This document shows positions 1-64,000 of a stretch of 64,000 nucleotides of DNA, one piece after another. The position numbers and the translations under genes are program-made. The notes beneath the pieces were generated by a model. The model was given only the letters and a program-made list of their open reading frames with translations. It searched no databases and was not told the DNA's origin. This DNA comes from an uncultured Planctomycetota bacterium (lineage in GTDB: Bacteria > Planctomycetota > Planctomycetia > Isosphaerales > Isosphaeraceae): positions 128,001 to 192,000 of the forward strand of contig CAWJTV010000026.1 of NCBI GenBank assembly GCA_963845755.1. The letters run 5' to 3'. How positions within the stretch are numbered: the first letter of the stretch is position 1; each line of letters begins with the position of its first letter.

Positions 1-670
1 TCAGATACGCCGTGAAGTGGGCCATCGCCTCCCGCGAGCCGGACGTCTGCTGATGCCGCGCCTCGGGGGCGATCGGGAAGATGCAGCTCGACGGGCCGAT
101 GCAGGCGACACAGTTCTCGACCTCGCCCCGCCGGAGCGCCGCCACACCGCGGAGTGCAACCAGGTTCGCCTTCAAGTCCGCCGGGATGTCCGGGTTTTCC
201 GTCGCCGCCTTGTCGAGCCAGTTCGATGCGTCCGGGAACCGGCCCTCGTACATGAAGAGCATGCCGATCTTCGCCTGAAGCGTGGCCCGGCGCAAGTCGT
301 GGCCGGCCCGTCCGGCGGGGAGTTGATCGAATCGCGCCAACTGCCCCAGGAGGACGGTGCGGCCCCACTCGGCCCGCCCGCGGACGGCCGCTCGGATCTG
401 ATCGAGCGAGCCCCGATCTTCGATCGTCGGGGTCAGACTGCCGGCCAACTGGTAGCCGCTGTCATCGAGGAACCTGGCGCTGACCAGCGGGGCCACCTGC
501 GACGCAACATCGCGGGCCCGATTCGGCGTCGCGGCAGTCCTCGGAGCGAGCCGCGCCAGCGTCCTTCGGTAATCGTCGAGAAGGCCCGGGCGGGTCAAGG
601 CTACGGCCGCCACCCCGGCGATCACCACAATCGCCAACCCCACCAGCGCAACGCGGAGCACCACTTTCAT
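1..670 (-). CDS. CRTAC1-family (FG-GAP/ASPIC-UnbV) protein, N-terminal part; runs off the window edge
   Basis: Hand translation from ATG at 670 gives MKVVLRVALVGLAIVVIAG... (signal anchor), then ALRRGEVENCVACIGPSSCIFPI, the Cys-rich N-terminal motif I recognise from planctomycete CRTAC1 proteins. Open to position 1; absent from the ORF track. Confidence 0.75.
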   Translation of the reverse strand, partial: MKVVLRVALVGLAIVVIAGVAAVALTRPGLLDDYRRTLARLAPRTAATPNRARDVASQVAPLVSARFLDDSGYQLAGSLTPTIEDRGSLDQIRAAVRGRAEWGRTVLLGQLARFDQLPAGRAGHDLRRATLQAKIGMLFMYEGRFPDASNWLDKAATENPDIPADLKANLVALRGVAALRRGEVENCVACIGPSSCIFPIAPEARHQQTSGSREAMAHFTAYL

Positions 671-697
671 CGAAAGAATCCTTCTCTTTTCAGGGAC

Positions 698-2606
698 TCA
701 ACCAGGATTCCCCATCCGCGAGCTGGAACTTGATAGCGGTTCGGCTCGACCGGACCCTTCGCGGATGAGGAAACCGGTCCCCGCGGGCAGGTCGGAGTAT
801 TCATCCACCTGTCCCGACGGCCATCGAATCGTCACGCGGCGGGCGACCTCGGCTTCCCCAATCCCGATCAGCAGGCGAGGGTCGTGGGCGGACGCGAGAC
901 TCGCTCCCCCCTTGCGCTGTCGGTAGATGGTCCGATTCCCGGCCTCGACCTCGACGCGGGCGCCGATCGCATCGCGATTGCTGCGCGTTCCCTCCAGCCG
1001 GAGGCGAATCCAATGATGGCGCGTCGGGGTGTCATTGCGCAGCAAGGCCGGTGCCTTGTCCTTGTGGTTGATGACCAGATCGATGTCGCCGTCGTCGTCG
1101 AGATCACCCTGGGCGAGTCCGCGCCCCACGTGGTCGGAATCGAAGTAAGAGCCGGCCTTCCGGGTTGCGAGCTGAAACCCCGACCCGTTGAGGTTTCGGT
1201 GCAGCAAGGCCGGCTCCGCGTACGGGGTGTCCAGGCCCAGCATCTCCAGGTTGTCGTTAACGTGGCCGTTGGCGACGAAACAGTCGGGCCAGCCGTCGTT
1301 GTCGAAGTCGGCCAGGGCACAGCCCCATCCCACCCAGAGCACGCTGTCGTGGTACAGGCCGCTGACGCGCGTCCGTTCTTCGAACAGGCCCCCACCCAGG
1401 TTGGCGAACATCGCGACGCCCTCATACCAGAAATTGGTGACGAACAGGTCGGGCCGCCCGTCACCATTGACGTCCTCGGCATCGACGCCCATCCCCGCGC
1501 GCCTGCCCGTTCGGGCCATAGCCCGCACCCGAGGATTCCGTCACGTCCTGGAACCGGCCATGGCCTTGGTTGAGGAAGACAAAATTAGGACACATGTCGT
1601 TGGCAACATAAAGGTCGATCCGGCCGTCATCATCGAGGTCCGCGGCGACCACGCCGAGGCCGCGGCCATCCGTGCGGCCGATGCCGGCGGCCTCGCTCAC
1701 GTCGGTGAAGGTCCGGTCGCCGTTGTTTCGGTACAGGACGTGCCGGGCCGGCGGAATCGATTTGGGCGAGCAGTAGATCCGTTGCTTCGGCGGCGGGTCC
1801 TTCATCAAGGGGGAAGGGGCTGCATCGCAGTATCGATCGTCGTCCGGGAGCTTCCAGGAGCCATAATTGGCCACGTAAAGGTCCAGGTCGCCGTCGTTGT
1901 CATAATCGAGGAACGCCCCGGCCGACGACCAACCCGGCCGGTCGATCCCGGCCGACCGGCTGATGTCCGCGAAGGTGCCGTCGCCCCGGTTAAGATACAG
2001 GACGTTCGATCCATAGTTGCACAAGAAGACATCCGGATCGCCGTCGTTATCGATGTCACCGACCACGATCCCATGGCAAAACCCGGAGTAACCCAGACCG
2101 GAAGCCTGAGTCGCGTCCTGGAACCGATTATCGCCGAGGTTCCGGAAGAGCCGATTCGGGCCGGTTTGAGCCTTGCCCGCCGGCAGGAAGGTCATGGTCG
2201 CGAAATACAGGTCGAGCTTGCCATCGTTGTCGAAGTCGAACATGGCCACGCCGGACCCGTAAGCCGTGGGGAAGTGCTTGGCCTCGCTCATCCCCGAAAC
2301 ATGCACGAAATCGATACCGGACTCCCCGGCGATCTCGGTGAATCGGAAGGGACTGACCGGCACCCGAGCGGTCCAGTTTGCCCGCACCCCGCCCAGGTCC
2401 TCCGGCGGAGGCAAGGAGATGCCCTTGGTGGAATCCACGGATGAAAGGGGCATGGACTCAGGAAAGGACCGGAATCCCAGCTCGACCGCATAAGCGATCA
2501 GCAGCACACCGAGGGCGGCCCCGGCGAGTCGGGGAACCTTGACGCCCGGCAACGGCACGGTCGTGACCGACTTGTCGAGACGTCGAGGCCAGATCATCCC
2601 CAGCAC
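698..2606 (-). CDS. CRTAC1-family protein (FG-GAP repeats + C-terminal ASPIC/UnbV), one frameshift near 1500
   Basis: Repeated DxDNDGxxD motifs in ORFs 1461..2606 and 698..1528; C-terminal SNRDAIGARV...IRWPSG. The frames join at the GMGVDAED motif. Confidence 0.9.
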
Positions 2607-2611
2607 CCCTT

Positions 2612-2684
2612 GGAAGGCTGAAGGCTGAAGGATGAGTCAGAACCGGTTTTATTCAGCTTTCAGCCTTCAGACTTCAGCCCTTCC
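2612..2684. repeat. Heptamer tandem-repeat palindrome
   Basis: GAAGGCT-type unit x3 (2613-2633) faces TTCAG(C/A)N x4 (2652-2679) in the divergent intergenic gap. Confidence 0.8.
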
Positions 2685-2782
2685 CCCTGCTCCAGTCTAC
2701 CGTTATGCTGGATTTCTCGCACCGGGGTCTTGCGGCTTTCTTGATCCGACGAGGAAACGAAACCGGGGAGGAGCCGCGCGTC

Positions 2783-4095
2783 TTGAGGAACGAATCACGT
2801 CGAGTACATCGGGGTCGCTCCTCGTGGACGACGGTTTGCTGGCTGCTCGGCGCCGCGATGAGTCTGGCCCTGGTCGGGTGGGCGATCGCTTCGGTTCGAG
2901 AGTCCCGGGCGGTCGAGCGCGACGCGGAGGCCGCCCGCGCCGCAATGTCGTCCGGTCGGTCGGCCGCGGCTCGCGAGCCGTTGCACCGATGGCTCCGCGC
3001 GCGGCCGAGGTCGGCCGAGGCCCACGCCCTGATGGCGGAGCTGGCCCTGGCCGAGAACGACCTCGGCCGGGTGAAGCCGGAGTACAACGAGGCGCGATCG
3101 CTCGGCTATCCGGACGCGAAGCTCGAGCGGCTGATGGCGATCTGGCTGGCCCGGATTGGCCGGTTCTCCGAGGCCGAGCCGGTCCTCACCCTCCTCTTCA
3201 GCGAGCAGGCGGGATCGGACCCCGCGGTCGACGAGGCATTGGCCCGGGTCTACCTCAAGACCTATCGACTGGCCCGCGCCAAGGCCGCCATCCGCCGCTG
3301 GATCGAGGACGCGCCCACCGACGGGCGGCCCTTCCTCTGGCTGACGGAAATCGATCGACGCACCGACGTCGACAATCCGGAATCCTGGGAACGCCACTAT
3401 CGCGAAGCCCTCCGGCGCGATCCCGAGCTCGACCCGGCCCGACACGGCCTGGCGGAATCGCTCCGGAGGGTCCATCGTAACGAAGAAGCGGCCCAGGAAT
3501 ATGCGTTCTATCTGGCCCGTCATCCGGATGACCCGGCCGCCCTGGCGGGCGCCGGCCTCAATGCGCTGGAGCTGGGCAATCTCTCCGAGGCGACCCGCTT
3601 GCTGGATCACGCCCTGGGCCTGGCGCCGACCGAACGAGCCGCTCTCAGGGGTCGAGCCGAGGTTGACATGCAGCGTGGCGAGCTGTCCTCGGCCGCGCGC
3701 CGGCTCGACCAGGCCATCCAGGCGGATCCGTTCGATGATGAGCTTCTCCACATTCGGAGCCAGGTGCGCAGCCGGCTGGGCGACTCCGCCGCGCGCGCGG
3801 CGACCGTGAGGCGTTCGAGCGCTTGAAGAAGGATCAGGCGGTGCTCCTCCAGTTGCGCGGCCGTCTCCTGGACCATCCCGATGACAGCGACACCCGGTTG
3901 AAGGTCGCGGCGTGGATGCTCGCGCATGGTCGCGACGAAGCCGGTTTGGAATGGGCGATGGCGATCCTGGCGAACCATCCGAGCCACGTTCCGACCTGCC
4001 GGTTCCTGGCCGACTATTACGCCAGGCGTCCCGACGGCGCGGGACTGGCCAACCACTATCGGCTCAAGGCCGACGCCCAGGAGCCGGTTCGTTAG
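2783..4095 (+). CDS. Tetratricopeptide-repeat protein with N-terminal membrane anchor, frameshift near 3800
   Basis: TPR-like helices (ALRRDPELDPARHGLAESL, AIQADPFD); ORF 3823..4095 continues the TPR pattern; TTG start after GGAGG. Confidence 0.8.
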
Positions 4096-4116
4096 CGGCC
4101 GCACGTGCCGGGTCTC

Positions 4117-4944
4117 CTACCAATGCATGACATACCCGCCATCGACGTTGATCGTCTGGCCGGTGATATTGCGTGCCTGGCTCGAGGCGAGGAAGACGGC
4201 CATGGCGGCGATGTCTTCGGGTTGCTGCCAGCGGTTCAGGGGGACGAGCTTCCGGATCTTGTCGGCGGACCAGGTTTCATAAGAAGGCCGGCCGGATTCG
4301 GGCTGTTCCCTGGCCCAGGCTTCGTACACCGATCGGTTGAGCGGGGTCTGGACCATGCCGGGGCAGAGCGTATTGACCCGCACGCCGTGAGGCGCCAGGT
4401 CCTTGGCGGCGCACTGGGCGAAGTTGATGACCGCGGCCTTGGCGGCGCTGTACGGCGGGTCGGTCTGCGAGCCGATCTGACCGGCGACGGAGGAGAGGAA
4501 GAGAATCGAGGGCGAGGTCGAGAGGGGGGAGCCGGCTGCCTCGTCCTCGTGGGTGGCCTCGGCCATCGCCGGGGCGAACGCATGCGCCACGTGGACGGCT
4601 CCGATCAGATTGACCTGGAGCACCCGTTCCCAGTCGGCGGGCTCGAGCTTCCAGAAGGGAAAGCCAAACTTGCCCGAGCCCAGCCCGACGGCGAAGACGA
4701 CGTGGTCGCAACGTCCGAAGTGGTTCGCGACATCCTCGGCCGCGCGGCGGACCGCGGCAAAGTCGGTGACGTCGGCGATCAGCCCCGTCGCACCGATCGA
4801 TCCGGCGAGATCCCGGACGGTCGGGTCGCGGTCGACGGCCGCCACGCGCGCCGACTCGGCGGCGAAGGCGCGCGCGATCGCCGCCCCGATCCCCCGAGCG
4901 GCCCCGAAGACCGCCACTACGTTCCCCGCCAGGCCCAGTTCCAC
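4117..4944 (-). CDS. SDR family oxidoreductase
   Basis: GAARGIG Rossmann motif, catalytic YSAAK, C-terminal ITGQTINVDGG; probable GTG start at 4944. Confidence 0.92.
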   Translation of the reverse strand: MELGLAGNVVAVFGAARGIGAAIARAFAAESARVAAVDRDPTVRDLAGSIGATGLIADVTDFAAVRRAAEDVANHFGRCDHVVFAVGLGSGKFGFPFWKLEPADWERVLQVNLIGAVHVAHAFAPAMAEATHEDEAAGSPLSTSPSILFLSSVAGQIGSQTDPPYSAAKAAVINFAQCAAKDLAPHGVRVNTLCPGMVQTPLNRSVYEAWAREQPESGRPSYETWSADKIRKLVPLNRWQQPEDIAAMAVFLASSQARNITGQTINVDGGYVMHW

Positions 4945-4973
4945 GATCGGCTCCCTGGGGATCCCCGCGCCTT

Positions 4974-5274
4974 GGTTATTTCCCGCCCTGACGGCCGGCT
5001 TGCTGGTTCCCACGGCCGATATCGACCATGCGATCCCGCGTCGAACCCTCCGCGTTCCGGGCCTGTGCGCTCTCACTGCGCCTCGCGGGCCTGCTCGGAA
5101 GTCAGCGCCTCCCGCCGACGCTTTGCGGGACCGACCCTTTCCCTTGCCTTTCCCCTTGCCTTTTCCGTGAACGGTCAACCCGGCCTCATCAGGCCCCGCT
5201 GTTCCTAATTTCGCCTGTTCCTGCTGCTCCGGCGGGAGCGCATCGGTCAGCTTGAATCGTCCAAATCCGGCCAT
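4974..5274 (-). CDS. Possible small basic Gly/Lys-rich protein (in frame with the SDR as assembled)
   Basis: ATG at 5274 after GGAG; MAGFGRFKLTDALPP...GKGKGKGKGKG; a TAA lies in an adjacent frame near 4975. Confidence 0.35.
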
Positions 5275-5475
5275 GGGCGTGATCTCCGGGGAGGTTGTGC
5301 TTCCAGTCCTGTGATTAGTAGACCGAAAACGCGCCCGGTTTTCACTAGCAAGTTCGCTCGGTACCTCAGTTTTATGATAGACTGTCGGCCGGCCGCTTGT
5401 CCTGTATCGGTCGCTCCATGCCGGCCGGTTGGTGTGCCCCCCTGCCCTGCTCTCTTCCATCCCCGGAGGTCCGTC

Positions 5476-6255
5476 ATGCCGCTGGAATCCGAATCGGAAT
5501 CGGGATTGTCCACCCGCCGCGACTTCGCCCGCAACGCCGTGCAAACGCTGACCGCCGTCGTCTTGATCGAGGGGCTCTGGTCGCGCCGGCTGCTCGGGGA
5601 CGACGTCCGGCCCATCATCGACGACTGGTTCAAGGAGCTGGATTCGATCACCCGGGACGTGCACGAACACCGGGTCAAGGATGTCGCATTCCAGAAGTCG
5701 CTGGAGCAGCTCTACCAGCGGGTGGACCTGGCCTCCCTCTTGAAATCGATCGACTTCGACCGGATCACGGCCGATGTGAGCATCCCGAAAAAAGGGGCCC
5801 AGAGCCTGCCCGTCAGCTTCTCTCACGTCGCCGGGCTGCCGGGCAAGGTGGCGTTCGGCGGGCAGATCTTCGCCATGAGCAAGGGGCGATCCGTCGTGCC
5901 GCACGGCCACAACAACATGACGACCGGTTTCCTCGTCATCAAGGGGAAATTCCGAGGCCGGCACTACGATCGCATCGAAGACCACAAGGACCATTACATC
6001 ATCCGCCCGACGATCGACCGCAGCTTCCAGCCCGGCGAGTTCTCGACGATCTCTGACCACAAGGACAACATCCACTGGTTCACCGCCGAGGGCGAGACCG
6101 GATTCATCTTCAACATCCATGTGGTGGAGACCGACCCGACGAACCCCAACCGCCCCGGCCGCGTTTATGTCGACCCGGTCGGCGAGAAGCTCGCGGGCGG
6201 CCTGATCAAGGCGCCGAAGATCACGTATGGCAAGGTGAATCAGCTCTATGGGTAA
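5476..6255 (+). CDS. Cupin-fold hypothetical protein with twin-arginine-like signal
   Basis: GGAGGT RBS; STRRDF Tat-like motif; PHGHNNM and a downstream NIHWF His resemble cupin metal ligands. Confidence 0.7.
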   Translation: MPLESESESGLSTRRDFARNAVQTLTAVVLIEGLWSRRLLGDDVRPIIDDWFKELDSITRDVHEHRVKDVAFQKSLEQLYQRVDLASLLKSIDFDRITADVSIPKKGAQSLPVSFSHVAGLPGKVAFGGQIFAMSKGRSVVPHGHNNMTTGFLVIKGKFRGRHYDRIEDHKDHYIIRPTIDRSFQPGEFSTISDHKDNIHWFTAEGETGFIFNIHVVETDPTNPNRPGRVYVDPVGEKLAGGLIKAPKITYGKVNQLYG

Positions 6256-6311
6256 GGGGATGGAATCGGCGGGGCATTCCCGCCTGGAGATCGGTTGACG
6301 TATTGCTGAAG

Positions 6312-6409
6312 GGGTGTACGAGAAGCCCCCGTAGGATGGGTCGAAGGCCGCAACGCGGCTTGAGGCCCACCGAGTTCCCACAAGCGTCCGGCGACCTTCT
6401 CGTACACCC
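6312..6409. repeat. MITE/REPIN-like element: 14-bp outer inverted repeat around a GTAG-type REP
   Basis: GGGTGTACGAGAAG (6312-6325) / CTTCTCGTACACCC (6396-6409); inner GTAGGATGGGTCGA...GAGGCCCACC, with a related copy at ~51319-51360 on the minus strand. Confidence 0.7.
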
Positions 6410-6547
6410 ATTGAGACTTGACACTCGACTCTCGGGACGGTGAGTCAAGCGGCAAGGGGGCCGGTGCACCAGCCGCTCGAAGAAACCGCAACGGCGTGGA
6501 CCCAGCCCAGTGCGGCGGGCAATTGAGCGATTCCTCCCGTGGTCTCG

Positions 6548-6677
6548 GAGTTTGTGAAAGAATCGGGAAAACCATTCAAGATTCAAAATTCAATGAACGC
6601 AAAGATCTGCTTTGCGACGACCTGCATCTATCTTGAATTTTGCATTTGTCATTTTGAATCAATTCTTTCACAGCCTC
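6548..6677. repeat. MITE-like element: outer inverted repeat around a heptamer palindrome
   Basis: GAGTTTGTGAAAGAAT / ATTCTTTCACAGCCTC outer arms; inner ATTCAAN x3 (6574-6594) facing TTTTGAA-type x4 (6631-6658). Confidence 0.7.
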
Positions 6678-7226
6678 TCAGTCTTCCCGGACCACGTCAC
6701 ACATTTCGGAGCACTCGCGTGCCCGCCGAATCTGCACGGTGCGGTCGTATGCATCCCTGACCGCCTCTCGCGCCTTGGTCCAGGGCATCGAGCTCTCCTT
6801 GCTCGCCTCCCAATCCCGTTGCAAGTGCTCATCCATCAAGTCGATGCCCGCGTCGCCGTACTTCGCCTCTGCCAGAGCTCCGTAGCGAAACGCCGGAAAG
6901 AAATCTTCATATTTGTCGCCCGCTCTGGCGTACGGGCGCGACATGAAGTGATCGCGAAGCCAGTTGTCCTCGGTCGTCGGGTCGATCAACTCGCCGACAC
7001 CCTTGCCGGCATAGCCTCCGACGACGGCACCGACAGCCGCGCCAACAGCCGTGGCGACAGGCCCGGCGACCGAGCCGACGGCCAGGCCGCTGACCGCTCC
7101 GGCCACGGCGGCTCCGATACCCGTCTCGATCGGGTGCGAGCCCGGTGCGTCGGTGATCGGGTCCGGATTGCGGCTGCCCTTGGGCGGCAGGTCTACTTTC
7201 TTTTCGGGATGGGTCACGGTTGCCAT
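6678..7226 (-). CDS. Glycine-zipper hypothetical protein
   Basis: NPDPITDAPGSHPIETGIGAA followed by a Gly/Ala zipper and a C-terminal W..AREAVRDAYDR; GGAG RBS. Confidence 0.8.
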   Translation of the reverse strand: MATVTHPEKKVDLPPKGSRNPDPITDAPGSHPIETGIGAAVAGAVSGLAVGSVAGPVATAVGAAVGAVVGGYAGKGVGELIDPTTEDNWLRDHFMSRPYARAGDKYEDFFPAFRYGALAEAKYGDAGIDLMDEHLQRDWEASKESSMPWTKAREAVRDAYDRTVQIRRARECSEMCDVVRED

Positions 7227-7625
7227 GATGATTCTCCCGTAGAAAGAAGTCTATCGATCGAGCCGGCCGGCGACATATGCCGGGCGGGTTATTCCCGTTT
7301 ATCTCTCGCAAACCGCTTGCCGATCGGTAAGAAAAATGTGAAGGGAGGTCGGAGGCGACCTTTCCTGTTGCCGCTTTTCATGAGATCAGGGATCCCGGGA
7401 GGTGAAATCGTGCGGGACGGTTCGCGGAAGAAAAGAATGGTTGCATGTCACCGGGGAAGGAGAGTTTAAATGTCCGAATTCTCAAGGTCAACCCCGACGG
7501 CGGGACGCCAGAAAGCCGACCGTTGGGCGGCTCGGCCCCCCATCGCGAGTGCGACCGGTGAGGGAGTCCATGCGGAGTGGATTTGCCGAATGCGATGCCC
7601 TGCCTGGCTCGAAGCCGTTCCTACC

Positions 7626-8243
7626 TCAACATGAATCGTCCCGCTGCACGGCCCGAACTTCGTCATCGGAACGAACCGCCTTGAGGATAGCTGCTGCCGA
7701 TTCCCGTCCAAATCGTTTCTGCGTTCGGCGGACGATCGGATAGCCAAGCTGGCTCAGGAACGTATTCGGTCGGGAAAACGCCAGGATGTCGTACCACACG
7801 CTGTTGTCGGCCTGATCCCACTCGATCAAGAATCGCTCCTCGCCTCTACCGGCATGATCGGGCAACGTGCCATAAGCCAGGCCGAACCGACTGATCGGCC
7901 CCGACTCATCCACGACGTAGACGATCTTGCAGGCATTGAGCCACCACAGGCCGAGGGCACGGGCCAGGATGGCCACAACCTCCCCGGCCTGGATCGGCGT
8001 CTCCGGCGACCATGCCTCCAGCCAGCCCAGGTCGAACTGCCTCCACTGCTGCAATGCGGCTCGTGCGGCCTGGAAGACCGGCCCGCCTTCGCCCAGCTTG
8101 ATGCGAGTCCGATCCACGACGAAACCGGCTGGAAGCTGATCGGCCGTCGCTCCGACTGCCGAATAACTGAAGTCCCGCTTGGCCTGCGCATTCTGGAATC
8201 GGCGGATGGACTCGGCAGACGGTTTTCGCAACGACACCATCAT
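7626..8243 (-). CDS. DUF1990 family protein
   Basis: FGLAYGTLPDHAGRGEERF and WYDILAFSRP motifs. Confidence 0.88.
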   Translation of the reverse strand: MMVSLRKPSAESIRRFQNAQAKRDFSYSAVGATADQLPAGFVVDRTRIKLGEGGPVFQAARAALQQWRQFDLGWLEAWSPETPIQAGEVVAILARALGLWWLNACKIVYVVDESGPISRFGLAYGTLPDHAGRGEERFLIEWDQADNSVWYDILAFSRPNTFLSQLGYPIVRRTQKRFGRESAAAILKAVRSDDEVRAVQRDDSC

Positions 8244-8446
8244 CACCCTCGATCCTCGCCCGCCCGCAGTCAAGCCTGTGTTGTAGTGCGATCCACAGGA
8301 AAATGCCCTTGTCGCATCTTATCCGCAAAGCAAGCCACTTCCCTGTTCCGTAGGGTGTTCTGTGAGCACCGAATCGGGCCAGGCACCGGGATCGGCGCTG
8401 CACAGAGCACCCTACTGGCCCGTGCGCATCTCCGGCGTGATGCGCG

Positions 8447-8669
8447 CTAACCCGGTTTCGAGCCGCCGGCGAGCGCAGTTCCTTCAATGGCTCGGAGATC
8501 TCCAGGAGGCTCGCGTTGATCTGCCGCAGAGTCGCCCGAGGGGTGGTCAAGTTGAGCAGCACGGTACAGATCGCCGCAAATGTCAGGGCGACGACCGAGA
8601 GAGCAATCAGGAGTGTGCCCTTCATGAGCCCGAGGTCATGCGCGTCCCGGAGAGTCTCGACCACCCCAT
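8447..8669 (-). pseudogene. C-terminal fragment of a membrane protein
   Basis: TM helix followed by RATLRQINASLLEISEPLKELR; no convincing start. Confidence 0.35.
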
Positions 8670-9125
8670 CTACCGGGCCCGCCGGAGCTGGCCGAGCAGG
8701 CTGTTCACTTCGTCGTGGACCTCCGGGGTCTGGCGGATGATCAGGGCCGGCGGCATGGGCCAGGGGACGATCGCGCCGACGGGCCGGGCCTCGTCGAGTC
8801 CCTGGCCCCGGGCGCGCCGTGCCCGGCGTTGCCGGCGCTTTTCCAGGGTCTGGCGGATTGATTGCTTGAAAGCCTCGCTGGGCTCGCGCCGGGGCTCCTG
8901 GGCCTTGGCCGGAGCCTGGGCCTGGGCTTTCGGAGCCCCGGCCTTGGCGTCTTTCTTGGCCATAGCTGGCTTGCCCGGTTCCCGGCCTTTCGGCGCCGGC
9001 GCCTGCTCCTGTTGTGGCCGAGCGGTTTGGGCTTGCACCGACTCCCCCGGACCGAATGCCGCATAAAATGGCAGAATGGCGAAGAGCCATCTTGCTGACC
9101 TCGTCCGTCGTGGTAGGCTGTCCAT
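8670..9125 (-). CDS. Hypothetical exported protein
   Basis: AGGAGG RBS before ATG 9125; signal-like N-terminus, Ala/Pro/Lys linker, C-terminal MPPALIIRQTPEVHDEV. Confidence 0.6.
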   Translation of the reverse strand: MDSLPRRTRSARWLFAILPFYAAFGPGESVQAQTARPQQEQAPAPKGREPGKPAMAKKDAKAGAPKAQAQAPAKAQEPRREPSEAFKQSIRQTLEKRRQRRARRARGQGLDEARPVGAIVPWPMPPALIIRQTPEVHDEVNSLLGQLRRAR

Positions 9126-9379
9126 GGGTTGGCTCCTCCTGATGATGCGATCGCCTGGCCGGTGGGCGGGGATGTCGCGGCGGGCCCGTGATCGGATGAG
9201 CCGGGGCGCGGTGCGGTCGAGCGGACCGGACCGGCGCGTTGTGCGTATCGTCTCCATATCTTAACATTAATCGGGCACAGGGAATACTCGGGCAAAGTGG
9301 CCGGTGGGGTTTGGCAGCCCTACGGCATGCCTCGCGCCTCAGGGAGACGCCTGGTCTTGTAGGCGATGGGAGCCCCAAG

Positions 9380-11968
9380 GTGATCGCAATCGGAACGACG
9401 CTCAACCAGAGGTTCCTTCTGGAGAAGGAGTTGGGCCATGGCGGCATGGGGGCCGTCTACTCGGCCACCGACCAGGTCTTGCAGCGCAACGTCGCCATCA
9501 AGGTCCTCAAGGAGCGCAGCGGCGAGGAGGTCGGCAAGAAGCTGAGGTTGGAGGCCCAGATCGCCGCCCGGCTGCTGCACGACAACGTGGTGCGCATCTA
9601 TGATTTCGGGATGGCCGATGAGACGTATTACCTCGTCATGGAGGCGGTGACCGGGAGCAGTTACACCAAGCGGTGGCGGCACTTGACCCTGGAGGACCGG
9701 CTGCGGATCCTGGCCCAGGTGGCCGATGCGCTGGACTATGCCCATCATCAAGGGGTCGTTCATCGGGACGTCAAGCCGGCAAACGTGTTGTTGACGTCTG
9801 TCGATGCACCCAAGCTGTCCGACTTCGGGCTGTCGATCCTCGCCGAGGAGGGGGACCATTCGGGGGTGGTTCGGGGAACACCCCTGTACATGAGCCCGGA
9901 GCAGACCAAGGGGAGGCCGGTCGACTTCCGGACCGACCTGTACTCGCTGGGGGTGATGATCTACGAGTCGGTGGTCGGGGTCGCACCGTTCACGGGCTCG
10001 TCGCTGGCGATCATGGCACAACACGCCTCTTCGGATCCGGAGCCGCCCCGGGGGCGCAACCCCTGGATCTCCGAGGACCTGGAAGCCTTGATCCTGTCGA
10101 TGCTGGCCAAGCGGCCCGCGGCCCGTCCGCGGTCCGGGGGGGTAGCGGCCGAGGCGCTGCGCCAGGAGGTCGATCGGGTGGGCCGCGAGCGCCAGGCCGC
10201 GGCCTCGACGATCACGGGCGGGACAGCGACCCGGTCGGGCAGCTTCGGTCCCACGACGCCGATGTCCAGTCAGGCCCGATCCACGGTCGGGTCGGTCGAT
10301 GAGCTGGAATCGGGTATGGTGCTGCCGACGGCCGCGTCATCGGGGGCGCCGGCCGGTGGGAAGACCGATCCGATCTCCACGAGTCCGGCGACGCCATCGC
10401 GGGCGGTCGCCTCGAGTCTGGCCGCGACCTCGCAGTCCGGGGCGGGAGCCGCGTCGCGGTCGTGGTCGGTCGCGGTCTCGGTGGCCAGTAGCGGTGGGCT
10501 CACTGCGATGGTCCGGTCGCCCTTGTTCCGGAAGATGCTGGAGGTCGTGCTGGCCGATCCGATCCCGTTGACCCCCGAGGAACGTTATCTCCACGGCCAC
10601 TATCTGGCCTATCTCCTGAGCGGCTCGCGGCGGCAAGGGTTCCTGTTGCGCCGGCCCCTGGAGCCCCGCAACGCCGATCGCGCGCGACTCTTGCTGGGCC
10701 TGACCTACGCACTGCTCTGCCCGGAGAGCGAGGAGGGGATCCGGGATGCGGCCGCCCTGCTGGATCAGCAGATCGACGTCCGCCCCGCCCTCTCGCCGGT
10801 CGTCGTGGCCAAGTATCTGGCCAACCGCGAGACGCCGTCCCAGCGCAAGGTCTTCCGTCAGACGCGCAAGGCCATCGGCCAGGCCAGCGCCTATGCCCAG
10901 AAGCACATGATCGACGCCAAGGGCGTGCTCAATCCCGGCCTGATGCCCCAGCGCCTGGAGGACCTCCACCACATCGCGCCGCCTCGCACCGAGGTCGACG
11001 ACGTCCTGGTCGAGCGCTGGAACCGGGTCACCGAGGTTTGGCGGAACGAGCCGACTTTTCGCCAGGCCGTGCTCTGCTACGCCACCACCAAGGCCCATCG
11101 GGACGCCGCCAGCTCGGCCCTGTGGCCCGAGGTCGTCTATCCCCTGATCGAGCGCGCTCGTTGGCATCGCCGGATCCGCTCCCGTACCGAGGCCGTCTGG
11201 GACTACCTCTGCGCCAACGTGATCCGCGTGCCCGACGCCGGCGTCCAACTCGACCGGGCGATGAGCCGCGTCGTCCCGGCCCCGCTGGCCGCCCAGCTCG
11301 AAGACTCGCTGGAACTGCTCATCGAGAGCCCTCGGCTCGACGATGACGATGCCGATCCGTTCGCCCCGGTCGAGGAGGCCGACCGCCTGGCCGCCTCGAT
11401 CAGCGTCAGCCATGCCAGTATGGCCGAGATCGCCGCCGAGTCGGGCGGCTCCGACAAGGGCAAGATGCTGGTCCGCCTGGTCGAGCCCGACCCGCTCCGG
11501 TTCGTCCAGGGGGAACTCCACGAGCTCTGGAAGGAGGCGCTCACCGCGCTCCAGCAGCCGAACCAGGCCCGACCCGGCGCCAAGGCGGCCACCCATCGGA
11601 ACGTCCCCGTCGGGCCCTACCGCCTGGTTGTGATCCCCTCCATCCGCGGCCGAGCCGCCGGCCAGATCGCCATCCAGGGCATGGTCAACAAACAGATCGA
11701 GATCACCACCCCCACCGTCCGCACCAAGGGCTCCGGCGGCAAACCCCTCCTGGCCATCTGGGTCTACCGCGATCATAGCCTCGTCATCGCCTATCTCGAC
11801 TTCATGAATACCGAACGTTATATCTTCTGGCATGCCCCCAAGAGCCACCAGCTCAACTTCGATGGGGCCGGCGATCTCAACCACGAGCTCTTCTCCCTCG
11901 GCATGGAAGTCCCCGACCAGGTCGACAAGGCCCTGTCGCGATGGTTCAAGCCTAAGAAGACGGTCTAA
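9380..11968 (+). CDS. Serine/threonine protein kinase with long soluble C-terminal domain
   Basis: GHGGMGAVY, VAIKVL, HRDVKPAN, DFG, GTPLYMSPEQ motifs. Confidence 0.95.
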   Translation: MIAIGTTLNQRFLLEKELGHGGMGAVYSATDQVLQRNVAIKVLKERSGEEVGKKLRLEAQIAARLLHDNVVRIYDFGMADETYYLVMEAVTGSSYTKRWRHLTLEDRLRILAQVADALDYAHHQGVVHRDVKPANVLLTSVDAPKLSDFGLSILAEEGDHSGVVRGTPLYMSPEQTKGRPVDFRTDLYSLGVMIYESVVGVAPFTGSSLAIMAQHASSDPEPPRGRNPWISEDLEALILSMLAKRPAARPRSGGVAAEALRQEVDRVGRERQAAASTITGGTATRSGSFGPTTPMSSQARSTVGSVDELESGMVLPTAASSGAPAGGKTDPISTSPATPSRAVASSLAATSQSGAGAASRSWSVAVSVASSGGLTAMVRSPLFRKMLEVVLADPIPLTPEERYLHGHYLAYLLSGSRRQGFLLRRPLEPRNADRARLLLGLTYALLCPESEEGIRDAAALLDQQIDVRPALSPVVVAKYLANRETPSQRKVFRQTRKAIGQASAYAQKHMIDAKGVLNPGLMPQRLEDLHHIAPPRTEVDDVLVERWNRVTEVWRNEPTFRQAVLCYATTKAHRDAASSALWPEVVYPLIERARWHRRIRSRTEAVWDYLCANVIRVPDAGVQLDRAMSRVVPAPLAAQLEDSLELLIESPRLDDDDADPFAPVEEADRLAASISVSHASMAEIAAESGGSDKGKMLVRLVEPDPLRFVQGELHELWKEALTALQQPNQARPGAKAATHRNVPVGPYRLVVIPSIRGRAAGQIAIQGMVNKQIEITTPTVRTKGSGGKPLLAIWVYRDHSLVIAYLDFMNTERYIFWHAPKSHQLNFDGAGDLNHELFSLGMEVPDQVDKALSRWFKPKKTV

Positions 11969-12076
11969 CGCCAGAGGAAGGGCAGGGTTGCAACGGACCG
12001 TTCACCCCAGTATCGCTCGTCGGAATACCGTTCTCGGCCCATCACGCCTAACGCGGCCTTCGGCTGCAACCCAATC

Positions 12077-12158
12077 GGGATTCCCGATTCGAGATTCCGG
12101 ATTCCCGAAGGGGAATGATCCGGGAATCCGGAATCGCGAATCCGGAATTCGGAATCCC
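12077..12158. repeat. Heptamer tandem-repeat palindrome
   Basis: GATTCNN x4 facing NNGAATC-type x5. Confidence 0.85.
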
Positions 12159-12319
12159 CAGATGCGCGCAGGGCGCAGGGATCCTACGGAGGAAAACTCT
12201 AAATATCCCATCCTCGCAACTCGGCTTCCACTAAAGTACGGGCATTGCGGTTCTCGAAACATTCAATGTTCGTTAAGATCCGCGCCGATCGACCAGGCTT
12301 GGCGATGTCGGAGAGAAGC

Positions 12320-13963
12320 ATGAGCAATCCGGATACCTCCCGGCTGCGTCCGGCGGGGCTTGAGGCGGGAGGTTGGGCACGGCTGGAGCGTGCCTGGTGG
12401 GTGGCCCTGATCGCGACGATGGCGATCTTCTCGGCATTCCCGCTGGCTAACCTGCTCCTGGGCCTGTCGACGAAGGACTATACGCTCTGGTACCAGGTGG
12501 GCCAGGCGGTGCGGCAGGGGTTGGATGTCTATCCTCGGCCCGAGACCGGCCGGCTCTTTCCGTTCATGTATCCCCCCTCGGCCGCGGCGATGCTCGGGGT
12601 GCTGAGCCTGCTGGGCGCGACCGGGACGCTGATCGCCCTGGTGTTGGCCACCTCGGCGTCGTGGCTGACCGCGATCGGGCTCTCGGTCTGGCTGGCGATG
12701 GGGAAGAGTTCGCGGCGGCACCCGCTGGTCCTGATGGTGCCCTCGCTGTCGGTCATCGTGCTGATCCATAACACCTACTTGCTGGGCCAGCCGAACCTGC
12801 TGTTGCTGGCGCTGGTGCTGGGCGCGTTCGCCTGCCTCCGCCTGGGCCGGGAGATCGCCGCTGGCGCCCTGGTGGCCACGGCGGCGGCGATCAAGGCGTT
12901 CCCGATCCTGATCCTCGGCTATCTGGTCTACCGCCGGATGTGGAAGGCGACGGCCGCCACCGTGGTGGCCCTGGCCGCCTGGCTGTTGATCGCCCCGCTG
13001 CCGTTCCGGACCCCCGCCCAGACCGTCGACGACCTGGTGGTCTGGAGCAAGGGGATGATCTTCACCTACAACACGCACGGGATCGCCCAGCGCCCGCTCC
13101 GGTCGTACAGCTACAAGAACCAGTCGATCATGGCCGTGATGCACCGCCTGCTGCGGGACGTGCCGGCGGACGGCGAATCCGTCCTGTCCCGGCGGATGCG
13201 AGCCGGCCAGCTCGGTTCCCGGTCGGTCCAGGGGTTGCCGCCGCTGGATCCGACGACCGATCTGCTCAGCTACCTGAAGCCGCACCAGCACGCCGGCAAG
13301 CCGGCCCGAACCACGGGCGTGGGGACGACGGCCGCAAGTGTTGGCGGGGGCGCGAGTGCCGATCCCGTCGATGACGGATCGACCGTGTCCGGGCCGGCCG
13401 CGCGATGGGACGCGGAGATCCAGGGCGCCGAGCACGCGCTGCGATCCGCGTGGAGGGTGAACCTCCTCGACCTGGACTTCCGGACGGTGACCGCGATCAC
13501 GATGGCGGTCATGTTGGGTCTCTGCCTGTTCTTCATGGCCACGATGCCGCCGCGCCGTCGCCGCACCGATGAGACGGACGCCCTCGAATTCGCGATGGTC
13601 ACCCTGCTGACCGTGATCTTCTCCCCGTTGTCGTTCAATTATGCCTACGTCTGGCTACTCTACCCGACCACCCTGGCTTTGCACCGGGTCACGAACGAGC
13701 CGGCCACCGCGCCGCGGCACCGGTTCAAGGTCGCCTGGCTGGCCGCGGTGCTGCTGATCCCCGCCCTGGCCATCCCCATGCCGCAACTCGCCCAGGCCTG
13801 CGGCAACCTGTTCGTCCCGGCCTTGCTCCTGACCTTCGGCCTGGGTGCGATGCTCCGCGCGGCGGGGCGTCGCCCCGATCCGGCCGAGGTCCCACCGCCC
13901 CACCTTCGCGAGCACGATCATCGTGGTTCTCGAACCGAGGTTGCGAGTCTGCCTTATTCGTAG
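12320..13963 (+). CDS. Glycosyltransferase family 87 (DUF2029) membrane protein
   Basis: FMYPP, GQPN, AIKAFP and NQS motifs; multiple TM helices. Confidence 0.85.
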   Translation: MSNPDTSRLRPAGLEAGGWARLERAWWVALIATMAIFSAFPLANLLLGLSTKDYTLWYQVGQAVRQGLDVYPRPETGRLFPFMYPPSAAAMLGVLSLLGATGTLIALVLATSASWLTAIGLSVWLAMGKSSRRHPLVLMVPSLSVIVLIHNTYLLGQPNLLLLALVLGAFACLRLGREIAAGALVATAAAIKAFPILILGYLVYRRMWKATAATVVALAAWLLIAPLPFRTPAQTVDDLVVWSKGMIFTYNTHGIAQRPLRSYSYKNQSIMAVMHRLLRDVPADGESVLSRRMRAGQLGSRSVQGLPPLDPTTDLLSYLKPHQHAGKPARTTGVGTTAASVGGGASADPVDDGSTVSGPAARWDAEIQGAEHALRSAWRVNLLDLDFRTVTAITMAVMLGLCLFFMATMPPRRRRTDETDALEFAMVTLLTVIFSPLSFNYAYVWLLYPTTLALHRVTNEPATAPRHRFKVAWLAAVLLIPALAIPMPQLAQACGNLFVPALLLTFGLGAMLRAAGRRPDPAEVPPPHLREHDHRGSRTEVASLPYS

Positions 13964-14340
13964 CGGAGCCGGCCGAGTCGGTGGGTCTCGCCGGGCCAGA
14001 ATGTCAGACGACCGGGGGCAAAGGTTCGGTACAGTCTCTTTCGTTTTTTCTTCATATCCAGATTTTTCTGTTTGACGTGGCCCATGAGCCTCATTTTCTA
14101 AGTATATATCCGACTTTCAGTGCTATGGCGGCCAGCGGGGTGCGGAGCCGAGCGGTAGCTCGTTCTTGCCCGCCGAGACGCGGTTTAGTTCAATAGACTT
14201 TATCGGGCAGATAGCATCGGTCAGTGCCCTGGGACACCAACCCCGGATCCTGCGACGCCGGCAAATACGGAAACGATTGTGGGACACTCGCCAATCCGAA
14301 CGAGTCACACGTTCGGGCGCATGAAGAGGTTGATTTGAAC

Positions 14341-14769
14341 ATGGGGACGGAAGTAGTCGGAGCGGATCTCGACGGCCTTGATCTTAAATTCCATCATGTG
14401 GGCATTGCTTGCCGCGACCTCGACGTGGAGATGGGCCCCTGGCTCATGATGGGGTACCAGGTCGAGGGGGATGATTTCGTCGATCCGATCAAGGGCGTTC
14501 ACGGGAGATTTCGCTCCGGACAGTCGCCCCGGCTGGAACTGCTCGCCGCGCTGCCCGGTAGCCGCGTGCTCGATCCCTGGTTGAAGACGAGGGCGAGATT
14601 CTACCACCTGGCGTATGAGACACCGGTCCTTCAACAAGTGGTCTCGACGATGCTCGCCCGTGATGCGATTCTCGCCGTCGAACCGGTCGTGTCGGTCGCG
14701 TTTCCGGGGCGAAGGATCGCGTTCCTGATGCTTCCCACAATGTTACTGATTGAGTTGATCGGGCCATGA
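14341..14769 (+). CDS. VOC family protein (methylmalonyl-CoA epimerase-like)
   Basis: FHHVGIACRD, LELLA, YHLAYE, AFPGRRIAFL...LIELI. Confidence 0.85.
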   Translation: MGTEVVGADLDGLDLKFHHVGIACRDLDVEMGPWLMMGYQVEGDDFVDPIKGVHGRFRSGQSPRLELLAALPGSRVLDPWLKTRARFYHLAYETPVLQQVVSTMLARDAILAVEPVVSVAFPGRRIAFLMLPTMLLIELIGP

Positions 14770-15056
14770 GTGCGGACCAGGGCTCGTTCGCGCGGTAATC
14801 CACCGATCCTACGACGAAGAATCAGGACAGCCTGGCTGTAAGCCGAATCGCTTGATCTGGTCAAGGATTTCGGCGTTGGTTTTCGACCGGTTTGCATGTT
14901 CTTGCGCGGGAACACCCAGTGGGATCGCCCTGCATTCCTGCGGCTTCCCGGCCGAGGCGCGGCCGCAGCCGATGTGGAGCGTCAACGAAGACGGTCGGGG
15001 CCGAGAGCGTGGCGGCCGCTGGGCTGGGTGGTCCGGCTTACCCGCCTGGCATGGGA

Positions 15057-16151
15057 TCACTTCTCGGAGGGCGGATGGCGGGGCTTGCGATGATCGATTC
15101 GGTCGAGGATCTTCTTCACTTGCGCGGCGACGAACGTCGTGAATTGCCTCGCCCCCATTGAGTTCAGATGGTTGGGGTCAACGAAACACCCGGGATCGTA
15201 GAGCAAGACTTCGGGGCGGTCAACGATCACATGGGAATTCTTGGATTCCAGCTCCTCGGCCCAGGCTCGGAGCTCCGCGGGGTGTTCCGCGGCCTCGCCC
15301 GGGAACGGTGTGAGCCGGATCAGCACGCCGACGCCGTGATCGGCAGTCACCCGCATCAATGTGGAAAACTCCGTCTTGAAGTCCTCAGAGACCTTGAACA
15401 GGTCGCGAGTGTTGACTTTGTCGCGAGGCGGTAACGAGAACCGCCTTCGTTCCGGAGCGGCCCAGAAGCCCCGCTCTTTCGTGACGGCGTCTTCCAAGGT
15501 GCGGAACGTCTCGCCGCCGCGGGCGGGAATCGGCTCGAGGGCGAAGCGGTCGAACCCACCGACCAGCAGACCATACGTGTACTTGAAGCCCTGGCGAACG
15601 TGATACAAGAACGAGTTGTGAGGACGCATATCTTCGGTCCCCGGCCCGTAACACCAGAGGAATCGGGACTTGACGTCCCGCTCTTCCGGGGGCCAGGACT
15701 CGATGCTGCCGGGATTGAGCGCCGTCGGCAGGATGCACACAACGAGCAAGCGGGGTTTCGGATGGTAGCGGAGGTAGGCATCGGTGATCTGGGTGATCCC
15801 ACGGATACCGATCAGGCCCACACCACCGAGATTGTAAGCCTTGAGGCCGGTCTCTCGCTCGAACTGCGACGTCCGCACGTCACAGCGGAGGCTGCTGTCG
15901 CCCACGAAGACGACGTCGTTGTCCTCGCGGGAGTCCATGGCGTAGGTCATGCAATAGCTGCTGAACGCCTCGTATTCATTGGGCGTCCGGTAATTGCGAA
16001 GGAACGTCCTCTCATTATCATAGCGCTTGCCGATGACGTACATCGGTGGGAAAACGATCGAAGCTGTCGCGGCCACGATCCCTAGGACGACGAAGGCAGG
16101 CGCGATTCGCCCCCAATCGCGGCGACGTTCTGTGGGTGCGGGCACGGTCAA
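15057..16151 (-). CDS. Membrane-anchored SGNH-like protein (DltD/AlgJ-type partner)
   Basis: N-terminal TM, VFVGDSS block I, C-terminal FVDPNHLN (DxxH); TTG start overlaps the MBOAT stop. Confidence 0.75.
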   Translation of the reverse strand: MTVPAPTERRRDWGRIAPAFVVLGIVAATASIVFPPMYVIGKRYDNERTFLRNYRTPNEYEAFSSYCMTYAMDSREDNDVVFVGDSSLRCDVRTSQFERETGLKAYNLGGVGLIGIRGITQITDAYLRYHPKPRLLVVCILPTALNPGSIESWPPEERDVKSRFLWCYGPGTEDMRPHNSFLYHVRQGFKYTYGLLVGGFDRFALEPIPARGGETFRTLEDAVTKERGFWAAPERRRFSLPPRDKVNTRDLFKVSEDFKTEFSTLMRVTADHGVGVLIRLTPFPGEAAEHPAELRAWAEELESKNSHVIVDRPEVLLYDPGCFVDPNHLNSMGARQFTTFVAAQVKKILDRIDHRKPRHPPSEK

Positions 16152-17623
16152 TACCTCATGTAGGCGATCTCCGGTTCCTTCTCGAGGGCCCAGAGAGAAA
16201 TGAGCATGATCGCGACGAACAGCGTCTTGACGAGGAGGGTCACATAGAGCGATCCGGTGCGCGCCCCGACTCGCTGCCCGACCTGGTCGAGGCGCGAGAG
16301 TATGGCGTCTCGGTACCAGGCGGCCAGGAGCAGGATGGGGACGAGCACCGCGATCCCCACCCCGAAAAGGCCGAGGTGTGGCGGCGCCGAGGTCACTGAC
16401 CCGGACAGGAGAGACCGTCCCACCATCGACAGGATCCGCAGCGCACCCTGCACGCCCGAGGAGAAGAAGACGAACGCGAAACCGACAAAATGCAGCGTGA
16501 CCACGACGGCCACCCAGTGGATCAATGGGTTCTTCTCGTACCTCTTGTAACGCTCGCGGCCGAGCCAGGATCGGAGCGTGTCCCCATAGATACGATTCGT
16601 GGCCGCACCGAGCCCGTGAATCGCCCCGAATACCGCGAAACCCGGCGTCGATCCATGCCACACCCCCGACAGGAACAAGGAGAAGAACAGGAGCCCGTAT
16701 CCGAGCTGCTTGCTTTGCCCGCGGAACCTCTCGACGCAGAATTTGTAGGAAGCCATGAACACGTAATCGCGAATCCAGATCGAAAGGCTGATATGCCAGC
16801 GGTTCCAGTAATCGATGACATTCCGCGAGAGGTAGGGCCGATTGAAGTTCTCGGGGAGGGTCAGGCCGATCAGCCTGGCCGCGGCGACGACGATGTCGGT
16901 GTAGCCGGAAAAATTGAGGTACATGAAGACCGGATAGGCATAGAAAAAAACCGCGAATTGGGGGAGGACCTCGACCCGTGGGTCGGACAGGAGTTGCGAC
17001 CGGCTCTTTTCAAACAGGTCCCAGGCGATGGGCGCGAGCAGCCCAACCTTGATCATGCCGGTCAGCAGCCTGTTCCAGGAGATGAGGGTATCTCGGCCAT
17101 CCCACGGCGGCAACTCCCGGGCGGTCCAGTACTCGTGGAAATCGTTGTACCGCTGGATGGGACCGGCCGTGATCGTGAAGCAAAGCAACTGGTAGTTGGC
17201 GTAGCTGGCGAACGTGAACGGGGCCAGTTGTCCTTGCGATTGATCGACGACCACGTGGATGAACTTGAACAGCATGTACGAGATGCCGATCACCTCGGGT
17301 ACCACGCGCCATGCCGCCTCCGGCAGCATCCACTCGACGAACGTGTACCGCTTCAGGAACAGGAAGCCCACGATCACGAGAGCGATGGTCGCGGGGACGA
17401 GCCCAGGGCGGGGCCGGTCCCGCACCAGGCGAAGGGCGAGGTAGGTCGCGCCGACGAAGAGGGCCAGGCACGCCGCGCTCCGCTTGTTCGGCACCACGGC
17501 GGCGAGAAAGGACAGGTTGGCGGCGGCCAGGATCGACTGTCGTAGGCCCAGCCGGTGCAGCAAGGGTATGACGATGGCCAGGACGGCGCAAAATACGAGA
17601 AATTCGATTGAACACGTATTCAT
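16148..17623 (-). CDS. MBOAT family O-acyltransferase (AlgI/DltB-like)
   Basis: GISY, AGPIQRY, FSGYTD, LPENFNRPY, WNRWHISLS, GVWHG. Confidence 0.95.
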   Translation of the reverse strand: MNTCSIEFLVFCAVLAIVIPLLHRLGLRQSILAAANLSFLAAVVPNKRSAACLALFVGATYLALRLVRDRPRPGLVPATIALVIVGFLFLKRYTFVEWMLPEAAWRVVPEVIGISYMLFKFIHVVVDQSQGQLAPFTFASYANYQLLCFTITAGPIQRYNDFHEYWTARELPPWDGRDTLISWNRLLTGMIKVGLLAPIAWDLFEKSRSQLLSDPRVEVLPQFAVFFYAYPVFMYLNFSGYTDIVVAAARLIGLTLPENFNRPYLSRNVIDYWNRWHISLSIWIRDYVFMASYKFCVERFRGQSKQLGYGLLFFSLFLSGVWHGSTPGFAVFGAIHGLGAATNRIYGDTLRSWLGRERYKRYEKNPLIHWVAVVVTLHFVGFAFVFFSSGVQGALRILSMVGRSLLSGSVTSAPPHLGLFGVGIAVLVPILLLAAWYRDAILSRLDQVGQRVGARTGSLYVTLLVKTLFVAIMLISLWALEKEPEIAYMRY

Positions 17624-17630
17624 TATTAGA

Positions 17631-17885
17631 TTATGTCTTGCCCGCTTTCGCCTCGATGAACCGCAACAGGGTACCGACGTTCTCGCCCGGCTCCTTCATC
17701 CGCGAGATCTCGGCCGTGGCGAACTTGATGCCCAGGCCGTGCTCGAGGGCGACGATCAGGTCGATGTGCGCCAGCGAGTCCCAGTCGTCGATGTCGTCGG
17801 CCGTCATGTCGTCGCGCAGGTTGATCGAGGGGTCGTTGAAGACCTCCCGGAAGATCTTCTGGACGGTCGCTCTGACGTCATTCAC
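17631..17885 (-). CDS. Acyl carrier protein
   Basis: 84 aa, acidic, WDSL phosphopantetheine site. Confidence 0.93.
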   Translation of the reverse strand: MNDVRATVQKIFREVFNDPSINLRDDMTADDIDDWDSLAHIDLIVALEHGLGIKFATAEISRMKEPGENVGTLLRFIEAKAGKT

Positions 17886-19813
17886 GCGACACCTCCCGCT
17901 CGATGAAATGGTCCAGGGATTTCAGCAACGGATCGACGGACAGCGACCACAGGGTACAATCGCCGTCCGTGCCGGTCTGTTCGAACGCAAGGCGAGCGAA
18001 ATGGTCCTTGACCATACCGTTCTTCGCCGTCGGGATATAGGTCCCCAGGATCCTCGGGCGCCCCTCCCGGCGTGCCAGCTCCACGAGCTCGTTCCTCGCG
18101 AAGTGCTCGACGCCCCGCTGGAGCACCCGACAACTCATCACCCAGGTGTCGACCATCATCGCCTCTTCGCGCTTCTGGACGAGGATCACGCCGATCAGGC
18201 CGTTGTCCCCCAAGGTATCCTTGAGGCTGAACGTGAGCGTCAGCCAATCGGGCGAACGGGAGATCTCACGCATCTGGGCTGGCGTATAGCGGCGAGTGGT
18301 CAGATTGAACTGGTTGGATTTATTGACGAGCTGGGTCGCCCGTTCGAGGTTCAGTTCATTCACGCTCTCAACCTTCATCCGCATGCCCAGGGACGCCAGG
18401 AACGAGTTCAGATCGGTGGCGCGCGAGGCCAGCTCCTTGCGCTGGGCATTCTCGGCATAATAGCGTGATCGGGCCGTATCTTCGCGGGTGAACGCGACGG
18501 TCTCGAAATAGCGGTGCAAGGCCAGGGCCTGGGTGTAGCCCGCGGCGTCTTCCGGCATGTCCGGCACGGCCACTTCCGGCACGAACTGCCGCGCAATCGC
18601 CCGCTCGACCGGGTTATCGTCGACGAACACGAACGAGTCGAGCTTGAGCTCGAGTCGGTCGGCGATGGTTCGCAGATTGTCCGCCTTGTTCTCCCAGTTG
18701 GCGACGAAGCAGGAGAAGTCGGACATCTGAAGGATCATGTCCGATCGGATATCGAACGGCTCACGCGCGTTGGCATCATCGTTCTTGGAACAGACCGCCA
18801 GGAGGATTCCCCGTCGCTGGAGTTCCTTGACGTACTTCTGAAATGCGAGGAATGCCTCGCCTTCGCCCGAACCCTGACCCAGGCGGATCCCGCCAGCCCC
18901 GAGGTCGCCGATGACCCCCCCCCAGAGCGTGTTGTCCAGGTCCAGGACGAGGACCTTCTTGCTCTTGCCGACCACGGCCCGCACCAGGCTGAATACGCTG
19001 TGCGCAGTAGGAGACGAGGCACTCCGCGCCGCAGGGCATCTTGAACTCGAGGTAGAATCGAGGATCGAACCAGCTTCGTGCCCCGGCCTCGGCCGCCAAT
19101 CCCTGCAAGTCATGGAGCACGACATAGGCCGGGGCGCGCTCCGCCATCATCCTGTTCAGTCGCTCGAGGTAGTGTTCTCGGGCCGCAGGGGATCGAAGCC
19201 GGTAATGCCCCATCACGCTGCCCGGGGCAACCTCGAAGTTATTCTGGATCAGGGTCGCATTCCACCTGGCATTGGCCGACTCCCAGAGCAGGGACCAGTC
19301 GTCGAGTTCTTCGGACGCGATCCGGGAGACCGCCTGTTCGTCCATCTCGATGGAGGGAAGCCTCGACACATCCCGGGCGCCGGTCGCCAGGAACAGGACT
19401 TGAGGTTGGAACGAATCGAGCCCCGAGCCGGGCGTGAGGATCTCCTGGCGGAAAAGGCCGTAGTCCCCCTCATAGATCTCGACGGCGATTCCTTCGGATG
19501 CCAGGAAGACCTCGATGAATTGGCAGAGCTGAGTGGTGGTCGGCCCCCCGAGAATGGCCAGCCGCAGGGCGTTGCCCCGGCCCTCGGCCGGCTTCCGGGA
19601 TTGAAGGAACCGACGAAGCTTCATCAATGATGAGTAATCGAGGAGCGGACTGACCGCGCGCCCGGCCCAGACCCGGGCTGCCTCGGCCCCCTCGACTTCG
19701 GCTAACGACTTCAGCGACTGGAGGAATCCCGTGAACTTCTGATGCCTTGAGGATGTGTCGGCATTCAAGTAGGACTGGAGCAGTTCAGTCCGTTGCGGAT
19801 CGTCGGTCATCAC
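17878..19813 (-). CDS. FkbH-like HAD-IIIC glyceryl transferase/phosphatase, frameshift near 19000
   Basis: KVLVLDLDNTLWGG, CSKND, FVDDNPVER, KSNQFNLTT, MSCRVL; N-terminal half lies in ORF 18776..19813. Confidence 0.93.
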
Positions 19814-20764
19814 CTTGCCTCAGCCCAGATTTGGAGCGTGTGGTTGGAATTGAGTCCAGTCATTCGGTGTGATGAAGCCAGAGGGTTAACGTCCAGAACC
19901 CACTGCCGGGGTCCTCGCGAGGCGTCGATCGTTGAGCGGTGCGGGCTGTGGCCGATTCCGTGAAGCCCACCTTCGTCGATTTCGCAAGCACAGGAGTTCA
20001 CCACGAGGACCGTGGCTTCCAAACGTGGCAAGGAAGCGTACGATGTCCCCTGGTTTTCCCGCTATTCCCCTATGTGATCTTCGGCCGCTGGTTCGCAACG
20101 TCGGACAGGAGGGGGAGAGCTCGCTCGCGTCCGATCAACCTCGGGCTCGACACAACCAATCTAGGCCACGTTTGTGATCGACTACAATCTTAGCTTGAGC
20201 CACTGCGGCATTGTCAAGGGATTTGGCGGAATGCAGCCGTTCCGCAACACGGCGGAATCTGGGCAGCCGGGATGGGTTCAAGCTAACCTCTTGTCCTGGT
20301 TCCTCTATCGAAGAATCTCGCCAGGACTTGAGGGGATCGTTTAACGGGCCGGGATCCGAGAGGGCCGCCGCTCGACACTCGCCCGGCCGGCAAAAACGAC
20401 CCATTCCACCCGAATTGTCCAGGCTTGGGCGCCGCAATCTCGGTGTACTGTCTCATAACATGTCAAATCGTGGGCACAGGTTTTGGGGTCGATTCCGAGG
20501 TTGGGGACACCATCCTACGCCCCTTTCGTGGATGCATCCCCGTTTCGCGCACCTTGACACTCTGGCATTGCCTTTTTCCCGGCTTTGGCCAACAATGCCG
20601 CCTCCTTCCAGGCGAGGCATCCAGCGCGAGGGAACGCGGCTGCGAGCGGTGGTCCGTGGTGAGTCGTCGGTCGTTGCCGGGAGAACGATGACCCGGCCGG
20701 GACCTGGTCTTCCAAGACCACTGACCATGGACCCCTGCAAACCAAGGCAAGGAGGCCTTAGCTG

Positions 20765-22390
20765 ATGGCGCGCTGGTTCGTTGACCGTCTGCCCCAGCAG
20801 GGGATCCCTTCGGTGAGCTTGCGGAAATTGCTCCCGGAGGCCCGGTTCGTCGGCTGCGCGGACTGGGAAGTCTCCGGCTGCAGCGACGATCATCGCCGGC
20901 TCGACCCGGGCCAGGTGTTCGTCGCGGTCCGCGGGGCGCGGCCGGGTTACGACGGGCATGGCTTCGTGCTCGAGGCACTCGACCGGGGCGCGGCCGGCGT
21001 GGTGGTCGAGCACCCCTGCGCCGGCGCCGGCCGGCTCCAGGTTGTCGTGCCGGACGCCATGGCGGCGCACGCGCGGATCTGCCAGGCCCTGGCCGGCGAC
21101 CCGTCGCAGCAGTTGGTCACCGTCGGGGTGACCGGGAGCTTCGGCCGGACGATCACCGCCCTGATGATCCGTTCGATCTTCGAAGCCGCCGGGCAGCGGA
21201 CCGGCCTGCTCGGTGCGCTGGGCTTCACCAACGGGACGACCGCCCGAGCCCTCGGAGTTGGCCTGGATCCCCGGATCTCGACCGGAAGACCGAGCCTGGG
21301 CGGGGGCCGCTCGGCCGCCTGCGGTTCGTCCCGAGCGTTCATCCCCGGCGCGGCCGGCCTGGCGGCTTTGATGTCCGAGATGGTCGAGGGGGGATGCAAG
21401 GCGGGCGTCCTGGAGGTCTCCGCCGAGTCGATGAGCCACCGGAGCTTCGAGGGGATCGGCTTCCACGCGGCGGTCGTGACCGACGTGGGTGCGCCACGCG
21501 GATATCCCGCGGACGTGGTGCTCCAGCGGCGCCGGGCCAAGGCCAGGCTGATCCGGAGCGTCGTTCCCGAGGGCGTGGTGGTGATCAACGCCGACGACCC
21601 GAATGCCGAGATCCTCGGCGGTGTGAACCTCGATGCGCGCCGGGTCGCCTTCGCGATGGAGCCCATGGCCCGGCCGGACCGCGACGTGGACGTCTCGGCT
21701 CGACTGATCCAGGTTGACGGGTCGGGGACGCGGATGGTCCTCCAGGGCTTCGACCGCGAGGCCCTATTGCAGTTGCCCCTGGTCGGCCCGAGGGCGGCGG
21801 CCTGTGCCCTGGCCGCGGCGGCCCTGGCCCGGGCACTGGAGATCGACCGGGCCGCGGTCATCGACGGGCTGGAGGCCGTCCGGTCGGTGGCCGGGCACCT
21901 CGAGGCGGTCGTCGAGGGCCAGGACTTCGACGTCCGCGTCGACGCATCGGCCAGCTCGGCGGCACTCGAGGAAGCCTTGGCCGCCGTCCGGGCCGTGGGG
22001 GCCGGACAGGTCCATTGCGTCCTCAGCGCCGAGGGATGCAGCGACCGCACCGAACGGCGGCGGCTGGCCGAGGCCGCCGAGGCCGGGGCCGATCGTGTCG
22101 TCCTCACCATCAGTAATCCTCGCACCGAAGACCCCAACCAGATCCTCGACGACGTCCTGGCCGGTTTCCGACGCCCGGGCAAAGTCCGCGTCGAGCCCGA
22201 CCGTCGCCGTGCCATCGAGGCCGCCCTGGCCGATGCTCGCACCGGTGATGCCGTCCTGATCGCCGGCAAGGGCCGCCACACCTTCCAGATCCTCGCCGAT
22301 CGCGTCATCCCCTTTGACGACGCCCTGATTGCCCGAGAATGGCTCCGCCACCACACCCGCCCCGCCGCTCCCGCCCAGCGATCGGCGTGA
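20765..22390 (+). CDS. Mur ligase family protein (MurE-like, degenerate active-site motifs)
   Basis: DGH.F, VGVTG, LEVS, INADDP, NPRTEDP, DRRRAI, LIAGKG motifs in MurE order; GGAGG RBS. Confidence 0.85.
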   Translation: MARWFVDRLPQQGIPSVSLRKLLPEARFVGCADWEVSGCSDDHRRLDPGQVFVAVRGARPGYDGHGFVLEALDRGAAGVVVEHPCAGAGRLQVVVPDAMAAHARICQALAGDPSQQLVTVGVTGSFGRTITALMIRSIFEAAGQRTGLLGALGFTNGTTARALGVGLDPRISTGRPSLGGGRSAACGSSRAFIPGAAGLAALMSEMVEGGCKAGVLEVSAESMSHRSFEGIGFHAAVVTDVGAPRGYPADVVLQRRRAKARLIRSVVPEGVVVINADDPNAEILGGVNLDARRVAFAMEPMARPDRDVDVSARLIQVDGSGTRMVLQGFDREALLQLPLVGPRAAACALAAAALARALEIDRAAVIDGLEAVRSVAGHLEAVVEGQDFDVRVDASASSAALEEALAAVRAVGAGQVHCVLSAEGCSDRTERRRLAEAAEAGADRVVLTISNPRTEDPNQILDDVLAGFRRPGKVRVEPDRRRAIEAALADARTGDAVLIAGKGRHTFQILADRVIPFDDALIAREWLRHHTRPAAPAQRSA

Positions 22391-22806
22391 GTCCCGATCG
22401 GGCCGGCGGACGGGCATCTCCGTGCAAACCTCGCTCCCTGAGCTATCCTTGTAATGTCAGCGTCTCGCCCTGCCGGCCGCCAGTCCGACCAAACGCTAGC
22501 CGCTTTTTCAGGAAACCTGATCTTGCAAGCCATTCTCTTGCTAGAGGATAGGGCGACCGTTCCGTGAGTGAGTGGGGACGGTGCCAATCCCGATGTCGCG
22601 GACCCGTGCTGACGGTATCCGAATGATGCTCTGTTGCATCGTGGCCTGAATCTCGCGAACAAATTGGCGGGCTCGTGCGTCTGAAGGAAATCGTAGATCG
22701 TGTCGGTGGTGTCGCTTTCCTTCAGAAACGCGAGTCAAGGATTGGGAATGTGGGACGAATCACCAGTAACAACGCGAACCGACATCGACAGCGAAATTGA
22801 ACCGGA

Positions 22807-23124
22807 ATGAGCGAGGAGCGCACGATGATTTCCACACGCGCGAAGCCGATACGGCGGATGTCCCGCCCGCACTTTGAAGTCGAGGCCCGCCACGATCCGG
22901 CCGGCCTCAGCGCCACACTCCGCGATCTGGCCGCGAGCGCCCATCGTGCCGTCCGTGCGGCGCAGGCGGAGAGTCCTTCGGACCATTCGCAGCAGGAGTT
23001 GGTCGAGCTGCATGCGCGGATCGTCCAGCTTCAACGGAACCTACAGGCTCAGTCCCTCGACGGCTTGGTCCCGTACGTCTCAGCCCTTCGCCAGGAGGTC
23101 GCGTCCTTGGTCCTTCGTCCTTAA
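22807..23124 (+). CDS. Hypothetical protein
   Basis: Helical 105-aa ORF; GAGGAG precedes an alternative ATG. Confidence 0.55.
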   Translation: MSEERTMISTRAKPIRRMSRPHFEVEARHDPAGLSATLRDLAASAHRAVRAAQAESPSDHSQQELVELHARIVQLQRNLQAQSLDGLVPYVSALRQEVASLVLRP

Positions 23125-23151
23125 TTCGTGCTCGGTCCTGGGTTCCAAAGA

Positions 23152-23673
23152 CTATTCCGATCCGAGCAAGTGCTGGCTCGATTGGAGGATCCGGTGCTGG
23201 CGGGTCTTGGAGGCCTTGGCGGTGGCAGCCGCCTGGGATTGGACCTTCAGGTCGGCGAGGTTAGCCTGGCAAAAGGGGCATTCCACGACGTCAAGGTGGA
23301 ATTGTAGGTAGGCGGCCAGCGCGGGATCGAGGGCCTCGAGCAGGTAGCTTCCGAGTTGCTGGCGGCTGGGGCAGGTCAAGCGGGCGCGATGCCAGATGGC
23401 GCCCAGGGTGTGGATCTGGCCGTCGGCGCGGTTCTGCCGAACGTCCTCCAGTTGGGCACGGAGCTCGGCCGAGTCGCGGAGGGCTTTCTCCACCCGCGCC
23501 GAGTCCTCGGGACTGAGGGCGTCGGCCAGGTAGTTGCGGAGCAGGGAATCGTCGATCGGAGCGGGCGGAGCGGCCGGCTCACGCGGGTGGTGGTCGCGGT
23601 CGCCATGGCCGCGCAGGACTGGCCCGACGACCGGGTCGGGCGCAGGCTTCTTGCTGCTGACGTCACCCCTCAT
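23152..23673 (-). CDS. Putative soluble zinc-binding anti-sigma factor
   Basis: Directly downstream of the ECF gene, GGAGG RBS; two anti-sigma-like repeats, the second with TCPS...HLDVVECPFC. Confidence 0.75.
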   Translation of the reverse strand: MRGDVSSKKPAPDPVVGPVLRGHGDRDHHPREPAAPPAPIDDSLLRNYLADALSPEDSARVEKALRDSAELRAQLEDVRQNRADGQIHTLGAIWHRARLTCPSRQQLGSYLLEALDPALAAYLQFHLDVVECPFCQANLADLKVQSQAAATAKASKTRQHRILQSSQHLLGSE

Positions 23674-23675
23674 GG

Positions 23676-24305
23676 TCAACCTCCACCGAACTCGTCGAGG
23701 GAGAGCCCGGCGCGGCGGGCCATCTCTTTGAGCCGGGCGATCGTCTGGAATTTGTAGCTGGCCACGGCCTGCTCGGTGATTTCGAGGTATTTGGCGACGT
23801 CCTTGTTCGCCCAACCCTTGACGACGAGCAGCTCCATGCAGCGGAGCCGGTCGTAGTCGCCGCGGGCGAGCCACTCGCGGACGAGCTGGCCCATGGCCTC
23901 GGTCAGCAACCGCTCCTCGGCCTTGCGACGCTCGCCGCTCCGCGCGATGCTGGACGCCGCGCGACCATCGCCGGGCACCTCCTCGAGCGGACGGCCGTGG
24001 TCGTCCGAACCGAACTGATCGATCGGCCGCCGGCCTTGCTTGCGCAGGTGGTCGGTCAACTTGTGCGCGGCGATCGAGAACAGGTAGGCTTCCATGTCCC
24101 GCTTCTCATCGTAATGCGGCAGGCTGGTCAGGAAGCCGATGAATGTCTCCTGGACGACGTCCTCGCTGGCCGCACGGTCGCGGAGCCGGCTGTCCACGAA
24201 GGCTAGCAGCCGCCCTTCGAATCGCTCGATGAGCTGACGCCACGCCTCGGCGTCGCCCGCGCGCACTTGCCGGACCAGAAGGGCATCAGTCTCTGTGGCT
24301 GACAT
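23676..24305 (-). CDS. ECF RNA polymerase sigma factor
   Basis: GDAEAWRQL, SEDVVQETF, YLFSIAAHKLTDHLRK; C-terminal HTH. Confidence 0.93.
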   Translation of the reverse strand: MSATETDALLVRQVRAGDAEAWRQLIERFEGRLLAFVDSRLRDRAASEDVVQETFIGFLTSLPHYDEKRDMEAYLFSIAAHKLTDHLRKQGRRPIDQFGSDDHGRPLEEVPGDGRAASSIARSGERRKAEERLLTEAMGQLVREWLARGDYDRLRCMELLVVKGWANKDVAKYLEITEQAVASYKFQTIARLKEMARRAGLSLDEFGGG

Positions 24306-24422
24306 CGGTTCGATCTGCCCCGGGAACGGAAAAGGTCACGGATGGGATCGTCGCATCGGTCTTCCGCGATCATCGGTCAATTGTAAACCCTTCCCGGGAC
24401 GTTTGCCTATCCTTCTCAAAAC

Positions 24423-24905
24423 TCAGACCGGCTGCGTTGCCGTCCCTTCCTCCGTTGCGGCATGAAGGCTGAGTTCGAGTGCGGGCTCGGGCTCAGGCCA
24501 ATGGGCCAGGCGATACGACCGGAAAAACCAGATGCTCAGCGGAGCAAAGGCCACCAACAATATCGCCCAGATCAGCTTATCGTTCCGGCCAGGGAAGTCA
24601 TCGTCCCGCAGGCCCATCAGGAGGACGAACTCGTTACGCCAGTTCCGGACGAACCAGGCTAAAACAAGCAGTGAGATGAGAGTGAAGATCATGATCCTCT
24701 CATAACGCCACTCGAACACCATCAACACAAAGGCCGCCAGAGCCACTCCAGTCATCATCTGCCAGAGATTGAACTGGAACGGCCACAAGCGCTGGCCGAT
24801 GCGCCGGAGCCCCTCAAGGGAGACGACCGGACCCAGGCCGAAGATCACGGCCAAGGTCCCCACCACCAGAGCCGGCAGGACCAGAAAGAGTGCGAGTGTT
24901 TCCAT
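24423..24905 (-). CDS. Hypothetical membrane protein
   Basis: About four hydrophobic segments; FPGRNDKLIW resembles a PLDc_N-like motif. Confidence 0.65.
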   Translation of the reverse strand: METLALFLVLPALVVGTLAVIFGLGPVVSLEGLRRIGQRLWPFQFNLWQMMTGVALAAFVLMVFEWRYERIMIFTLISLLVLAWFVRNWRNEFVLLMGLRDDDFPGRNDKLIWAILLVAFAPLSIWFFRSYRLAHWPEPEPALELSLHAATEEGTATQPV

Positions 24906-24932
24906 GGATCGTCACCCTCGGCGATTGGCGGT

Positions 24933-25916
24933 TCACGCCACCATGTTGTAGAGGATCACCCCCGCGGCGCCGACGCCCGCGGCGGCCAGCATCCGGAGCC
25001 GGTTGGTGTAATAGCCCTTGGTCGCCTCGTCGGCCCGGATGTAACCGGAGATCACCCCCAGGCAGATCAGGACGAACGCGAGGGTGCCGCCCAGCGAGAC
25101 CAGCCGGTGCTGGACCAGCTCGCGGGTGTAGACTTCCACCAGTGCCTCGCGGCGCCGTGGGGAGAAGTCCGCTTTCAACTCGGCCACATACCACGGGCCG
25201 TAGTCCTTCTCCTTCAGAGTGAGTCTGTCATCGGGGCGGACCTGCGTCTCCAGGATCATGGCCTGGACCATGGGAGCCGGGGGTGTCCAGGAATCGGGGA
25301 CCTCGGGACCGAGCCACTCGACGACCTTCCGTTGCAATGCGCGGCCGGCATCGGCCTTGGCGCGCTTCTCGCTCGCGCTGACCTGCCCCTCGACCACCAC
25401 GGTAGTCGGGGTCGGGCCTGCGGCGGTGACCTGCGGGGTATGCGATGTCAACCGCGCCGGGACGGGCGGTCGCGCCTTGGCGCTCGTCACCCGTGTACCG
25501 GGAACGATCGGGACCGGGATCCCCTCGGCGTCCTCGCGAGCGAGGGCGGGCGGAGCCGGCGGTGGGGGCGGCAGGGGCGGCTGTGGGCGGCCATCGGCGA
25601 GCGCTTCGTGGTACACCTGCCGGACCTCGTCGGTCACCTCGGTCAACGCGTGGCGGATTTCCTGACGCGCCTCCCGAACCGCCTGGCGGACCTCGTGGCG
25701 CGCCTCATCCACGGCGCGCCCGGCCTCGGCCAGCACCTGTTGCGTCTGGCGGCGCGCCTCCGCGACCTGGCCCGCGGCCGGGCCGTCATGGGGAGGTCTC
25801 GGCCCATGCCATCGCATCGGGGGCGGAGGCTGAACCGCGTGTCTCGGATGGTGGTTTGACCTGACGACCCAGGCCACCAGCAGCACCAGGAAGAGCGCGA
25901 CGAAGAATCGTTTCAT
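24933..25916 (-). CDS. Hypothetical membrane protein with coiled coil and Pro-rich linker
   Basis: N-terminal signal anchor; C-terminal TM pair around YIRADEATKGYYTNRL. Confidence 0.75.
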   Translation of the reverse strand: MKRFFVALFLVLLVAWVVRSNHHPRHAVQPPPPMRWHGPRPPHDGPAAGQVAEARRQTQQVLAEAGRAVDEARHEVRQAVREARQEIRHALTEVTDEVRQVYHEALADGRPQPPLPPPPPAPPALAREDAEGIPVPIVPGTRVTSAKARPPVPARLTSHTPQVTAAGPTPTTVVVEGQVSASEKRAKADAGRALQRKVVEWLGPEVPDSWTPPAPMVQAMILETQVRPDDRLTLKEKDYGPWYVAELKADFSPRRREALVEVYTRELVQHRLVSLGGTLAFVLICLGVISGYIRADEATKGYYTNRLRMLAAAGVGAAGVILYNMVA

Positions 25917-26046
25917 CTTCGGAGTCCAATCCCGTAGTGGTGGGCGACTTGTGGTGAGGGGGGTCCCGACGAAAGTCACAAACTCTCGCGGATTGACGCG
26001 TCTTGGTCTTTGCTGCCCACTCGCCACCTGCCACTCACGACACAAT

Positions 26047-28027
26047 TCAAGCCAAGCGTTTCTGCTTCCCCGACGCCTTGACGTACCGAGCATACAGCGA
26101 GGCCGCCTCGTTCCAGGGGCTGACGACCTGGACGGCGGCGGCCATCATGGCCGCGACGGCGATGCCATCGGGCCGGTCGAATGGCCAGAGCCCCATGAGG
26201 GCGGTCGCCAGTAGCCCGGTCCACAAGATCGGCATGATGCGGAACCGCGAGGTGCGATCCCGGGCCGTGAGGGACGAGGAGCCGGCCATGAGCCCATATA
26301 CGATCGCGAAGAAGGTCCACAAGTAGCCGACGGCGCTGCTGCCATCGAGCTGGCCCAGGGCGGCTTTCTGGGAGTACATATTGATGCGGTTCGAATCCGT
26401 GGAAATGCAATCCCATCGCCATGGCGATCGTGGCGGCGGCGGTGAGGAACCCCACACCCAGGCCGAAGACTCGGCGCTGGGCTCTTGGCAGCGCGCGAGC
26501 CTCGAAGACCTTGTTGTAGATCAAGGAGGTCCAGGTCCCCAGCAGCGCCGTGCCATAGAGGAACGCCAATTCCTGGGGCTGCCGCGACGGATCGATGCCC
26601 AGCACGGCGGTGGCCGGAATGGCCAGCAAGGCCAGGACCGGGGCGGCCCAGAGCATGGAGCTGGCCAGCTCGGCGAATCGGACCCGCTTGCTGGGCAACG
26701 GCGGCGGCTCCGGCGGCGGCACGGGTGCCTTGGGAGGCGCCTTCGCGACCGCCCGTCGCACGGGCGCCGCACCCCTCCCGGCCGCGGCCTGGGCCGCTGC
26801 GGGATAGATCGGCACGCCCGGGGCCCGGCCCGGCCGCGCGACCGGAGCCTGGTAGACGGCCTGCTGGACGTTGGCACCCCCGGGACGAGGCGAGCCGTTG
26901 CGGGCCGGAGTCGGCTTCCGTAAGGCCCGCAACCGCTGGGCCAGGTTCAGGCCGCGGGCTCGGGGCGGACGCGTCTCGGGGCCGATGTAGAACACCGGCT
27001 CCTCGGCCTCGATCCGCAGGATCTCCTCCTCCGGCTGGCTCCCCGGACGTCCCCCACCGCCCTTCTTGCCCTCGCCGATGATCCGGACCTCGGGCTCGCG
27101 CGGCGCGTCCTCCGGCGGCAGCAGGTCGACGACCCGGCTCGACCGCTGGTTCGGGTCCTTGGCCAGCGCCTTGGACACGATCGACCGGTAGGGCTCGGCC
27201 AGCATGGAGATGTCCGGCCGCGAGGTCAGGTGCTTCATCAGCACCTCGTTGACCGTCTCCCCCTCGAATGGGACCCGGCCCGTGAGCATCTCGTACAGGA
27301 TCACGCCCATGGCGTAGATGTCGATCGGCTTGTTGTACTTGCCCGAGCCGATCTCGGGTGCCATGTAGTGGCAGGTCCCGATGCTCTCGGAGTGCTCGGT
27401 CCCCTGGCTGGGCGTGATTAGCTTGGCCAGTCCGTAGTCGCCGATCTTGACGATCCCCTCTTCCATGAACAGATTCGCCGGCTTCAGGTCGCGATGCACG
27501 ATCCCGTGGTCGTGGAGGTAAGCGACCCCCTCGACCAGCCCCCGCAACCATCGGCGGACTTCCGGCAACGGCATCCCGCCCGGATATTGCTTCAGGACGC
27601 TGGCCAGGCTGGGGCCGGCCACGTACTCCATCACGACGAACGTGTCGCCGGCATCGCTGGCCTTCATGTCGAAGATCGTCAGCAAGTTCGGGCACTTCAG
27701 GTTCATGCACTGCTGCACGCCCCGCCGTTCGACCTCGAGGTTGCGGAGGATCAGCTTCAGCGCGACTTCCTTGCCGGAATCCGAGGTGGCGTAATAAACC
27801 TCGCCGAAGCCCCCGCGCCCGATGGCCCGCTTGATGGTGTAGCCATCCAGGGGCCGCGAGCCCGAGCCGAAGGTGTAGCGTCCGTTTGATTGCGAGGGAT
27901 TGGCTTGACGCATGTCTGGAAATCCCGGCCCTGAGGGCCCCGATCCCGATTGGTCTTTGGGCTCGTAAATGACCGTCTCGTCCATGGGCGATTCGACGTC
28001 AGGCGTGTCTTCGGCCATTGCGTTCAT
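26047..28027 (-). CDS. Membrane Ser/Thr protein kinase, frameshift near 26400
   Basis: GRGGFGEVY, VALK, HRDLKPAN, DYG, GTCHYMAPE; multi-TM C-terminus continues in ORF 26047..26457. Confidence 0.93.
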
Positions 28028-28047
28028 CGCTCGGGCAGCTCCGCCAT

Positions 28048-28105
28048 GTAGGTCAGGCTTTCCAGCCTGACGTTCGATCCCGTCAGGCTGGAAAGCCTGA
28101 CCTAC
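28048..28105. repeat. GTAG-family REP doublet (perfect 25-bp inverted repeat)
   Basis: GTAGGTCAGGCTTTCCAGCCTGACG, 8-nt spacer, CGTCAGGCTGGAAAGCCTGACCTAC; a degenerate single copy lies near 15030. Confidence 0.9.
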
Positions 28106-28107
28106 GG

Positions 28108-29836
28108 TTATACAGTCTGGCTTCCCAGAGGCTCCAGGCTGAACGAAAAACCGTCACCGAGGACGCTGGAATGCAAGGTCAGAGGTGCACGGGCCGCACA
28201 AGTTCGGCCGTCAACATCAAAGGCGCCGGCCGCGCGGCACCAGAGCGCACCGGCCTGGCGATAGAGAACGACCGGCTCCTTGAGGGCCGGGGCCGGGATG
28301 TGCGCCTGGGCCGCCTCACCCACGATGCAGGTCTCGGCCATGAGGAGCACGCCATCGACGGCCAGGGGCAGACGATGCCGGCTGACGATCGCCAGCCGCG
28401 CCGTGGCACTGACCGGGCTGGGCTGGCGGAATTCCAGCTCGACCGTCGAGCCCAGGCGGATGACGTCGCCGTCGCGGAGGACGACCTGGTCGACCACGGG
28501 CTTGCCGTTGACGAACGAGGCCTGATGGGCCTGGAGCAGATAGCTCTCGCCATTGCGGAGGAGCGTGGCGTGGCTGCGCGACAGGTCGCCCATCAAGGGG
28601 ATATCGGCATGGCTGTCGGCGCCGGCCCGGCCGAGGACGATGCGATCGTCCATGCAGACGAGGTAGCCGCCGACGCCGTCGACCCAGAGCAGGAATCGGC
28701 CCTTGGGTCCGGCAGCCTCGACCCGCGCCACGGGCCGAGCGGGGGGGATCGGGACGCGGGGCACGGCGACCGGCCGGACCGGCCGTTCCGGCAAGGGACG
28801 GCGAGCGGCCGCCCGTGCGGGAGGGGGAGCGTCGCTGCCGAGCCAGACGATGCCCTCGGCCTCCCCGACCGCGCCGGCTTGGGCCGCCCGGGGTTCGGAG
28901 CCCGAGTCGGGACCTTGGAGGTCCAGCAAGAAACGCTGGACCCTGCGGATATTCCAGCCGGTCCGTTCGGCGATCTCCGCCGTGGAATACCCCTGTTGGC
29001 GGAGCTGGATGATCGTGCGTTCCGACTCGTCGGCCCGATCCACGATCCCCTCGTTGAGCGGTGCGGCGGCCTGGGCCACACGGGCGCCCGGGCCGGCCAT
29101 TGACCGGCAGCGGCCGGCCCGATCGCGGCGATCTGCTGCCAGGCGCGAGACCGCGCCTGACGGGCCGCCGGATGCTCGGGGACGATCGCCAGTAGCAACT
29201 CAGCCGCCGACAGGATCGCCGGCCACTTCCCGTCCGAGAGCGCGGTGTACAGCGCCTCGACCTTCGGCGCGGCCGACTTCTGGCGGTTTTCCAGCTCCGT
29301 CTTGGCCCCGGCCACCGCCTGCTGGGCACCGACGGCGCCGGCCCCGCTGGCCATCCGCTCCGCCCGGTCGAGCTGTTCCTGCGCCCGCCCGAACTCGCCG
29401 CGACGGCCTTCGGCCAGCGCGTTCTGCCAGGCCTCGGCGATCTCCCGCGCCCGGCGCAAGGCCGGTCCGCTGATCTTGTGCCGCGCCAGGTCCTCGATCC
29501 GCTCCAGCGCCTTGGCCGGCTCGCCGGCATCGAGGTCGGCCCGGACCTCCTCGGCCACGCGGTCGGCCAGGTTCAGCCGCGCCGCGGCCAGGGAATCGGG
29601 GGCTGCCCCCATCCGCTCGGCCAGGTCCAGGTCCTCGACGGCCCCGCCCAGGTCGTCGACCGCGCCGCGGCGGGTAGCCCCGCGATCAAGTCCAGGGCCA
29701 GACGGTTGCGGAACTGAACGGCATGATGATGATCCGCGACGTCGGGACGGCTGGCCAGGGCATACGCCTCCTCGAACCGCCCCACCCGCGCGGCTTCCTC
29801 GGCTTGCCGCAATACGATGCGCCAATGACCCAACAT
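28108..29836 (-). CDS. FHA-domain protein with TPR-like N-terminus and internal HTH; frameshifts near 29680 and 29095
   Basis: LGR...DLSRSHA...VNG...LRDGDVIRLG FHA motifs; three consecutive frames join into one helical-plus-FHA protein. Confidence 0.85.
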
Positions 29837-30107
29837 GGTTGATTCGCCGCCCGGATTGACCATGGGGATTTCAATCTCGATTCAATCGTTCCGATGGTTT
29901 TGAGCTGCTCCCGGCGTGGTGGCCGGGAAAAACCGCCTATCGACATCTCCGGGAAAACCGACGGCTGATTCGATCGCCGTCCCCCCCTCCTCCCCCCTCC
30001 GGTTCGGAGATTTGGGGAGGGTTCGGAGAGGCGGAACGGAGCGATCGAAACGATGGGTGCTCGATGATCGAGCACCCTTGTGCCGAGGGGAACGGGCCCG
30101 GATCCCA

Positions 30108-30919
30108 TCACAGGCTCTTGTCGCCCGCCTTGGGCGCGGAGGACGGGCCGAACGCCTCGTCGATCTCCTTCACCACGTCGCGGGACGGATCCACGAAGGG
30201 GGCGGTCCCGTCCAGGTCGCCGTATCGGGCTTCGATCTCGGCCCGCTTGGTCATGACGTCCAGCCGCTGTTCCAGCTCGGAGACCGTCTGCTTGGCACGG
30301 GACAGGGCGCTGCTGTCGAAGTGGAATTCGTTCTTGGCGTTGGTGGCCTCGATCATCTGGAGCCGGGCCTCGACCTGGGCCAGCCGGGCCAGCAGGAGGG
30401 ACTTCGCTTCCTTGATGCTGTCGAGCTGGTTCCGGGCCGCTTCGATGGTCTTGTGCTTCGCCTTCAGCACTTCCTGCTTCTCCTTGAGGATCCCCGTGCT
30501 GTAATCGTAGTGATCCTTGCGGTTGGCGAGCTGGCAGGTGATCTCGTCCGGCGTGTAGAGGCTGTGTCCGGTCAGCCGCACGTCGCCGCTCTTGACCTTG
30601 TCCCGCAGCGACAGGATCGCAACCTTCTCCTTCTCCAGGTTCGCCGAGAGGACGCCGATCTCCTTCTCCAGGTTCGTGGCCTCGACGATGGCCCGCGCCA
30701 GAGTCTCCTTGTTCTCGTCGAACGCCGGCTGCAAGCTGGCGATCTCGGTCCGCGCCCGCTCGATCTCGAACCGCGGATCGATCGAATCCTTGGCCGTCTG
30801 CCGCACCTTGCAGAAGGCCGTCTTGATGTAACTCGGAGCGGATGTGCCGAACACCAGGAACAACGTCCCCGCGCCGACGCCGCGCCCAGCAACCCCTTCT
30901 TCACCATTGAGCACACCAT
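30108..30919 (-). CDS. PspA/IM30-like coiled-coil protein with signal anchor, frameshift near 30880
   Basis: AGGAG RBS, MVCSMVKKGLLG, long heptad coiled coil ending in RDVVKEIDEAFG. Confidence 0.65.
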
Positions 30920-31453
30920 GCTGAGTTCTCCTGTTTGCCCGGAACCCCTGATCTCTTGCTTTCCAACCGCTCCCAGCGAGCAGGCCGGGAGAATCGTTGT
31001 TTTGGAATCTCGATTCAACCGTGCCACACAGGTTCTTCGGGGGCGTGCGGCCAATATTATCGAGTTTGGTCCGATCCCAAACGGTCAGCATACATCGGCA
31101 CGTGCCGAGCGGAACAGAGGGCATTCCCGAAAGTGCGGAGCGGCCGCCGAGCGTCGTCCGGGCGCGAGCATCCCGTAGGCTTCCAGGATGCCTTTCCAGG
31201 CCGTCTCGGGATGCCTTGTCTCTCCATGCGAGCTTGATCTCGGCCTGGCTGCTTGCCGCCTCTCGATCCAAGCATCTCTCCATCCCATCACGGCTTCTCG
31301 ACGTCATTTTGGCGGCTCGTTCGTGATTCCGAGTGCAGAGCAAAGGGACCTTAGTGATTGTGGGGATTGAGGTTATTCTGTCGATTCTTCTGATCGGTCT
31401 GCCTCTCCTGGTCTTGCATGGCAATCGATACATTTTACCCAAACATCTCATTT

Positions 31454-31572
31454 TTGGCTTCGTTTCGTCGATTTCTCGATGGTCGGATACCGTGGTTGGC
31501 TTCGTTTCGTCGATTTCTCGTCGCCTTTGGCCGCCATCAAGCCCCGGTTGGCTTCGTTTCGTCGGTTTCGCG
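31454..31572. repeat. Three 25-bp direct repeats
   Basis: TTGGCTTCGTTTCGTCGATTTCTCG at 31454 and 31496 (identical); variant TTGGCTTCGTTTCGTCGGTTTCGCG at 31548. Confidence 0.9.
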
Positions 31573-31987
31573 TCGGCCGTTTTGAACGCTCCAACTCCTC
31601 CCACCTCAACCTCCTTTTGCATCCAACCATTTATTTTTTCGACTTTTTCGCGCACCCCGAACGCTATTGGGATTTCCCGACATCATTGATTATACACACT
31701 TTTGCGGGCTCGGCACCTGGGTCCCGAGATTTTCCTGAGATGGGCCGAGGTAATTCTGACGACGAGCGGCTCCCAGCGCCGGGAGGCCGTTGGCGGAGCG
31801 CGGACTTCTGTGAAGTGAACATGGGTCTCGTGGGACAGGATTCGGACCAATCGCCACGTCCATCCTCGCGGCCAGCGGTTCGTCGTGGAGTCTGGGATCA
31901 ACGGCGGGCGTGCGCGCATCCCGGCATCGTCCCGGTTTCCCGTCTGGGCACCGATGGCGACGGCCGACCTGTTGACGCCATTTACGG

Positions 31988-32329
31988 ATGATCCGTGGCG
32001 AGTCGCTCGAGTTGGCCATCGACCGGTTCCACACGGGCGAGGCGCTGTACAATGCCAGAGTCGACGCGGAGCAGCCGCGCGATCGTACGGCTCTCCGACT
32101 CGTGGAAGACAGGGGCATGTGGTTCGCGCCGGTGACGGTCGAGGACGTCGAATCGGTTGACGAAGCCGGTCGAGTTGAGCACGGAAGCCGGGGCGAAAGC
32201 GAAGCCCGGACTGTCCTGGCCCAGCCTGGGCTTGCTGGCACGACGGAAATCGATGGTCGTCGGGAATCACGAGCCGCGGACGAGAATTCGATGCAACGGA
32301 TTCGACGATTCAATTCGGAGGTGGTATGA
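31988..32329 (+). CDS. Hypothetical protein
   Basis: ORF overlapping the next gene by ATGA; start uncertain. Confidence 0.4.
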   Translation: MIRGESLELAIDRFHTGEALYNARVDAEQPRDRTALRLVEDRGMWFAPVTVEDVESVDEAGRVEHGSRGESEARTVLAQPGLAGTTEIDGRRESRAADENSMQRIRRFNSEVV

Positions 32330-32559
32330 GGACGTCGCGTGCGATCACCTGGGCACGGGCGAGGGTGTACTTCGGGGCGCTGCTGCTCGTCCTGTTCGTA
32401 TTAGGGGTGCTCTTGACCTACGCCTCATCCCTCGCCGATCGGCAGAGCGGTCATGGGCGGGCGAACCTCCTCATCCTGGGAGTGGAGTTGATCGCGCTCT
32501 CCGTCATCGCCGCCGTCGTGGCGGCTGTGCTAAAGAGGCGCCTCTTGCGGGACGAATAG
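32326..32559 (+). CDS. Small two-TM membrane protein
   Basis: GGAGGT RBS, two hydrophobic helices. Confidence 0.6.
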   Translation: MRTSRAITWARARVYFGALLLVLFVLGVLLTYASSLADRQSGHGRANLLILGVELIALSVIAAVVAAVLKRRLLRDE

Positions 32560-32601
32560 AGTCCACCTCCGGACGATCTCCTCGCCGCTGCGCGCATCTC
32601 A

Positions 32602-32666
32602 GGGACTCTCGATTCCCGATTCCCGACAGAGCGACGATTCCGATTCTTGTGGAATCTGGAATCTCG
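32602..32666. repeat. Degenerate heptamer palindrome
   Basis: GATTCCC repeats facing TGGAATC x2; same unit as 12077-12158. Confidence 0.6.
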
Positions 32667-32829
32667 AGCGAAGTCTCGCGAGCGGATTCCGGCCAGATTG
32701 GCATGTGCCTTGCTCATCGAAACGAGCATTGGAAAGTTGGCCGGGGGTGGCCCCGGTGGACGATCCGTCGTCACGCGTCTGTGGATCGACGGCGCCGAGA
32801 GCTCCTCGGTCCCAAGGGGAGACTCGATC

Positions 32830-33057
32830 ATGAGAGTCATTCAGGGCATCCTGTTCCTTGCCTTCCTGGCTATCGTGGGGCTCTTCGCCCTCCAGAACAC
32901 CCGGAGCGCCACGGTGGACTTCTGGACGTGGGAGATGACGGCTCCCGTCGCCATCGTGGTCGTGGTGGTCTACTTCCTGGGGATGCTCAGCGGCTGGGCC
33001 GTGGTTTCGTTCGTGAGGCGATCCCTGCGGCGAATCGGGGAACGACCGGCGACGTGA
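32830..33057 (+). CDS. LapA/DUF1049-domain small membrane protein
   Basis: FALQNT...VDFWTW...P between two TM helices; GGAG RBS. Confidence 0.8.
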   Translation: MRVIQGILFLAFLAIVGLFALQNTRSATVDFWTWEMTAPVAIVVVVVYFLGMLSGWAVVSFVRRSLRRIGERPAT

Positions 33058-33135
33058 GGGCGGACCAGGCTACGGCACGGCGAAACACCCCGGGCTCTTG
33101 CGCTCGGCACGTGGGCCGGAATCGGGGTTGGGTTC

Positions 33136-33939
33136 TCACAATCGACTGACTACGGGCGACGTGGCCCGGACTTCGACGGTCTGCTCCACCAACGTGTACC
33201 TCCCCCACAGGGTCGCGATCGCGACGTCGGCGGCGTCACGACCCGAGGCGATGGGGACCAGAGCCGGCCGTACGGCATCCGAGGTCGCATCGACGTTGTG
33301 CCAGGCCCCGCCCAGGTAGACCTGAACGTATCCGTGGAAGTCGGGTGGCTCCAGGCCCAACGCGTACCCCGAAACATATCGGGCCGGAATGCCCAGGGCT
33401 CGACAGAATGCGATCACCAGGTGGGCGAAGTCGCGACAGACTCCCACCCGTTCGGTCGCCGTGTCGTAGGCGGAGGTCATCGTGTCGGTGGTGCCGTAGC
33501 GGTACTCTACGTGCTGGCGGACCCATGCCGCGATCGCGAGGACCCGATCACCGCCCGTCGGTAGCCGGCCGAATTCGTCGTTGGCCATGCGGGCCAGCAG
33601 GTCCGATTGGCAGTATCGGGATGGCAAGGTGTAGACCATCACCTCGGGTGGCAGGTCCTGCGGGCGATGCTCGATCGCTTCGACGGGTACGGCCGAGTTG
33701 GGCTCGACCTCGACTTGAGCGTCGAACTCGAAGGAGAATCGGCCCTCGGGGATGGTCAGATGCCTGACGGGATTGCCGTAGAGATCCCGCCGAAGTTCGC
33801 AAGCGGTGGTGGGCCTGGTCACCAGTTTCGCTTCGACGACACGGTGTGCGGAACCCTGCATCGTCGGTTCGACCATCAGGCACAAGGAAGACTCGGCAGT
33901 GAGCTCGTAGGTGGCGGTGGCCCGGACGAACAGGATCAT
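33136..33939 (-). CDS. Transglutaminase-like family protein
   Basis: YTLPSRYCQSD, GVCRDFAH, IPARYVSGY, DFHGY, GRDAADV. Confidence 0.92.
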   Translation of the reverse strand: MILFVRATATYELTAESSLCLMVEPTMQGSAHRVVEAKLVTRPTTACELRRDLYGNPVRHLTIPEGRFSFEFDAQVEVEPNSAVPVEAIEHRPQDLPPEVMVYTLPSRYCQSDLLARMANDEFGRLPTGGDRVLAIAAWVRQHVEYRYGTTDTMTSAYDTATERVGVCRDFAHLVIAFCRALGIPARYVSGYALGLEPPDFHGYVQVYLGGAWHNVDATSDAVRPALVPIASGRDAADVAIATLWGRYTLVEQTVEVRATSPVVSRL

Positions 33940-33989
33940 CGGTGCGTCTCCGGTCGGACATCGCGCCTGCCAACGGCCCAGTCGGTCGC

Positions 33990-34329
33990 CGTCATGATTG
34001 AGTTGACGGAGCGGGCGGCGGCACGGCGGGCTGATGCTGATTGTCACCTTGAGGTCGAGTCGCTTGAGGAAGCCCAGCAGCTTGTCGGTGGTGAAGCGGT
34101 TGAAATGCCCGTTCATCAGGTGGGAGACCTCCGGCTGCTTGATGCCGATCAGGGTGGCGATCTCCCGCTGCGTGAGCTTACGGTCAGCGAGCAGCCGGTA
34201 GACATGGAAGCCCAGCTTCGACCGGGCGAGCCGCTCGTCGGCGTCGGGAAGGCCGAGGTCGGCGAACACGTTGCCCGAGCCTTCCGCGTGCTCGATGCCG
34301 GTGTCGCCGTTATTCTTCGCCTTGCTCAT
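33990..34329 (-). CDS. XRE-family HTH antitoxin (HigA-like), C-terminus damaged
   Basis: GSGNVFADLGLPDA and LTQREIATLIGIKQPEVSHL; native stop missing, so it reads into the transglutaminase gene. Confidence 0.8.
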
Positions 34330-34701
34330 ATTCCGCCCACTCCTTTGCCTCTTTGTATCGCTGTTTGACCAAATCTACCTCGTGTTTCGGCGTGGCGATG
34401 CCCTTCTTTGACTTCTTCTGGAAGGCATGCAGCACGTAAATCCTCCGAGCTGCACAGCCAGCAGCGTGCGGTCGGCTTCGGTGTTGTGCCGCAGGGCGAT
34501 CTCGAAGGCGCCGCTGCCGACACCCTGGGACGGCTTGGCGTTTTTCGGCATGCCGCCGAACGGGATCCGTTGCAACTCGTCGCCGATGGTCTTTTGGGCC
34601 TCGGCGGGAAACGCCCGGATGTTGCGCCGCGAGTTGCCCAGCCATTTGAGTGGCCGCAGCACCGGCGTTTCCAGGTCGTTCGCCTCGTCGTCATCCGCCA
34701 G
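34310..34701 (-). pseudogene. RelE/HigB-like (Gp49-type) toxin, frameshifted
   Basis: LKWLGNSRRNIRAFP in one frame, IYVLHAFQKKSKKGIATPK in another; apparent start codon reads CTG. Confidence 0.85.
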
Positions 34702-34717
34702 GTTACCGCACTCGAGG

Positions 34718-34737
34718 CTATAGGAAATTTCCTATAG
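34718..34737. promoter_or_regulatory. Perfect 20-bp palindrome, probable TA operator
   Basis: CTATAGGAAATTTCCTATAG just upstream of the toxin gene. Confidence 0.75.
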
Positions 34738-34954
34738 AGACAAATCCGGCAGAGGAGGCGGCTGGTCGAGCGTGAGAATCAGGGAACGCCACCGGGGCTC
34801 GCGACGGGTTTCTTGACGCTCCGGCTGGGTGTTCGGTGACTGAGTGCACGCAGTTGTTCTAGGCGTAGATGATCCCGTTATCTCGGTGATCACAGATGGC
34901 GGGTTGACGGAAACGCTCTCAAGGCGTCAAGATGCAGCCTGGAGGTAGGTTGCT

Positions 34955-35314
34955 GTGTCGCGTTCGACGATGCTCCTGTTCTGCTTGGTTGCCGCCTTGT
35001 CGGGGACGCCGCTGCGGCAAGCGGAGGCGGCCAGCGACTTCGCCCGCTCGCGGGCTGAGCTGGGGCAGGATCACGTTGAGACGATCGATGGCGGCGTCGG
35101 CGATGACGCAGAAGTCGCCGTCTTGAAGGATGGCGGCGATACCTCGGCGTTTCAAGCGAGCATACCGCTGGCGACGGCCGAGGGCCTGCTGGCGCCGCTC
35201 CTGCCTCTCATGTTCTCGCCGGGACTCGGGCGGCGATGCCCGTCGGGGCCGGCGGTGACGCTTTCACCAGGCTCCGCCCTACGCCATGCCTGGCTGCAAT
35301 GCTTCCTGTTTTGA
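34955..35314 (+). CDS. Hypothetical protein with signal peptide
   Basis: GGAGG RBS, hydrophobic N-terminus, ends RHAWLQCFLF. Confidence 0.55.
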   Translation: MSRSTMLLFCLVAALSGTPLRQAEAASDFARSRAELGQDHVETIDGGVGDDAEVAVLKDGGDTSAFQASIPLATAEGLLAPLLPLMFSPGLGRRCPSGPAVTLSPGSALRHAWLQCFLF

Positions 35315-35380
35315 TCGAGCCGGAAAGACGCCTTGCCGTTCTTCGTCCGTGGCTCGAACCTTCAACACAGGATCATTCCC

Positions 35381-36319
35381 ATGCTTGGCATACGCGTATT
35401 TCATCCGCGTCGTGCGTTCACGCTGATCGAGCTGCTGGTGGTGATCGCCATCATCGCCGTGCTGATCGCCCTGCTGCTGCCGGCGGTGCAGGCGGCGAGG
35501 GAAGCGGCCAGGCGATCCCAATGCCTGAACAACCTGAAGCAGATCGGGCTGGCGATGCATAATTATCACGGCACGCATGACACATTCCCGCCTGGCTACA
35601 TCTCGAATTTCAATGCGTCCGGCAACGACACCGGCCCGGGCTGGGGCTGGGGGTCGATGCTCCTCGGCCAACTGGAGCAAGGGCCGCTCTACAACGCGGT
35701 GAATTTCAGCTTGCTGACCACCGATCCCGCATCGCAGACCGTCCGCCGGTCGAGCCTGTCGGTGTTCCTCTGCCCGAGCAACGCCGGCGGCAGCGGGCCG
35801 CTGACGATCAAGGACGGCTCGGGCAACGTGCTGGTCAGCGACCTCACACCCGGCCAGTATGTTGCCGTCGCCGGCCAATGGGAGCCGGAGGAATTCCCCG
35901 CCCCGAACAACGGCGTGTTCTATCGGAATAGCAAGATCGGCCTGCGGGATATCACCGACGGCTCCAGCACGACGCTGCTGGCCGGCGAGCGTTCGCAGAA
36001 CGTCGCCAACGCGACGTGGCCGGGCATGATCCCCTTGGGCCAATCCTGCAACAATCCAACGTGGCCGATGCAGGATTGCGAGGCGTCGAACGTGCTGATC
36101 CTGGGACATACCGGGCCGTCGCCCGATGAAACCTGGATCGATACACCCAATTACAAGAAGGCGGGGGCGGACGACTTCCACAGCCTGCATCCCGGCGGCT
36201 GCAACTTCCTGTTCGGCGATGGCTCGATCCGGTTCGTCAAGGAGACGATCAACCCGCAGGTGTTCAGCTATCTGGCGACGCGGGCGGGCGGCGAGGTGGT
36301 GGGCTCCGACCAGTTCTGA
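35381..36319 (+). CDS. DUF1559 domain protein (prepilin-type N-terminus, H-X9-DG motif)
   Basis: [14 protein letters not shown]...[32 protein letters not shown]. Confidence 0.97.
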
Positions 36320-36392
36320 CGGCGGCGAATCCTCCCCAGGCCGGCCTGGGGATCGTGCTTACCATCGAAGGAGAATTGGTAATAGTGATAAT

Positions 36393-37115
36393 ATGTCGAT
36401 TAAATGGGCCTTCCTGCTCGCCTGCGGCTGGCTGGCGGCGACCGTCTCGGGTGCGGCCGGCTTCGGCGGTGCGTTGCTGTTGCTGCCGGTGCTGACGCTG
36501 GCGGTGGGTGCCAAGGCGGCGGTGCCGATCCTCACCGTCGCCCAACTGCTCGGCAATCTGTCGCGGGCGGGCTTCGGTTGGCAGGAGATCCGCTGGCGGC
36601 CGGCCCTGCTATTCAGTGCCGGGGCGGTGCCGGCCAGCGTGCTCGGCTCGCGGCTGTTCGTCGCCCTGCCGCCGGGCTTGATCCTGCGATTGATCGGCGT
36701 CTTCCTATTGCTCGTCGTGGGTCTGCGGCACACGCGACTCGGCCGGTGGAAGACGCCGGAATGGCTGTTAAGCCCGGCCGGCGTGGCGGTCGGCTTCCTG
36801 TCGGCGGTTGCCGGCAGTGCCGGTCCGCTGGGGGCGGCGGTGTTCCTCGGGCTGCGTCTGCCGGCGGGGGCGTATGTGGCAAGCGAGGCGGTGACGGCGG
36901 TGCTGATGCATTTGACCAAGAGCCTCGTTTACGGCCGCTACGCCGCGTTGAGCGGCGGCGATCTGCTGCGTGGGTTGGCCTTGGGCAGCTCGCTGGTGCT
37001 CGGTTCGTGGACGGGCCGGAGGTTGATACGCCGGCTGCCGGAAAAAGGATTTGCTTTGTTGGTGGAAGTGCTGCTGGCCTTGTCAGCGATCTCGCTCATC
37101 GGTGCAGGACGCTAG
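36393..37115 (+). CDS. Sulfite exporter TauE/SafE family protein
   Basis: SGAAGFGGALLLLP, GFLSAVAGSAGP; about eight TM helices. Confidence 0.88.
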   Translation: MSIKWAFLLACGWLAATVSGAAGFGGALLLLPVLTLAVGAKAAVPILTVAQLLGNLSRAGFGWQEIRWRPALLFSAGAVPASVLGSRLFVALPPGLILRLIGVFLLLVVGLRHTRLGRWKTPEWLLSPAGVAVGFLSAVAGSAGPLGAAVFLGLRLPAGAYVASEAVTAVLMHLTKSLVYGRYAALSGGDLLRGLALGSSLVLGSWTGRRLIRRLPEKGFALLVEVLLALSAISLIGAGR

Positions 37116-37384
37116 ACGGGATGAGCCATCCGACGTCCCGATGCCAGGCCACGAGAGAAACTGCATCGCAGGCGTGCAATCAATGGTGGTGGTAATGGCC
37201 GGATAAAAGATCGACACGCCGGAAGTCGATGAAGACTAAGAAGTGTCGAAAGATTGCATGACAGCGGTCCCCCGCTCTTGCCTAGAGCAGGCATTTTCAA
37301 GCTCAGGCTGATCCCACCAGCGTGCCGAAGGTGAGTTCCCGCCTGTGCGATCATTCCCACTCCCCGCACGAGAGGAACGTCGCG

Positions 37385-37777
37385 ATGCGTATGCGAGCTT
37401 ACCGCCCCGAGGTCCCCGGCTGCCTGGAAGATCGATCGCTGTTATCGAGCGTTGCGGGGCTGTCGGCCGATGCTATTGTTCTCACGCGTCGCGAGTTCAA
37501 TATGATACCCGAACAAATCCAGGAGGCCTTTCATTTCTTTCGCCAGGGCTACGGTGTTCTCCATCTTCACGACGAGATTCTTGAGGCCGTCGTGAACATC
37601 CCCTTCGGACGGGTCGATGGTCTAGCAGTCTCGATCAATGGCATCTTGAACAGGATGCAGCACGACCTCTCCGCCAAAGTCCCCCACGCCATCAGCTCGG
37701 CGCGCAACGACGTGATTGCCGTGACCCGTGCGGACGTGGAGGCCCGGGTTCAGGCCGGAGATATCGTCGTGCGGTGA
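37385..37777 (+). CDS. Planctomycete LEPRxLL-motif protein
   Basis: GAGG RBS; YRPEVPGCLEDRSLLS. Confidence 0.7.
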   Translation: MRMRAYRPEVPGCLEDRSLLSSVAGLSADAIVLTRREFNMIPEQIQEAFHFFRQGYGVLHLHDEILEAVVNIPFGRVDGLAVSINGILNRMQHDLSAKVPHAISSARNDVIAVTRADVEARVQAGDIVVR

Positions 37778-37809
37778 TCGCTGCTGAATGGTTGAATTCA
37801 TCTTATTTG

Positions 37810-39268
37810 TCAATATTTCAGCACGTAGTCTGGGCTTTTGCTGAGCCGGTCCCTTGACCGGATAATAGGTGAGCGTCGTCCTCGGGTCGGCGTGGCCCGC
37901 GAAGTCCTGCAAGTCGATGATGTCCGATCCCCGCTCCCTGGCCGTGGTCAGGGCGGTGACGCGGAGCGAATGCACAGTGACGGCGGGATCGAGGCCGAGG
38001 GCGGCGACGTAGCGGCCGATCAGCTTCTCGACCGCTCGGGTAGTCATCGCCTAGCCTGGATTCCCATGGAGGCAAAAACGGGGTAGGCTACGACGCAATC
38101 CATAAACGAAGCAAAATTCGTCGAAGTGGGTTTTCCCCTGGATTTCAAGTGGTTCTGGCTTGAAACGGCTCATCGAACCGCCTCTCTCGATGTTAGGTGA
38201 TCCGTAAACTGAAAAAAGAGCATCCACGGTGTCAACTCAATGCATCCACTGTGGTGAATTCGATAGATTTGTCGCAAGAACCCCTTGTTTTCCAGGAGGA
38301 AGTGAGATTCGATCGACGAACATATCATCCATGGTGATCAAGTTAACTTAGTGGGAGACCCACCTTTAACTCTTGGAGGAGCATAACCAGTTCCGAGGCG
38401 AAAAGCTGAGTATCGCGGGCTTTTTTCCAATCATGCGGCAACAAATGTTAGCTCAATCTGCCTCCATGGGAATCGCAGGCCCTAGGGCCGGAAGCCGTCG
38501 CGGCCCATGCCTCGGGCCGACCCGGCGGCGGGGAACAGCGGCCCGGCCGGATCGTCCTTGATGCCGGGAACCGCCAGCCATTCGGCCAGCCGCTCGGCGG
38601 CCTCCAGGTGCAGGGGCGTGGTGCATTCCTTGCCACCCTTGCCGGTGACGTTGAGGATGCGGTGCTCGCCGCTTTGCTTGTAATCGCGGACGCGGAGGCG
38701 GACCAGCTCGCCGACGCGGCAGCCGGAGTAGGCCAGCACGGCGAGCATGGCCCGGTCGCGGCAATCGACCGGCGTTTGCCGCTCGAGTTTCCCCTCGGGA
38801 CCGTCGAGCAGACGTCGTCAGTCGTGTGCCGACAGGCCGACGGTCTTGCCGTCGCGGGGCCCGGCCGGTGCCTTGACGAACTTGCCGTGAACGGGGTTGG
38901 CCCTACTGTAGCCGTACGTTTGCAGGTAGGAGAACACCGACCGCAGGGCGGTCAGCTTCCGCCGTATCGAGCTATTGGTCATGCCTGCGGCGCCAGTCGC
39001 TCACGCCACTGGCTGACGTGCTCGGGGCGGATGGCAGCGAGGTGCTCGAGGGCATCCGGCGCGATGCCGCTGGCGGCGAGGAACTGGTCGAGGTCGAGAC
39101 GGTAGGCCCGGCGGGTATGGGGGAAGGGGTGCGGAGCAGCCAGGCATTGACGGCCCGACCGATGGCCTGGCGGAGATCGCCGGGCACCTGGCCGGTGAAG
39201 GCCGGGATCGGCTCGGCGGTCGCCGCCGGGGTGATGATTTGCAATTCGGTGCCCGTCTCGTCGTCCAT
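37810..39268 (-). pseudogene. Tyrosine recombinase/integrase, frameshifted and split by a MITE
   Basis: RDRAMLAVLAYSGCRVGEL, GKGGKE, HSLR, GHADPRTTLTY spread over several frames; in-frame TAG and a 426-bp insertion. Confidence 0.9.
38055..38480. mobile_element. Non-autonomous MITE inside the integrase
   Basis: Ends CCTGGATTCCCATGGAGGCA / TGCCTCCATGGGAATCGCAGGC; CCTAG on both sides; empty site visible in the paralog near 54590. Confidence 0.85.
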
Positions 39269-39309
39269 GATACCTCCCGTGTTATGCCCGCCTCGAGCGT
39301 CGGGGTTTT

Positions 39310-39337
39310 GGTTCGGATACCCCGCTTTATCCGAACT
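39310..39337. other. dif/Xer-like palindromic recombination site
   Basis: GGTTCGGATAC-CCCGCT-TTATCCGAACT (11-6-11), about 40 bp upstream of the integrase ATG. Confidence 0.6.
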
Positions 39338-39498
39338 ATAATCGACCAGAGAAAAGACGCAAGGAGAAGATGCCGGGGGGAGGGGGTAGTCCCGGCAACT
39401 CGGCTGGTCTGGTAGGGGACAACGGGATAGGATCGATGAGTGGAGGCCAGGCGGTGGCTCAAGGTTCCATCGTGGTTGAATTCGCGAGTGCCCTTCAA

Positions 39499-40266
39499 AT
39501 GCCAGATTACAACAATCCTGCCGGGCGGCTTTTCAAGGTTCTCACGGAGCTTGGTCAAGGACAGATCAAAAGCGACCAGATTGCCGCCAAACTCGGAACA
39601 TTGAGTGATTGGGAGTCGCTTCTCAAGGCGATGGTCGAGATGAGGAAAGAGTACGTGTTACTAGAAGCCGCCGTGTCCGACTTCAAGGACAACCCTTACA
39701 AGCTCGATCATTACAAGGAAGACCTCGCCCACATTAAATCGGCGATTGATGGAATCATTATTGATATAAAAAATAATCAGGTACATGTTACTCCTAACCC
39801 GCAAGCCCTTACCGCCCTGAGATACATGGCCGTTGATCTTCCGCAGGAGGAGGCGGTTACTCCGGACGAGATCGCGACGATCCGCAAGCTATGCAACGAA
39901 CTGCAAGCCGAGATCGAGAATTCACAGACGCTCAACAAGACGCTCAAGGAATGGCTCCTGGACCTCGTGCGGATGATGCGTGACGGTATTGATCGCTTCA
40001 AGATTCGGGGGAGCCGGGGCTTCAGGAAGGAGCTCTATCAGATGCTGGGGTCGATCATGGTGCATTACGGGGATATCAAGGAGGTGAAGGAGAAAGAGCC
40101 GGGAATCTGGATGAAGATGATGCAGAGCCTCGATTGGGCCTGCCGGGCGGCCGAGCGATTCGAGAAGGTGGGGAAGGCACTTCGGTGGGGCTACAAGGCC
40201 ATTGAATTCTTCTCAAGCGGCGGTGCGACCCCTCTCCAGTTGGAGGGGCCAGACGAGGCGGAATGA
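39499..40266 (+). CDS. Hypothetical helical protein, lower GC
   Basis: Long clean ORF starting MPDYNNPAGRL; TATAAT at 39337. Confidence 0.8.
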   Translation: MPDYNNPAGRLFKVLTELGQGQIKSDQIAAKLGTLSDWESLLKAMVEMRKEYVLLEAAVSDFKDNPYKLDHYKEDLAHIKSAIDGIIIDIKNNQVHVTPNPQALTALRYMAVDLPQEEAVTPDEIATIRKLCNELQAEIENSQTLNKTLKEWLLDLVRMMRDGIDRFKIRGSRGFRKELYQMLGSIMVHYGDIKEVKEKEPGIWMKMMQSLDWACRAAERFEKVGKALRWGYKAIEFFSSGGATPLQLEGPDEAE

Positions 40267-41160
40267 TTGCTACTGGTAATAGTCATCGCGTGGCCGGGCA
40301 CGCGGAGCCGCGAACGACGACCCTATGGAGGCGGGCGGCTTCAAACCGTAGCACCCTGTTTCATTGCCTCTGAACCTCGAATATACAGGTACCGAATGAT
40401 GGGGAATTACACATGATCCTTGCTACATTTCTTGAAACATGCCCGCTGTACAAATGGGTTGCCTTGGAACCGTCGAACGATGGTTCCAGATTCAAGCTTT
40501 CAGGGAAATTTCCGTCGATCAACATGCCCTGCTCGATCTGCAAGTCGAATCAAACATTTTGCACTGACAATAAAAACCCTAACAAAAATAGCATTATCAA
40601 TCTTTCAAGCTATCAATTTCTGGATTATAATTTGTATCTTGAAGTGTACGAATGTGCAAATTACCATACGTTTGCACATTGCTTCATGATAAAGGAAGCA
40701 AGGGACGGTAACTCTATTATGAAGGTTGGGCAACACCCAAACTGGTCAATTGAGGTAGAGTCTTACCTGGAAAAGGCATTAGGTAGGCACGTTAGAGAAT
40801 ATAAAAATGGATTGATTAACGAGGGCCACGGATTTGGGATCGGTGCTTTTGCCTATTATCGGCGAATTGTTGAGGTAATGATAGATGAATTATTAGCTGA
40901 TATTCTAGAACTTATACCATCTGATGATAAGCAGCATCAAGAATATCGGGAAGCCTTGGAGCGGGCAAAGGACGACCATCGGGCAGACGTGAAGATTGCC
41001 CAGGTAAAAGACCTGATTCCTGCCGTATTGCGGCCAGGGGGAGCTAATCCGCTCAAGGAACTTCACTCGGCGTTGAGTGCTGGTCTTCACGGTCACACAG
41101 ATGAGGAATGCCTTGACTTAGCAGATCATATAAGAGTGTCACTAAAATTCCTGATCGAAC

Positions 41161-42693
41161 GTAGCCGTTCACACCCCGAACAATTTGTACAGTTAGTTCG
41201 TATTACTGTATATGAGTCAGCAGCTTCCGATCCCTGAGCCACTCTGGAGCACCGTGCCCGAGGACGCGCAAGCCGCCCTCCTCGATGCCTGGAATGTGCT
41301 CCGGGATGAGATCGCCGAGTTGAAGACCACCGTGCGCGATCTCCGGGCCCGGCTCGGACTCAACTCGACGAATTCCTCCAAGCCCCCCTCTTCCGACCCG
41401 ATCGGCCTGAAACGAAAGCCGCCGACTCCGCCTTCGCGGCGCAAACGCGGCGGACAACCCGGCCATCGCAAGGCGTTCCGCGCCCTGGTCCCTCCCGAGG
41501 AGCTCCGATCGTCCACCGATCGTCGGCCCGGGGCCTGTCGTCGCTGCGGCCATGCGCTGCACGGCGAGGATCCCCACACCCTTGATCCATCAGGTCGCCG
41601 ACCTGCCCCGGATCGAGCCACTCGTGGACGAATACCGGCTGCATCGGCTCGCTTGTCCGGACTGTGGGACGACCACGTGTGCGACCCTCCCCGAGGGGGT
41701 CTCCACCAGCCACTTCAGCCCGTACACTCAGGCCGTGCTGGCGACCCTGGCCGGCGCCTACCGCCTCAGCAAGCGGCAGATCCAGCAACTCGCCGGCGAT
41801 CTGTTGGGGCTGTCGATCTCCACCGGGATGATCTCCAAGCTGGAGCGACAATCGGCCGCCGTGCTGGAGGCCCCCTATAACGAGCTGGCCGTCGCCGTCC
41901 ACACGGCGGAGGTGATCCATGCCGACGAGACCTCCTGGCGGGAGGAGCGGCGCAAGGCCTGGCTTTGGGCGGCGGTGACCGCGATGTTCACCGTCTTCAC
42001 CATCGCCCGCAACCGCACCGCCAAGGTGGCCCGAGCGGTCCTGGGGACGCACGACGGCTCGATCGCGGTGACCGACCGTTGCAGTTCCTACGACTGGATC
42101 GCCGCGGCCGGCCGGCAGATCTGCTGGAGCCATCTCCGCCGCGATTTCCAGGCGATGATCGACCGCGGCGGGGCGGCCGAACCGATCGGCCGACGACTGT
42201 TGAGGCTGTCGGATCGGTTGTACCGCTGGTGGCATCGCCTCGAGGCCGAGCGGGTGGATCGGGGGCGATTCCGCGCGACGATGACCCGGGTGAGGCGCGA
42301 GGTCAAAGCGGCGCTGGACGACGGTGCGCGGTGCGGATGTCCGCGGACGCGCGGGATGTGCGCCGAGATCCTGCGCGTGGAGGGGAGCTTGTGGACCTTG
42401 CGCGGGTCGAGGGGGTGCCTCCCGACAACAATGCGGCGGAGCGCCGCCGAGCGGCACGCCGTGATCTGGCGGCGGATCAGCGGGGGGACCGACAGGCGCA
42501 GGGGAGCCGGTTCGTCGAGCGGATGTTGACCGTGGTGGCCACGTGCCGGCAGCAGGGACGAGACGTGCTGGGCTACCTGACATCGTGCTTTGAAGCGGCT
42601 CGGAGCAACCAATCGATCCCCTCCCTCGTCCCGGTGACTCCACCAAAGATCGAGGCCGCCTAATTCCAGCTATCACGCCCCATGAACGGGTAC
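41161..42693 (+). mobile_element. IS66 family insertion sequence (single-ORF, ISBst12-like), 1533 bp
   Basis: Ends GTAGCCGTTCA / TGAACGGGTAC; 8-bp target duplication GATCGAAC at 41153-41160 and 42694-42701. Confidence 0.93.
41212..42663 (+). CDS. IS66 transposase with frameshifts
   Basis: NSTNSSKPPSSD, GGQPGH, HADET, QICWSHLRRDF, PPDNNAAER. Confidence 0.93.
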
Positions 42694-42886
42694 GATCGAA
42701 CAGATCAAGCGAACAAAGCAAAATGCTTCGGAGTATGCCGAAAGTATCAAGGCTATGCAGGCGAAGCGGTAGCGGGCAGAAAAGCCAAGCTAGATTCGAG
42801 CAGCATAATCCCCTTTAGTGGGATGCCACTGCACGGCAGCAGTCAAGTGGCAGGTGGGGGTAGGACGGTGGCTTCGCTGCCAAGCG

Positions 42887-43291
42887 TCATTCGGGCGGAA
42901 ACTCGCCTGCCTCGATCAGCAGCTCGCGGAGTTCGACGCGGTACTCGTCGTTGATGTGGAGCAGGGAGATAGTGACGCGGCCGATGGCGGTGCGGCCGAC
43001 CAGGTAGGGGCCTTCCCAGCGGAAGTGTTTCGTCCATTTGTGGCGGCGGGGGTTGAACAGCGGCGTGATCTTGCGTGTCTGCCGGTCGAAGCTGGTCAGG
43101 TCCGAACCCTTGAAGGAATTGCAATAATAGCAACTGAGGCATAGGTTGCTGGCAATGGTCGGCCCGTGGTGCTTGCGGGAGCGGGTATGGTCGATTTCAA
43201 AGGTGGCGTCGTCGGCCGCCTGGGGCATCTGGCAATATTCGCAACGGCCTTGTGCCCGTTGCCAGACCAGCCGCGTGAGTGCCGCGTCCAT
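42887..43291 (-). CDS. HNH endonuclease
   Basis: CEYC, IDH, NLCLSCYYCNSFKG, LFNPR. Confidence 0.92.
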   Translation of the reverse strand: MDAALTRLVWQRAQGRCEYCQMPQAADDATFEIDHTRSRKHHGPTIASNLCLSCYYCNSFKGSDLTSFDRQTRKITPLFNPRRHKWTKHFRWEGPYLVGRTAIGRVTISLLHINDEYRVELRELLIEAGEFPPE

Positions 43292-43298
43292 GAGCGGA

Positions 43299-43598
43299 TC
43301 AGGAATCCGTTCGGGTTTTGAGCTTGATGCCGAGCGTGCGGCGGGCCTTGGACTTCAGGATGGAAAGCAGGGTGGTCGCCTTGGCGAAGGCGTGCATTTC
43401 CTTCTTCTCGCCGGGCGTCAAGGCGTCGTCCTGATTCCGCACGGCCAGGTCGTGCATGCGGGCCTTGTCCCGCTCGCTGACGTGGAGGTCGAGGATGTAG
43501 CGGGCGACATCCTTGGGGAACGGGCCATCGCCGTTGCCCAGGAAGCGGACAAGGATCGTCACTTCGTTGTCGCTCGCGTGGTTGGTAGCAGTGCTCAT
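43299..43598 (-). CDS. Small hypothetical protein upstream of the HNH gene (candidate antitoxin)
   Basis: AAGGAA RBS; stop lies 7 bp before the HNH start. Confidence 0.8.
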   Translation of the reverse strand: MSTATNHASDNEVTILVRFLGNGDGPFPKDVARYILDLHVSERDKARMHDLAVRNQDDALTPGEKKEMHAFAKATTLLSILKSKARRTLGIKLKTRTDS

Positions 43599-43628
43599 GT
43601 GCATTCCTTTTTGATAGCGGTTAGCCTG

Positions 43629-43657
43629 AGATTACCACGGCGGGCGGGTTTTGCCAA
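43629..43657 (-). promoter_or_regulatory. Sigma-70-type promoter
   Basis: TTGGCA-17 bp-TAATCT with TG extended -10. Confidence 0.7.
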
Positions 43658-43678
43658 GCCGGGGCGGCAGGGCGGTTG

Positions 43679-44749
43679 CTAGGTCAGATTCCTCCGGTCG
43701 GCCAGGGACTTCTGCAAAGCATCCATGGCGATGAAAGCGGCGTGGAAGCAGAAGGGGCAGACGGAATAAGAGCCTTGCACCGGAGCAATGGCGTTGCGGA
43801 ATCCCTCCATCTCCTTCGCATAGTAAGTAATCAGGTTGAACGTTTGACCGTAGTGGCCGACGCCGCATAGGGGGCATAACGTATCCGCCAGTTGCTCCAA
43901 GGGCTTGTAACCCTCTACGATCAAGCGACGGACATCATATGCCCCTTCCAGTGCCCTGTAGGTATTGTCGTAGCGTTTCGCCGCGTCGTATCACACGGTA
44001 TACTCAAAAATATGATGTAAATGCCACGCCATGCGTAGGTCGGGCAGTTCCTTGAACAGCGACCGGCCGTTGAACACGGGGCTTTCCCGGTCGAAAGCGA
44101 TCTTGTTGGTGATCATCGACCAGAGGATTTTCCCGGCCGAGTAGAGATCGGCCCGGATGTCCGGTTCCTGGCGAGAATGACCGGAACATTCGAGGGGCCG
44201 GTAATGCGGCGTGCCAACGGCTTCCTCGGTCAAGGTGACCGCCTGGCCGTCCTCAATGTGGCACAGGCCAAAGTCGATGAGCATAATCCGCCCGGTGGGA
44301 GTGACCAGCACGTTGGCCGGGCTTAAATCCCGGTGCACGATGCGTTGCTTCTCGCACGCGGCCAGGGCCTCAACGATCTGGATGAAGCCATCGGCCGCTT
44401 TGAGCGGGTCGCGAAAAAAGGGGTTGGTGCTTCTGTCCATCCGCCTACGCAGCGATTCGGCTCCATCGACATATTCCATGACGTAATATTGAAAGTCGTC
44501 CTCCGGCTGCGAGTGCTGGACGACCTTGACGATGCCGGGATGATCGATGCGGGTGAGAGCGTCTAATTCCCCCCGGAACCGCTCGCGGGCCTTGGAGCTT
44601 CCTTTGTCGTTGAGAAACTTGAAGGCGAACTTCGGGCCATCCGGTTCGCTGGCCCGCACCGCGAGAACCACATCGCCTTGACCACCATGGCCAAGCTGGC
44701 CTTCCAGCTTCCAACCCACCTTCAACGCTTGGGTTGACTTCGAGGCCAC
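43679..44749 (-). pseudogene. Compact Ser/Thr kinase with C-terminal Zn ribbon, internal TGA at 43991-43993
   Basis: GHGGQG, HRDLSPAN, DFG; ORF 43679..43924 (CPLC...CPFC) is in frame beyond the stop. Confidence 0.8.
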
Positions 44750-44880
44750 GTCCGTCACTCCGGTAAAAGGTTGCGGCGACTGGGATAACGTCAATACCTG
44801 CTACGCACTGTTCATTGTATCCAGCCGTGCACCGGTGGGCAATGCGAATCGAGTTCTCTCCGACTGAGGCATCTCGCCAT

Positions 44881-45146
44881 GGGGTTCCGATAGCAGCGGA
44901 GCAGAAAACAACGAACTTGTCTCGAGGCCCCAGTTCCACCGGGTTTTCCTTCTCGAAACCCGTCTCCGAGGGCTTGATTTGAGAACTCGCATTCGAGAAT
45001 GGTTATCGAGAACCAAGATCCTGTGGGATCTTGCGATCGCGACGTAAGTGCTTGACAGTTCTTGAAAACCATCGTTTGCGAGAAGGTCTCTGAACAACCG
45101 TCATCTGGAAGATCGTTGTTTTTTGCTCGGTTACTATCGGAACCCC
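44881..45146. mobile_element. 266-bp MITE with GGGG-initiated terminal inverted repeats
   Basis: 34-bp arms at 44881-44914 and 45113-45146 match 30/34; no target duplication. Confidence 0.75.
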
Positions 45147-45290
45147 AAATAATCCGCCATCGTCAGCGGCGACTCGCGGATGATGGTCTCGGAGAGAGGT
45201 TCCCCCTTGATGGTGACCGGCTGGTCGTCGGGATCGTCGAAGTCGGCGGCCGTGTCCGGGAGCTGGCTCATCAGGCCGATTTCCAGCGCG
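45147..45290 (-). pseudogene. Remnant of an antitoxin C-terminus and PIN toxin start
   Basis: 45162-45280 is almost identical to 52522-52639; followed by MADY, cut by the MITE. Confidence 0.8.
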
Positions 45291-45303
45291 TGATGCCGCG
45301 GCT

Positions 45304-46429
45304 TCAGCGGTTCGGGACACGCCTCTCGGATTGCTCGCCGAGCCCCGGCGTGAGCGCGGGTGCGAGGTCCCACACCCTCACCGTCGCATCGGCGCCACCC
45401 GAGGCCACGAACCGGCCGTCGAAACTGAATGCCACCCGATTATTGTCCGAGTGGATCTGCCGCCGCGCCGTCTCGTACTCCATGGCCACGTCCCAGTGTT
45501 GGATCATTCCTCCGCGCCGGGCCACCATCAGCGTTCGACCATCAGTCGCGAACCCGGCTGCCTTGATGAAGTTGTCCTCCTGCGCCGATCGCAGCTCGCT
45601 CGCGGCCGGTCGCGACATCCCAGAGCCGGACGCCGTCCATGGCGCCCCCCGACGCCAGCGTGGATCCATCCGGCGAGAAGGCCAGGCACTGGACCGCCCA
45701 GGAATGGCCAGGCAGGCTGAGACGTGCCCGGCCCGACCCGTCGTCCAGGTCCCAGATCTGCACCCGGCCATCGGCGTATCCCGCGGCCAGGCCGCGTCCA
45801 CCGGGGACGAAGCGGAGGGCACAGACCGGCTGGCCATGACCGATCAGGGTCTCCCGGACTCCTCCGGAGACGAAATCCCAGAGGCGAACGTTCCCATCGT
45901 GACTCCCCGTCGCCAGGGTGGATCCGTCCGGTGAGAACTCCAAACATTGGACCTGGCCGCCGGAGACTCGCCGCGTGGATCGCTTCTCGCCCCTGGCCAC
46001 GTGCCAGAGGGTCAGGGTGGAGTCATCATCGCCGGCGGCCAGGGTCGCACCGTCGGGTGAGAAGGCCAGGCAGAGCACCGTCGCTGCGTGAGCGACGGCG
46101 AGTCCCCTCTCCGCGCCTCGGCCCACCTCCCAGAGGACCAAGGCGCCATCGGCTCCCCCGGTGGCCAGCCGCCTGCCATCAGGGGTGAAGGCCACGGCAC
46201 GAATTGCGTGCCTGGATCCGGTAGATGCGGCCCATGCGGGCGACCCGTCTTTGGGGGGCGCCGGCTCGGAGGTGAGGAGGGCGAGGGCGCCGACCAGGGC
46301 GGCGAAGAATCCGACCGGCGTCCTCCAGCTCAGGATCGACAGGCACACCCGATGGCCGGCCGGCCGCGCGGGCTGGTCGTCATGAGGAGAATCCGGCGAA
46401 TGAGTCGTCGCCAAAAAACGTCTGGACAT
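45304..46429 (-). CDS. WD40-repeat protein with N-terminal TM, frameshift near 45580
   Basis: Repeated AFSPDG...LA.G..DG.VRLWD. Confidence 0.9.
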
Positions 46430-46618
46430 GGAAACCCTCCCAGCTCAGCACCACGGTCAGGTCCGTGAGGTCGAGGGGCCGGTCTGAATTCGAGCGGAAG
46501 GGACATCGTCCCGGCGCGCAGACCGGGCGCACCGGGACCGTCCGGCCGATGGGCCACACGACCCTTCGACCGCCATCAAGAGCAACCTCATCGAGACAAG
46601 ACCGGTTCGACGGGCGGC

Positions 46619-49600
46619 CTATGGTCCCGCTGGCTTCGGGGCCAGCCGCAGGGCGACCGGCCAGAAGTCCTCACCGCCAAAATAGGGCGAGATTTCGGGG
46701 TCCTCAGTCCAGAAGATGCCGTAATCCGTCACACCGTGCACAGGTGTGTCGTTATCGATAACCCCGATGTTCACCAGGAATTCGCTGCCGCTCGACGCCG
46801 GGACATACTCCGAGCCGTCTCGCGTGTCGATCAGGGCCAATGGGATCTCGAACTCAATGATGTAACCGTCGGGAATGCGGGAGGTGCCCACTATCCAACC
46901 GGCGCCGGTGAGGTCACTCGGCTCGGCGTGGCGATGGCCATTCGCATCGGCTACGAGAGAGAATCCCTCGCGATTGCCCACGTGACCGGTCAAGTAGGCG
47001 GAGACGGGCGTCAGGTCATTGGCCACCTGATCCCCGTTGATGAAGAGTTGGACCCCGTCGTTCCATTCGGGAGCGTTGGCATCCATTTCGCCGATGTCGA
47101 CGAACTGGTCGCGAACCCGAAAGGCGAAAAAGAGCGACTGGTCGGTGTAAGCCGTGAAGACTCGGACGCTCAGATCGTCGGGCGTCTTGGAGTGCGACTT
47201 GCCCAGCCGGTGAGGCAATATAGGCCCATGATAAAGGCGACCGGGGTTGGCATCCCCTTCGAACGTGATCTCGATGCCGGGTCCGTACTCTTCGCCATCG
47301 ATCCGGCCGTCGGCGACGGGGCTCATGGCCTGGTACGGCACTTCGATCGTGAAGGTGGCGGGTGGGCGATCGGCCGGGCTGACCCCCGGGGCGAGGCCCG
47401 GCCACTGCCTGAGCAGGAGCTGAGCAATGCCACCCGTCTCGATGACGTCTCTCTCCGTTGGGAGCTTCTTCCGGAGCCGAAGGGCCTCGACCCGGACCTG
47501 CTCCAGCAGGGGGCGCCTCGGCGAACCGGCCGTGGTCGCGGAGCACCAGCGCCAGGTGAGTGCGGATCCAGAGGCCGGACGGGTCATCGACAGGGATCAG
47601 GCGGGGCCTCAGGGCCTCGACCCGCTGGAACTGAGACAAGGCCGCATCTCGGTGATCAGACGCGTAAAGGTAACGAGCCAGATCGTTCCGGACTTCCAAG
47701 GCTTGCCGGCTCTCGGGCAAGGCATCGACCAGGGCGATGGCCTTCTCGGGTTGCCCGAGCATGCCGAGCGTATCGGCGAGCCAACCGGTCAGGGCGATCG
47801 TGGACTCGGCCTCCGGTCCCAGGTCGCGGCGCGACCGATCCCGCATCCCCTCCAGGGTCCTCCGTGTCTCCTCCCAGTGTGCGCGGTCCTCCAGAGCCGA
47901 ACGGAAATAGGCCCCGATCGATTGCCGAGCGAACGGATGCGCCAGGCCGAGGACGCGCACGCGGCCCTCCATGATACGCCGATTCATGTCACTCGCCCGG
48001 TCGAGCTTCCCCAAGGTGAAGTATATTGCGGCGAGGGTGTTCATCGCGCTGAACGTGTCGGGGTGATTCGGCCGATTCCGGAGTTCGATGGCGATGACCG
48101 GCTCGAGGAGCGCCGCCGCCTTCTCGAGGTTACCGACACCACTCCAGATCCGGGCGAGGTGGTTGATTACCTCAAGGGTCCTGGGATGCTCCGGGCCCGA
48201 CACCCGCTTCCTGACCGCCAACAGGTCCTCGAGGCGGGCCCGGGCCTTGTCTTGGTCCAGGCCGGCGAGGGCCGCTGCCAGGACGCGCATCGTCTGGAGG
48301 GTCTCCTCATGCTCCGCTCCCAGCGCCTTGCGGGCGGTCGCCAAGACGGGGTCCAGAAGTGTACGGGCTTTCTCGGATTGACCCTGTCGGTAGAGGGCCC
48401 AGCCCAGGGCATTCTGGGCGGCGATCGTCTCGGCGTGCTCCGGGCCGAAGCCAACCAGTCGCAGCTCGACGGCCCGCCGCGCGAGTTGTTCCGCCTTCCG
48501 ATACTGGCCCAGTTCCTCGTAGGCTTGCCCCAAGGCATGGCGGATCGCCGCCTCGATCAGACGCCGTTCGGCGAATATCTTGGTGACCTTCTCCTCGGCT
48601 CGGGCCAGGAGCTGGTCCACCGTCGGCACCGTCCCCTGGGCCCGCGACGGGCTGGCGGCGCCGATCACGTCGTTGATCAGGAAGTCGACGACCTCGCCGG
48701 CCTCGGTGGCGCGGCGGTCCGCCTCCTGGCGGGCGAGATCGGCCCGGTTCCGCTCCCGGGTCATCTCGACCCGTGCGGTCCGTTCGGCCTCCAGCCGGCT
48801 CTCAGCCAGCTCCTCGGCGCTCATCGCCCGGATGGCCTCCCAGGTGCTCACCGCCGTGCCGACGACCAGCGCCGACGCCACCACGGCCGCCGTCGCCAGC
48901 ACCGCCCGGTTCCGCCGCGCGGCCTTCCGCAGGCGGTACGAGGCCGACGGCGGCCCGGCCTCCACCGGCTCATGATCCAGGTAGCGGCGCAGGTCGGCCG
49001 CCAGGGCGTTGGCCGTCTCGTACCGCCGGTTGCGGTCCTTCTCCAGGCACTTCATCACGATCCAGTCCAGCTCGCCGCGCACGGCCCGGTCCAGGTGACG
49101 AGAGTCGGCCTTGCGATTGACCGAGACGGTCGTCCACGTCGTGGCGAGTGAGCTCAGCCGCGTACTCGGCTTCGGCGGCTCTTCCTCGCGGATGATCCGC
49201 CGCATCTCGTCGAAGGCCGCCGTGCGAAACGTCTCCTGGTCGAACGGGGTCGTGCCGGTCAATAGCTCATAGAGCAGGACGCCCAGGCTGTAGATATCGC
49301 TGCGGGTGTCCATGTCCATGCCCGAGAGGTCCGCCTGCTCCGGGCTCATATACAGGGGCGTGCCGATGAACTGCCGGAACGTGGTGTAGATCGTCCGCTC
49401 GGTGAGCGCCGCGCCGGTGGCCTTGACCACGCCGAAGTCGATGACCTTGGGTACGGCGGCGCCGTCGATGACCGTCACCAGGATGTTGGAGGGCTTGAGG
49501 TCGCGGTGGATGATCCCCTTCTGGTGCGGCGTGCTGCACGGCACGGCAGACCAGGACGAACAGCTCGAGCCGCTCGGGGATGGGGAGTTGCTCGCGGTCG

Positions 49601-50103
49601 CAGTACTCGGTGATCGGGATGCCGCGGACCAGCTCCATGACGATATAGGGGTGGCCGGATTCGGTGGCCCCGGCGTCGTAGACGCGGGCGATGTTGGGAT
49701 GGTCCATCATGGCCAATGCCTGGCGCTCGGCCTCGAACCGGGCGATGACCTGCTTCGTGTCCATGCCCGGTTTGATGATCTTCAGGGCCACTTTGCGGCG
49801 GACGGGGTGCATCTGCTCGGCCAGGTAGACGACTCCCATGCCCCCCTCGCCAATCTGCTCCATCAGCTTGTAGGGGCCGACGGTTGAACCCACCGGCTTG
49901 GCCGGACCGTGCTCAAGGCTGATGGTCGGGGATGCCAGGAATTGGCCCACGCGATCGTGCGCGGCAATCAGCGACTCGACCTGATGCCTCAATTCGGTGT
50001 CGGCCGCGCACGCACGGTCCAGATAGGAAGCCCGTTCGTCAGCCGAGGGGATCTCCATGGCCTCGCTGAAGATGGCTTCGATGCTGGCGATGTACACAGC
50101 CAT
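46619..50103 (-). CDS. Ser/Thr kinase with TM, TPR repeats and C-terminal CBM9/DOMON-like domain; frameshifts near 49530 and 47510
   Basis: GEGGMGVVY, HRDLKPSN, DFG; G.EHP.TL TPR repeats; DGRIDGEEY...LFFAFRVRD...GYIIEFEIP. Confidence 0.9.
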
Positions 50104-50196
50104 GGCGAATCTACCCCATCGTTACGAGGATTCCTTGGCGCTCTACAAGCCAGTGCGAAAAAACGCCTCGGATTGGCTCATCGGCTCTGAAAGAAG

Positions 50197-50775
50197 TCAG
50201 ACGCTCGCGGTTGGCTCGTCACGTTCGACTTCGCGAAGCAACCAGGCCCGTGCGAAGGTCCACCAGCGCTTCGCGGTTGCCGGAGAGATCGCCAGGACCT
50301 GGGCCGACGCATCGATGGACAGCCCGGCGAAGAAGCGGAGTTTGACCAACTCTGCCTTCTGGGGGTCCTCTGCGGCGAGCCGGGTCAGGGCCTCATCCAG
50401 GGCGAGCCACTGCTCGGGAGGGGCCTCGTCGACGAGATCCAGACCTTCGAGGCTCACCCGCACCCGTTCGCCGGAGTGCTTGACCGCCCGCTTCCGCCGG
50501 GCGTTCTCGATCAAGATTCGGCGCATGGCCTCGGCGGCCGCTCCGAAGAAATGGCCGCGGCTGTTCCAGCCGAATGCGGCGTCACCTCCGCCCACCAACC
50601 GCAGGTAGGCCTCGTGCACCAGAGCCGTTGCCTGGAGCGTTTGCCCGGGCTTCTCCTGGGCGAGCCTCTGGGCGGCCAGCCGGCGCAGCTCCTCGTAGAC
50701 CAGAGGAAGGAGCTTCTCCGCCGCCTGAGGGTCTCCCTGCTCGATTGCCGACAGGATGCAGGTTACGTTCGTCAT
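50197..50775 (-). CDS. ECF sigma factor, TIGR02999 type
   Basis: LLPLVYEELRRLA, TLQATALVHEAYLRL, HFFGAAAEAMRRIL, W.FARAWL. Confidence 0.95.
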   Translation of the reverse strand: MTNVTCILSAIEQGDPQAAEKLLPLVYEELRRLAAQRLAQEKPGQTLQATALVHEAYLRLVGGGDAAFGWNSRGHFFGAAAEAMRRILIENARRKRAVKHSGERVRVSLEGLDLVDEAPPEQWLALDEALTRLAAEDPQKAELVKLRFFAGLSIDASAQVLAISPATAKRWWTFARAWLLREVERDEPTASV

Positions 50776-51178
50776 CGATGTGGACACCTGTGTCCGTCCG
50801 GCTCTTGTCCCAGCCCGGCCCCGTTGCGATGTGGCGTCCCATTCCGGGCTGATCTCGGCGCGAGCGGCTTGTAACCAGTCTACCCCCCGCCTCTCAACCG
50901 GGATAGTCTCCGAGCATGCTCAATCCGCATGGGACACGACTCGGACCGATCTTATCCGGATCAGAAATGAAGGCCGTGCTCCCGCCAGCGATTGCTCCCA
51001 ATACTCGTGCGGACCCCCGCCCTCGGAGGGCGGCGGATTTCATGGCCGATCCGTATTAGCCTAGAAGCCTGCGATCCTTCGTTGCTGCCCTCTCGTCAAG
51101 CCCGCGTGGTCCGGACGTCCCGTAGACGACTGCCGGGGTCCGGTAGCCCAGAGATTGGTGTGGCCGCGCGTGGTTGTA

Positions 51179-51300
51179 AGAGTCTGTTCCCGAAGGGCAG
51201 GTCCGGGCGAGCGGGGGGCGTCAGCCCCCTGTCCGGTGAGCGACGGACCTCCAAGACAGCGGGCTGGCGCCCCCCTGCTCGCCCTTCCGGAACCGACTCT
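51179..51300. repeat. MITE/REPIN-like element, copy 1
   Basis: AGAGTCTGTTCCCGAAG...CTTCCGGAACCGACTCT around a GGGCGAGCGGGGGGCGTCAGCCCCCTG inverted pair. Confidence 0.8.
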
Positions 51301-51393
51301 AAGAGGGGAAGCGAATCGGGTGGGCCTCACCTCGATGAATCGAGGCTCGACCTACCCTACAGCCTAGACATGAATATTAGTATCAACCGCCCA

Positions 51394-51873
51394 TTAAGGT
51401 TCGGACTTGGCGGGCTCGAGGACGACGAGTATGTGGCCCGAGCCTTCCTTCGACGACGCCTCAGTAGGCCGATCGTCGCCCGGGCGGGCCAGGCAAATCG
51501 TGAGCCTCTTTTCCTCGAGTATGAGAATGCCTTTAAACACCTTGTCCTTGTCTCTTCCTTGCTTGGGCGTGAAGTCGATGTGAATTGGCTTCTTGCTCGT
51601 ATCGACCTTGTACGTGCCCTCCTGCTCCTCGCCGTTATGCTCCTCGAGAAGGAACTCGCCTTTGGCCAATCGGACTTTGTCCCCCTTCATGTCTTGTTCA
51701 TCACCGTTGACCGTTCCCGAGACAACCATCCATTGACCTTCGAACTTGGCCGTCTTCTCCGTTTTCACCTGCGTCACGGGAATCGGATCGGAGTTGCCGC
51801 CTTGGGAGCTCGGTGCATTCGCGACCGCAAGTATCCCTGCCACCAGACCACCCGCCATCCGGAACCGCTGCAT
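51394..51873 (-). CDS. TIGR03067 domain protein
   Basis: Signal peptide; FEGQW, GTYKVDTSKKPIHID, GIL.LE..RLTIC...RP; GGAGG RBS. Confidence 0.85.
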   Translation of the reverse strand: MQRFRMAGGLVAGILAVANAPSSQGGNSDPIPVTQVKTEKTAKFEGQWMVVSGTVNGDEQDMKGDKVRLAKGEFLLEEHNGEEQEGTYKVDTSKKPIHIDFTPKQGRDKDKVFKGILILEEKRLTICLARPGDDRPTEASSKEGSGHILVVLEPAKSEP

Positions 51874-52061
51874 GGTAAAACCTCCGAAAACGACAAGGCT
51901 GTGCCACTGTCTCGTGTCCTGGTTAACATGGCAACCCAATGCCATGCCCAAGCAGATGGATCATTCGTAAAGCGTCGCCGTTCTCCCACCATCTGTGAGC
52001 GACTTCGAGGGCCAGGGTGAGTTCCCTGTCCCTTCTCGCCAGCCATTCCTCAATGGTCTAA

Positions 52062-52182
52062 GAGTCTGTCCCAGAAGGGCGAGCGGGGGGCGTCAGCCCC
52101 CTGTCCGGTGAGCGGACGGCCCTCGAAGACAGGGGGCTGACGCCCCCCGCTCGCCCGGACCGGCCCCTTCTGGGACAGACTC
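52062..52182. repeat. MITE/REPIN-like element, copy 2
   Basis: GAGTCTGTCCCAGAAG...CTTCTGGGACAGACTC around the same inner inverted pair. Confidence 0.85.
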
Positions 52183-52395
52183 AAACAGATCGGATGGTCG
52201 GGGACCGCTCCTTGGCGCCAATCCGTGGCCGACATTTCCAACTGTAAGGGAAAACTTGTCGGCTCACAGGCCAACTTGTCTATCTGGTCTTTCGCTGACG
52301 ATGACTTGTTCTTGGGCGTCCGCCCCAAGAAACTCCCGTTATCTTAACCTGGGTCAGCAAACCAACGGGCAATAGCCGGCCTGAACGCTGCCGGA

Positions 52396-52521
52396 TCAGC
52401 CGCGGGCGATATAGAGCGTGTGCCCTGCCTTGACGCGAGTCAAAGTACGGACCCAGGGGCTCTCTGTTTCATCGACATGGCGTTTGACCAGGCCGGTGGA
52501 GTCGAAGAAATAGACCGCCAT
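52396..52521 (-). pseudogene. Truncated PIN/VapC toxin
   Basis: MAVYFFDSTGLVKRHVDE; stops after 41 aa. Confidence 0.75.
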
Positions 52522-52522
52522 G

Positions 52523-52858
52523 TCAGCGGCGCTCGCGGATGATGGTCTCGGAGAGAGGTTCCCCCTTGATGGTGACCGGCTGGTCGTCGGGATCGTCGAA
52601 GTCGGCGGCCGTGTCCGGGAGCTGGCTCATCAGGCCGATCTTCAGCAGGTGTTGGTCGAATTCCGCCTCGGTCATCTTCTTCTTCGGCGGAGCGTCCTTG
52701 TGGCGCTTGACGCGTTTGGCCGGTGCGGCTTTTCCCGGCGTGTCCTGGCGGAGCCGGGTGAGGGCGTCGCGGATCACGTCCTCCTCGCGGGCGTAGCGTC
52801 CGGCGCGCACCGCGTCGTGGACGAACCGCTCCAGGTCTTTAGATAAATGAATCTTCAT
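52523..52858 (-). CDS. ParD-like RHH antitoxin
   Basis: IHLSKDLERFVHDAVRAGRYAREEDVIRDAL; C-terminal GEPLSETIIRERR typical of VapB-type tails. Confidence 0.85.
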   Translation of the reverse strand: MKIHLSKDLERFVHDAVRAGRYAREEDVIRDALTRLRQDTPGKAAPAKRVKRHKDAPPKKKMTEAEFDQHLLKIGLMSQLPDTAADFDDPDDQPVTIKGEPLSETIIRERR

Positions 52859-52879
52859 AGTATGATGTTACTGTGGCTT

Positions 52880-52908
52880 AGATTACCACGACGGCGGGCG
52901 TTTGCCAA
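52880..52908 (-). promoter_or_regulatory. Sigma-70-type promoter
   Basis: TTGGCA-17 bp-TAATCT with TG extended -10. Confidence 0.7.
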
Positions 52909-52974
52909 GTCGTATCGACCGGGCGGACGGTCAGGCATCGAGCTGGGGGAGGCATATCAAGGTGTCGCCGGTCA

Positions 52975-53002
52975 ACCGAACATACATCAACTTATCAGAT
53001 CT
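52975..53002. other. dif/Xer-like site
   Basis: ACCGAACATAC-ATCAAC-TTATCAGATCT; right arm matches that of the 39310 site at 9/11. Confidence 0.5.
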
Positions 53003-53020
53003 GGCAGCGGAAGCGGTCGG

Positions 53021-53428
53021 CTATAGCAGGATCGCAAACCCTTCATACGTTAAATGATTATCATATATCAGGATTTCGCTGATCCCTTCCCGCCGCATTG
53101 CCCCCATCGAAATGCAGTCGGTCAGGCTGTATCCCTTGTCGGGGCGGGCTTGGTAGAGGGCGAATCCGGAAAGGAACGTCTGGTTAGACTGCGGATGAAT
53201 CGAGACCGCCGGGTCAGTATGGAGGTCCCGGACAAGATCAACCGCTTCCTGCCGAAGCAGGCGACCGGCCTCGGAAAATGCGTTCAATACCCCGGTCAAG
53301 ACTTCTTCGGTCGTGACCAGGTGGCATCCCGCGAGGGTACGGCTGGCTTGCACGGCGGCTTAGTGCCATTGGTCTTTGCGGTGAGTGATCGCAATCCAAT
53401 AGAGCGTATCGACGAAGATTCGTCTCAT
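53021..53428 (-). pseudogene. PIN/VapC toxin with internal TAA at codon 23
   Basis: MRRIFVDTLYWIA...DQWH*; DKGYSLTDCIS. Confidence 0.88.
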
Positions 53429-53745
53429 GCTGTAGGCCGCTTCGGCGTTCCATAAAGGTAAAGGTCATGCTGCCCGGCGAGGTCGGTGGGAAGTTTGTCC
53501 CATTCTTCGTCGGGAATGGCGGCAGATCTCTCCAGAATTCGCTCCCAGATTGGCTTCCGTGGCAAGGGGGTAGGCTCCTCGTTGGCTGCTGCCTGCTCAG
53601 GCACGGCATGGGCCTGTTCGTCCTTCAGGCGTTCGAGTAGAAGCGAAGCGGCTTTGGTCATAGCGTCATCGACCGACGCGAAATGTCCGCTATGGACGGC
53701 GGCCTGGATCGAACGTTCGATATGTGGAGGTAAATGGATAGTCAT
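53425..53745 (-). CDS. ParD-like RHH antitoxin
   Basis: IHLPPHIERSIQAAVHSGHFASVDD; LPTDLA.QHD.YLYG.PK tail; ATGA overlap with the PIN gene. Confidence 0.85.
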   Translation of the reverse strand: MTIHLPPHIERSIQAAVHSGHFASVDDAMTKAASLLLERLKDEQAHAVPEQAAANEEPTPLPRKPIWERILERSAAIPDEEWDKLPTDLAGQHDLYLYGTPKRPTA

Positions 53746-53766
53746 TAAGTTATGCTCCTTTGCCCT

Positions 53767-53795
53767 AGATTAGCATGGCCGGAGGTGTTCGCCAA
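53767..53795 (-). promoter_or_regulatory. Sigma-70-type promoter
   Basis: TTGGCG-17 bp-TAATCT with TG extended -10. Confidence 0.7.
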
Positions 53796-53891
53796 GTGGA
53801 GCGGTCAGGCGGGCCGATCGAAAATAACCGCCGCCGCTTCGGGTAAGTATGGTGTTATGTTCCCATTCCACGGGGAAATTAACGTCTTTCG

Positions 53892-54281
53892 TCAATTCGG
53901 CACGAGCAGCGCAGGGTCTTTCAGAGGGGGGTCGGGTTCGACGGAACGCCAAGGATGGACGGCGGCGGCCTCGTATTTTCGCTGGAGCTGGTCCCAATAG
54001 TTCGACCAATAACGCGACAGGTCGGCCTCGCGGCGTTGGTTTGCTGCCGAGTCCTTCCAGGACAGATCGCCCTGGCGGATCTTCTCCTCGGCGTCATCCC
54101 TCATCAGTTCGTGGAGGTCCGCCGCGTCCGCACATGCCCTGGCCGTCGCCTCGTAGAGCGCCGCCCGTCGAAGACAGGAGGTTCGCCATCGCCAGCCGCG
54201 AAAACCAGCGAGTGCGAAGGCCACCAGGACCACCGAGATCATGGTTTGCCTTACCGTGAACCGCACGCGTCGCAACCGCAT
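53892..54281 (-). CDS. Planctomycete hypothetical protein
   Basis: MRLRRVRFTVRQTMISV N-terminus and KYEAAAVHPW..V.PDPP C-terminus. Confidence 0.7.
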   Translation of the reverse strand: MRLRRVRFTVRQTMISVVLVAFALAGFRGWRWRTSCLRRAALYEATARACADAADLHELMRDDAEEKIRQGDLSWKDSAANQRREADLSRYWSNYWDQLQRKYEAAAVHPWRSVEPDPPLKDPALLVPN

Positions 54282-54355
54282 GGGAAGCGGCCTCGAAAGG
54301 TGACAATGGCCCGGGTCAGGCACACCGCCGACGTGGGTATCGTCGCCGGTGCGGG

Positions 54356-54741
54356 TCGTATTTGAGCACGTAGGCCAGGCTTTTGCTGAGGCGGTCGCGG
54401 CCGCGGATGTCAGTCAGCGTCGTCCTCGGGTCGGCGTGCCCGACGAAGTCCTGCAAATCGATGATATCCGATCCCCGCTCGCGGGCGGTGGTGAGGGCGG
54501 TGACGCGCAGCGAATGGGCGGTGACGTTGGGGTCGAGGCCGAAGGCGGCAACGTAGCGGCCGATCCGCTTCTCAACCGCGCTGGTCGTCATCGCCTCGCG
54601 GCGGAAGCCGTCGCGGTCCTGGCCACGCGGCGAGCGGGCGGCGGGAAACAGCGGCCCGGTCGGATCGTCCTTGATGCCGGGCACCTGGCCTGTGAAGGCC
54701 GGGATCGGGTCGGCGGTGGCGGACGAGACGATCTCGCTCAT
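54356..54741 (-). pseudogene. Internally deleted paralog of the tyrosine recombinase
   Basis: PIPAFTGQVPG joined directly to IKDDP; HSLR and GHADPRTT retained, catalytic Tyr position reads Asp. Confidence 0.9.
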
Positions 54742-55163
54742 TGGACCTCCGGCAGTAGCGTGAGCGTGCGGTTCCTCTTGAGGCGGATGACCGAGAAACT
54801 CCGCCGGTCGGTGGTGAAGACGGTGCGGATGTTTTCCCGTTCGGCGAGGTGAGCGAGGGCGGCGTCGGCGAATTGCAGCCCGACATCCTCATAGCGACGC
54901 AGGATGGCGGCGATGGCGGGGAGGTCATCGGCATTCAGGGGCAGGATGTCGAACAACCCGGCGGCCCGGGCGTCGTTGAGGCGGTCGGCGGGCCGTGGGT
55001 AGCGGCGGAGAATCCAGGCGGCTTCGATGAGCACCGGCCAGCAGGTCAAAAGCGGTGGCGACAGGCCGGCGAGGGTTTCGACGCATCGGCGATGGTAAGC
55101 GTCGTTCGCGGCCAGCAAGGCGACCAGGGGACCGGTGTCGAGCAGGATGCAGCGGTCAGTCAC
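54738..55163 (-). CDS. PIN/VapC toxin
   Basis: LLDTGPLVA, TCWPVLIEA, FADAAL, FTTDRR. Confidence 0.9.
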   Translation of the reverse strand: MTDRCILLDTGPLVALLAANDAYHRRCVETLAGLSPPLLTCWPVLIEAAWILRRYPRPADRLNDARAAGLFDILPLNADDLPAIAAILRRYEDVGLQFADAALAHLAERENIRTVFTTDRRSFSVIRLKRNRTLTLLPEVQ

Positions 55164-55407
55164 GCCCGAAGCCTTCCATGTGGGCGGGATGGATGCTCAG
55201 GTCGGACGGGCCGCCCTTGAACACGCCGATGATCCCGGCCCGTTTGGCGATGTCGTGGCACGATTCGCCGGGCATCCGCTTTTGCACGTGCTCCTCCAAT
55301 GCCTGCCGCACGATCTCGGACGGGTTGCCGTTTTTCTCGCGGGCCTCGGCTTCCAGCGCTTGTTTGAGCCGGAGATCGACCCGGACGTTGATGCGTTCCA
55401 TGAGCAT
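55156..55407 (-). CDS. RHH/CopG-type antitoxin
   Basis: RINVRVD...SEIVRQALEE; PSDLS...HMEGFG tail; overlaps the PIN start; GTCAGACA direct repeats upstream at 55429 and 55450. Confidence 0.85.
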   Translation of the reverse strand: MLMERINVRVDLRLKQALEAEAREKNGNPSEIVRQALEEHVQKRMPGESCHDIAKRAGIIGVFKGGPSDLSIHPAHMEGFGRD

Positions 55408-55706
55408 TCTCCATCGAATTCATCGTGTGTCAGACAGCATACCAACACCGTCAGACAAAGCCGACCCTTTCATGCACGCGTGCGCCTGCCGATCGTTGGT
55501 TCGGATCGCCCGCGGCGTTCTCCGGACGAATCGCCCAAGCCGGCGTTTTGCCGACCCGTCCGCAGGTTGGTTTGCTGGGTGCGTGCAACGACGGATGTCA
55601 ATTCTCTGGTAAAGGAAAAAAATGCCCTTTCTTTTCCCGTCCCCTGATTCGACAATCAGGCTACGGCGTTGACGGCACGTATCCTCGGATTCTTGAGGTC
55701 GATGCG

Positions 55707-56210
55707 ATGAACTTGCGGACACGAAAGGCATCCTGGTTCGTTTCGGGCTTGCTCCTCTTTGCCGTGGTGTCGGCCGGCTTCGAGGTGGTCGTGGCTCAGC
55801 CTAAGAGTGAGACTTCAAGTCCGGCGCTCGACACGAGCGAGGCAACTTTTGAATTGGTGGGCGAAAATAAAATTGTAAATATAAACAATATTGCTTATAC
55901 GAGCGATGAGGACAGATTGTTCGATATTTACTTTGCATGCTCATCCTCGAGAGGAGAGGATCCTTTGAGGTTAACCGACGCAAAGGATGTAATGCACGCG
56001 AAATCATATTTTAACGACGAGAAACGGTACGTCAAACACTTTGTAAAATTGAACAAGTACTGTATCAATGTGCGAAATATTGCGTACATCGAATCCAAGG
56101 GTGATTCAGTGATTGTAAGATTCAACGCTCGGATCTCGGATGCATTTGTGAAGGTGACGTTATTTGGTGTTGATGCAGAAATGTTTAGGAAGAAAATGCG
56201 AGAGTTTTAA
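55707..56210 (+). CDS. Exported hypothetical protein, AT-rich, internal duplication
   Basis: GAGG RBS, signal peptide; IVNINNIAY and CINVRNIAY repeats. Confidence 0.75.
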   Translation: MNLRTRKASWFVSGLLLFAVVSAGFEVVVAQPKSETSSPALDTSEATFELVGENKIVNINNIAYTSDEDRLFDIYFACSSSRGEDPLRLTDAKDVMHAKSYFNDEKRYVKHFVKLNKYCINVRNIAYIESKGDSVIVRFNARISDAFVKVTLFGVDAEMFRKKMREF

Positions 56211-56379
56211 TTGAATCACGGTACGCTCGACCTCGTCGAGCGTGATCGGATCGCCGGTGTCGGGCAGTTCCGGCCGTAGGTCGAGCGGAGTCGCCGCGGG
56301 CGGTGGGTCAGGCGTCGGGCTGGGGGAGGCCGAGGCGTACCTTGGGCGAATCGTCCCTGAAACGACCGTGTACGGGGGG

Positions 56380-57591
56380 TTACGTCGGAGCCGGTGCGAT
56401 GCCGTCGGGCGTGACGAGAAAGGGCCGGGGGGTAATCGGATAGCTCGACGTGCGATAATCCTTGCGCAACTGGCGCTCGGTCCGCTGGTTGAAGCGGCGC
56501 CGGTCGGAATAGACAATCAGGGTATCTCGATCCGGGATGCCGGCCCGGAACGGGCTCCCGAGCGGACCGGAGAACAGCCGGTGCAGGTCGGGATGGAGGA
56601 GTCGGCTGGACGCCAACCCGTCGCCGGTGGCGATGACGATCAAGTGTCCCCCGTCCCGCTGCCGCGCCCCTTCCAACTTGGTCGGCCAGGAAAGCCGGGA
56701 CAGGTTTGTGATGGCCACCTCGTGGATGGTCTGAGCATCCGTCTCCCAGCGGTCCACGTCCGCGGTGGTCACGAACCGGAAGATGTCCTTGCTCCGGAGG
56801 ACGTAACAGATCACCACATCGGTGAGCCATTCACTTACGAGCGAATGCCGGGCGGCGGAATCGGACTGGAGGTAGCTGCGAGGCTTCAAGACGGGGAGCA
56901 AGCGAGCTTGTGCCTCGTCCCAGATTTCCTGCCCGAGCGGCTGATCCATGGATTGGGCCAGGCTCTGCACGAAATGCTGGATGATCTGGACCCGACGGCC
57001 AGGAGCCGCGCGCACCTCCCGATGGAGGTTGCTCAGGAACACGACGCGGTTGTGCCCGCGGATCCCTTTCTCGTCGGCCTGGAAGTCTTGCTCGGGATGT
57101 CGCTCCCGCAACAGCGCCAGCACCTCGTTGGTCAGTTGTCGCAGGGCCAGCTCCTCGTCGCGCGTGATCTCCAGGGTGGCCATCAATTGCTCGAAGGGCG
57201 GGTTCCAGATGTCGCGCTCCGCCGCCGGGACCTGGCTGCTGGCGAAGAGCACCACATCGCCGCCTGCGATCAGCCAGTAATGGCCGCCTTCCCCCTCCTT
57301 GTGGACATCGGCCTTGACGCCGTAGTGGCGCAGGGTCGGATCGCGGCGGACGTTGCCCCCCTCCATGTGCGGGAGCACCTGGGTGAGGATCTTGGGAAGC
57401 TCCTCGGTCAGTCGGCCGCTGTCCACGCTGACCGGCATCAGGGAAATCCACAGCCCGACATCATCGCGGTCATGGGGCCCGAACCCGCAGGAGGTTGCCT
57501 CGTCTTTCTGGACCTGGTCCCAGTAGTCCGGGTACTCGAGTCGGTAGACTCCCGCGGGATGACGGAATTTCTTCCAATGGATCGGTAACAT
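56380..57591 (-). CDS. DUF1444-like protein with extra N-terminal domain
   Basis: LLPVLK, AITNL, DGLASSRLL, GIPDRDTL, YPITP motifs. Confidence 0.7.
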   Translation of the reverse strand: MLPIHWKKFRHPAGVYRLEYPDYWDQVQKDEATSCGFGPHDRDDVGLWISLMPVSVDSGRLTEELPKILTQVLPHMEGGNVRRDPTLRHYGVKADVHKEGEGGHYWLIAGGDVVLFASSQVPAAERDIWNPPFEQLMATLEITRDEELALRQLTNEVLALLRERHPEQDFQADEKGIRGHNRVVFLSNLHREVRAAPGRRVQIIQHFVQSLAQSMDQPLGQEIWDEAQARLLPVLKPRSYLQSDSAARHSLVSEWLTDVVICYVLRSKDIFRFVTTADVDRWETDAQTIHEVAITNLSRLSWPTKLEGARQRDGGHLIVIATGDGLASSRLLHPDLHRLFSGPLGSPFRAGIPDRDTLIVYSDRRRFNQRTERQLRKDYRTSSYPITPRPFLVTPDGIAPAPT

Positions 57592-57877
57592 GATCATCCG
57601 TAGGAAAAAGACAAAACGAACACCCAATCTCGCCTGGAATCCGGCCCGGCGGCCTCCAGCGGGAATTCGTCAACAGTATCCGAAGGTTTGCTCGACGGCC
57701 AGAGGCGCGCTCCTCCGCGGGGGGGTTCCGGGGCAGGAGATGCACCTGGCCGGGCGGGCGGCTCATTCCGGCTGAGGTCGTGCGGCCGGTGCGAAGAGTC
57801 AGAATCCCGGAGTGTTGACGCCGGGTTGACGGACCGCGATTCCGCCTCGGTCCGCTCCTCCGGGCCGAGTGTATCGG

Positions 57878-58222
57878 TCAATTCAACGGACGAAACGGGG
57901 CCGTGAATTCGTCATCCTGAACGGAGCAGAACAAGCTGGGATGTGCCTTGAACTTCGCCCAGAGCACGCCGACCTCATGATCGTCCATCAGGAAGCATCG
58001 ACCCAGATACATACCATCCCGCGGAGCGATCGAATATTTGACGTAAACGCAGTCGGGCCGCTCGGCCAACTGACCAAGCACGTCGGCCAAAAGCGCCTGG
58101 TCCGTGGCCACGAAGCAAAGCTTCTTCTGGCTGAATCGGCTCTCATCCTTCCATGCCGGACCCAGGAATGCCATGAAGTACCCGTCCGGAGTCGGGCGAA
58201 AGATGCTCTCGACCTGCGACAC
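57878..58222 (-). CDS. Hypothetical protein
   Basis: GAGGAGG RBS before GTG 58222. Confidence 0.65.
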   Translation of the reverse strand: MSQVESIFRPTPDGYFMAFLGPAWKDESRFSQKKLCFVATDQALLADVLGQLAERPDCVYVKYSIAPRDGMYLGRCFLMDDHEVGVLWAKFKAHPSLFCSVQDDEFTAPFRPLN

Positions 58223-58299
58223 GGCAACCTCCTCTCGCTTGCCCGGCATCGGCGCCCACCTGTTCGCCGCCGACACCGAGGATACCACGAGTGCCCCTG

Positions 58300-59330
58300 C
58301 GCGGCGATGCCTTGGATCTACAGCGATCCACAGTTGGGTTGCGCTCGCGACGGCAACGCTGTCGCGCCCGGAGATCAGTGCCATCGAGACCGGCCGGCTG
58401 GTCCCCTCGACCGTGACGGCTCTGGCCCTGGCGGCGGCATTCGATTGCCAGGTGGAGCACCTCTTCCGACTGCGCCATCCCGAGACCGATCCGGTTGATT
58501 GGGCCTGGTCCCCCGGTCGTGAGCCCTGCCGATACTGGCACGCCGAGGTGGGTGCGAGCCGGAAGTTCTATCCCGTGGAACCGACCGAGTCGGTCATGGT
58601 GCCTCATGACGGCGTCTACCGGAACGGCTCGTTCTCGCGAGAGATCGAGGCCGACCCGGGGCGAACTCTGGTCATGGCCTGTTGCGACCCCGCGACGGGC
58701 CTGCTGGCCGCCGCGCTCGCCCGCGCCGCGGACGTTCGGCTCATCGCGCTTCCACGGTCCAGCGGCACGGCCCTGGCCCTGCTCGGTCAAGGACGGGTGC
58801 ATGTGGCCGGCGTGCATTTGGCGACGACCGAGCAGCCGGGAGGAAACGCGGCGATCGTCCGGCGCGAGCTCGGGACCGGCTACACTCTGGTCCGGGTCGC
58901 GCGCTGGGAGGAAGGGATTGCCGCGGCAACCCGGCTCCGACTGGCTTCCGTCAGCAATGCCGTGAGTTCCCATCTGAGGTGGATCGGTCGGGAACACGGG
59001 TCCGGGGCACGCCAGTGCCTCGATGAACTCTTCGGTGATCGACGTCCTCCCCGTCGGCTCGCGTCCAGCCATCGCGGCGTCGCCGAGGCCGTTCGTTGCG
59101 GGTGGGCGGATGCGGGGGTCTGCCTCCGCCTCGTGAGCGAGGAGGCCGGCTTGGACTTCCTTCGCGTCCGCGAGGAGGCATATGATATCTGTTTCCCCGA
59201 ACGTTGGGAGGGAGATCCTCGGATCCAGGCCCTGCTCCGCGTCGTGCGCTCGGCGTCTTACCGCAGGGCCCTGGATGACCTGCCCGGTTACCGCAGTGCG
59301 GAGACTGGTGAGGAGCACCGCATCAGTTGA
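58300..59330 (+). CDS. XRE-HTH plus periplasmic-binding-fold (molybdate-binding-like) regulator; N-terminus damaged, start uncertain
   Basis: SRPEISAIETG...LALAAAFDCQVEHLF; HVAGVHL, REHGSGAR, SHRGVAEAV, EEAYD. Confidence 0.8.
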
Positions 59331-59427
59331 TCCGGTAATCCGCGGCGAGTGGCGGGCCTCCGCCGGGGTCAAGGCGCCCTCGAGGGACGTGCGAACGGCG
59401 AGCGGATAGCATGGGAGTTTTCGAGCG

Positions 59428-60870
59428 GTGAAGACACTGGCGATCATCGGTGGCGGATTCTGCGGCACTCTCACCGCGGTCAACCTCGCCCGCTTGAGCA
59501 CCGACACGCTACGCGTGATCATCGTCAACAACCAGTATCCGCTGGGCCGCGGCATCGCCTACGGGACGCTCCGCCCGGAACATCTCCTCAACGTCGTCGC
59601 CCGCAATATGTCGGCGTTCCCGGACCTGCCGTCTCACTTCGTGGACTGGCTCCGCAATCGCGCCGACTTCGCGGAAATCCCGATGGCGGACCTGAGCGAA
59701 CGATTCGTGCCCCGTCGGGTCTATGGCGATTATCTCCAGGACCTCTTGTTCTGGCAGGCACAGCCCTTGGCCGGACCGGGTCGGGTCCAGATCGATCGGA
59801 TCGACGACGAGGTTCTTGACGTGGTCCCGTCCGTCCGCGGCGCGCAGCTCGTTCTGAAGAGCGGCGACCCCTTGGAGGCCGATCGGGTCGTCCTCGCCAC
59901 GGGGAATCTCGCGCCGCACGACCTGATCCCCCCGGGGCCCGTGCACGAGCATCCCGCCTACTGCGCCAACCCGTGGCGTGGGTGGTACGAAAAGCTACCG
60001 GACTCGCGGGAGGATGTCCTCCTGGTCGGGACCGGGCTCACCATGATCGACGTGTTCTTGACCCTCCACACCGTCGGGTGGGACGGGGCGATTTACGCCG
60101 TCTCGCGTAACGGCCTCTTGCCGCTGCCGCACTTCCGAGGGAGCGACTACCCCCCGTTTCCTCCGGACGACGTCGAGACATTGGGCCTGCACGAGCTCGT
60201 GGCGCTGATGGAAGAGCACTGCGGCCGGCTCCGGGCGGACGGGAGGAATCCCGCCGTCGTCGTGGACAAGCTTCGCCCATTCACTCAGCGCATCTGGCGC
60301 AACTTCTCCGTCGCGGAAAAGCAGGAGTTCTCCCGGCAATACCGGACCCGCTGGAACGTCGTGCGGCACCGCATCCCGCCCGCTGTATCCGGGCAGATCG
60401 AGACCGCTCAGGAGGAGAATCGTCTTCACATTCTCAAGGGAAGGCTTCGTGACGTGCGGGGCGAGGGTGAGCAGATCCGGGTGACGATCGACCCGGGGAA
60501 CGGCCAGCCGCCGCACGAACTGGTGGTGGGATTTCTCATCAATTGTACCGGACCCCGAGAGTCTCTCAACGACGCGCCGGAGCCCCTTTTCCGGAAGCTG
60601 TTTGAACGAGGGCTGGTCCGTCCGGACGAGCTGGACATGGGGATCGAGGTCACGCCGGACTTCGCCGTCGTAGGCAATGAGGGGCGAGCCTCGGACTATC
60701 TCTTTGCCATCGGCCCCCTGCTCAGGGGCACCCTCTGGGAGACGACCGCGGTTCCCGAATTGCGCGCCCAGGCTCATCAGGTGGCAAAAGCCCTGCTGGC
60801 CGTCGATCAACGGCGCCAACCGGACTGGGCGCAGGAAACGCCGGCGAACCTGGTGGAATACTACATCTGA
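59428..60870 (+). CDS. FAD/NAD(P)-binding oxidoreductase
   Basis: IIGGGFCG, GRGIAY, HLLNV, LATGN, GTGLTMID, WETTAVPELR. Confidence 0.9.
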   Translation: MKTLAIIGGGFCGTLTAVNLARLSTDTLRVIIVNNQYPLGRGIAYGTLRPEHLLNVVARNMSAFPDLPSHFVDWLRNRADFAEIPMADLSERFVPRRVYGDYLQDLLFWQAQPLAGPGRVQIDRIDDEVLDVVPSVRGAQLVLKSGDPLEADRVVLATGNLAPHDLIPPGPVHEHPAYCANPWRGWYEKLPDSREDVLLVGTGLTMIDVFLTLHTVGWDGAIYAVSRNGLLPLPHFRGSDYPPFPPDDVETLGLHELVALMEEHCGRLRADGRNPAVVVDKLRPFTQRIWRNFSVAEKQEFSRQYRTRWNVVRHRIPPAVSGQIETAQEENRLHILKGRLRDVRGEGEQIRVTIDPGNGQPPHELVVGFLINCTGPRESLNDAPEPLFRKLFERGLVRPDELDMGIEVTPDFAVVGNEGRASDYLFAIGPLLRGTLWETTAVPELRAQAHQVAKALLAVDQRRQPDWAQETPANLVEYYI

Positions 60871-60976
60871 GGGGGAGGACCGATCCGGGGACTGGAGATG
60901 AAGCTACACAACTCAGCGTGCGGTCGTTGAAGGCGCACCCTGGGTTGAAGCTTGCAGGTCCGCTGTAGGGTCCTGA

Positions 60977-62207
60977 TCACAGGTACGACAGCCATCCCCC
61001 ACGGTGGCGCCGCTTGACCCCTGCGAACCATCGGCAGGGCGGATACAAGATGGCGAGCACCACGGCCCAGATCGCGTAGGTCCACGGTAAGCCGAGCGGC
61101 CACCCCGGGGGCTGGCCGGTCAGTGTGGCCTCGGAGAAGAGCCAGCCGAGGGGAAAGCCCCGCCCCATGGCGACGAGGATGGCTAGCGAGTGGAGCATGT
61201 ACCATTGCAAGAGGTAAAAGAACAATGGTACGCGTCCGAGCGTTACCAGTGCCCGGCGGAGAGGGCCGCGGGCACCCATGTCGTCGAACCACGCCAGACC
61301 CACCAGCGCCGGACCGAGCGTCATCAACAGGAACAGGAGCGACGGCGGGTACTTCGTGCAGTTCAGGAACGCCAGCGCCGTGAGGAGCGGCGTGCGCTGC
61401 GTGGTCCACGGGTTCGGCTCACCGTAACCGCCCCAGGCGCGCAGGCCCACGAACGCCGTGGTCAACACCAGGCCGGTGGCGAGCATCACCGAACGCCTCC
61501 GCGCCGGTTCGAGCTGGATCACTTCGCCGAATCCATAGCCCGCGGCGACCACCCCGAGCCAGGGGAGCAGCGGGTAGCCTACGGTCACATTCACGCCCCC
61601 CGGCAGCGAGAACAGTCCCGGCCGGAAGAAGAGCACGGCCAGCGGCTGGAGTGGTCCCAGGACGCCGGGATTGAAACCGAACAGATCGGCCAGATTGTGG
61701 GTTGCGATCAACAATACGCCGAGCACCCAATCACCCGGCTGGGAAGGAAGACCAGCCCCGACATCACCAGGAACGACCCGCCGATCGACCAGAAGACGAG
61801 CAGCATCTCCCTGCGGGCGCCGGGTTGAAGAACAGGCCGAACTTCACCACGGTCAGCTCGAGGATGATCAGCCAGATCCCGCGCGTGGCGAGGAACCGCG
61901 CGAGATCGGCCCGAGACCGGCCCCGAACACCGGCCAGGTAGGCGCCCGTCCCTGCAAGGAAGGCGAACGACGGCGCGCAGAAATGCGTGATCCATCGCGT
62001 CAGGAACAGCGCAGGGGTCGCCCGGGAGAGATCGGTCGGGCTGACGGGTCCGTTGCTGAAGAAGTCGCGCGTATGGTCGATCACCATCAACACCATCACC
62101 AGCCCGCGGAGCAGGTTGACCGCGTCGTAGCGAGCGGACGGAGTGGACGTGGGCGTCGCCGCAAGTTCGGTTGTGTTGTCCGACAGGACGGCGGGCTCGA
62201 TCGACAC
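60977..62207 (-). CDS. DUF1624 / heparan-alpha-glucosaminide N-acetyltransferase-like membrane protein; frameshifts near 61820 and 61730
   Basis: LRGLVMVLMVIDHTRD, TRWITHFCAP, KYPPSL, GRVPLFFY. Confidence 0.88.
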
Positions 62208-62634
62208 GCTGTGGGTTCCTTGACGCCAACCGGGCGGATCCCCTCGGGCTCTCGATCTCCGAACACGGGTCCTGTCATATTGATCGAATCCCCGCGCGTT
62301 GCAAGTGGGTTCTTCCCGGGCATGGCGCACGGCGAGCCCATGCTTGGCGGAGGTGTGGCGGGGAAAGACGCCCGTCTCCTGTGGGCCGGCGTTGCGGCTG
62401 CGCCGAGTGCGGAGAGAGGGCGGTGGACCCGCTCACTGGCGGGAATTTCCGTTGTCCGCCGCATTCCGGGGCGTGCCGCAGGATGGCTTCGCGCAAGCCT
62501 GGATCGCGTCGGAAACCCGATCCTGCCTCCCCAGCGGAGGTCAGGATCGCGATGCAGCCCGGTTCCGGAAAAAGCCGGCGCACGATGAGGGATCGGCGTC
62601 TTCGCCGCATCCGTCCCGCGGGTGAAGAGGGGCC

Positions 62635-63494
62635 CTAGTTTTCCACCGGCTCGCCGATTTCGCGGAGGTCGCTCGTGAGCTTTTGCAGCGCCTGGTTTTC
62701 GAGCTGGCGGACGCGTTCCCGGGTGAGGCCCAGGTTCTCGCCGACCTCGCGCAGGGTCATGGGGTCGTAGGGCTCGAGTCCGAACCGCATGCGGATGACG
62801 GTGGCCTCGCGGTTGTCGAGCTCGTCGATGTGCTCGAAGATGCGGTCGAGGTCGTCGGCCTCGATGAGCTGGTCTTCCGCGCCCTTGGTGCGATCGTCGG
62901 TCAGGACGTCGTCCAGCGCCGGGCCCTCGTCTTGCGAGTTCTCGCTGTGCGGAGTCAGGTTGTTGACCCGGATCGCCTTGGCGACGATGCCGATCTTTCG
63001 CTTGGAGAGCCGCAGCGCCTTGCCGACCTCCTCCGGCGTGGGGGCGCGCCCATCCGCTCGGTTAGCACATCGGTGGCCCGCTTCCATTTCGCCAGCAGGC
63101 TCACCATGTAGGCCGGCAGCCGGATCGGCTTGCCGTTGTTCATCACCGCGCGCCGGATCGATTGCTTGATCCAGTAACTGGCGTAGGTGCTGAACCGCGT
63201 GTCCATCATGCCGTCGAACCCTTCGACGGCGCGCATCAGACCGAGGTTCCCTTCCTCGATCAGGTCCTCCAGGCTCAGCCCCTTGCCCAGGTAGCCCCGC
63301 GCGATGTTCACGACCAGCCGCAGGTTGGCCTTGACCATGTGGTCCCGCGCGTACGGGTCGCCCATCGCCACACGCTCCGCCAGATCCCGCTCCTCGTCGG
63401 CCGACAAGAGTGGCGTATCGTTGATATCATGCAGGTAGATCTGCAGTGGAGACGCTGGATGAATTTCCCGGCGATCAATCCGGCGAACGCTCAT
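62635..63494 (-). CDS. Sigma-70 family sigma factor (RpoD/RpoS-like, no region 1.1), frameshift near 63065
   Basis: ANLRLVV, DLIEEGNLGL, RFSTYASYWIKQ, TLREVG..LGLTRERVRQLE. Confidence 0.93.
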
Positions 63495-64000
63495 GGCGGG
63501 TTTTTCCCAGGTGAGAGTCGAGAGGTCGTATGGAAATGTCTCGCGACGAACCGGCCTCGCGATTCCGCGATTGCGCACTCGCGCTGGTCCGCGACAGAAA
63601 CCTAGGACATGTCGGGCCGCTGTCAACTCGTGCTGCCAGAAAGCGACCGTGATTGAGGGGACGTGGGGGCCGGGATTCGCGATTCGAGATTGAGGTCGTG
63701 TCCCGGCCGCGGGGAGCGGCCGGTTTCCGCGGTTCCTCGGAGGGGATGAGGATCCGGTGTCGAGGCGCACAAAGTGTGATTTCTCTTCGAGTTAGAGCGA
63801 CTGCCGATTCTGGCTCATCATTGCCTCGGTCTCAAGGATTCTGGGATGACTTCCTCCGACGACGAAGCAGAGCGTCACAGGGGGCGAAGACCGTAATCGT
63901 CCGGGCTTTGGTGTTATCGAGCCGGCAGGGGACGGGCCCGCCAGAGCCTGACTTCCCCGTCGTGGCTGCACGACGCGAGAGATAGGCCGTCGGGGGCGAA

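Follow-up and report, generated by a model that had tools for sequence, protein, structure and literature searches.

We describe a family of 28-bp recombination sites, each made of two 11-bp arms around a 6-bp spacer, in a 64-kb window of DNA from an uncultured Isosphaeraceae bacterium (the window denotes the whole 64,000-nt stretch analysed). On balance, we lean towards reading the region that carries them as a decayed copy of a composite island, in which cassettes with toxin-antitoxin (TA) and defence genes were exchanged among related soil bacteria through successive crossovers at differing sites by several recombinases. The original prediction of a pdif-like array, with sites in alternating orientation at the boundaries of TA modules, is partly confirmed: the site family is real, yet it is not an alternating pdif array. 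The window is a fossil, in which both recombinase copies and most of the sites are broken.

A family of 28-bp sites in the window

Six sites had been picked by eye at 39310, 42798, 51363, 52322, 52975 and 53836. All six strings are found exactly at these positions, between called genes. Scoring used a mixture model whose training set consisted of 112 sites outside this genome, and eight contigs of this genome served as background; it superseded an initial weight matrix that had seeds from the present genome and shifted to AT-rich hits. Three of the six stand out, namely 39310 (rank 1 in the window, 0.2 equal-or-better hits per Mb), 52975 (rank 3, 1.9 per Mb) and 42798 (rank 5, 4.9 per Mb). Two proposed sites are damaged: 53836 has the top arm score among 8-bp spacings in the window, and 34862, already described as weaker, has the top arm score among 5-bp spacings. 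The remaining two, 52322 (rank 13, 113 per Mb, about 7 expected per window) and 51363 (rank 147, 1637 per Mb), score like background and, at these densities, are not above chance. Three sites or remnants had been overlooked, at 53815, about 55490 and 55612, the last being rank 2 in the window (1.1 per Mb). Ranks 4 and 6 (40577 and 39766) both fall within AT-rich ORFs and are probably chance hits. Outside 34–56.3 kb the best score is 8.9 bits, compared with 13–26 bits for the four real 6-bp sites.

The idea that the family merely reflects AT-rich promoter or terminator DNA chosen by eye is true for 51363 and probably for 52322, but it can hardly account for the family as a whole. Of the 121 family genomes, 62 contain the core pattern, with 138 hits in total; a reversed control gives 20 hits and a 7-bp spacer 14. 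Of the 138 hits, 109 lie in the 53 genomes that had no part in deriving the pattern. Together with conservation in relatives and base-exact breakpoints, these counts argue against chance, which is already refuted for 39310, 52975 and 55612. Half of the strong sites in this genome (7/14) lie within 10 kb of an Xer-like recombinase of the kind described below, in stretches that make up 1.4% of the genome.

Organization of the island

At the left end, a frameshifted HigB-like (Gp49) toxin gene precedes an HTH_37 antitoxin gene (34000–34694, minus strand, from Pfam and reading frames), which reads through into a transglutaminase-like frame and has its promoter side towards 34862. The damaged Q-type site there (34862–34888, minus strand) has a spacer one base short and a left arm of the F2b recombinase type. 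Its arm and two to three outside bases match intact sites in genomes G025 and G071 and on contig C29 of G000, and it probably marks the far end of a unit beginning at 39310. The cargo located between this Q site and the P site comprises a DUF1559 gene, a TauE gene and a 130-aa ORF (35381–37777, plus strand), the last of which is 90% identical in G037 together with the 3' end of the adjoining recombinase. This Xer-like tyrosine recombinase of clade F1 (37818–39268, minus strand) is a pseudogene with frameshifts, an internal stop and an inserted 430-bp MITE (38051–38480). The MITE is flanked by a short target duplication and has 19 further copies in the genome at 92.6–99.3% identity.

Just upstream of the recombinase, the palindromic P-type site (39310–39337, minus strand) forms the junction between the recombinase module and the module of the ORF at 39454; no sigma-70 match was found at this site. 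Two AT-rich ORFs of unknown function follow (39454–41237, plus strand), the first being 88% identical to an ORF that follows the same site in G071. A short fragment of an F2-type recombinase (40291–40324) and an IS66 element with about 10 copies in the genome (approximately 41159–42690, plus strand) lie in the same part. The S-type site (42798–42825, minus strand) carries one extra base in one of its arms, aligns with the S-type sites found in G039, G098 and G043, and is spanned without substitution by a soil short-read contig. It is located 62 bp beyond the end of an HNH nuclease gene, which forms a TA-like pair with a small upstream partner (42887–43598, minus strand); the window copy of this pair has no site at its promoter. 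A truncated Ser/Thr kinase gene (43991–44749, minus strand) has a homologue in G043 that lies between two sites.

Further right, the unsupported string at 51363–51390 adjoins a dispersed repeat. The one at 52322–52349 (minus strand) is a remnant at most, since its spacer polarity fits while its score is not significant and no homologous flank was found. A ParD-like antitoxin gene and a PIN toxin gene cut to 41 aa (52396–52858, minus strand; the intact homologue on contig C40 is PIN) precede the host-dif-like site (52975–53002, minus strand), whose D arm faces the antitoxin promoter on its left. Beyond it lies an antitoxin gene with a toxin gene interrupted by an in-frame stop (53021–53745, minus strand); the toxin has no Pfam hit, and we take it to be PIN-like. 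An orphan D arm follows (53815–53825, minus strand), where relatives have a full D|x site in an alignment with two G033 copies and G039. The degenerate second site next to it (53836–53865) has an 8-bp spacer, an ambiguous orientation and arms that resemble the P and D/F3 types.

A second F1 recombinase copy (54316–54741, minus strand), with an internal deletion across a 10-bp microhomology, is coupled to the PIN gene of an RHH antitoxin and PIN toxin pair (54738–55401, minus strand). The intact RHH-PIN-recombinase layout is present in G031 and G043. Upstream of the RHH promoter is a remnant P-type site (approximately 55487–55520, minus strand). A degenerate Q-type site (55612–55639, minus strand) lies upstream of a 167-aa ORF of unknown function (55707–56210, plus strand), which is 79% identical to the gene after an intact site in G044. 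The window and its contig, C26, contain no tRNA gene.

Arm types and recombinase clades

Apart from 52975, the sites are palindromic 11-6-11 sites. Each arm type pairs with one clade of mobile Xer-like recombinase and lies directly upstream of the genes of that clade; the purine-rich spacer, which is close to that of dif, is common to all types. On a quick and unfinished tree, the arm types follow the recombinase clades, a pairing that kinship alone would predict. For clade F1, the palindrome lies beside the recombinase's own gene, and 7 of the 9 homologues with a 5' region have a palindromic site upstream. More distant F1 relatives in other planctomycetes mostly have at most one upstream site and no array, and a single palindromic site lies near a related recombinase in 4/5 proteobacterial plasmid regions, in one case 5.4 kb off the gene.

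Intact F1 relatives of 344 aa retain all catalytic residues. The Arg-Lys-His-Arg-His-Tyr set is invariant in eight aligned proteins of 328–394 aa, which have no arm-binding domain. F1 falls far below the XerC and XerD cut-offs of TIGR02224 (129 vs 335 bits) and TIGR02225 (125 vs 330 bits), and it separates from the host XerC/XerD pair on the quick tree. It also scores 51 bits against an integron integrase cut-off of 265; what we take to be an IntI-like gene of this genome lies elsewhere, on C3. Either host Xer or the local recombinase had been proposed as the driver. The local recombinase is a pseudogene and therefore cannot drive the array today. The sites themselves are Xer/dif-type, as proposed, and both host-type and local-recombinase-type sites are represented.

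Homology breaks at the sites

The original prediction held that homology between modules should end at the sites, and was to be abandoned if synteny breakpoints lay elsewhere. The breaks do coincide with the sites, so the prediction stands in this respect: homology with relatives ends, at base level, at 39310, 52975, about 55490 and 55612. At 52975, identity of about 90% to G046, a member of the same genus, runs through the D arm and ends at the spacer. At 39310 homology is one-sided: one flank matches G071 and the opposite flank G029. At about 55490, homology to G031 and G071 reaches the arm and spacer, where both relatives have intact sites, and at 55612 an 88% identity to G044 begins at the site. 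A search for flanks homologous to the surroundings of 51363 and 53836 gave nothing useful.

Across relatives, flank homology that abuts the site is confined to one side in 17 pairs and present on both sides in 4. Of 333 alignment ends, 61 lie within the 44-bp site bin, where about 28 are expected, an enrichment of just about 2.5-fold among pairs that are not independent. Contigs of two soil runs, at low cover and with small shares of the stretch, contained no joint at any site and no circle, which counts neither for nor against recombination there.

TA and defence cargo

Placing the sites at TA-module boundaries does not hold in general. Of 58 homologous TA-region loci, no more than 7 have a site within about 1.5 kb, which leaves 51 without one. 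The antitoxin promoter family has 18 copies, 13 of them with no site nearby (a relaxed pattern was used for this count, as the strict pattern gave one copy only). TA pairs thus also spread without sites. Among HigBA homologues, 1/14 loci has a site near the promoter, and this site is of another type.

Complete defence loci lie between sites, including CBASS, PDC-S02, PDC-M45 and PDC-S28, and relatives have intact arrays at several loci (e.g. L074, L290, L292, L295 and L421). The modules seen have their own promoter regions and point either way. On a replicon of G090, a HigBA pair and a single gene each lie between dif-type sites in direct repeat.

Orientation of the sites and the host dif

Isosphaeraceae sites occur as mixed arrays, in which direct orientation predominates. 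Among 118 sites in relatives' arrays, many of which were selected for holding the core pattern, 59 are symmetric, 23 hybrid, 26 partly classified and 10 of the C|D type. Neighbouring sites are direct in 19/19 cases in one count and in 37 of 50 mobile-mobile neighbours in another. Inverted neighbours make up 13/50 mobile-mobile and 4/11 dif-mobile pairs, so the bias is not absolute.

A pattern resembling dif, the site at which the cell unlinks its chromosomes, is present in 92/121 family genomes, mostly as a single copy, with none in the control. This genome has what are presumably XerC-like and XerD-like host genes, on C34 and C33. Its top candidate for the chromosomal dif is located on C41, and DNA with homology to the flank of the same-genus site occurs about 16 kb away from it, which weakly suggests that the window is not located at dif. 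Only 52975 fits the family's inferred dif consensus on both arms (9/11 + 9/11); 53836 fits at 7/11 + 8/11, but with an 8-bp spacer.

Possible routes of assembly

In its strict form, the predicted pdif array has alternating C|D and D|C sites and host XerCD as its sole driver. It is consistent with 52975, a good dif-like site at an exact breakpoint, with the additional dif-like sites on small replicons of the family, with one inverted site pair around a single gene in G090, and with 53836, which, read with its 8-bp spacer, would be inverted relative to 52975. However, a C arm, a 6-bp spacer and a D arm are combined in only one of the six sites and in a small minority of those in relatives, most sites being palindromes with clade-specific arms. 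The two arms of a symmetric site cannot be divided between XerC and XerD. The last four sites had been read as D|C, C|D, D|C, C|D; the D arm at 53815, which is orthologous to the relatives' site upstream of the 53425–53745 antitoxin, points the same way as 52975, and the alternation is therefore lost. With neighbours mostly co-directional and two of the six sites at background level, we consider this form highly improbable.

Two other accounts dispense with host Xer as the sole enzyme. An integron-like array, in which a mobile recombinase of relaxed specificity relies mostly on the inner bases of the arms and on the common spacer, and DNA flanked by direct repeats is cut out as circles that reinsert into further sites, would fit the prevalence of direct orientation, the near-identical spacers across arm types, the hybrid sites and the direct repeats of the G090 replicon. 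Free cross-recombination would scramble the arms, yet half of the sites are symmetric, and the site lists contain no P|Q hybrid, even though by a hand tally P and Q frequently flank one and the same unit. Because the integron integrase is also missing, and the low-cover soil contigs hold no circle, this account appears unlikely. Tandem accretion without exchange is, in our judgement, distinctly unlikely as well. Here each site would act solely as operator and resolution site for a single small recombinase element, pile-up and decay would leave orphan sites, and breakpoints would be element ends. The lone palindromes of the proteobacterial plasmids, the recombinase fragments in many arrays and the many site-free TA homologues favour it. 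In contrast, recombinase-free segments (CBASS, PDC-S28, single genes) lie cleanly between two sites, different genes occur on the far side of the same site, and pile-up alone leaves the common spacer polarity and the hybrids unexplained.

We therefore return to cassette exchange. On this reading, tyrosine recombinases would have built the island by crossing over at 28-bp 11-6-11 sites with several specificities. C|D sites of the host type (52975 and the remnant at 53815) would probably be XerCD substrates, and palindromic sites (P, Q, S and others) would probably each be the target of a single clade of small mobile Xer-like recombinases, whose genes lie just downstream of their own sites as in plasmid resolvases or cointegrases. 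IntA cointegrates plasmids at a palindromic site (PMC4928290), and module exchange via cointegrate formation and resolution has been proposed for dif modules (PMC13141974). Similarly, two replicons with common site types might join through one site and come apart through a second, and the intervening DNA would thereby be swapped: a natural cassette exchange in which the sites stay and the genes between them are replaced. The shared spacer would set polarity and permit occasional crossovers between types, giving hybrid sites. Symmetric sites outnumber hybrids, as expected if like mostly recombines with like.

More tentatively, Isosphaeraceae might possess a multi-recombinase platform, with a dozen Xer-derived recombinases of diverged arm specificity and one host-dif-compatible spacer. 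Ordered arrays of orthogonal sites would then serve as slots for precise swaps of defence and TA genes between plasmid and chromosome, and XerCD and mobile enzymes would share hybrid sites.

Comparison with known systems

Integron cassette arrays have mostly one-way sites between small accessory, TA or defence genes near a tyrosine recombinase, as is the case here. Integron sites are attC hairpins; in contrast, the sites described here are short double-stranded-type cores, without IntI, between modules that have their own promoters.

The dif modules of Acinetobacter are likewise bounded by 28-bp 11-6-11 sites that cross over within the spacer, carry TA pairs, form arrays on both plasmids and chromosomes, and are proposed to be exchanged through cointegrates and their resolution (PMC13141974); chromosomal module islands are also described (PMC12907356). 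However, their sites are all C|D and alternating, with diverse spacers and host XerCD as the sole enzyme. Here, most sites are palindromic, with a dozen arm types linked to mobile recombinases, and most point one way, with near-uniform spacers.

IntA with its attA/attD sites, from Rhizobium etli p42a, is a simple tyrosine recombinase that fuses and resolves plasmids (PMC4928290). Its palindromic site lies 108 bp upstream of its own gene, with inner arms like the P type. The proteins share only 27–28% identity over 188–215 residues, which does not indicate orthology. IntA also differs in its 7-bp centre and its one site per replicon, and the available text on it describes no array or cassette swapping (PMC4928290). 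Cre-type pairs likewise place a palindrome beside the recombinase gene and have orthogonal specificities, and in engineered recombinase-mediated cassette exchange two heterospecific sites give exact replacement of the intervening DNA (PMC10250229). Those sites, as described there, are 13-8-13 and are mined singly as tools, whereas ours are 11-6-11, dif-like and in natural mixed arrays.

In the main texts of the open-access literature, we found no paper on such planctomycete arrays; related entries could be present in the tables of sites and proteins that accompany PMC3025954, PMC8138268 and 10.1101/2022.12.17.520857. The arrays would extend dif-module-like gene shuffling to Planctomycetota with another logic, in which many self-encoded recombinases with their own palindromes replace one host pair, and they suggest a concrete candidate route for the assembly of defence islands. 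A 2011 survey of dif failed on its single Planctomycetota genome (PMC3025954). The present comparison provides a candidate dif consensus for Planctomycetota, along with about a dozen candidate orthogonal pairs of recombinase and 28-bp site.

Recombination sites in the window

The source genome comprises 14.27 Mb in 49 contigs, and the window corresponds to C26:128001-192000. Candidate sites were scored with a mixture model of arms and spacer, which was trained on 112 sites of other genomes, against a background of 8 contigs of the window's own genome. The original prediction had placed six Xer-type sites in the window. All six strings are present, and all are intergenic with respect to the called genes. 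The site at 39310 ranks first in the window, with 0.2 equal-or-better matches per Mb, followed by 52975 at rank 3 (1.9 per Mb) and 42798 at rank 5 (4.9 per Mb). Rank 2 (1.1 per Mb) belongs to a site at 55612 that had been overlooked, and ranks 4 and 6 fall within AT-rich ORFs. The strings at 52322 (rank 13, 113 per Mb) and 51363 (rank 147, 1637 per Mb) score as background. Two sites with other spacings were ranked by arm score within the window only: 34862 is the best among 5-bp spacings, and 53836 among 8-bp spacings. Outside 34-56.3 kb of the window, no mixture-model score exceeds 8.9 bits.

Host-type and mobile-type sites

An asymmetric dif-like pattern, derived from the window's own genome, gives 167 matches in 92 of the 121 family genomes, mostly one copy per genome, and its reversed control gives none. 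We take it as a candidate dif consensus of the family. Site 52975 is the only one of the predicted sites that matches both arms of this consensus (9/11 + 9/11).

Site 39310, in contrast to the host type, is a palindrome. Nine homologues of the local recombinase (clade F1; 37818..39268, minus strand) are intact or nearly so and have their 5' region on the locus, and seven of them have such a palindrome directly upstream; it has degenerated in locus L064 and is lost in L063. A core pattern with a purine-rich spacer gives 138 matches in 62 of the 121 genomes; reversing the pattern as a control gives 20, and a 7-bp spacer gives 14 (sums over tables). The pattern was drawn from 9 of the 62 genomes, and the other 53 still give 109 matches.

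In a quick tree of 63 recombinases, the upstream arm type differs from clade to clade: F1 has P, F2b has two Q types, F2a has several types and F3 one of its own. This pairing is a matter of consistency rather than proof, because kinship alone predicts it. The intact F1 recombinase keeps all catalytic residues and scores far under the XerC, XerD and IntI cut-offs. An intact F1 gene is at L046:799-1833; F2b members are in L292 and L295, F2a members in L286 and L288, and an F3 member in L295. Genome-wide, 7 of 14 sites of at least 20 bits, and 8 of 23 of at least 16 bits, lie within 10 kb of an F1, F2 or F3 gene or fragment, stretches that make up 1.4% of the genome.

Arrays and orientation

Across 66 large loci, many of which were chosen because they held a site, we distinguish 118 sites: 59 symmetric, 23 hybrid, 26 partly classified and 10 of the host XerC/XerD type (C|D). 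One hybrid, which pairs a D arm with a mobile-type arm, is at L420:12697 in genome G033. It is common to find 3 to 7 sites in one array (L074, L290, L292, L293, L295, L302, L421). With the strict pattern, neighboring sites share their orientation in 19 of 19 cases within 15 kb and in 22 of 25 within 50 kb; under the wider model, orientation is shared by 37 of 50 neighboring pairs of mobile sites and by 7 of 11 pairs of a dif and a mobile site. All window sites with readable polarity are on the minus strand. The alternating orientation of the original prediction does not hold. The D arm at 53815 occupies the position of the relatives' D|x site (a D arm with another arm) upstream of the antitoxin at 53425-53745, and points in the same direction as 52975. 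Site 53836 is an additional one, with an 8-bp spacer and ambiguous polarity.

By hand tally, the next site downstream of F1 in 12 loci is Q-type in seven, R-type in two and S-type in one, with none found in two. A Q site is upstream of F2b in nine loci, five of which have a P site at the opposite side. The window unit, running from 39310 through the recombinase and cargo to 34862, has the P-to-Q layout. We also notice three further arm types, T, V and W, that recur in combination at four loci from three genomes (L290, L302, L303, L288), mostly without a recombinase within the fetched stretch.

Synteny breakpoints

Homology breaks, which had been proposed as a check on the sites, are found at 39310, 52975, ~55490 and 55612. 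At 52975, ~90% identity to the same-genus genome G046 extends across antitoxin, promoter and D arm and ends at the spacer. The site at 39310 and the ORF downstream of it recur in genome G071, with an RHH promoter replacing the recombinase on the other side, and genome G029 has the recombinase side in common with the window. At the remaining two, the site is the limit of homology, to G031/G071 at ~55490 and to G044 at 55612. In a comparison of 182 site regions, the adjoining flank is homologous on one side only in 17 pairs and on both sides in 4. Of 333 internal alignment ends, 61 are in the 44-bp site bin, against ~28 expected, the pairs not being independent. The sites represent a real class of recombination site, and several lie at exact gene-swap points. 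That much of the pdif-like proposal stands, and the alternating array does not.

Toxin-antitoxin loci and other cargo

Counts at toxin-antitoxin (TA) loci tell against sites as general TA boundaries: a site accompanies some TA lineages, but the majority of copies have none. Of 58 loci homologous to 52200-54320 or 42700-45140, a site is present within ~1.5 kb at only 7; these hold 8 sites, of which 2 belonged to the training set. In the antitoxin promoter family, a site lies 53-82 bp beyond the promoter motif in 5 of 18 copies (4 of 15 without the window's three), compared with 0 of 18 in two control windows. Two more copies, in genome G033, have a site. Only 1 of 14 HigBA homologues has one near the promoter.

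In small replicons of genome G090 (L283:8180-10906 and L279:9376-10246), host-type direct repeats surround HigBA and a single gene, and an inverted pair surrounds an SMI1/KNR4 gene. These units are the family's nearest approach to true pdif modules.

Many TA pairs lie between sites in relatives, together with defence genes: a CBASS cyclase and its phospholipase in L290, PDC-S02 in L074, PDC-M45 in L289, PDC-S28 in L288, and PDC-M23 with AbiE in L291. The cargo scan took in ORFs chosen by eye, 79 with Pfam and 22 with PADLOC out of 172 called, and does not give a rate. A long prokaryotic Argonaute directly follows an F2a recombinase gene at L288:11975-15284 (genome G118).

Possible mechanism and relation to known systems

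Our analysis demonstrates the site family, the arm-clade pairing, the polarity, the breakpoints and the cargo. To explain them, we slightly favor a model in which each palindrome would be the substrate of its own mobile enzyme, and C|D sites would be those of XerCD. A crossover at one shared site would join two replicons and a crossover at another would part them again, with the segment in between exchanged. The common spacer would set polarity and permit rarer cross-type events. Excision of circles by an enzyme of relaxed specificity is unlikely in our estimation. A passive pile-up of one-site elements is a little less probable still. No recombination product is seen among short-read contigs of two soil runs, at low cover. 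Related F2 enzymes are on 118 plasmid records, and the proteobacterial plasmid regions have one palindromic site each in 4 of 5 examined.

The Acinetobacter dif modules, as far as the available text of two reports describes them (PMC13141974; PMC12907356), resemble the planctomycete arrays in how they work. However, the planctomycete arrays depart from them in two defining features, C|D sites and alternation. We regard a pdif array run by the host alone as improbable. Chance is the least credible reading, to which we give hardly any weight. The enzyme-site unit can be likened to R. etli IntA (PMC4928290), whose palindromic site with a 7-bp centre lies 108 bp upstream of intA, although IntA is only 27-28% identical to the planctomycete enzyme.

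Planctomycetes do not appear in the main text of a survey of the Xer sites into which IS1202 elements insert (10.1101/2022.12.17.520857), and the available text of a tyrosine-recombinase classification names no group for these enzymes (PMC8138268). A 2011 dif prediction failed in the only planctomycete attempted, according to its available text (PMC3025954). Cre-type recombinase/site pairs and engineered cassette exchange are described in part of PMC10250229. Our literature search, which covered papers without their supplements, found no published description of these arrays. They may represent a form of dif-module shuffling, apparently new to the literature, that involves several recombinases and carries defence genes. 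Such shuffling is testable; the window copy is a fossil, known from sequence alone.

Decay of the window island and neighboring repeats

The window is a decayed copy of the island. Its main recombinase is interrupted by a 430-bp MITE and has frameshifts and a stop, the second recombinase copy has an internal deletion, and three toxins are truncated, stopped or frameshifted. The MITE (38051-38480) has 19 other near-identical copies in the genome and seems recently active. At 33136-34329, an HTH_37 antitoxin is in frame with a transglutaminase-like domain (397 aa), a fusion that a deletion probably created.

Four indels, within IS66 and directly past it, distinguish a short-read contig from the assembly, so one-base defects elsewhere in the window, such as those of 34862, 53836 and the recombinase frameshifts, may be assembly errors. 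This contig also spans site 42798, with no change listed. Small indels between short-read contigs and assembly are listed at 41572, 42399, 42444, 42495 and 42765, and the frameshifts of IS66 may accordingly reflect either assembly errors or between-copy differences.

Several repeats lie nearby. A GC-rich palindromic repeat (51195-51366 and 52057-52180) has up to ~150 genome copies; a second dispersed repeat ends at ~51366, and these repeats flank a TIGR03067 gene. Three non-coding 30-bp repeats at 31452-31575 have 5-14 homologues elsewhere in the genome. A ~270-bp element at 44880-45147 has inverted ends of 39 bp, and many genomes of the family contain homologues of it. It adjoins a duplicated 3' fragment of an antitoxin gene (45147-45295), which shares 94% identity with 52508-52654.

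Elsewhere in this genome, C40:96669-131793 (L001-L003) holds four clustered dif-like sites and an intact F2a recombinase, which is flanked by an inverted site pair with complementary spacers. The site at C24:7800 is identical to that at C40:96669, with 66 bp of flank in common. A second array, at C29:384498-388608 (L004), combines three strong sites with a TA pair and F2 recombinases that are broken.
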